Shown here piece after piece: positions 1 through 29,567 of a stretch of DNA of 29,567 nt (positions are counted from its first letter, which is position 1; each line of letters begins with the position of its first letter). Both the position numbers and the translations under genes were made by a program. The DNA comes from Thermoanaerobaculaceae bacterium (lineage in GTDB: Bacteria; Acidobacteriota; Thermoanaerobaculia; Thermoanaerobaculales; Thermoanaerobaculaceae): positions 1 to 29,567 of the forward strand of contig JALHTD010000463.1 in NCBI GenBank assembly GCA_022865555.1, given 5' to 3'. Under the pieces are notes generated by a model that did not search any database, was not told the DNA's origin, and was given only the letters and a program-made list of their open reading frames with translations.

Positions 1-2
1 GC

Positions 3-1178
3 TCGGAGCGGTTCGTCACCGACCTCACGCTCCCGCTGTGGGTACTGGTGCTGGGCGCTGCCGCGCTTTTCTCGAAGAAGAAAGGGGCTCGGGTGCTGGC
101 CGCTGCCGGCTGGACCCTGCTGGCTGCAAGCGTGGTAGCCGGGCTGCGTGGGCCGTACGTGGTGTGGGCGGTCCTCACCGGCGGGCTGGTGCGATACCCG
201 GGGAGGCTGGTGTTTGCGGCCGTGGTTGCCCTGGTGCCAGCGGCGGCGGCCTCGGTTGGCGAGCGCCGCCCGCCGGTCTGGAGCGGTGCAGCAGTGGCTC
301 TCCTGGCGCTGGGCGGTGGTGCGCTCGCGGGCGGGGGTGCGGTTGGGACGATCGTTCAGGGCCTCGCCGCGGGCGCCGCGTTCGCCGGCCCGGGCGCGCC
401 CGTCGCAGCGCTTCTCGGCAGCGCCGCGCTGCTGCCGGCCCACGCCAGCGTGCTCGCGTTCCGGCCAGCGGGTACCCAGAAAGCGGCGGCGTGCCTGGCG
501 GCTCAGAGGGACGGTGCGCCCCGGGTCTACGCGGTGCAGCCGTCCTGGAACCAACTGGGATGGGTCGCCGAGAACCGCGAGCGCGGCACGTCACTCGGCT
601 GGGGGTACACGGCGCTGCGCGACGGGCGCCGCACGGTTCGCACCTTCGCGCCGCTCCAGTCCGTGCGCCTGACCGAGCACCTGGACGAAGCGGACCGGGG
701 CCCCGTCGGGCGGTGGTGGCTGGACGCCCTGGGCGCTCGCCGGGTTGTGGCACAGCACCCGGTGCCGGGGATGGCGGCTCTCTGCGAGGAGGGCGGCCTC
801 ACCGTCTTCGACAACCCCCAGGCGTGGTCGGAGGTGGCGGTCGTGCGCACCATGCCGCGGCCGGGGGAGCGCCTCAAACCTCATGGGGAGGTGCTCGCCC
901 GCGAGGGCCGCGATGGCTCGCGGCGGTGGCGGGTTCGCGTCGATGCGGGCGGTGGGGTGCTGCTGTGGCTGGAGACTCCCGACGCGGGATGGCGCCTGCG
1001 CGTGGACGGCCGGCCTGCCGAGGCGGTGGCGGGCCCGGGAATCCTGCACGGCGTGGCCGTGCCGGCGGGAGACCACGAGGTGAGCGCGCGCTACCGCCCC
1101 CCCGGACTGGGCGGCGGGGCGGCGATTTCATTTGCGAGTCTGGTGGTTCTGGGGTGGGCGGCATGGCGACGCTGGTAA
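3..1178 (+). CDS. YfhO-family membrane protein (putative GT-C glycosyltransferase), C-terminal part; 5'-truncated by the window edge
   Basis: The frame is open from base 3 to TAA at 1176-1178. It has hydrophobic TM segments, then a soluble region, then a YfhO-type C-terminal signature 'WLETPDAGWRLRVDGRPAE...LHGVAVPAGDHEVSARYRPPG' and a last TM helix. Confidence 0.8.
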   Translation, partial: SERFVTDLTLPLWVLVLGAAALFSKKKGARVLAAAGWTLLAASVVAGLRGPYVVWAVLTGGLVRYPGRLVFAAVVALVPAAAASVGERRPPVWSGAAVALLALGGGALAGGGAVGTIVQGLAAGAAFAGPGAPVAALLGSAALLPAHASVLAFRPAGTQKAAACLAAQRDGAPRVYAVQPSWNQLGWVAENRERGTSLGWGYTALRDGRRTVRTFAPLQSVRLTEHLDEADRGPVGRWWLDALGARRVVAQHPVPGMAALCEEGGLTVFDNPQAWSEVAVVRTMPRPGERLKPHGEVLAREGRDGSRRWRVRVDAGGGVLLWLETPDAGWRLRVDGRPAEAVAGPGILHGVAVPAGDHEVSARYRPPGLGGGAAISFASLVVLGWAAWRRW

Positions 1179-3526
1179 CGGCCCTGTTCTTCGTGTCGGG
1201 CATGGTGGCGCTCGCCTTCGAGGTGGTCTGGGTGCGGGCCCTCGGGCTGGTGGTGGGGAACTCGTTGTGGGCCGCCGTGGCGGTGGTGGCGGCGTACATG
1301 GGCGGGATGGCGGTCGGCAGCGCTCTGGTGGCGCGCGTCATGCACCGCCTGCGGCGCCACCTGCGCCTCTACGGGGCGGCCGAGGCGGTGGCGGCCCTGG
1401 TGGCTCTCGTGACCGCGCCGGCGCTGCACGTCCTCCAGCGGCTGGCGGCCGGACTTGGTCCCGAGCCGCTCACCGGCTGGGGGCTGCCCCTGCTGGCGAG
1501 GTTCGCGCTCGCCTGGGCGTTCCTCGCGCTGCCGACGGTGGCCATGGGGGCCACGCTCCCGCTGCTGGTCGCTCGAGTGGGGCAGGAGAAGGCGCTGGCG
1601 TGGCGGGTCGGGCGCCTGTATGCCGCGAACACGCTCGGAGCGATGACCGGCGTGGTGCTGGCCGGCTTCGTTGCCCTTCCCGAACTGGGGGAGAGAGGCA
1701 CGCTCGCCGGCTTCGCGGCGCTCGGGCTAGTGGTCGCCGGCACGGCCTGGGTACTCGAGCCTCACCTGCCGGCAGTCGCGGTCGTCGCCGCGGACGGGCC
1801 ACGGGCGGGCCGGCGGTGGTGGCTGCTCTTCCCGGCGCTCTTCGGTTTCGTGGCGCTGGCCTGCGAGCTGGTATGGACCCGCGTCCTGCTCCTGCACCTG
1901 GGATCACGTGTCTACGCCTTTGCCCTGATCCTCGCGGTTTACCTGGGGGGGATCGCGATCGGTGCGGGGCTGGCGCGAGCGGCAGCGTCCTCGCCCCGCC
2001 GTGCGCTGGCAGCCTGCCAGGTTCTCCTGGGCGTGCTCCTGGCACTGCAGATCCCCCTGCTGGCGAGGTTCGGCGACGTTCTCGGTTGGATCGCCTACCA
2101 CGGGAGGCTCGCGAGCTTTGCCGAGCTGCAGCTCGGCCTCGCGCTCGCGGTGGCGGCGCTGATACTGTTGCCGGCCCTGGCGTTCGGGGCCAGCTTCCCG
2201 CTCGCGGTGGCGGCATACCCTTCGCGGGGGGCGGAGGCCTCGCGCACCGGTCTCGTGGCTGCGGCCAACACCGTGGGCGCCATCGCCGGCACGGTCCTGG
2301 GACCGCTCCTGCTCGTGCCTCTCGTGGGGACCCAAAACCTCATCCTGGGCCTCGGGGCGGCGAGCGCCCTCGCGGGGGTGATGCTCGCTCCCTCGCGCTC
2401 CCTGAGGGTAGCGGGGGCCGTGGTGGCGGCTGCGCTCGTGGTGGAGGCGGTGCTCGTGCCACGGGGGAGCGTGCTGCGCGGAGCGGCGGCCGTCGCGGAA
2501 GGGACGGTCGAGGAGCTGCGCGAAAGCACCTCGGCGACCGTGGTGGTGCGTCGGATCGCAGACGCGCGCGGGAGCTGGCGTTCGCTGGAGCTGAACGGTG
2601 TCAACGTCGCTGGGACGTCGCCGGAGTTGCGGGCGATCCAGCGGCTTCAGGGCCACCTCCCATTGCTCCTCCACGGCGGCCCCGAGAAAGTGCTGCACAT
2701 CGGCTTCGGATCCGGCGGGACCGCATGGGCGGTTGCGCAGCACCGGGTCGGACAGATCGTGGTGGCGGAGATCTCGCCGGAGGTCCTGGCGGTTTCCGAC
2801 AAGGTTTTCGGCGACGTCAACTTCGGCGTGCTGCACGACCCCCGGGTGCGGGTCCTGCTCAACGACGGCCGGAACGTGCTGCTGGCCACGCGGGAGAGGT
2901 TCGACGTGATCCTCTCCGACTCCATCCACCCCGTCTATGCCGGCAACTCGACCCTCTACACCCGCGAGTACTTCGAGCTCTGCCGCCGCCACCTGCGGCC
3001 GGGCGGGGTGGTTTCGATGTGGCTGCCGCTGTACTCCCTCACCGAGGAGTCGTACCTGGCGATCGTCCGGGCGTTTTGGGAGGTGTTTCCCTCCACCTGC
3101 ATCTGGTACGACCTGATGGTGCTGAACGAGTTCACGGTGGTGACCGGGTCCGTCGAGCCCGGCCCGGTAAGGCTGCGCTGGCAGTCGGTGAGCGATGCGG
3201 CGTTCGGGGGGACGCTGGCTGAGGCGGGGGTGCGGAGCCCCGAGAACCTGGCAACGATGCTGCTCCTGGGGCCCCGTGAAGTGGCTTCGCTGGTCAGCGA
3301 CGTACCCCCGCACATCGACGACTTTCCCGAGGTGGAGTACCGCTCCGGGCGTCTGCTGAACCGCGACGGCTCATGGCTCGCCAACCTCAGGATGCTCTAT
3401 GCCTGCCGCACCCGAAGCGATCCCTTCGCCACCTACCCAGGCGACTTCCGCGCGGCGGCGGGGGCGCGCGACGAGACGCTCAAGGCTCAGCTGCGGGAGC
3501 TGGCCGCGCGGGTCGCGCCCCGATAG
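1163..3526 (+). CDS. Fused MFS-like membrane domain / spermidine-synthase-like SAM-dependent transferase
   Basis: The ATG at 1163 overlaps the upstream stop. There are two repeated membrane halves ('SGMVALAFEVVWVRALGLVVG' and 'GFVALACELVWTRVLLLHLG'). The C-terminal Rossmann domain has 'VLHIGFGSGGTA', 'AEISPEV', 'NDGRNVL' and 'FDVILSDSIHP'. The ORF-track extension back to 38 is GC-rich junk. Confidence 0.88.
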   Translation: MATLVTALFFVSGMVALAFEVVWVRALGLVVGNSLWAAVAVVAAYMGGMAVGSALVARVMHRLRRHLRLYGAAEAVAALVALVTAPALHVLQRLAAGLGPEPLTGWGLPLLARFALAWAFLALPTVAMGATLPLLVARVGQEKALAWRVGRLYAANTLGAMTGVVLAGFVALPELGERGTLAGFAALGLVVAGTAWVLEPHLPAVAVVAADGPRAGRRWWLLFPALFGFVALACELVWTRVLLLHLGSRVYAFALILAVYLGGIAIGAGLARAAASSPRRALAACQVLLGVLLALQIPLLARFGDVLGWIAYHGRLASFAELQLGLALAVAALILLPALAFGASFPLAVAAYPSRGAEASRTGLVAAANTVGAIAGTVLGPLLLVPLVGTQNLILGLGAASALAGVMLAPSRSLRVAGAVVAAALVVEAVLVPRGSVLRGAAAVAEGTVEELRESTSATVVVRRIADARGSWRSLELNGVNVAGTSPELRAIQRLQGHLPLLLHGGPEKVLHIGFGSGGTAWAVAQHRVGQIVVAEISPEVLAVSDKVFGDVNFGVLHDPRVRVLLNDGRNVLLATRERFDVILSDSIHPVYAGNSTLYTREYFELCRRHLRPGGVVSMWLPLYSLTEESYLAIVRAFWEVFPSTCIWYDLMVLNEFTVVTGSVEPGPVRLRWQSVSDAAFGGTLAEAGVRSPENLATMLLLGPREVASLVSDVPPHIDDFPEVEYRSGRLLNRDGSWLANLRMLYACRTRSDPFATYPGDFRAAAGARDETLKAQLRELAARVAPR

Positions 3527-4566
3527 ATGGACGTCAGCTCGCGGGCGGTGCGCTCCCAGGTGAAGGTGTGGGCGCGGGCAAGCCCCGCCCCGACGGTTTC
3601 GCTGCGACGTCCGGGCTTGGCGAGGAGGGCGAGGACCGCCTCGCGCCAGGCGCCCGGATCGTCGGGGTCGAGGAGCACCGCCGCCTCGCCGCACACCTCC
3701 GGCAGCGCACCGGCGCGGGCGGCCAGCACCGGGCACCCGCAGGCCATGGCCTCGAGCGCGGGCAAACCAAACCCCTCGTTGCGGGACGGGAGCAGCAGTG
3801 CGAAGGCCCGCTGGTAGAGCTCCGCCAGCGCTCGATCGTCCGGGTTCGCCACGCGCCGCACGCGCCCCCGCAGGGCCGGGTCCGCGAGGCGGCGATCGGC
3901 GGCAGCCGCTCCCGCGACCACCAACGGCGGCAGCCTCTCGGCCTCCGGCGAGGCCAGCAGGGCGACGACGAGCTCGAGGTTCTTGTGTGGGTCGGAGCCC
4001 CCGACGAAGAGCAGGTGCTCAGGCGGCGTGGGCGTTGGAGAGGGGAGGAACTCGCTGCCGACGCCGAGGTGCGCGACGAATACCCTCTCCGGTGCAAGTC
4101 GCACGGTGGCGAGCAGCTCGGCCTTCGCGTGGTGGGAGATCGCATGCACAGCGGTCGCTCGTGCGAGGGACCGGATCGCCTGCCGCGCCCTGTGGCGGCG
4201 CCAGGGTTCCGGCGGTGATGGGAAGCGGAAAGGCGTGGCGTCGTAGAAGGTGGCGACGACCGGCACCGGGAGGCGGGCCGGTACGGTCCACGTCGGGAGG
4301 TGGAGCACGTCCACCGGTATGCGGCCGAGCGTCATCCGCCACGCGGGGCCGTCGAACAGAAAAGCTCCCCTGCGCGGGCGGTGCAGTGCGACGATCCGTG
4401 CGGCGAGCGGGTACCATGGTTGAGGTACAGGAGCTCCGTGGGGAACGAACAGCACGACCTCGCCCGGCAGCAGCCGCAGCAGCTCCTCGGCGAGGGAACG
4501 CGTCACGCGGCCGAACCCGCGGTTGGGGTCGAGAAACGCCGCCCGGGCATCGAGGCCGATCCGCAT
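3487..4566 (-). CDS. Glycosyltransferase family 4 (MtfB/WbaZ-like)
   Basis: Starts 'MRIGLDARAAF' with AGGAGG 8 nt upstream. Motifs: 'TFYDATP', 'LFVGGSDPHKNL' and the GT4 signature 'EGFGLPALEAMACG'. Confidence 0.92.
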   Translation of the reverse strand: MRIGLDARAAFLDPNRGFGRVTRSLAEELLRLLPGEVVLFVPHGAPVPQPWYPLAARIVALHRPRRGAFLFDGPAWRMTLGRIPVDVLHLPTWTVPARLPVPVVATFYDATPFRFPSPPEPWRRHRARQAIRSLARATAVHAISHHAKAELLATVRLAPERVFVAHLGVGSEFLPSPTPTPPEHLLFVGGSDPHKNLELVVALLASPEAERLPPLVVAGAAAADRRLADPALRGRVRRVANPDDRALAELYQRAFALLLPSRNEGFGLPALEAMACGCPVLAARAGALPEVCGEAAVLLDPDDPGAWREAVLALLAKPGRRSETVGAGLARAHTFTWERTARELTSIYRGATRAASSRS

Positions 4567-4630
4567 ACCGAAACCCTCCTCATAGCCGCGCTCTGACAAG
4601 CTTCAGCCGCTGCTCGACGTGCGCTCCGCT

Positions 4631-4640
4631 TAGAATAGTA
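4631..4640. promoter_or_regulatory. Possible overlapping divergent -10 elements (TAGAAT on +, TACTAT on -)
   Basis: AT-rich patch 'TTAGAATAGTA' in the intergenic gap between the divergent GT4 and GT2. No convincing -35 on the + strand. Confidence 0.35.
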
Positions 4641-4747
4641 CGAGTGAGAACTGGCATCCCAAATTCAACCGTCGCGACCCCGGGCAGGCACTCCCCCGCG
4701 TGGGCGAGATGCCGGCAGGGGCGGTGAGCGTGGAGGCGCAGGCGACA

Positions 4748-5584
4748 ATGTCGGACGTCGTGCCCTCCTTTTCAATTGCAACGCCCTCTCTGGACCAGTT
4801 TGAGTACCTGCGCGTGTGCGTGGCAAGCATCGAGGCGCAGGGTTACCCTCGGGTGGATCAGATCGTGATCGACGGCGGCTCCAGCGATGGCACGCGGGAG
4901 TTTCTTGCCGGCAGCGTCGGTGTGGTGTCCTACTGGCAGTGCAAGCCGGACCGCGGCCAGAGCCACGCACTTAACATCGCTTTGCATCACGCCACCGGTG
5001 ACTGGGTCGGCTGGCAAAACGCCGACGATTTCTACCTCCCGGGGGCCTTCTGGCGGGTTGCACAGCTGATCATGGACCATCCCCAGGCCGACGTGGTGGT
5101 GGGTGACACCATCCTCGTCGACGTCCGCGGCATGGCGTTGGGGGCAATCGGGGTGTGCCCCGTGCCCGCGTCGCGCTGGTTGGAGGGGTTCTGGCCATAC
5201 AACCAGTCGGTTTTCTTCCGACGATCGTTGCTGGAGCAGGCAGGTCCGGTCGACGAGTCCCTCCATCTCCACATGGACACTGACCTTTTGGCCCGGGTGG
5301 CGCAGTTGGGCCCGCGCGTGGTCTACCTTGAGGCGCCCCTGGGCGCTCACCGCAAGCACGCCGCGGCAAAGACAATCGAGGGAGCCACCGGTCGCGCGAG
5401 CCAGCGCGAGCGTGAGCTCTTGGAGCGACGCTACGGGCGCAAGCTCTGGCCCGAGGGGCGGGCGGCCCGCCTCCGGCATCGCCTTCGCTGGCATCTCATC
5501 CGTATGCGTGCATTCGGCCCGGCAAGTGTCGTCAACAGGCTGGCCCAAAGAGCCGCGCGCTCTGCTAGGGTCGTGGTCGTGTGA
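4748..5584 (+). CDS. Glycosyltransferase family 2 (WcaE/WfgS-like)
   Basis: Motifs 'SIATPSLDQ', 'IDGGSSDGT', 'DRGQSHALN', 'GWQNADD', 'MDTDL' and 'KHAAAKT'. The start at 4748 is preferred; 4700 is an alternative. Confidence 0.9.
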   Translation: MSDVVPSFSIATPSLDQFEYLRVCVASIEAQGYPRVDQIVIDGGSSDGTREFLAGSVGVVSYWQCKPDRGQSHALNIALHHATGDWVGWQNADDFYLPGAFWRVAQLIMDHPQADVVVGDTILVDVRGMALGAIGVCPVPASRWLEGFWPYNQSVFFRRSLLEQAGPVDESLHLHMDTDLLARVAQLGPRVVYLEAPLGAHRKHAAAKTIEGATGRASQRERELLERRYGRKLWPEGRAARLRHRLRWHLIRMRAFGPASVVNRLAQRAARSARVVVV

Positions 5585-5594
5585 GCATAACCTT

Positions 5595-5629
5595 GGCTGG
5601 GGTGCATGGCCGCGCGATCGCACCCTGCC
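5595..5629 (+). other. Intergenic GC-rich hairpin (GGC-T-GGGGTGC ... GCACCCTGCC)
   Basis: Inverted repeat of about 10 bp between the GT2 and GT4 genes. There is no U-tract, so it is not a classic intrinsic terminator. Confidence 0.3.
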
Positions 5630-5659
5630 GACTGCTGCTGATCGCCTCGCCGTAGGGAG

Positions 5660-6718
5660 ATGGGTTTGAACGGTGTGCTTCGCGTCGGCGTAGATGGCAA
5701 GCCGCTACTGCCCCCTCGGGCCGGCGTCGCTCGCTACCTCGAGGGGTTGCTCGCCGGCTGCGCGGCGGTGTCGCACCCCGAGGTTGAACTCGACGTCGTG
5801 ATGCCGGGCGGACCCCGGCGGACGCTGCCCTGGGTGCTCTGGAACCTGCAGCGCGCGTCCGCGCGCGGCTACTCGGTCTTCCACTTCCCCTTCTATTACA
5901 CGCCGCTCGCCCCGCGCTGCCCGGTCACCGTCGCGATCCACGACGTGCTGGTGCTCGAACACCCCGAGTGGTTCCCACGGCCCGTCGCCAACCCCCTCCG
6001 CTACCTGCTCCCGCGGGGGGCACGCCTTGCAGCGGCGGTGGTCACCGGCTCGCGCTGCGTGGCGGACGCGATCGCCGAGCGCTGCGGGATCCCCCGCGAG
6101 CGCGTTCGCCTTACCGGCTACGGCGTGGACCGTGCACGGTTCGCGCCTCCAACCGCGGAGCGGCTCGCGGAGGCGCGCGTGCGCCTCGCGCTCTCCAGGC
6201 CTTACCTGCTCCAGCTCGGGGCACTGGAGCCGCGGCGCGGCGTGGACCTGGCGCTCGCCGCCGTCGCCTCGTTGCGGGAGTGCGACCCGGACCTCGAGCT
6301 CGTGCTGGTTGGAACGCCGCGGGCGCATGTGCCGGCGCTCGAGCAGCCACCCCCCTGGGTGCGGCTCCTCGGGTGGGTGGAGGACTCCGACCTGCCCGCA
6401 ATCTACGCCGGAGCAGCGGTTGTACTCGCGCCCTCTCGCGGCGAGGGGTTCGACCTGCCGCTGCTTGAAGCTCTGTCGTGCGGCGCCGTAGTGGTTGCGT
6501 CCGACATCCCGGTGCACCGCGAGCACTTCGCCCCGGCGGTGGAGCTCTTCGCCAGTGGCGACGCCGAGGCGCTCGTGGAGGCGGCCGCCAGGGTACTTGG
6601 AGACTCGGAGCGAGCAGCGAGGCTGCGCACGGCGGGCCGCGCGCTCGCGGCGGGGTTCAAATGGGAAGATGTGGCGCGCCGCCACCTCGACCTCTGGCTG
6701 GAGGTGGGGCGAGGATGA
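5660..6718 (+). CDS. Glycosyltransferase family 4 (MtfB-like)
   Basis: Motifs 'LRVGVDGKPL', 'GVARY', 'VAIHDVLVLEHPEWF' and 'EGFDLPLLEALSCG'. RBS GGGAG immediately upstream. Confidence 0.92.
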   Translation: MGLNGVLRVGVDGKPLLPPRAGVARYLEGLLAGCAAVSHPEVELDVVMPGGPRRTLPWVLWNLQRASARGYSVFHFPFYYTPLAPRCPVTVAIHDVLVLEHPEWFPRPVANPLRYLLPRGARLAAAVVTGSRCVADAIAERCGIPRERVRLTGYGVDRARFAPPTAERLAEARVRLALSRPYLLQLGALEPRRGVDLALAAVASLRECDPDLELVLVGTPRAHVPALEQPPPWVRLLGWVEDSDLPAIYAGAAVVLAPSRGEGFDLPLLEALSCGAVVVASDIPVHREHFAPAVELFASGDAEALVEAAARVLGDSERAARLRTAGRALAAGFKWEDVARRHLDLWLEVGRG

Positions 6719-7659
6719 GGGCCGGGGCCGTGGTCGTCAACTTCAACGGAGGCGCGGACCTGCCCGCCTGCCTCGCGGCGTTGAAGGCCCAGACGGTGCC
6801 GGTGGACGTCGTGCTGGTGGACTGCGCCTCGACCGATGGAACGCGCGCCCTCGCCGAGCAGCCGCCGCCCGGGGTGCGTGGCCTGCCGCTTCCCGAAAAC
6901 GTCGGGTACGCAGGCGGGTGCGCGGCGGGCCTCTCGCTCCTCGACGCCTCGGTCGAGGTGATCGGTTTCTTCAACCCCGACTGCTACCCCGCGGCCGACT
7001 ACTTCGCGGCCTGCGAGGAGCTCTTCTCGCGGGAGTCGGATGTGGGAGGGGTGGCCGGCAGGCTGCTGCGCCCGGGCGGAGCCACGCTGGATTCCTGCGG
7101 CCAGGTGCTCACGCCGTTCCTGCTGCGGGTCCGCGACCGCGGCTACGGCGCGCCCGCTTCGGGAGCCTTCGAGACCCGAAACCGCGTGCTGGCGGCCTGC
7201 GGCGCGGGGATGGTCTACCGGCGTGCCGCGCTGGCGGCAGCCGCGGTCGAGGGCGAGGTGTTCCCGGCCGACTTCTTCGCCTTCTGGGAGGACCTCGACC
7301 TCGGCTGGCGGGTGAGCAACGCGGGGTGGCACGTGATCTACGAGCCGCGGGCGGTCGCCACCCACCGCCGCGGCGCAACCGCCGCACCGGGCGCGGGAAG
7401 GTTGATCTTTCGTCGCCCCACGACACTTGCCGCCGGCATGCTCGCCAACCGCTGGGCCACCCTGCTGCGCAACCTGCACCCGGTTGATTTCCTCCTGCGC
7501 TTGCCCGTACTTTTGCCTGGAGAGGTGCTGATGCTGAGCGTGCTCGTGCTGCGCCGACCGGGGCTGCTACCTGCGCTGCGGGCGGCTTTGCCTCGCGTGC
7601 GAAGGGCGGCGCGTCAACGTCGTCTGCTCCCCCGCCGCCGACTCGGGGAGCTGCTGTGA
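6715..7659 (+). CDS. Glycosyltransferase family 2 (WbbL/GlfT1-like subgroup)
   Basis: ATGA overlap with the upstream gene. Motifs 'VVNFN', 'VDCASTDGT', 'NVGYAGG', 'NPD', 'FWEDLDLGWR' and 'YEPRAVATH'. Confidence 0.9.
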   Translation: MRAGAVVVNFNGGADLPACLAALKAQTVPVDVVLVDCASTDGTRALAEQPPPGVRGLPLPENVGYAGGCAAGLSLLDASVEVIGFFNPDCYPAADYFAACEELFSRESDVGGVAGRLLRPGGATLDSCGQVLTPFLLRVRDRGYGAPASGAFETRNRVLAACGAGMVYRRAALAAAAVEGEVFPADFFAFWEDLDLGWRVSNAGWHVIYEPRAVATHRRGATAAPGAGRLIFRRPTTLAAGMLANRWATLLRNLHPVDFLLRLPVLLPGEVLMLSVLVLRRPGLLPALRAALPRVRRAARQRRLLPRRRLGELL

Positions 7660-8669
7660 GCGTGATGCTCATCCCACTGGCGTTCGTGCTGGCGCTCCTG
7701 CTCGGGCTCTACTTCACACCGCTGGCGCGCGAGGCGGCGCTGCGCTTCGGGATCGTGGACCGTCCCGACGGCCGGCTCAAGCAGCAGACAACACCGGTGC
7801 CGTACCTTGGGGGCCTCGCGGTCTTCCTGGCCTACTTGGTGGCCCTCGGCATGGTGTTCGCGTTCGACACCCTGCTGCTCGGCCTGCTTCTGGCTGGCAC
7901 CCTCACGCTGCTCGTCGGGCTGGTGGACGATTTCGGCGTGTTGACCCCGGCCGCAAAGCTCGCCGGGCAGGCGGTGGCTGTGTTAGTGCTGCTGCGCAGC
8001 GGCGCGGTCATCGAGTTGACCGAGGTGCCCCAGGGGTTGCGCTGGCCGCTCGCTGCCCTGTGGCTGTTCGCAGTCTGCAACGCCTTCAACCTGCTGGACA
8101 TCATGGACGGGCTCGCGGCCGGAGTCGGGACCGTCGCTGCCCTCGCGTTCGGGGTGGTGGCGCTCGCCACGGGGGAGTACCCCGAGGCTGCGGCCAGCTT
8201 CGCGCTGGCCGGAGCGCTTGTGGGGTTCCTGGTCTTCAACTTCCAGCCGGCCCGTATCTACCTCGGGGACGCCGGCTCGCTGGCGATCGGGATCACGCTC
8301 GGCGCGCTGGCCCTTGCGATCCGCTGGAGCGAGAGGAGCGCGGCGGGGTTCCTCGCGCCTCTCGCCATCCTGGCCGTGCCCCTGGCCGACACTGCCTACG
8401 TGAGCGTGCTGCGCGCCCGCGCCGGCAGGCCGTTCTGGCACGGCAGCCAGGACCACTTTCCACTGCGCCTGCACCGCCTGCTGGACGGTAGCGTGCGCAG
8501 GACCGTGACCGCAGTCCTCGGCGTGGCCGTCGTGGGCGCGATGGTGGGCGTGGGGACCGCGACGCTCTGGGCGTGGGAGGTGGGGGTGTGGGCCCTCGGT
8601 GTCTACGGGCTCGGGTTCGTGGTCCTGCTGATCGTGCTGGTGCGGGTGCGGATGGAGGCGCCGCGGTGA
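7656..8669 (+). CDS. WecA/TagO/MraY-family polyprenyl-phosphate sugar-1-phosphate transferase
   Basis: GTGA overlap and about 10 TM segments. Motifs 'VDRPDGRLKQQ..PVPYLGGLA', 'GLVDD', 'NAFNLLDIMDGLA' and 'FNFQPARIYLGDAGS'. Confidence 0.9.
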   Translation: MSVMLIPLAFVLALLLGLYFTPLAREAALRFGIVDRPDGRLKQQTTPVPYLGGLAVFLAYLVALGMVFAFDTLLLGLLLAGTLTLLVGLVDDFGVLTPAAKLAGQAVAVLVLLRSGAVIELTEVPQGLRWPLAALWLFAVCNAFNLLDIMDGLAAGVGTVAALAFGVVALATGEYPEAAASFALAGALVGFLVFNFQPARIYLGDAGSLAIGITLGALALAIRWSERSAAGFLAPLAILAVPLADTAYVSVLRARAGRPFWHGSQDHFPLRLHRLLDGSVRRTVTAVLGVAVVGAMVGVGTATLWAWEVGVWALGVYGLGFVVLLIVLVRVRMEAPR

Positions 8670-9961
8670 GGCGCATCGTGGTGCTCGGGGCCGGCCTCAC
8701 CGGGCTCTCGGCCGCCTACCACCTCAGGGAGCGCGGGGTGGCCGCGGAGGTTCTCGAGAGGGACGCGGGGCCGGGCGGAGCGTGCAGGACGGTGGAGAGG
8801 AACGGGTTCTCCTTCGACCTCACCGGGCACCTCCTCCACCTCGCACGGGCGGAGAGCCGGCAACTCCTCGGGTCGTTGGGTGTGAGGAGGGCGCTTCGGA
8901 GCCACCGGAGGCGGGCAAGCGTCGCGCTGGCCGGGGCCGTCACGCCGTATCCGATCCAGATCAACACGTACCGATTGCCGCGCGAGGTGCGGCGGGACTG
9001 CCTCGTCGGTTTCGTCGAGGCACGAATGCGGCCGGAGGAGCCGAGCGGCGAGCGGACCACCTTTGCCGACTGGGTCATGAGCCAGTTCGGTGAGGGCTTT
9101 GCAAAGCACTTCTTCTTCCCCTACAACCGCAAGCTGTACTGCACGGACCCCGCGGAGCTGACCAGCGACTGGGTGGGGCGCTATGTGCCGCGCCCCTCCC
9201 TCGTCGATGTGATCGAAGGGTCGCTCGGGCTCTACCGCAAGGCGGTCGGCTACAACGCCACGTTCTTCTACCCCCGCCGGGGCGGGATCCAGCTCCTCGC
9301 GGATGCCGTTGCCGCGACGCTTCCTCCGCTGCGCCTGGGGGTCCCGGTGCGGGCCGTGCACCTGGGCGCGCGCGAGCTGGTGCTGGACTCCGGCGAAACC
9401 GTGGGGTGGGACGTGCTGATCGCCACGGCGCCGCTGCCGCACCTGGCGGCGATGACGGCCGACCTGCCCACCGAGCTGCGGCACGCGGCGGCGCGCCTGC
9501 GAGCGGTCGGAGTCGTGAACCTGAACCTGGGCGTGCGGGGTCCCGCACCGCGGAGGGAGCACTGGCTCTACGTGCCCGAGGAGAGGTTCCCGTTCTACCG
9601 TGTCGGGATTCCCTCCAACCACGGTGACGTGGCGCCGCCCGGCTGCCACACGCTCTCGGTGGAAGTCAGCGTGCCCGCCGGCGCCCCGGCCCCTGCGGAC
9701 CTGGCCGAGCGCTGCCTCGCCGGGCTCTCGGAGCTCGGGCTGCTGCGGGACCGCTCGAGCGTGGAGGTCACGGAGCAGATCCGCCTCGACCCCGCGTACG
9801 TGATCTTCGACGCGGCCCGGCCGGGACTGGTGGCCTCGCTGCGCGATCACTACCTCGCCTCCGGCGTGCTGCTCTCGGGCCGCTGGGCGGAGTGGAAGTA
9901 CTCCACGATGGAGGACGCCCTCTGGGACGGGGCGGCGGTGGCCCGGCGGGTGGCGTCGTGA
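8666..9961 (+). CDS. FAD-dependent oxidoreductase/mutase of the HemY-like fold; most resembles eukaryote-type UDP-galactopyranose mutase
   Basis: GTGA overlap. Dinucleotide-binding 'VVLGAGLTGLSAAY', then 'FDLTGHLLH', 'PYPIQIN', 'FFPYNRKLY', 'YNATFFYP..GG', 'WLYVPE..FPFYR' and 'SGRWAEWKY'. Confidence 0.75.
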   Translation: MRRIVVLGAGLTGLSAAYHLRERGVAAEVLERDAGPGGACRTVERNGFSFDLTGHLLHLARAESRQLLGSLGVRRALRSHRRRASVALAGAVTPYPIQINTYRLPREVRRDCLVGFVEARMRPEEPSGERTTFADWVMSQFGEGFAKHFFFPYNRKLYCTDPAELTSDWVGRYVPRPSLVDVIEGSLGLYRKAVGYNATFFYPRRGGIQLLADAVAATLPPLRLGVPVRAVHLGARELVLDSGETVGWDVLIATAPLPHLAAMTADLPTELRHAAARLRAVGVVNLNLGVRGPAPRREHWLYVPEERFPFYRVGIPSNHGDVAPPGCHTLSVEVSVPAGAPAPADLAERCLAGLSELGLLRDRSSVEVTEQIRLDPAYVIFDAARPGLVASLRDHYLASGVLLSGRWAEWKYSTMEDALWDGAAVARRVAS

Positions 9962-11112
9962 GGCCGCTGCGCGTCATGCACGCGATCACGATGCTCGAGC
10001 TGGGCGGAGCCCAGCGCAACACGCTCGACACCGTTGCCTCGCTCGACCGCCGCGAGTTCGCGGTCGCCCTCACGTGTGCGAGCCAGGGGGAACTGCTCCC
10101 GGAAGCTCGAGCGCTTGCCGATGTGGAGCTGTTCGAGCTGCCCCACCTGCGGCGGGAGGTGCGGCCGCTCGCTGACATGCGCGCACTCTCCGAGTTGCGG
10201 CGGGCGATGCGGCGGTTTCGGCCGGAGGTCGTTCACACCCACTGCTCCAAGGCCGGGATCCTCGGGCGCCTGGCCGCCCGCCGCGAGGGCGTGCCGGTAG
10301 TGATCCACTCGATCCACGGCTTCGGCTTCGGGCCGCATCAACCCTCTCTCGTGCGTTTCGCGTTCCTGACCGCCGAGCGGCTGGCCTCGCGCTGGACCAC
10401 GACGTTCGTCGCGGTCTCCCGGCGCAACCTGGAGGAGGGCGTGCGTCTGGGGCTCTTCCCCGCCTCGCGCGCGCGGGTGATCCGGTCGGGGGTCGACCTG
10501 GCGTCGTTCGCGTCGCACCGGGGTGGCAACGCTCTCCGGCGAGAGCTCGGGATCCCGGTTGACGCGCCGCTGGTGGTGCAGATCGCGTGCTTCAAGGCGC
10601 AGAAGGCGCCCGAGCGGTTCGTCGAGGTCGCGGCGCGCTTGGCGTCCGGCTTTCCCGCGGCGCACTTCTTGCTCGTGGGGGACGGGGCGCTTCGGCGGCG
10701 GCTCGAGCGACTCCGGCGCGAGCACGGTCTGGAGGGGCGTCTCCACCTGCCGGGGTGGCGGCGGGACGTGCCGGCGATCTACGACGCCGCCACGGTGGTG
10801 ACGCTCACGTCGCGTTTCGAGGGGCTGCCGCGGGTGCTCGTCGAGGCGCTCGCGGCAGGCGTTCCGGTGGTGGCGATGGCGGTGGACGGTGTGAACGAGG
10901 TGGTCCGCGACCGAGAGAACGGCTTCCTCGTACCGCCCGATGATGTGGCCGGCGTGGCGGAGCGCGTCGGCGAGATCCTCCGCGACGGCGCGCTGCGGTC
11001 GCGCCTTTCGGCTCAAGCGCTGGAAGGGCTGCAGGAGTTCGGGCGGGAAGCGATGGTGCGGCAGCAGGAGGAGTTGTACCGGGAGCTGGCATGCCAGGCT
11101 GGTTTGCGCTAA
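9958..11112 (+). CDS. Glycosyltransferase family 4
   Basis: GTGA overlap. Motifs 'ITMLELGGAQRN', 'HTHCSKAGILGRLAA', 'FKAQKAPERF' and 'EGLPRVLVEALAAG'. Confidence 0.92.
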   Translation: MRPLRVMHAITMLELGGAQRNTLDTVASLDRREFAVALTCASQGELLPEARALADVELFELPHLRREVRPLADMRALSELRRAMRRFRPEVVHTHCSKAGILGRLAARREGVPVVIHSIHGFGFGPHQPSLVRFAFLTAERLASRWTTTFVAVSRRNLEEGVRLGLFPASRARVIRSGVDLASFASHRGGNALRRELGIPVDAPLVVQIACFKAQKAPERFVEVAARLASGFPAAHFLLVGDGALRRRLERLRREHGLEGRLHLPGWRRDVPAIYDAATVVTLTSRFEGLPRVLVEALAAGVPVVAMAVDGVNEVVRDRENGFLVPPDDVAGVAERVGEILRDGALRSRLSAQALEGLQEFGREAMVRQQEELYRELACQAGLR

Positions 11113-11864
11113 CGGTCGCCGCCGCCTACGGGACGGTGTTCGGGAGCTTCCTGAACGTGGTGGTGCACCGCCTGCCGCGTGGGATGTCGCTGCTTCGGCC
11201 CGGCTCTCACTGCCCGGCGTGCGGTGCCCCGGTGCGCTGGTTCGACAACGTCCCGGTGCTCTCCTACCTGCTGCTCAGTGGGCGATGCCGCGCCTGCCGG
11301 GTGGCCATCTCGCCGCGCTACCCGCTCGTGGAGCTCGCGAGCGGGGCACTCACCGTGGCGGTCGTTGCGCGCTTCGGCTTGACGTTGCAGGGCCTGGAGG
11401 CAATGCTGCTGGTGATGCTGCTGCTGCCGCTGGCGTTCATAGACCTGGAGCACCACCTGCTCCCGGACGTGCTGACGTTGCCCGGGATCGCCGTGGGCCT
11501 CGCGGGCTCGCTTGCGGGTGGGCTGGTCCCGCTTCTCGACGCGGCGACCGGGGCAGCGGTCGGAGCGGCGGTGCCGTACGCGGTGATCGTGATCTATCGC
11601 TGGCTGCGCGGCGCCGAGGGGATGGGGCTCGGCGACGTCAAGCTGCTGGCGATGATCGGGGCGTTCCTGGGCTGGCGTGGCGTTCTTCTCACGCTGGGCC
11701 TGGCGGCCACTGCCGGCGCGCTCCTCGGGCTCACGCTGATCGCGCTCGGAAGAGGGAAAAGGGACACCGAGTTGCCGTTCGGAACGGTTCTGGCGTTCGC
11801 CGCGATGATCGTGCTCTTCGCCGGGGACCGACTGCTGATCGGTCTGGGGTGGGTCCGGCCATGA
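11091..11864 (+). CDS. pilD: Type IV prepilin peptidase/N-methyltransferase (A24)
   Basis: 'GSFLNVVVHRLPRG', two CxxC motifs (CPAC, CRAC), 'ISPRYPLVEL', and catalytic Asp motifs 'IDLEH' and 'GMGLGDVKL', plus 'LPFG'. Confidence 0.95.
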   Translation: MPGWFALTVAAAYGTVFGSFLNVVVHRLPRGMSLLRPGSHCPACGAPVRWFDNVPVLSYLLLSGRCRACRVAISPRYPLVELASGALTVAVVARFGLTLQGLEAMLLVMLLLPLAFIDLEHHLLPDVLTLPGIAVGLAGSLAGGLVPLLDAATGAAVGAAVPYAVIVIYRWLRGAEGMGLGDVKLLAMIGAFLGWRGVLLTLGLAATAGALLGLTLIALGRGKRDTELPFGTVLAFAAMIVLFAGDRLLIGLGWVRP

Positions 11865-13510
11865 CCAGCGGCCTGCCCTCCCACCGGTTCCGCGAGGCGC
11901 AACTGCTCATCGGGGCCGCGCTCCTGATGCTGGTGGGGATGGTCGTCGTGGAGATGGTCGGGATGCTGGCTGTGGCGCGCCTGGTCGAGGACGAGGCGCG
12001 GCGCGCCTCGATGGCGGCCGCGCACCTCGCCGCCTCCCGGATCGCGGGCGGCGAGTCCGCGCGCTTTGCCGCGGCGCTCCGGCAGGAAGGGTGGGGTCTC
12101 GCGGTGCTCGTCAGCGGCAGGGTCGTCGAGCGGGTTGGACAGGCGGGCCCCTCGGAGCCGGCATGGTGGCCGTGGGAGTCGCGGGAGCAGTGGGAGCGGG
12201 CCGGGCAGCGCGTGGGGGGACCGGTCGCAAGGGGCGACGGAAGCGTGTTTGTCGCCTACCAACCGCTGGCGGACGGCCGCGTGGTCCGGGCAGTGGTGCC
12301 GGCATCGGGCGCGGGCGCCGTTGGGCGCCTGCGCGACGTGGGTGCAGCACTCGCGCTGGTGGTCGCGGTGGGCGGGGGTCTGCTGGCGTGGGCGCTGATC
12401 GCCCGTGTGCTCGCCCCCTACCGCGAGCTGCTCGCGGAGGCGGTGCGGGTGACACGGAAACCCGGTGGGGAGGCCGAGGACCGCTTCCTGGTCGAAACGT
12501 TCCGCGACACCGTGCGGCGCCTCGAGGTCTCGGAGGCGGCTCTGCGTCGGCGGGCGGATGACCTGGAGGTGCTCGCGGAGGTGCTGACGCGGGGCTCCGC
12601 CGCCGGGGTGGTGATCACCGACCCCGGGGGCACCGTGCGGGCCGCCAACTCAGCGGCCGCCGAGCTCGCCCCTGATCTGGCGGTCGGCGGGGCTCTCCCG
12701 GCGACGTTGGCCGCTGGCGAGCGGAGCAGACGGCTTTCGGAGCGGGTCGTGGAGGTGCGGCGACTCCCGCTGCTGGCGGACAGCGGGGCAGCCCAAGGGG
12801 AGGTACTGTTTCTGACCGACCGGACGAGCGTGGAGGCGCTCGAGCGGGCCCTCGCCGAGCGCGAGCAGATGGCGGCCCTGGGTGAGCTGGCTGCGGGGAT
12901 GACCCACGAGCTGCGCAATGCCCTCGCCACCATGCGCGGCTACCTGCGCCTGCTCCCCGACGCCAAGCGTGAGGATCGCGCGCGCTTCGTGGCCGCCATC
13001 AACGACGAGGCGGAAGGTCTGGCCGAGCTGTTGGACCGCTTCCTTCGCTTCGCGCAGCCGCGCGAGCTCCGGCGCGAGCCGGTCGAGCTGCTGGCGCTCG
13101 TCGAGGAGGCGGCGCGCAAGGTGCGCACCGCGTTTCCCGACATCACCCTGGGAGTCGAGGGCGCGCCGATCACCACGGTGGGCGATGCGCTGGCGCTCGG
13201 CGTCGTCGTGGAGAACCTCCTGCGCAACGCGGCCGAGGCGGTCTCGAGCCAGGGTGGCTCGGTACTGGCGCGGGTGGAATCCTCCCCCGGCATGGCGCGA
13301 GTCGTGGTGGAGGACGAGGGGCCTGGGGTGAGCGACGAGCTGCGGGGACGGCTGTTCCTGCCGTTCGCCTCCAGCAAGGCTTCCGGTGGTCTCGGTCTCG
13401 CCCTCGCGCGCCGCTTCGCGCGCCTGCACGGGGGCGACGTCGGGCACGAACCCCGGCCTGGGGGCGGGTCTCGCTTCGTGGTCTGGCTACCCCTCCAGGG
13501 GGTCGCATGA
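11861..13510 (+). CDS. Membrane-bound sensor histidine kinase (2 TM, extracytoplasmic domain, HAMP/PAS-like linker, HisKA, HATPase)
   Basis: ATGA overlap with pilD. H-box 'AGMTHELRNAL', N-box 'NLLRNAAEA', G1 'EDEGPG', F-box 'FLPFASSK' and G2 'GGLGLAL'. Confidence 0.92.
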   Translation: MTSGLPSHRFREAQLLIGAALLMLVGMVVVEMVGMLAVARLVEDEARRASMAAAHLAASRIAGGESARFAAALRQEGWGLAVLVSGRVVERVGQAGPSEPAWWPWESREQWERAGQRVGGPVARGDGSVFVAYQPLADGRVVRAVVPASGAGAVGRLRDVGAALALVVAVGGGLLAWALIARVLAPYRELLAEAVRVTRKPGGEAEDRFLVETFRDTVRRLEVSEAALRRRADDLEVLAEVLTRGSAAGVVITDPGGTVRAANSAAAELAPDLAVGGALPATLAAGERSRRLSERVVEVRRLPLLADSGAAQGEVLFLTDRTSVEALERALAEREQMAALGELAAGMTHELRNALATMRGYLRLLPDAKREDRARFVAAINDEAEGLAELLDRFLRFAQPRELRREPVELLALVEEAARKVRTAFPDITLGVEGAPITTVGDALALGVVVENLLRNAAEAVSSQGGSVLARVESSPGMARVVVEDEGPGVSDELRGRLFLPFASSKASGGLGLALARRFARLHGGDVGHEPRPGGGSRFVVWLPLQGVA

Positions 13511-14778
13511 ACGCCCCGCTCCTCGTGGTCGAGGACCGCCGCAGCCTGGGCGAGATGCTGGCCGAAACGCTGCGCACGGAGGGGTACGATGTGGAGCTGG
13601 TGCTGCGGGGCGACACCGCGATGCAGCGCCTTCAGGAGAGTGGACCATACTTGGCGGTGCTCACCGACCTCAAGCTTCCGGGGGCAGACGGCCTGACGGT
13701 GCTGCGCACCGCTCGGACAGTCGACCCGCTGCTGCCGGTGTTCCTGATCACGGGCTACGCCACGGTGGAGACGGCCGTGGCGGCGCTCAAGCAGGGGGCG
13801 CGGGACTACTTCCCGAAGCCCCTTGACATGGAGCGCGTTCTGGAAGGCCTGCGCGCGGCCTGCGAGCCGAGGCGGGCGCTCCTGGCCACGCCCCCCACCG
13901 GCGAGGGACTCCCAGAACTCGTGGGCGCCGCCCCGGCGTTCGCAGGCGTGGTGACGGCGCTGCGCCGCGTGGCCCCCACCGACGCGGCCGTTCTCCTGCT
14001 CGGACCCTCGGGGAGCGGCAAGGAACTCTTCGCACGGGCTCTCCACCAGCTCTCGCGGCGGGGCGGAGGACCCTTCGTGCCCTTCAACTGCGCCGCGGTG
14101 CCCGAGAGTCTGGTGGAGTCGGAGCTGTTCGGGCACGAGCGGGGTGCGTTCACCGGCGCCAACGCCCGCCACGTCGGGCGCTTCGAGCAGGCCCACCGTG
14201 GCACGCTCTTCCTCGACGAGATCGGCGAGGTGCCGCTCTCGACGCAAGCCAAGCTGCTGCGCGCCCTCGAGGAGCACCGCATCACCCGGCTGGGTGGAGA
14301 GGGCGAGATCGTGGTTGACGTGCGCGTGGTGGCCGCGTCCAACCGCGACCTCGAGGACGCGGTCACCGGGGGCTCGTTCCGCCGCGACCTCTTCCACCGC
14401 CTGAACGTGTTCCCGATCCGGCTGCCTTCCCTCGTGGAGCGACGCGAGGACATCCCGGCCCTGACCCTCCACCTGCTGACACGCGCCGGTGGCCGCCACG
14501 GGGTTCCTGTGCCCACTCTGCGGCCTGCGGCGATGGCGGCCCTGGTGCTGGCGCCGTGGCCCGGGAACGTGCGGGAGCTCGCCAACCTGCTGGAGCGGGT
14601 GGTGATCCTGGCAGAGGGCCGCCCGGTGGGGGTGGCGGAGCTGGGGCTCGACGCGGCCGCGTGTCGGGAGGGCCTCGCGGACGCCCTCGCCCGCCGCCTC
14701 GCCGTCCGCCTTGCGGGGGGGGACTCCGAGGAGCTGGCCGGTTTCCTGGGTGTGTCGGCGGGCGAGCTGCAGCGCTAG
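13507..14778 (+). CDS. Sigma-54-dependent response regulator (NtrC/PilR-like: REC, AAA+, short HTH)
   Basis: ATGA overlap. Receiver motifs 'VVED', 'LTDLKLP' and 'FPKP'; Walker A 'GPSGSGKE'; 'ESELFGHERGAFTGA'; Walker B 'LFLDEIG'; 'WPGNVREL'. Confidence 0.95.
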   Translation: MNAPLLVVEDRRSLGEMLAETLRTEGYDVELVLRGDTAMQRLQESGPYLAVLTDLKLPGADGLTVLRTARTVDPLLPVFLITGYATVETAVAALKQGARDYFPKPLDMERVLEGLRAACEPRRALLATPPTGEGLPELVGAAPAFAGVVTALRRVAPTDAAVLLLGPSGSGKELFARALHQLSRRGGGPFVPFNCAAVPESLVESELFGHERGAFTGANARHVGRFEQAHRGTLFLDEIGEVPLSTQAKLLRALEEHRITRLGGEGEIVVDVRVVAASNRDLEDAVTGGSFRRDLFHRLNVFPIRLPSLVERREDIPALTLHLLTRAGGRHGVPVPTLRPAAMAALVLAPWPGNVRELANLLERVVILAEGRPVGVAELGLDAAACREGLADALARRLAVRLAGGDSEELAGFLGVSAGELQR

Positions 14779-16112
14779 CCGCGCAGGGCCGCGAGCAGGG
14801 CGTGCAGCAGGCGCCGGTCCTGCTCCGGGAGCACCGCGCGCAGGTCCAGCACGACCTTGTTGTCCTCGACCCGCCCGACGACCGCCGGCGTCGCCTTCCG
14901 TAGCCTGGCGGCAGTGACGTCGCCGCCCGGGAGCGCAACACCCCAGGAGGGAAGCGTCTGGTCGGGGGTGGTGCCGCCCCCCAGCACCGCCCGGGTAGCG
15001 GCCGCCTCGGCCGGGAGGCCGGCCTCGCGCAGGCGGCGGGCCAGACGACGGGCGCGTGCCCGCAGCCCGGCTTCCGGAAGCGCCAGCAGCCGGTAGAGCG
15101 GCACGGCCTCGGGCCGGCCCGCGAGATAGGCGTCGAGAGTCGCGGCCAGGGCGACCAAGGCGCTCTTGTCGGGGCGCAGCGCCCGGCGGAGGGGGTGCCG
15201 GCGCAGGGGCGCGATGGTGGAGTTGTTTCCGAGCAGCACCCCGGCCTGCGGCCCGGCCAGGAGCTTGTCGCCGGAGAACACGACGGCATCCGCCCCGGCC
15301 GCCAGGATCTCCTGCACCGTCGGCTCGCGCCGCAGGCCGTAGCGGGCGAGATCGAGGTGGCACCCGGAGCCCTCATCCACCCAGACCGGCACCCCGCGGG
15401 CGTGCCCCAGCTTGACGAGGTCGCGAAGCTCCGGCGTGGCGACGAACCCCTGGAGGTGGAAGTTGGAGCGGTGGACGACCAGGATCGCTGCCGTGCCCTC
15501 ACCGACGGCGCGCGCGTAGTCCTCGGGATGAGTGCGGTTGGTGCATCCGACCTCGACCAGGTGAGCGCCGCTTGCGGCCATGATCTCGGGCAGCCGGAAC
15601 GAACCGCCGATCTCGATGAGCTCCCCCCGCGAGACGATCACCTCGCGGCCGGCGGCATGGGCGGCGAGCAGCAGCATGAGCGCCGCGGCGTTGTTGGTGA
15701 CGACGGTAGCGGCCTCGGCGCCGAAGTAGCGGTTCAGGCGGTCCACCACCGGGGCGAGCCTCTCGCCTCGGGCGCCGGTGCCCAGGTCGTACTCCAGCGC
15801 CAGGTAGCCGGACGCGTCGGCGGCGACGCGCGGGGCCCGCCCGAGGTTGGTGTGAATCAGCACACCGGTGGCGTTGAGCACCTCGGGGTACGCGGCCGCC
15901 TCCCGGCGCGCCAGCAGCGCCATGGCGTCGGCCACCAACGTGGGCGGCGGGGGCGTCGGCTCGCCCTGCGCCAGTCGCTGCCTGGCGGCGGAGAGGGCCT
16001 CGCGGACAGCCGCCCGCACGGCCGCCGCGCCGTGAAGCTCGCGCGCCTGCTGGAGCTTCTCGTCGGCCAGAAGACGATGGACGGCAGGGAGCCCGGCGAG
16101 AGGGTTTACCAT
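14775..16112 (-). CDS. selA: L-seryl-tRNA(Sec) selenium transferase
   Basis: Motifs 'VLNATGVLIHTNLGRAP', 'LEYDL..G.RG', 'NNAAA', 'SRGELIEIGGSFR', 'EVGCTNRTH', PLP-lysine 'FSGDKLLAGPQAG', and 'LRRALRPDK'. Confidence 0.92.
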   Translation of the reverse strand: MVNPLAGLPAVHRLLADEKLQQARELHGAAAVRAAVREALSAARQRLAQGEPTPPPPTLVADAMALLARREAAAYPEVLNATGVLIHTNLGRAPRVAADASGYLALEYDLGTGARGERLAPVVDRLNRYFGAEAATVVTNNAAALMLLLAAHAAGREVIVSRGELIEIGGSFRLPEIMAASGAHLVEVGCTNRTHPEDYARAVGEGTAAILVVHRSNFHLQGFVATPELRDLVKLGHARGVPVWVDEGSGCHLDLARYGLRREPTVQEILAAGADAVVFSGDKLLAGPQAGVLLGNNSTIAPLRRHPLRRALRPDKSALVALAATLDAYLAGRPEAVPLYRLLALPEAGLRARARRLARRLREAGLPAEAAATRAVLGGGTTPDQTLPSWGVALPGGDVTAARLRKATPAVVGRVEDNKVVLDLRAVLPEQDRRLLHALLAALRG

Positions 16113-16181
16113 TGTGGAATTCTACCCTCACCGGCCGGCCGGATGGCTTCGGATGCCGGCGGTTTGTGTATCCTTGCAGGC

Positions 16182-16724
16182 GTGAGCAACGGGGACCTCG
16201 TCGGTCAACTGGACCACCAGCTGGAGGAGTTGGCCCGAAAGTGGGAGCGCTTCTTCGCCCGGGACCGCCAGGTCCCGACACCGCCGGAGCGCGAGCGCAC
16301 GGAGCTCGAGCGGCGACTGCGGGAGCTGAGCCGCTACGAGGGTCGCGCCTCGGCCGACCAGTTCCGGATGGAACAGTTGCTGCACCGGTTCGCCACCTAC
16401 AACCAGATGTGGCAGCGCATGATGCGCGACCGCGAGGAGGCGCGGGGTGGAGCCGCCGGTGCGGCGCGCCCGCCCAACGCTCCCGCCCCCGCTCCCGTAG
16501 GAGGGGTGAGCGACGAGTACCAGGGTGTCTTCAGCCGCTACGTGGACGCCCTCGGGAAGTCGGGCAAGGAAGCATCGGTGGGCTTCGACAGCTTCCGGCA
16601 GACGCTCGAGCAGCAGCGGCGCCAACTGGAGGACCGGGGGTCGGTGGTGGAGGGTTTCGAGGTGGTGGAGGACGGCACCCAGGTGCGCGTGCGTGCGCGG
16701 GTACGTCGTGGGAGGCAGGAATGA
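16182..16724 (+). CDS. Hypothetical helical protein resembling the MXAN_5187 C-terminal domain
   Basis: 'LEELARKWERFF...PPERERTELERRLREL....DQFRMEQLLHRFATYNQMWQRMMRDREEARG' matches the remembered family pattern. The GTG at 16182 is preferred; an in-frame ATG at 16143 is an alternative. Confidence 0.65.
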   Translation: MSNGDLVGQLDHQLEELARKWERFFARDRQVPTPPERERTELERRLRELSRYEGRASADQFRMEQLLHRFATYNQMWQRMMRDREEARGGAAGAARPPNAPAPAPVGGVSDEYQGVFSRYVDALGKSGKEASVGFDSFRQTLEQQRRQLEDRGSVVEGFEVVEDGTQVRVRARVRRGRQE

Positions 16725-17536
16725 GGCGTTTGCTCCTGGGCGTGGTTGTCCTGACGCTGGCGGCTTCCGCGCCGGCGATGGTGTTCGAGCGCTTCCTCTC
16801 GCCGGAGCGTCCGGCGGACAGGGCGATCATGAACTACATGGCTCTCGAGAAGGCGGGCAAAGCGACCTCCTCGGACCTGGCGAACCTGGGCGTGCTGATC
16901 TTCGAGAAGGGGTTCCCCAGAGATGCCGAGCACTACCTGCGGCAGGCCCTCAAGCTGGACGAGGACAACTACGAGGCCGCCTACCGCCTGGGGCTCGTGC
17001 TGCAGCACCAGGGGCACGACTTCAAGGCGATGTGGTACTACAAGAAGACCCTGAGGGCCCGCCCGGGGTACGCTCAGGCCCGCTTCATGCTGGCCCTGGC
17101 GGAGGAGCGCTGCGGCCTGCGCAGCGCCGCGATCGACGACTACATGCGGGCCTACCGGCGCGCGCCCGATCTGGCCAACGCGGAACTCAACCCCCTCGTC
17201 TACGACTCCGACGTGCAGACCGAGGTCGCGATCAGGTACTACCAGCAGACGGTGACCGCCTCCACTCTGAAGGCCACCCCGATCGACCCCGCCTCGGTGC
17301 GCCAGATGATGCAGATCCGCGCCGCCAAGGCCGGGGGTCAGCCCGCCCAACCGGCATCCCAGGTGCAACCGGAGCCGCAGGTCCAGACCGCCCCGCAGCC
17401 GCCGCCGGCGCCACCGATACCAGAGCAGCAGCCGGCGGTGCCCCAGGCGGCACCACCGACACTCCAGCCGGCTGCGGCGGCCCCGGGCGGTCCGCGGGTG
17501 GGATCGCCGCGCCGCACGCCGACCCCTGGACCCTAG
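16721..17536 (+). CDS. Secreted tetratricopeptide-repeat protein with Pro/Gln/Ala-rich C-terminal tail
   Basis: ATGA overlap with GGAGG upstream. Signal peptide 'MRRLLLGVVVLTLAASAPA', TPR-like helices ('AAYRLGLVLQHQG', 'ARFMLALAEERCG') and a low-complexity tail. Confidence 0.8.
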   Translation: MRRLLLGVVVLTLAASAPAMVFERFLSPERPADRAIMNYMALEKAGKATSSDLANLGVLIFEKGFPRDAEHYLRQALKLDEDNYEAAYRLGLVLQHQGHDFKAMWYYKKTLRARPGYAQARFMLALAEERCGLRSAAIDDYMRAYRRAPDLANAELNPLVYDSDVQTEVAIRYYQQTVTASTLKATPIDPASVRQMMQIRAAKAGGQPAQPASQVQPEPQVQTAPQPPPAPPIPEQQPAVPQAAPPTLQPAAAAPGGPRVGSPRRTPTPGP

Positions 17537-18606
17537 ACGTTGAAGCGGAACGTGATCACGTCGCCGTCCCGGACGGGGTAGTCCTTGCCCTCCAGGCGGA
17601 GCGTGCCGTGCGCGCGGCAGGCGGCGAACGATCCCGCCTCGACCAGCTCCTGCCACGGCGTCACCTCGGCGCGGATGAACCCGCGCTCCATGTCGGTGTG
17701 GACGACCCCGGCGGCCTTGACGGCGTGCGTGGCCTCCGGAATCGACCAGGCACGAACTTCGTTGTCACCGATCGTGAAAAAGGATACGAGCCCCAGCAGC
17801 GCGTAGGCGGCGCGCAGCAACCGGTCGAGCGCCCTGTCGGGCAGCTCCAGGTCGGCGAGAAAGGCCGCCTGGTCGGCGGGTGCCAGCAGCGAGATCTCCT
17901 GCTCGAGAGTCGCACACACCGCGCTGGTCGCCACCCCGGGCCTGCCCTGCCAGCGGTCCAGCCCTGCGCCTACCAGCGCGCCAGGCAGATCCGAGGCGCT
18001 CTCTTCGCCGACGTTGAGCACGACGAGCAACGGCTTGAGGGAGAGGAAGCCGAAACCCTTGAGGTGCTGGCGGTCCTCTGCCGAGAGGCCTGCCTGGCGC
18101 AACGGGGTGCCGGCCTCGAGCGCGAGCCGGCAGCGCTCGAGGGCGGCACGCTCGGCCTCGAGTTCGGGCACCCTGTGCTTCTTCAGCTCGCTCTCGAGAC
18201 GCTTGGCGCGGTTCTCGACGACGGTCAGGTCGGCGAGCATCAACTCCGTCTCCAGCAGATCGACGTCGCGTGCCGGGTCGATGCTTTCCTCGGGATGGGG
18301 CACGGTTGCGGAGGCGAAACCCCGGACGATCGCCGCCAGGCCATCCGTCGTGCGCAGCTCCGGAAGGTTGAGGCTTGCCGATCCACCCTTCACGACGCCC
18401 GGGACATCCACGAAGCGCACCGTTGCGGCGACCGGCTTGCGGGGTGCGAACAGACTCGCGAGCCGCTCGAGCCTCGCGTCCGGCACGTGCGCGACGCCGA
18501 CGTGTGCCTCGCGCTTGCCGTGAACGGCCGCCACCTGGTGACCGGTGAGCAGGGAGAACAGCGTGGTCTTTCCAGACAGCTCCAGGCCGAGGATGCCGAA
18601 CTCCAT
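17533..18606 (-). CDS. ychF: YchF/Obg-like ATPase, divergent paralogue (DUF933/TGS C-terminus)
   Basis: Motifs 'GKTTLF', 'VGVAHVPDARL', 'FVDVPG', 'LSLKPLLVVLNVGE', 'FFTIGDNEVRAW', 'HTDMERGFIRAEV' and 'LRLEGKDY.V.DGDVI.FRFNV'. RBS GGAGG. Confidence 0.88.
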   Translation of the reverse strand: MEFGILGLELSGKTTLFSLLTGHQVAAVHGKREAHVGVAHVPDARLERLASLFAPRKPVAATVRFVDVPGVVKGGSASLNLPELRTTDGLAAIVRGFASATVPHPEESIDPARDVDLLETELMLADLTVVENRAKRLESELKKHRVPELEAERAALERCRLALEAGTPLRQAGLSAEDRQHLKGFGFLSLKPLLVVLNVGEESASDLPGALVGAGLDRWQGRPGVATSAVCATLEQEISLLAPADQAAFLADLELPDRALDRLLRAAYALLGLVSFFTIGDNEVRAWSIPEATHAVKAAGVVHTDMERGFIRAEVTPWQELVEAGSFAACRAHGTLRLEGKDYPVRDGDVITFRFNV

Positions 18607-18622
18607 GCTCGCCTCCGCGACG

Positions 18623-18658
18623 ATTCTAGCGGAGGTGGCGGCTGCCCCCTGCTAAACT
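18623..18658. promoter_or_regulatory. Divergent promoter region: TAGAAT (-10, minus strand, 18623-18628) and extended TG-C-TAAACT (-10, plus strand, 18650-18658)
   Basis: AT-containing hexamers in the 71-bp gap between ychF and the TPR gene. No clear -35 boxes. Confidence 0.4.
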
Positions 18659-18677
18659 TGCGGCGAGGAGTCCGACC

Positions 18678-19433
18678 ATGAGGAATCAGATGACGATAGG
18701 TGTGGTCGTGCTTTGCGCTCTGGTCGCCGGACCGGGACGCGCCGAGGCGCCGGCGGGTGAGGCGCTCGCTGCGGCTCGCGCCGCCTACGAGACCCGGGCC
18801 GAACCCGCCCAGGCCAAGGCTGCGGTGGAGCTCTTCCAGAAGGCGGCCACCGAGGACCCGGCCTCGTACGAGGCCCGCTGGGAGGGTGCCCGCGCCATCT
18901 ACTTCTACGGCACCTACACCCGCTCGGATGCTAAGGACGCCGAGAAGATGGCCATCTTCGACGGCGGGATCGCCCTCGCGAAGGAAGCCGTGGCGCTCTC
19001 GCCGAAGGGCGTCGAGGGGCACTTCTGGCTGGGTGTGCTCTACGGCGTGTACGGCGAGGCCAAGGGGATCTTCAAGTCGTTGAGCCTGGTCCCGGTGATC
19101 AAGCAGGAGATGCAGACCTGCCTGGAGCTCGACCCCGCGGTCGAGGGCTGGGGACCGGACCGGGTGCTCGGGCGGATGTACTTCAAGCTGCCGTTCTTCA
19201 AGGGCGGCGACAACGACAAGTCCATCGCCTACCTGGAGAAGTCCCTCGCGGGTGCGCCCACAAACGCCCTCACGCGCCTCTACCTCGCCGAGACGTATCG
19301 CTCCAAGGGCAGGACGGCCAGCGCCATCCAGCAGCTCAAGGAGATCGTCAACATGACGTCGGACCCGCGCTGGACCGCCGAGCACCCCTGGATCAAGACG
19401 CAGGCCGAAAAGCTGCTGAAGAAGCTGCAGTGA
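18678..19433 (+). CDS. Secreted TPR-like alpha-solenoid protein (TatT/RMDN-like)
   Basis: RBS GAGGAG and a signal peptide. Motifs 'YEARWEGARAIYFYG', 'EGHFWLGVLYGVYGEAKGIFKSL', 'ELDP....GPDRVLGRMYFKLP' and 'LYLAETY'. Confidence 0.75.
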   Translation: MRNQMTIGVVVLCALVAGPGRAEAPAGEALAAARAAYETRAEPAQAKAAVELFQKAATEDPASYEARWEGARAIYFYGTYTRSDAKDAEKMAIFDGGIALAKEAVALSPKGVEGHFWLGVLYGVYGEAKGIFKSLSLVPVIKQEMQTCLELDPAVEGWGPDRVLGRMYFKLPFFKGGDNDKSIAYLEKSLAGAPTNALTRLYLAETYRSKGRTASAIQQLKEIVNMTSDPRWTAEHPWIKTQAEKLLKKLQ

Positions 19434-19570
19434 GTCCTCACCCGTCGGATCTGGCTGCCCACGCAGGCGGAAACTCTGCGCGGGCCGGCGCGTACCCAGT
19501 CGCGAGAGCGTGCCGCGTCGGTACATCTGGGCAAGATCGGTGCCGCCGCCGGGGAGGTGGGGGTGCGAAT

Positions 19571-20413
19571 ATGCGAACGCGAACGGTGCTCGGACTGCTG
19601 CTGGTAGGTGTCGCGGCCAGTGCGGCGGCCGGGGAACTGGTGCTGCCGATTTTTGCCCTGCGCTGGCCGGGCAAGGACGGCAACCGCTGGATCTCCGAGG
19701 TGTTTCTGACGAACCCGGGACCCACGGCGGTGCGGGTGAGCGGCCCACAGGTCATTCCGGGCGTAGTCAACACCACGGTCCCCTGCCTGCCGCCGGTGCC
19801 GGCCTATCGTGAGGTCCCGCCGTACCGCACGGTGCTGCTGACGGCAAACGAGCTCTCGGTTGACCTCGGGTGCCCTGACTCGGTGCTCGCTGGGGTCGCC
19901 TTCGAGGCGGATGGGCCGGTGCGGATCTTCAGCCGTGTCGTCAACGACCGGGGGACCGAAGGCGTCACCGGGGTACTGTCCGGCCTGGGCCAGGAGGTGC
20001 CGGCGCTTGCGGCTTCGGAGCTGATGCTGCCGGGCGGCGTGTACCAGCTCCCCGGTCTGCTCTGGGACCCCTTCCGGTGTGCGCGTCCGCCGCTGTTCGA
20101 GGTCTACCTCTACCTCGCGAACCCGGGCTCCGAGCCCGCGGAGGTCGTGCTTCAGCAGTCGCGCACCGGCCAGCCGGGTGAGCTGATCATCAACGGCGTG
20201 CCCGTCCCGACGCCACACGTGCTCGAGCTCCGGTCGCGGGAGTGGCGTCAGCTCAAGGTCGAGCTGGGCGGCGCGTTGCCCGCCGTGTGCCTGGGGCCCC
20301 AGGTCGCCGACCTCTTTCTCACGGCCACCGGGGGGATCGCCGTCGTCGGCTCGGTGGTGGATCGCACCTCCCAGGACCCCTGGACGGTGCTGCCGGTGCG
20401 CACCTCGGAGTGA
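19571..20413 (+). CDS. Secreted hypothetical protein with two tandem beta-rich repeats
   Basis: Signal peptide 'MRTRTVLGLLLVGVAASAAAG' and GC3-biased codons. Repeat motifs 'EVFLTNPG' / 'YLYLANPG' and 'SRVVNDRG' / 'GSVVDRTSQDP'. Confidence 0.8.
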   Translation: MRTRTVLGLLLVGVAASAAAGELVLPIFALRWPGKDGNRWISEVFLTNPGPTAVRVSGPQVIPGVVNTTVPCLPPVPAYREVPPYRTVLLTANELSVDLGCPDSVLAGVAFEADGPVRIFSRVVNDRGTEGVTGVLSGLGQEVPALAASELMLPGGVYQLPGLLWDPFRCARPPLFEVYLYLANPGSEPAEVVLQQSRTGQPGELIINGVPVPTPHVLELRSREWRQLKVELGGALPAVCLGPQVADLFLTATGGIAVVGSVVDRTSQDPWTVLPVRTSE

Positions 20414-20457
20414 GCGCTGCGTGCGACCACCCGCGGCGATAAGGGTACGGTGCGCAC

Positions 20458-21141
20458 GTGCCCTGGTTTTCGCCCGACTTCGAGGCGCTCTCGCTCCCCG
20501 AGGCCCGCGCACTGCAGGAGCGGCTGGCGGGGTTGGTACGGGAGGAGGACGTGGACAAGACCGTAAGGCTGGTCGCAGGAGTGGACGTGGCCTACGACGG
20601 CGGGGGAGGACACGCCCACGCCGCTGTGGCCCTCTGGGATGTCGCGAGCGGCCGAGTCATCGAGACGGCCACAGCCTCGGCCGAAACCCACTTCCCGTAC
20701 GTTCCTGGATTCCTCGCCTGGCGGGAGCTGCCGGCGGTACTCGCGGCCTTCGGGAGGCTGGGCGGACACCCCGACGTCGTCCTGGTGGACGGGCACGGAC
20801 GCGCCCACCCGCGCCGGTGCGGTCTCGCGTGTCTCGTTGGGCTCGCCCTCGACCTGCCCACCGCGGGCTGCGCCAAGAGCGTGCTCGTGGGAAGCTTCTC
20901 CGGGCTTGCGGCAGAGCGCGGCGCTCGCCTGCCCCTCGTGGACCGGGGCGAGGCGATCGGAGCCGTGCTGCGCACGCGGACCGGCGTGCGGCCGGTCTAC
21001 GTCTCGGTGGGGCATCGGATCACACTCGAGGGCGCATGTGGAGTCGTGCTTCGCGCGAGCCGTTTCCGCCTTCCCGAGCCGCTGCGGATCGCGCACACCA
21101 CGGTCACCAGCCTGCGCGCCGCCCGTATCCGTGGTGCGTGA
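20458..21141 (+). CDS. nfi: Endonuclease V (deoxyinosine 3'-endonuclease)
   Basis: Motifs 'VAGVDVAY', wedge 'PYVPGFLAWRE', 'LVDGHGRAHPRRCGLA', 'GCAKS', 'PVYVSVGH' and 'RLPEPLRIAH'. Confidence 0.95.
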   Translation: MPWFSPDFEALSLPEARALQERLAGLVREEDVDKTVRLVAGVDVAYDGGGGHAHAAVALWDVASGRVIETATASAETHFPYVPGFLAWRELPAVLAAFGRLGGHPDVVLVDGHGRAHPRRCGLACLVGLALDLPTAGCAKSVLVGSFSGLAAERGARLPLVDRGEAIGAVLRTRTGVRPVYVSVGHRITLEGACGVVLRASRFRLPEPLRIAHTTVTSLRAARIRGA

Positions 21142-21204
21142 GAGAAGCCCGGAGCCGCATCCGCGGCCACGGTTTCGCGCATCTGGTGTCGGGGTCGAGA
21201 GGGC

Positions 21205-24200
21205 CTACTCCGTGGCGGCTGCCTGCTTCTTTCGGCCGCCCAGGAACCACAGCCACACACCTAGCCTGCTCTGCAAGCCGTCCATGTAGGTGAAGACCAC
21301 GGGGGTCACGAACAGGGTCAGCGACTGCGAGACCACGAGGCCCCCGACCACCGCCAGGCCCAACGGGCGCCGCGCCTCTGCGCCGGCGCCCCAGCCGAGC
21401 GCGATAGGCAGGGTGCCGAAGAGCGCGGCCATCGTCGTCATCATGATCGGGCGGAAGCGCACCACGCACGCCTCGTAGATGGCCTCCATCGGCGACTTCC
21501 CGCTCTTCTGCGCCTCGATGGCGAAATCGATCATGATGATGCCGTTCTTCTTCACGAGGCCGACCAGCATGATGATGCCGACGAAGGCGTAGATGTTGAG
21601 GTCGGTCCTGAACAGCGCGAGCGTCGCGAGGGCGCCGGCGCCGGCCAAGGGGAGCGCCGACAGGATCGTGAACGGGTGGATGAAGCTCTCGTACAGGATG
21701 GCGAGCACCATGTAGATCACGAGGACGGCGAGGACGAGCAGGAGCCCAAGGCCCTGCATCGAGGACTGGAAAGCCTGCGCGGTCCCCTGGAATGCCTGCG
21801 AGATCGACGAGGGAAGCGTGGCCTTGGCCAGCCTCTCCACCTCTGCGGTCGCCGGACCCAGTGCCACCCCGGGCTTCAGGTTGAAGGAGAGCGTGACCGA
21901 GGGGAGCTGGCCGGAGTGGTTGACGGTGAGCGGGCCGATGCCCGGGGCCATCTTGACCAGCGAGTCGAGGGGCACCAGTTGGCCGTTCGCCGAGCGCACG
22001 TAGATGAGGGAGAGGTCCAGCATATCGGTCTGGAACTCGGGCTTGGCCTCCATGATCACCATGTACGAGTTCTGCGGGGCGAAGATGGTGGAGACCTGCC
22101 GCGTGCCGTAGGCCGTGTAGAGCGTGTCCTCGATCTGCTGGGGCGTGACGCCGAGGGCGGCCGCCTTGTCCCGCTGGATCTCCACGTTGATCTGCGGGTT
22201 CTTGAGCAGCAGGTCCGTATTCACGTCCTGCAGCAGCGGGTTGGCGCGCATCTTGACCTCGAGCTCGGGCGCGTAGCGGTAGAGATCTTCGGTGGATGGG
22301 CTGAAGAGGGTGAGCTGGTAGAGGGCGCGGCTCTGCCGGCCGCCGATCTGGATGGCCGGCGGGCTCTGAATGTAGGTCCGAACGCCCGGCACGGCCGCGA
22401 GCTTGGGCCGCAGGGCCTCGACGATCTCATCGGCGCTGAGCTCGCGCTGGTTGCGGGGCTTGAGCCGGATGAACAGGAAGCCGGAGTTTGACGAGCCGCC
22501 GCCGCCGCGCCCGCCCGCGGAGGATCCGAACGCCTCGATGTTGGGATCTTGCCTGAGGATCTCGGCGATCGCCTGCTGGTGGCGCGCCATCGAATCGAAC
22601 GAGATCCCCTCCACGGCCTCTGTCTGGCCGGAGAGCGGCCCGACGTCCTGCGACGGGATGAACCCCTTCGGGACCCAGGCGAAGAGGAAGCCCATCAGGA
22701 TCGTGATCGCAGCGGTGAGCGCCATCATCGTGCGGCGGTGCGCCAGCGACCAGGAGAGCCCGGCCTTGTAGCCGTTGAGCATGCTGTTGAAGCCGCGCTC
22801 GAAGAAGTTATAGAAGGCATGGTGCTCGACCTCGCGGAGCGGACGAAGGAAGCGGCTCCCCAGCATCGGGGTGAGCGTCAGCGAGATGAACCCGGAGATG
22901 AGGACAGCCACCCCGATCGTCACGGCGAACTCGCGGAAAAGCCGCCCCACGATCCCCCCCATGAAGAGCACCGGCAGGAAGACGGCGGCGAGGGAGAGCG
23001 TCATCGAGACGATCGTGAACCCGATCTCCCGCGAGCCCTCGAGGGCGGCCTGGAAAGGTTTCTTGCCCATCTCCATGTGACGGAAGATGTTCTCCAGCAT
23101 GACGATGGCGTCGTCCACCACGAACCCTACCGAGAGCGTGAGCGCCATCAGCGAGAGGTTGTCCACGCTGTAGTCGAGCAGGTACATGATGCCGAAGGTG
23201 CCGACGATGGACATCGGCATCGCGAGAGAGGGGATCGCCGTTGCCGAGAGGTTGCGCAGGAAAAGGAAGATCACCAGCACGACGAGGGTCAGGGTGACGA
23301 GCAGCGTGACCTTGACGTCGTTGACCGAGTCGCGGATGGACTCCGAGCGGTCGAACACGATGTGCATCGAGACGCTTGCGGGCAGCAGGTGCTTGAAGGT
23401 TGGCAGCAGCTCGCGCACCGACTGCGCCACCGCCACGGTGTTCGTGCCCGGCTGCTTCTGGATCGCCAGCATGATCGAGCGCTGGTCAACAAACCAGGCC
23501 GCCGTCTTATTGTTCTCCACGCTGTCCAGGACGTTGCCGAGCTCCTCCAGGCGGACCGGCTTGCCGTTGCGGAAGGCGACGACGATGGGCCTGTAGGCGT
23601 CGGCGGACGTGAGCTGGCCCGCGGTCTGGATGGTGTAGGACTTCTCCGGCCCCCAGAGGATGCCGGTGGGGAGGTTGACGTTGTTGCTCCGGACCGCGCG
23701 CATGACGTCGTCGAAGCCGATGCCGCGGGTCGCCAGCTGCCTCGGGTCCACCTGGATGCGCACCGCGTACTTCTGGCCGCCGTAGACGTTCACCTGGGCC
23801 ACGCCGGAGAGCATGGAGATGCGCTGCGAGATCACGGTCTCGCCGTACTCGTCGAGCTCGTACAGCGGCAGGCTGGGTGAGGTCAGGGCGATGAAGAGGA
23901 TTGGCTGGTCCGCCGGGTTGACCTTGCGGTAGGTTGGTGGGAACGGCATGTCGGGTGGCAGCTGCCGACTGGTGCGCGCGATGGCGGCCTGCACGTCCTG
24001 CGCGGCGGCATCGATGTCGCGATCCAGCGCGAACTGAAGGGTGATGTTCGTGCTCCCGAGGCCGCTCGATGAGGTCATCGAGTCCACGCCGGCGATGGTC
24101 GAGAACTCCTTCTCCAGCGGGGTCGCCACCGAGGCGGCCATGGTGTCGGGGTTGGCCCCCGGCAGCGAGGCGGACACTGAGATCGTCGGGAAGTCCACGT

Positions 24201-24315
24201 TGGGCAGGTCGGAGACCGGCAGCAGCCTGTAGGCCATGGCGCCGAAGATCAGGATGGCGCCCATCACGACGGTGGTCATGACGGGGCGGCGGATGAAGAG
24301 CTCGGAGAAGTTCAT
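21205..24315 (-). CDS. RND efflux permease, MdtB/MdtC (AcrB/AcrD/AcrF) family
   Basis: 1036 aa. Motifs 'FIRRPVMTT', 'LPNVDFPTISV', proton-relay 'VVDDAIVMLEN', 'GLVKKNGI', 'RFRPIMMTT' and 'RRPLGLAVVGGL'. Confidence 0.96.
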   Translation of the reverse strand: MNFSELFIRRPVMTTVVMGAILIFGAMAYRLLPVSDLPNVDFPTISVSASLPGANPDTMAASVATPLEKEFSTIAGVDSMTSSSGLGSTNITLQFALDRDIDAAAQDVQAAIARTSRQLPPDMPFPPTYRKVNPADQPILFIALTSPSLPLYELDEYGETVISQRISMLSGVAQVNVYGGQKYAVRIQVDPRQLATRGIGFDDVMRAVRSNNVNLPTGILWGPEKSYTIQTAGQLTSADAYRPIVVAFRNGKPVRLEELGNVLDSVENNKTAAWFVDQRSIMLAIQKQPGTNTVAVAQSVRELLPTFKHLLPASVSMHIVFDRSESIRDSVNDVKVTLLVTLTLVVLVIFLFLRNLSATAIPSLAMPMSIVGTFGIMYLLDYSVDNLSLMALTLSVGFVVDDAIVMLENIFRHMEMGKKPFQAALEGSREIGFTIVSMTLSLAAVFLPVLFMGGIVGRLFREFAVTIGVAVLISGFISLTLTPMLGSRFLRPLREVEHHAFYNFFERGFNSMLNGYKAGLSWSLAHRRTMMALTAAITILMGFLFAWVPKGFIPSQDVGPLSGQTEAVEGISFDSMARHQQAIAEILRQDPNIEAFGSSAGGRGGGGSSNSGFLFIRLKPRNQRELSADEIVEALRPKLAAVPGVRTYIQSPPAIQIGGRQSRALYQLTLFSPSTEDLYRYAPELEVKMRANPLLQDVNTDLLLKNPQINVEIQRDKAAALGVTPQQIEDTLYTAYGTRQVSTIFAPQNSYMVIMEAKPEFQTDMLDLSLIYVRSANGQLVPLDSLVKMAPGIGPLTVNHSGQLPSVTLSFNLKPGVALGPATAEVERLAKATLPSSISQAFQGTAQAFQSSMQGLGLLLVLAVLVIYMVLAILYESFIHPFTILSALPLAGAGALATLALFRTDLNIYAFVGIIMLVGLVKKNGIIMIDFAIEAQKSGKSPMEAIYEACVVRFRPIMMTTMAALFGTLPIALGWGAGAEARRPLGLAVVGGLVVSQSLTLFVTPVVFTYMDGLQSRLGVWLWFLGGRKKQAAATE

Positions 24316-25493
24316 GTCCCCTTCTCCGCCCCGCCGACGCCGCTCTTGATCTCGACCCTGGCCCCCGGCACCAGCCGGATCTGCCCGTCGGTCACGACCG
24401 TCTCCCCGGCGCTCACCCCTGTGTCGATCACCGCCTCCGCCTCGTCCATGCGGTCAACCTTGACGGGGCGCAGCTCGACGGTCTGGTCGTCCTTGACGAC
24501 GAACACGTACTGTCCCTGCTGGCTGGTCTGCACGGCCGGCGCAGGGGCCACGATGCGGTCGGGCTCCTCGCCCAGCGTGACCACGATGTCGACGAACTGC
24601 CCGGGCCAGAGCCGGTCGTCCCGGTTGGCAAAGGTCGCCTTGAGGAGGATCGTGCTGGTGGCGGTGTCCACTACGTTGTCCACGAAGGTGAGGGTGCCTT
24701 CCTCCGCTGGGCCAGGATTCTGCGGGAGCGTTGCCATCACCGTGATCCGGTTCCCGTCATGCTTGGTGACCTGCGGAAGGAGCTGGGCCGGGACGGAGAA
24801 GGCGGCGAAGATCGGCCGGATCTGGTTGATCGTCACGAGGGGAGTGGCGTCGTCGGCCTTGACCAGGTTGCCCTCATCGATGTTCTGGTTTCCGGTGCGG
24901 CCCTCGACCGGGGCGGTGATCGTGCAGTACGCGAGCTGCAGCTTGGCGTTGTCGACGGTGGCCTGATCGGCCGCCACGCCGGCGCGGAGCGCGGCGGCGT
25001 TGGCGATGATCTGGTCGTACAGCTCCCTGGTCACGAAATCCTGCTTGACGAGGCCCTCGTACCGCTTGATGTCGGCCTCCGCCTTCGCGAGGAGTGCCAC
25101 GTCCCTGGTGAGCTGTGCCTCGGCCAGGCGAAGGGCTGCCTCGTACTGACGGGGGTCGATGGTGAAAAGCGTGGCCCCCTTCGCCACGTTCTGGCCCTCG
25201 GTGAACCAGGCCTTCTGCAGCTCCCCGCCGATGCGGGCCTTGATCGCCACGGTGGCAATGGCCTCGACGTGGCCGATGGCGCGGAACGTCACCGGAACGG
25301 TCTTCTGTACCACCTTGGCGACGGTCACCGGCACGGCGGGCTGCACCCTCCGCTGTTGGTCGCCGCCTCCGCACGCGGTGACGACGACAAGAGTTGCGAG
25401 CACGGCCGACTGCAGGCCGAGCGTTTTCGTGGCGGTCTTGACGGCTCTGGTCTTCATCAAAGCTTCTCTCCTGGGTGAGGGGAATGTTCTCAT
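24312..25493 (-). CDS. RND periplasmic adaptor (membrane fusion protein), MdtA-like
   Basis: ATGA overlaps at both ends; an alternative start at 25457 has AGGAG. Possible lipobox 'VTAC'. Motifs 'GQNVAKGATLFTIDPR', 'ITAPVEGRTG', 'LWPGQFV' and 'GETVVTDGQIRLVPG'. Confidence 0.93.
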   Translation of the reverse strand: MRTFPSPRREALMKTRAVKTATKTLGLQSAVLATLVVVTACGGGDQQRRVQPAVPVTVAKVVQKTVPVTFRAIGHVEAIATVAIKARIGGELQKAWFTEGQNVAKGATLFTIDPRQYEAALRLAEAQLTRDVALLAKAEADIKRYEGLVKQDFVTRELYDQIIANAAALRAGVAADQATVDNAKLQLAYCTITAPVEGRTGNQNIDEGNLVKADDATPLVTINQIRPIFAAFSVPAQLLPQVTKHDGNRITVMATLPQNPGPAEEGTLTFVDNVVDTATSTILLKATFANRDDRLWPGQFVDIVVTLGEEPDRIVAPAPAVQTSQQGQYVFVVKDDQTVELRPVKVDRMDEAEAVIDTGVSAGETVVTDGQIRLVPGARVEIKSGVGGAEKGT

Positions 25494-26974
25494 GGCTTGG
25501 CGCCCTCCTTGAGGACCGCGATCGGCTGGTCGAGGGGCGCAGCGGTGCCGGTGTCGTGGGCGAGCTGCGCGAGGGCGACGAACCACGCGGAGCGGGCCTG
25601 GATGTCCTGCGACCGCGCACCGGCAAGCGCCGACTGGGCGGTCAGAAGGTCGATGATCGTGCCCACACCCTCCTTGTAGCGTCCGAGCGCCACGCGCTCG
25701 GACTGCTCGGCGCTCGCGAGGAGGTCGCGACTGGTCCTGACGAGCTGCGTGGCGGTCTGGAAGAAGTAGTAGCTCGTCCAGACCTCGAGGATCACCTGCT
25801 GCTCGAGCGTATCGGCCTGGGCTCGCGCCACGCCGGCATCTTCCCTGGCCTTTCGAATGTCGTAGGTATTGGCAAAACCGGTGAAGAGCGGGAACGTCAG
25901 CAGCACCCTCGCCGACCAGAGGTCCTGGCGGTCGATGACCCGGGCGGGGCTGTAGTAGACGCGGTCGGCACCGGCCGACAGCGAGAGCGTCGGCAGGCCC
26001 TCGGAGCGCACCGCCCGAACGTGCGCGTCCGCCTTCTCGACCAGCGCCCGTGCGGTCGCAAGATCGGGCCGGCGTGCCCGAGCGGTGGCAATCAACTGCT
26101 CGACCGCGTCGGTTCCGCGCTCGAGCGGAACCTCGGCCGGGAGCACCCCGACCTCGTACGGGGTGTTGGCCGGGAAACCCATGGCGGTAGCAAGCGCACC
26201 GCGCAGGGCGAGCACCTGCCCCTCGAACGTCTGGAGGGAGAGCCGTGCCTGGGAGAACGCGGTCTTCGCCTGCAGCACGTCGGCGATGGTGCCCACGCCG
26301 GCGTCGTGGCGCTTGGTGGCGGCGTCCAGCGCTGCCTCGGTCGTCTTGACGTTGGCCTGCGCCGCCTCCATCTGCGCCTTCGCGTTGACGTACTGCACGT
26401 AGGTGGTCTCCACGCTGAGGATCACGTTCTGGATGGTCGCGTTGTGGCTCCAGTCGGCGGCGATGAGGCCGAAGCGGGCATCGTCGGCGTTGGCGGACCT
26501 CCCGCCCATGTCGAGCAGCAAGTAGTTGACTGCGACCGAGGGCCCGTAGATGTCCGCAACGGCATTGACGTTGGGATCCTGTGAGAGCTGGTTGGACCGA
26601 ACTCCGCTGACGGCAATGACCACGCTCGGGTAGTAGGGAGCACGCTTGCTTCCGAGTTCGGCCGCCGCCGAGCGGGCCGCCAGGTAGGAAACCCGTGTCA
26701 CGGGGTTGTTCTGCAGCGCGATGTCCACGACTTGGGCCAGCGTGATGGTGGCTCCCGGCTTGAGGAGATCCGGAGGAATCGCCGGCGCGGCGGCGCCCTG
26801 GGGTACCGGCGGGGCGGGGAGGTCGACGGGAAGGTTGGGGCGTTCGGGCACGGGCGGCGTTTTCCAGGCGGCCGAGGCGGCAGCGCCGAACGCCACCAAG
26901 GCGATACCGACGACGCATGGAGCCGCCCGTCGCAGCTTTCCTGGGCGGGAAGGTCTAGATCGATAGTCTGGCAT
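25490..26974 (-). CDS. TolC-family outer-membrane efflux protein
   Basis: RBS GAGGAG and a signal peptide. Motifs 'LAQVVDIALQNNP', 'ARARRPDL', 'TFPLFTGF' and 'RYKEGVGTIIDLLTAQ'. Confidence 0.93.
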   Translation of the reverse strand: MPDYRSRPSRPGKLRRAAPCVVGIALVAFGAAASAAWKTPPVPERPNLPVDLPAPPVPQGAAAPAIPPDLLKPGATITLAQVVDIALQNNPVTRVSYLAARSAAAELGSKRAPYYPSVVIAVSGVRSNQLSQDPNVNAVADIYGPSVAVNYLLLDMGGRSANADDARFGLIAADWSHNATIQNVILSVETTYVQYVNAKAQMEAAQANVKTTEAALDAATKRHDAGVGTIADVLQAKTAFSQARLSLQTFEGQVLALRGALATAMGFPANTPYEVGVLPAEVPLERGTDAVEQLIATARARRPDLATARALVEKADAHVRAVRSEGLPTLSLSAGADRVYYSPARVIDRQDLWSARVLLTFPLFTGFANTYDIRKAREDAGVARAQADTLEQQVILEVWTSYYFFQTATQLVRTSRDLLASAEQSERVALGRYKEGVGTIIDLLTAQSALAGARSQDIQARSAWFVALAQLAHDTGTAAPLDQPIAVLKEGAKP

Positions 26975-27051
26975 CGGTCTTTCTCCTCGTTGATGAGGGA
27001 CGATCTCCCGCCCCAGAGCAACGTCTACGCGAGCGGCACGGCACCGGTTTC

Positions 27052-27729
27052 TCATCTCGCTCCCCTCGCACAGGCGCGCACCCCTGCGGCGGAGAAGCGC
27101 ACGATCTGATCCACCATCTCCGGGAGCGGAGGCAGCTCGGCGCCCCAGCCGGCCGAGAGCTCGCCGCGGCGCAGCCGGTGAGCGACTTGGAGGAGTTGGC
27201 CCACGATCGAGATCACGCAGAGCCGAGCCGGCCCGGGAGGGAGCCCCGGGGTGGCGGCGATGATCGCCTCTGCAAGCACCTCGTTAACGGGCCCGACGAC
27301 CTCGGCGAGGAAGAGCTCGCGCGGCAGCTGCGGGTCGAGCATCTCGCGGGTGATCAGCTCGACGAGCAGCCGCCCGCTCCCCCTGTCCACGAGCGGCTGG
27401 AGAAACGCGGTCGCGAAGGCCTGGAGCACCGCCTCCAGCGTCCCACTCTCGCCGCGAGCCTGCCGGATGCTGGCGATCCGCTGCTCGCGCATCGCCGCCA
27501 TGCGCCGCCGGAACACCGCGTTGTAGAGGTTGTGCTTGCCCCCGAAGTGGTAGTTGACCGCAGCGATGTTGCTGCTCGCCGCGGCGGTAATGTCGCGCAC
27601 CGAGGTGGCGGCGAATCCCTGCTCGGCGAACAGGCGCTCCGCGGCGTCGAGCAGCCGCTCGCGTGTCTGGGCGCCCAACTCGGCCTGGGAGAGGTTGTGT
27701 TGGACGGTCGAGGCGGTCACGTCTGGCAT
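27052..27729 (-). CDS. TetR-family transcriptional regulator (CecR/CerR-like)
   Basis: HTH 'RERLLDAAERLFAEQGFAATSVRDITAAASSNIAAVNYHFGGKHNLY' and C-terminal 'SIVGQLL...IVRFSAAG'. Confidence 0.93.
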   Translation of the reverse strand: MPDVTASTVQHNLSQAELGAQTRERLLDAAERLFAEQGFAATSVRDITAAASSNIAAVNYHFGGKHNLYNAVFRRRMAAMREQRIASIRQARGESGTLEAVLQAFATAFLQPLVDRGSGRLLVELITREMLDPQLPRELFLAEVVGPVNEVLAEAIIAATPGLPPGPARLCVISIVGQLLQVAHRLRRGELSAGWGAELPPLPEMVDQIVRFSAAGVRACARGAR

Positions 27730-27743
27730 CCCCGCACCAAGCA

Positions 27744-27773
27744 ACCGTATCAAACGGCCGTATGAGATGTCAA
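27744..27773 (-). promoter_or_regulatory. Sigma-70-type promoter of the tetR-tolC-mfp-rnd operon
   Basis: On the minus strand: perfect TTGACA (27773-27768), an 18-nt spacer, and TG-A-TACGGT extended -10 (27749-27744). Confidence 0.65.
27750..27765. promoter_or_regulatory. Putative TetR operator 1 (TCAAACGGCCGTATGA)
   Basis: 14 of 16 positions are palindromic, and the site fills the spacer of the promoter above. Confidence 0.7.
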
Positions 27774-27838
27774 TCCACTGGTGGGTCGGGTCCAGGTTTC
27801 AATGCAAGTGACGAACAGCAGGGCAGATCTGTTCCATA

Positions 27839-27854
27839 TCAAACGAGCGTTTTA
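27839..27854. promoter_or_regulatory. Putative TetR operator 2 (TCAAACGAGCGTTTTA)
   Basis: Perfect AAACG-NN-CGTTT core. It shares TATCAAACG with operator 1, 89 bp away. Confidence 0.65.
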
Positions 27855-27876
27855 TACGTTGGAATGCCTGGTCTCG

Positions 27877-29181
27877 TCAGGCGATCTCGAGGCGGCGGAA
27901 GAGGAGCGAGGGGGTCGTGACCGCGCTCGCGAGGGAGAAGCTCTCCGCGTCGCCGCCGGTGGCGGCGAGGGCGCCAAGCAATCGGCGGAAAGAACCCCGC
28001 AGATCCACCAGGGGGTGGGCTGCAGCTGGCCTGCCGTGCTCCACCGCCACCGCCGCCGCCCGCAGCGCGAAGCGCCCACTGGCGTGGTCCACTCGGACTG
28101 CACCGGCGGGAAGGGCCAGGTAGAAGCCGCTCTCGAGGCGGGCGAGTAGCTCCGGCTGGCGCAGCGCCGTCCCGGAGAGCACGACCAGGTTCGCAGGGCC
28201 GGGCACCGGAGGGTGCCGGTACGAGGGGCGCACCGCGCCGCCGGGCTGCTCGCCGGTGCGCTGCGCGCGCTCCCAGGTGGCGAAGCTCTCGCGCAGGCGA
28301 CCGCCGGCGAGGAGCACGATCCGCCGCGTCGGGAGCCCCTCGCCGTCCCACGGGAGGGGCAGCAGTCCTGCAGGGCCGGGGCGCTCGTCCACCAGGTGCC
28401 AGGCCTTGGAGATGCGGGCGCGTTTGAGTTCACCGTCGTTCGTGGGGTAGCGCGCGAGGTGCTGGGCGAGCGCCACCACCAGCGGCGCGGCCACCGACGG
28501 CGCCAGCAGCACGTCGGCGAGCTGGCGGTCGGGGGCCTCGCCACGGGTGGCGAGGAGGCAGGCCTCGGCCGCACGGTGCGCCAGGACCTCCGGATCGAGC
28601 TCGGCAACCGTCGGGGCGGCAAAGTGCAGATGTCGCCACGGGCCGGCGGGCGGGGCGAGGAGCAGCTCGGCCACCGCGCAGCCGGCGGCGGCCCGCCCCA
28701 GGTACCCCTCCCCGGTCGCGATCGCTGCGCTGGAGGTTCCCGCGAGGATCCGAAGCTGCACCAGGGTCACCTCCGAGCTGGCGTCCTCGAGCGCGGAGGC
28801 CAGCGCCTGGGCAAGCGCATCCTGCTGACCGGGGTCGGCCGGAGCGTGAACCAGCGCGCTGCCGCTGGTGCCCAGCACCTCCCGCGGAGGAAGCGGGTCG
28901 GGCGACGGCAGCATGGCATCGAGGGCTGCCCTCGCGGCCTGGCGCCCCGCGCGTGCGCCGCCCCCCGCCGCGGCGGCAAACCCGGCGCGGCCGCCGCCGC
29001 TCACGCGGCACGCGACGCCCAGCTCGTGGCTCTCCCGGCGCTCGAGCGCGCCGTCCTGGTCGCGGACGAGGTGGACGCTCTCGCCGAGGCGGGCGAACAC
29101 CTCGAAGCGGACACCGCGGCTGGCGAGCTCCTCGGAGGCGGCCTGGAGCGCGGGGAGCAGCGGGTCGGCGTCGGCCCTCAT
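27877..29181 (-). CDS. TldD/PmbA-family protein (PmbA/TldE-like subunit)
   Basis: N-terminal 'EVFARLGES...GVACRV...RAGFA', 'DVLLAPSVAAPL', 'PWDGEG.PTRR..L...G.L' and C-terminal 'TPSLLFRRLEIA'. No HExxH seen. ATGA overlap with the upstream gene. Confidence 0.85.
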   Translation of the reverse strand: MRADADPLLPALQAASEELASRGVRFEVFARLGESVHLVRDQDGALERRESHELGVACRVSGGGRAGFAAAAGGGARAGRQAARAALDAMLPSPDPLPPREVLGTSGSALVHAPADPGQQDALAQALASALEDASSEVTLVQLRILAGTSSAAIATGEGYLGRAAAGCAVAELLLAPPAGPWRHLHFAAPTVAELDPEVLAHRAAEACLLATRGEAPDRQLADVLLAPSVAAPLVVALAQHLARYPTNDGELKRARISKAWHLVDERPGPAGLLPLPWDGEGLPTRRIVLLAGGRLRESFATWERAQRTGEQPGGAVRPSYRHPPVPGPANLVVLSGTALRQPELLARLESGFYLALPAGAVRVDHASGRFALRAAAVAVEHGRPAAAHPLVDLRGSFRRLLGALAATGGDAESFSLASAVTTPSLLFRRLEIA

Positions 29182-29567
29182 CGCACCTCCAGCCCGGAGA
29201 GCAGCAGCCAGGGAGCCACTGCACCTGTCGGCACGATCTCACCGTCCTTCGCGCACCAGCCGGGCTCGGCGACCGAAAGGGTGGGCTCGGCGGCCGCCAG
29301 CAGCCCGGCGCGCACGGCTGCGAGGGAGCCGACGAGCGTGAATGGCACAAGGGTGCGGTGACGCTCGCCGCGGCGCAGGGCAAACGCTTTACGAACCTGC
29401 AGGAGGATCGCACCCGAGGCCGGCTCCAGGGTGCCCGAGGCCAGGGACGTCACCTCGATGGCGGCCTCGTTGCGGGGCGGGTGCGGGAGGGGATCGGCGG
29501 CGCGCGCCACCAGGTTCGACATGCGCGGGCGGGGGCGGTTGTGCACGGTGGCCCGCCGGGCGTTGCC
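29178..29567 (-). CDS. TldD-like metalloprotease, C-terminal fragment (5'-truncated by the window edge)
   Basis: The frame is open to the window end. 'GNARR......PRPRMSNL' and 'GWCAKDGE.VP.G...P.L...L.V' match the TldD C-terminal pattern, including its Cys. Confidence 0.75.
   Translation of the reverse strand, partial: GNARRATVHNRPRPRMSNLVARAADPLPHPPRNEAAIEVTSLASGTLEPASGAILLQVRKAFALRRGERHRTLVPFTLVGSLAAVRAGLLAAAEPTLSVAEPGWCAKDGEIVPTGAVAPWLLLSGLEVR

Follow-up and report, generated by a model that had tools for sequence, protein, structure and literature searches.

A candidate glycan-biosynthesis island within a type IVa pilus gene cluster of an uncultured Acidobacteriota bacterium

The type IVa pilus gene cluster of an uncultured sediment bacterium of the Acidobacteriota (Thermoanaerobaculia-like) appears to include a built-in glycosylation island, and its pili are probably sugar-coated, a reading to which the genes and their order lead us to assign a probability of roughly 0.58. 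The DNA analysed, here called the window, is a whole contig of 29,567 nucleotides that represents the 3' half of the cluster, in which a sugar-chain pathway is placed between the pilin genes and pilD. We establish the identities of the genes by homology, the join to a neighbouring contig, the conservation of the gene order and the presence of sigma-54 motifs before the pilin genes, and propose a route by which the glycan may be assembled and transferred.

What is documented about pilin glycosylation comes mainly from a few proteobacterial pathogens, in which the modification alters the surface chemistry of the pilus, its recognition by phages and antibodies, and aggregation; the transferases involved also serve to make conjugate vaccines (PMC9829042). 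In the present locus, a complete glycan pathway is embedded among the type IV pilus genes of a large phylum of soil and sediment bacteria, most of them uncultured. If the proposal is true, glycosylated pili would be both ancient and widespread among Acidobacteriota, pilins would be a new class of substrate for YfhO enzymes, and TPR-fused Wzy_C enzymes would constitute a new set of candidate O-oligosaccharyltransferases. The locus is also a case of operon remodelling, in which a glycosyltransferase gene became fused to pilD when an ABC-TPR trio was lost. We found no paper in the literature on such an Acidobacteriota pilin glycosylation island.

Gene content and order of the locus

The 5' neighbour of the window is another contig of the same genome, C432, whose end falls in the same YfhO gene (YfhO1) that opens the window; residues 1-184 of the 708-residue YfhO1 ortholog from G012, a genome of the same genus, correspond to C432:13530-14081 and residues 318-708 to window positions 3-1175. 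The joined locus reads ManC, Wzm/Wzt, a second YfhO (YfhO2), pilin2, pilin1, two Wzy_C+TPR genes directly after the pilins, YfhO1, the MFS/SpdSyn-like gene and then the glycosyltransferase (GT) block, and in G012 the pilin genes and glycan block are contiguous, in the same order, on one 1.6-Mb contig. The original prediction had pointed to the 5' flank for pilin genes and further YfhO genes; C432 and G012 each contain a pair of prepilin genes, a further YfhO and two Wzy_C genes. Its remark that no Wzy, WaaL, PglL or flippase is present applies to the window but not to C432, which has Wzy_C and Wzm/Wzt. The genes of the window, in order, are:

3-1178, plus strand: YfhO1, C-terminal 391 aa, GT-C-like (PF09586 22 bits, under the cut-off)
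1163-3526, plus strand: MFS/SpdSyn-like fused membrane protein (NF037959 120 bits, cut-off 40; PF01564 85 bits)
3487-4566, minus strand: GT4a glycosyltransferase (PF00534 74 bits, PF13439 50 bits)
4700-5584, plus strand: GT2a glycosyltransferase, a variable gene (PF00535 68.5 bits)
5660-6718, plus strand: GT4b glycosyltransferase, first gene of the overlap chain (PF00534 87.5 bits)
6715-7659, plus strand: GT2b glycosyltransferase (PF00535 46.5 bits)
7656-8669, plus strand: initiating polyprenyl-phosphate HexNAc-1-phosphate transferase of the WecA/WbpL/TagO class (PF00953 116 bits)
8666-9961, plus strand: eukaryote-type UDP-galactopyranose mutase, as predicted from its match to PDB 4dsg (E 2.9e-44)
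9958-11112, plus strand: GT4c glycosyltransferase (PF00534 117 bits, PF13579 81 bits)
11091-11864, plus strand: PilD prepilin peptidase (PF06750, A24_N_bact, 116 bits; PF01478, Peptidase_A24, 72.5 bits)
11861-13510, plus strand: sensor histidine kinase (PF00512, HisKA; PF02518, HATPase)
13507-14778, plus strand: sigma-54-dependent response regulator (PF00158, AAA+, 224 bits; PF00072, receiver, 73 bits)

Eight plus-strand genes (5660-14778), all with open frames of the right length, are joined by overlaps that read ATGA at 6715, 11861 and 13507 and GTGA at 7656, 8666 and 9958, while PilD starts with an ATG at 11091, 22 bp ahead of the GT4c stop (11112). Every overlap in the chain as first described is therefore confirmed from the sequence, and the domain scans agree with it. 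A further overlap places the MFS/SpdSyn ATG (1163) 16 bp before the YfhO1 stop. Upstream of the chain, the GT2, GT4, membrane methyltransferase-like and YfhO genes that had been described are all present, but GT4a is on the minus strand and YfhO falls under the Pfam threshold. Because four-base overlaps are frequent in operons of 72% G+C, the overlaps alone are weak evidence, and they would also fit an account in which pilD and the two-component pair merely lie 3' of a polysaccharide operon, without functional link, the overlaps being high-G+C packing; for reasons of conservation set out below, we consider this account highly improbable and already disfavoured.

Glycan assembly and candidate transferases

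The genes for an undecaprenyl-PP-glycan donor can be recognised by homology: the PF00953 enzyme, three GT4 and two GT2 enzymes and the mutase in the window, and Wzm (PF01061) and Wzt on C432. The WecA-like enzyme has 11 membrane helices and scores 83 bits with TIGR02380 (WecA), under the cut-off of that model. The FAD enzyme is, from its sequence, a eukaryote-type UDP-galactopyranose mutase predicted to make UDP-galactofuranose; it matches 4dsg over residues 3-414 (near full length) and 3ute with E 5e-40, and the alignment keeps the flavin-loop His and the motifs NATF..P.RGG, WLY.PE..PFYR and GR...W.Y. Assignment as a protoporphyrinogen/amine oxidase was rejected, the closest solved relatives being eukaryote-type mutases.

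GT4c is the most widely kept glycosyltransferase of the island, with orthologs (38-53% identity) that adjoin the mutase gene in 18 of 20 distant loci; tblastn found none in loci L068 and L071. GT4b is kept in 19 of the 20 loci of the order, and GT2b is a candidate galactofuranosyl or other chain-extending transferase. GT2a, by comparison of loci, occurs in only four of the 15 family-f1 loci compared and was not found in G012. The GT4a gene is convergent with the preceding MFS/SpdSyn gene and probably starts at the ATG at 4566, since alignments with its relatives begin at residue 12. Assignments to PEP-CTERM/exosortase, mycothiol and other named GT families were rejected, every NCBIfam match being far under its cut-off. 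In the MFS/SpdSyn-like translation, GFGSGG replaces GGGDG and DSIHP replaces the D-x-x-D-P box; the protein is probably a SAM-dependent methyltransferase rather than an aminopropyltransferase, and in family f18 its gene adjoins the mutase gene.

The YfhO assignment, despite a PF09586 score below the gathering cut-off of 28.5 bits, is supported by the full-length YfhO1 ortholog, for which an atlas feature search returned 95 of 100 matches in YfhO sets (score 0.98), and by topology (about 10 membrane helices, with a large loop and a helix at the C-terminus). Low scores recur in the full-length G012 orthologs (21.3 and 21.0 bits), and a distant ortholog (L094:9643-12213) reaches 28.8. YfhO-type GT-C enzymes take undecaprenyl-P-monosaccharides as donors, and the donor type of Wzy_C O-oligosaccharyltransferases is a WecA-primed undecaprenyl-PP-oligosaccharide. 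The window holds no GT2 of the GtrB/CsbB type with two C-terminal membrane helices (GT2a has no hydrophobic segment and GT2b one). The original proposal that YfhO transfers the lipid-linked glycan thus fares poorly, and Wzy_C is more likely than YfhO to be the en-bloc transferase, since a WecA-primed undecaprenyl-PP-glycan suits Wzy_C and the GT2 partner of YfhO is absent from the window. YfhO nonetheless remains linked to pilins, because pilin-pilin-YfhO-PilD modules exist in other lineages (L104, L105, L112, L128 and L131). The YfhO family is not known to act on pilins; its members do O-glycosylate streptococcal proteins (PMC12041528).

The two Wzy_C proteins on C432 score 42 and 51 bits with PF04932 and both carry a C-terminal TPR domain; pilin1 (9858-10316) is followed by the first of them (10445-12010). 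An Arg and a His are invariant in 14 orthologs, and the profile aligns them with the catalytic Arg/His region of WaaL. The predicted model (pLDDT 90) has WaaL 7tpg as its best fold match, plus the extra TPR domain, and WaaL is the only solved chain matched by the transmembrane core. The Wzy_C fold is common to TfpO/PglL, to O-antigen ligases of the WaaL type and to Wzy polymerases. Searching the PDB with a single Wzy_C sequence gave nothing useful, and a full-length profile match to 9rmk ('Oligosaccharyltransferase', E 2e-13) was not used, as the membrane-core profile lacks that match and the score comes mostly from the TPR part; we found no paper that mentions 9rmk in the oligosaccharyltransferase sense. 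The pilins themselves all have a variable Gly/Ser/Thr/Ala-rich loop ahead of a kept T-[TS]-[DS]-F, as a group without a defined sequon; acceptors of the PglL/PglS class have an internal one. Their C-termini here are ..QTN and ..QVK, and orthologs end some in Thr and others in Gln; the lack of the terminal Ser/Thr of TfpO/TfpM substrates would count against pilin glycosylation.

In the route we propose, the WecA-like enzyme would load HexNAc-1-P onto undecaprenyl phosphate, and the GT4 and GT2 enzymes would lengthen the chain at the cytoplasmic face with mutase-made UDP-galactofuranose among the donors. The lipid-linked glycan would be flipped by Wzm/Wzt here, as the conserved ABC pair may do elsewhere (at least one other lineage, that of G271, has a Wzx), and one or both pilin-adjacent Wzy_C+TPR enzymes would move it en bloc to Ser/Thr residues of pilin and perhaps of other proteins. 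YfhO-family GT-C enzymes might add more sugars from undecaprenyl-P-sugar donors, and PilD, translationally coupled to the last glycosyltransferase (GT4c), would cleave and N-methylate the prepilins. A more specific version is distinctly unlikely in our estimate: that pilins receive both a galactofuranose-containing oligosaccharide en bloc from TPR-bearing Wzy_C and stepwise YfhO sugars, followed by tailoring by the spermidine-synthase-derived methyltransferase, with PilD tied translationally to the last GT in the order to which the window belongs.

The same enzymes could make a surface polysaccharide that is not on pilin, such as an ABC-exported galactofuranose O-antigen or EPS, with Wzy_C as a WaaL ligase and/or polymerase and the genes kept in the cluster since pili and polymer cooperate in EPS-dependent retraction or matrix anchoring. 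Wzm/Wzt with its Wzt_C domain and ManC on C432, and a GT9 gene in the island of one relative (G271), are typical of O-antigen clusters and would weigh against pilin glycosylation. Wzt also partly fits the galactan-export model NF050108 (174 bits, under its cut-off), WaaL is the best fold match of Wzy_C, and WecA, mutase and ABC exporter together form the layout of Klebsiella and mycobacterial galactans. Against this stand the position of Wzy_C, directly 3' of the pilin in most loci with a pilin1 ortholog, and the TPR domain of both Wzy_C proteins, which solved WaaL lacks. This genome has three other Wzy_C genes, and G012 seven, that could serve LPS, and lineages that are free of the island place YfhO in the same pilin-PilD slot. 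In a phylum-wide pilin search, moreover, Wzy_C or YfhO lay within 4 kb in 13 of the 27 loci whose downstream flank spans 3 kb or more. We regard a polysaccharide destined elsewhere as possible but rather unlikely, and retain glycosylation of the pilins as the preferred reading.

Conservation across Acidobacteriota and the regulatory genes

All 20 genomes compared within the order keep GT4b-GT2b-WecA-mutase-GT4c-PilD, subject to the GT4b count given above. Synteny at this level alone proves little because SelA, a TPR gene and YchF, unrelated housekeeping genes among them, are equally syntenic, which favours an absence of functional link, as does the dispensability of the kinase/regulator pair in sister family f2, where it was not found. 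The wider sample comprised 300 genomes, of which the 51 with a mutase match of E below 1e-80 were counted; the unpublished genome G064 is in the sample, with a mutase match outside the counted set. Mutase and PilD are linked in at least 24 of the 51, from at least 13 families, with PilD 1-6 kb away and, with a single exception, on the same strand. Unrelated neighbours would not be expected to remain linked over such distances, with pilins and PilSR on the far side, and this, together with the contiguity of pilin genes and glycan block in G012, speaks against a chance arrangement.

At least 13 other families share the order PilS-PilR-YfhO-pilin-Wzy_C-Wzy_C-GTs-WecA-mutase-GT4-ABC pair-TPR-PilD-kinase. 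Wzy_C and Wzy_C/TPR genes directly follow the pilin in the distant linked loci and PilS-PilR precede it (with PilC in one case), and, beyond the genome of the window, pilin-then-Wzy_C adjacency is found in about a dozen others, from many families. The prediction that the glycan genes go with type IV pilin genes is thereby borne out, by pilin/Wzy_C/WecA-mutase/PilD linkage in many Acidobacteriota families. Some lineages have pilin-pilin-YfhO-PilD only. One minimal locus (L119) reads PilS-PilR-pilin-ABC-permease-TPR-PilD, and the glycan genes are therefore an insertion between pilA and pilD. The ABC-permease-TPR trio is not in the window, and contig C269 of the same genome holds only a diverged ABC pair beside a GGDEF/EAL regulator; GT4c abuts PilD in this order because the trio left the slot between them.

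PilD is polytopic (8 hydrophobic segments), with both of its domains over their cut-offs; it is the only match to the PilD query in its genome, and 37 of 41 relatives have one match each. The kinase that follows has 2 membrane helices, an outside domain of ~130 aa, a PAS-like part, HisKA and HATPase, and a homologous kinase follows PilD in 12 of 20 distant loci. The regulator gives no HTH_8 match, its C-terminal HTH being cut to about half, and ends about 40 aa before a distant ortholog that has a full Fis-type HTH. Pseudomonas-type PilS is a six-helix sensor. The pilin-adjacent PilSR of distant Acidobacteriota have their best match in this genome on contig C295 (kinase 2971-4563, regulator 4569-5906, with full HTH), which also has PilB/PilT-type (T2SSE) ATPase matches. 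With its two-helix kinase, truncated HTH and absence from the sister family, the window pair is, judged by these features, a second, PilD-linked two-component pair and not the PilSR ortholog that it had been taken for.

A sigma-54-type promoter motif, TGGCAC-N5-TTGCT, is located 44 nt upstream of pilin1 and conserved in 14 of 15 loci, and a one-mismatch copy precedes pilin2; the 3.08-Mb genome has just 14 such motifs, two of them at pilin genes. The search detected none ahead of the GT block (4600-4700, 5585-5660) or at any other plus-strand position of the window. The eight-gene chain contains no convincing terminator (2 weak matches against 5.6 expected), and positions 1-16500 contain neither a sigma-70-like promoter nor a convincing terminator. 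Two sediment metatranscriptome runs yielded contigs at 98-99% identity, some crossing the junctions 7656-11091 and 9958-11861. Because depth is flat, convergent genes included, and one contig runs from the regulator into convergent SelA, which is compatible with DNA carry-over, these contigs are no evidence of an operon transcript.

Comparison with known systems

Acinetobacter has one pilin-specific and one general O-oligosaccharyltransferase, and the two Wzy_C enzymes side by side here are alike in arrangement. As in pilA-tfpO (pilO) of P. aeruginosa 1244 and TfpO/PglL/PglS/TfpM of Acinetobacter/Moraxellaceae, a Wzy_C membrane enzyme gene stands beside a pilin gene, and the undecaprenyl-PP-glycan donor is begun by a WecA/WbpL-class enzyme, here by homology (PMC9829042). 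The likeness is one of domain and gene position, the transmembrane core having no named solved relative other than WaaL. Here, in contrast, both enzymes have a TPR domain at the C-terminus, the pilins lack a terminal Ser/Thr, and the pilus cluster itself contains the whole pathway (mutase, 4-5 GTs, exporter), which is not borrowed from an O-antigen or capsule locus.

TfpW, the GT-C arabinofuranosyltransferase of P. aeruginosa group IV pilins, is similar in that a polytopic GT-C-type gene stands beside the pilin and the sugar is a furanose (bioRxiv 10.1101/2020.04.19.049825). Compared by description, TfpW is not YfhO-family by name and uses a decaprenyl-P-arabinofuranose route, whereas galactofuranose would here come via the mutase. 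Streptococcal PgtC2 (with GtrB) and PgfM1/PgfM2 (with PgfS) are GT-C enzymes of the YfhO family that modify Ser/Thr-rich regions of proteins outside the membrane (PMC12041528), and B. subtilis CsbB-YfhO likewise acts outside the membrane on polymers, in its case lipoteichoic acid (PMC5836110). In these systems YfhO has as its partner a GT2 producing undecaprenyl-P-sugar, of which none was recognised in the window, and pilins are not among their known substrates.

Klebsiella O1/O2 D-galactan I and mycobacterial galactan combine WecA-class initiation, UDP-galactofuranose and ABC-2 export with Wzt. Their mutase is of the prokaryote type (Glf) and ours of the eukaryote type, and their products go to lipid A-core or peptidoglycan and not, as far as is known, to pilin.

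The type IVa cluster of Myxococcus xanthus has the order pilS-pilR-pilA-pilG-pilH-pilI-pilD-pilS2-pilR2. PilGHI and two PilRS pairs are present in that species (PMC6060248). By gene order, the backbone of distant Acidobacteriota resembles it, PilS-PilR-pilin-ABC ATPase-ABC-2 permease-TPR-PilD-kinase(-regulator), and PilD, kinase and regulator of the window occupy the position of pilD-pilS2-pilR2. The difference is that in Acidobacteriota a glycan island of 10-15 kb lies between the pilin and the ABC pair, and that in the order represented by the window the ABC trio has gone from its slot.

Gene content of the window and the overlap chain

The source genome was assembled from metagenome data into 537 contigs with a G+C content of 72%, and the window represents one complete contig (C389), the features of which are listed here.

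Features of the window, in forward-strand coordinates
3-1178, +, YfhO-like protein (YfhO1), last 391 residues (sub-threshold Pfam score, ortholog feature search and topology)
1163-3526, +, fused membrane/spermidine-synthase-like protein; start overlaps the previous stop by 16 bp
3487-4566, -, glycosyltransferase GT4a, upstream of the chain (family scan)
4700-5584, +, glycosyltransferase GT2a, upstream of the chain (family scan)
5660-6718, +, glycosyltransferase GT4b (family scan)
6715-7659, +, glycosyltransferase GT2b (family scan)
7656-8669, +, WecA/WbpL/TagO-class transferase (PF00953)
8666-9961, +, FAD enzyme, eukaryote-type UDP-galactopyranose mutase (closest solved relatives)
9958-11112, +, glycosyltransferase GT4c (family scan)
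11091-11864, +, PilD, prepilin peptidase (family scan)
11861-13510, +, histidine kinase (family scan)
13507-14778, +, regulator, receiver and sigma-54 AAA+ domains (family scan)
21205-27753, -, RND efflux set: AcrB-type pump, membrane-fusion protein and TetR/CecR-type repressor
27877-29567, PmbA/TldD-type peptidase genes, after the RND efflux set

Reading of the junctions bore out the chain of overlaps described in the original prediction, with ATGA at 6715, 11861 and 13507, GTGA at 7656, 8666 and 9958, and an ATG at 11091 that lies inside the preceding gene and creates the 22-bp overlap; the frames are open in all eight genes. The genes named upstream of the chain (a GT2, a GT4, a membrane methyltransferase-like protein and YfhO) are all present, although GT4a lies on the minus strand, which had gone unstated. 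The YfhO1 fragment scores under the Pfam threshold; its label is backed by membrane topology and by a feature search in which the full-length ortholog matches YfhO clusters at 0.98. For the mutase, the closest solved relatives are the Trypanosoma and Aspergillus enzymes (E 3e-44, near full length), and the active-site motifs align.

In the spermidine-synthase-like protein, GFGSGG replaces GGGDG and DSIHP replaces the D-x-x-D-P amine box; since the Asp of the first motif and the second Asp of the amine box are lacking, it is more likely a methyltransferase, and a candidate for tailoring the glycan or the pilin. In family f18, as in other Thermoanaerobaculia-labelled loci (L100), its gene recurs beside that of the mutase. 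GT2a is present in four of the 15 loci compared from the window's own family (f1), among them just three of the ten same-genus loci, and was not found in the same-genus genome G012, a patchy distribution that points to strain-level variation of the predicted glycan.

Two ORFs of 327 and 290 aa (19430-21293, +) lie 3' of a TPR gene and gave no Pfam match; the first has two hydrophobic segments. The RND membrane-fusion protein was read from an ORF of 868 aa. The initial ~550 residues are without a match and may belong to a second gene, or the ORF may be called too long, as can happen at high G+C.

Pilin and Wzy_C genes in the upstream flank

Upstream sequence, where pilin and further YfhO genes had been anticipated, does hold prepilin genes and a second YfhO-like gene, both on contig C432 of the same genome and in G012, in which the whole region lies on a single 1.6-Mb contig. 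In window orientation, G012 has HAD, ManC, a periplasmic binding protein, Wzm/Wzt, the second YfhO-like gene (opposite strand), two prepilin genes, Wzy_C (520 aa), Wzy_C+TPR (612 aa), YfhO1 and then the window genes. C432 carries the same gene set and ends inside YfhO1: C432:13530-14081 encodes its residues 1-184, and window positions 3-1175 encode its residues 318-708; C432 is therefore the left neighbour of the window, with ~400 bp missing between them.

The C432 pilins have a short leader and a G|FTLIE cleavage motif. In pilin1 (C432:9858-10316) and its orthologs the first ~45 mature residues are almost invariant across many families. Hypervariability is seen near residue 115-130, in a loop rich in Gly, Ser, Thr and Ala, and would be expected of an exposed, possibly modified surface patch.

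The Wzy_C structure was predicted with confidence (pLDDT 90, pTM 0.90) and has the WaaL ligase 7tpg as its top fold match. In the profile alignment, the Arg and His that are invariant in Wzy_C fall in the catalytic region of WaaL; the C-terminal TPR domain is extra here and absent from solved WaaL. The WaaL match, like the Wzm/Wzt pair with its Wzt_C domain, ManC, and a GT9 gene in one relative, would also fit the main rival reading, in which an O-antigen or exopolysaccharide works together with the pili without being attached to them. We regard this as unlikely, though deserving of some weight, because pilin and Wzy_C genes are strictly adjacent, the Wzy_C proteins bear TPR domains, and spare Wzy_C genes occur at other places in the genome.

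Gene order across Acidobacteriota

The order GT4b-GT2b-WecA-mutase-GT4c-PilD is kept in 20/20 genomes of the order. Of the predicted PilD-kinase-regulator block, PilD thus stays with the glycan genes throughout the order, and within the order the two-component pair follows it in family f1 alone; in the sister family f2, SelA stands directly 3' of PilD. Because the housekeeping neighbours SelA and YchF are just as syntenic within the order, the survey was widened to 300 genomes of the phylum, with the mutase in 103 and PilD in 292. Among the 51 genomes with a mutase match of E below 1e-80, PilD lies 1-6 kb from the mutase in at least 24, belonging to at least 13 families, and with one exception the two genes share a strand; in 15, among the matches listed, the two are far apart or on separate contigs. 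Linkage of glycan genes to PilD extends beyond the window, and mere co-location of the two seems very improbable.

Comparison of 20 linked distant loci, upstream flanks included, revealed a recurrent order, (PilC)-PilS-PilR-YfhO-(sulfatase-family membrane protein)-pilin(s)-Wzy_C-Wzy_C/TPR-(Wzx)-GTs-WecA-mutase, continuing from the mutase as (AsnB)-GT4c-ABC ATPase-ABC-2 permease-TPR protein-PilD-kinase(-regulator)-(minor pilins), of which the distant genome G271 (L094 and L078; 49% G+C) is the clearest example. The Myxococcus xanthus pilus cluster has the order pilS-pilR-pilA-pilGHI-pilD-pilS2-pilR2, which the backbone of the distant Acidobacteriota loci fits. That cluster holds PilGHI and two PilRS pairs (PMC6060248).

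The trio of ABC ATPase, ABC-2 permease and TPR protein sits between GT4c and PilD in 18/20 distant loci; in L068 and L071 it is directly 3' of the mutase, and tblastn did not find GT4c in either. No such placement occurs in the window's order: family f2 has the trio ~35 kb upstream, and in the window's family a diverged ABC pair, located on a different contig, is all that is left. Given this departure, the GT4c-pilD overlap is a derived feature which, judged from gene order, arose when the trio left. The diverged ATPase/permease pair, with a 331-aa ORF that gave no family match, occupies C269:2455-7900, upstream of a receiver-PAS-GGDEF-EAL protein, and may be a relocated remnant of the pilus-cluster trio, now beside c-di-GMP signalling.

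In G271, the gene of a polytopic protein of the sulfatase/phosphoethanolamine-transferase family (L094:7466-9646) separates YfhO from the pilin gene. PptA, which transfers phosphoforms to pilin in Neisseria, belongs to this family, and by analogy the G271 protein may carry out a further pilin modification; such a gene is absent from the pilin locus of the window's own genome.

A pilin-alignment search of the phylum returned records titled Thermoanaerobaculia, Acidobacteriota, Polarisedimenticolia and Aminicenantes. Some loci are without the glycan island, with pilin-pilin-YfhO-PilD-kinase in L104, L105, L112, L128 and L131, and a minimal PilS-PilR-pilin-ABC-permease-TPR-PilD in L119. That YfhO-only modules fill the same slot again argues against an O-antigen or exopolysaccharide. 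Among pilin loci whose homolog is near full length and is followed by 3 kb or more of sequence, 13/27 carry a Wzy_C or YfhO gene within 4 kb; those with neither nearby are mostly titled as other phyla.

Regulation and the proposed pathway

A near-consensus sigma-54 promoter motif, TGGCAC-N5-TTGCT, lies 44 nt 5' of the pilin1 start with a strong ribosome-binding site after it, and recurs at equal distance in 14/15 pilin1 orthologs; pilin2 is preceded by a one-mismatch copy. The whole genome has 14 such motifs against ~6 expected, and a near-consensus motif at C138:2963 (-) stands ~55 nt 5' of another prepilin-like gene, which heads a row of three. No sigma-54 motif was found in front of the GT block.

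Assignment of the window's kinase and regulator as PilSR was not upheld. The PilS-PilR pair that precedes the pilins in distant loci has its best match in this genome on contig C295, where PilB/PilT-type (T2SSE) ATPase matches are also found and the regulator has a full Fis-type HTH; the window pair is the counterpart of the other pair of those loci, which lies 3' of PilD and whose regulators are 47-51% identical to the window regulator. The window kinase has two membrane helices flanking a ~130-residue outside domain. The regulator stops midway through its Fis-type HTH, ~40 residues short of the distant ortholog, its TAG stop overlapping the convergent SelA stop within CTAG (14775-14778). The family retains this truncated form, so the regulator may function independently of DNA binding.

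Two sediment metatranscriptomes contain contigs from a 98-99% identical strain, some crossing several junctions; coverage is flat and runs into the convergent SelA gene, so these contigs may reflect DNA carry-over. In both runs GT4b of this strain differs from the window by one base gained after 6486 and one base lost at 6490, a compensated frameshift changing one or two residues.

Homology and gene order, from which every step of the mechanism is drawn, favour a pilin O-glycosylation island, to which we assign a probability of about 0.58. The WecA-class enzyme would initiate a glycan on undecaprenyl phosphate, which the GT4 and GT2 enzymes would extend in the cytoplasm, with UDP-galactofuranose supplied by the mutase. 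Wzm/Wzt would export the glycan in the window's lineage, and the Wzy_C+TPR enzymes encoded 3' of the pilin genes would transfer it en bloc. The two YfhO-family enzymes might add further decoration, protein O-glycosylation by this family having a precedent in streptococci (PMC12041528), and PilD would process the prepilins.

Full-text literature searches found no paper joining Acidobacteria and pilin glycosylation, and none tying YfhO to pilins. Systems in which Wzy_C enzymes glycosylate pilins are already known; what is new here is the phylum, the position of the putative pathway inside a pilus cluster, the presence of a eukaryote-type mutase, of two Wzy_C proteins fused to TPR domains and of YfhO genes, and the fusion of GT4c to pilD.
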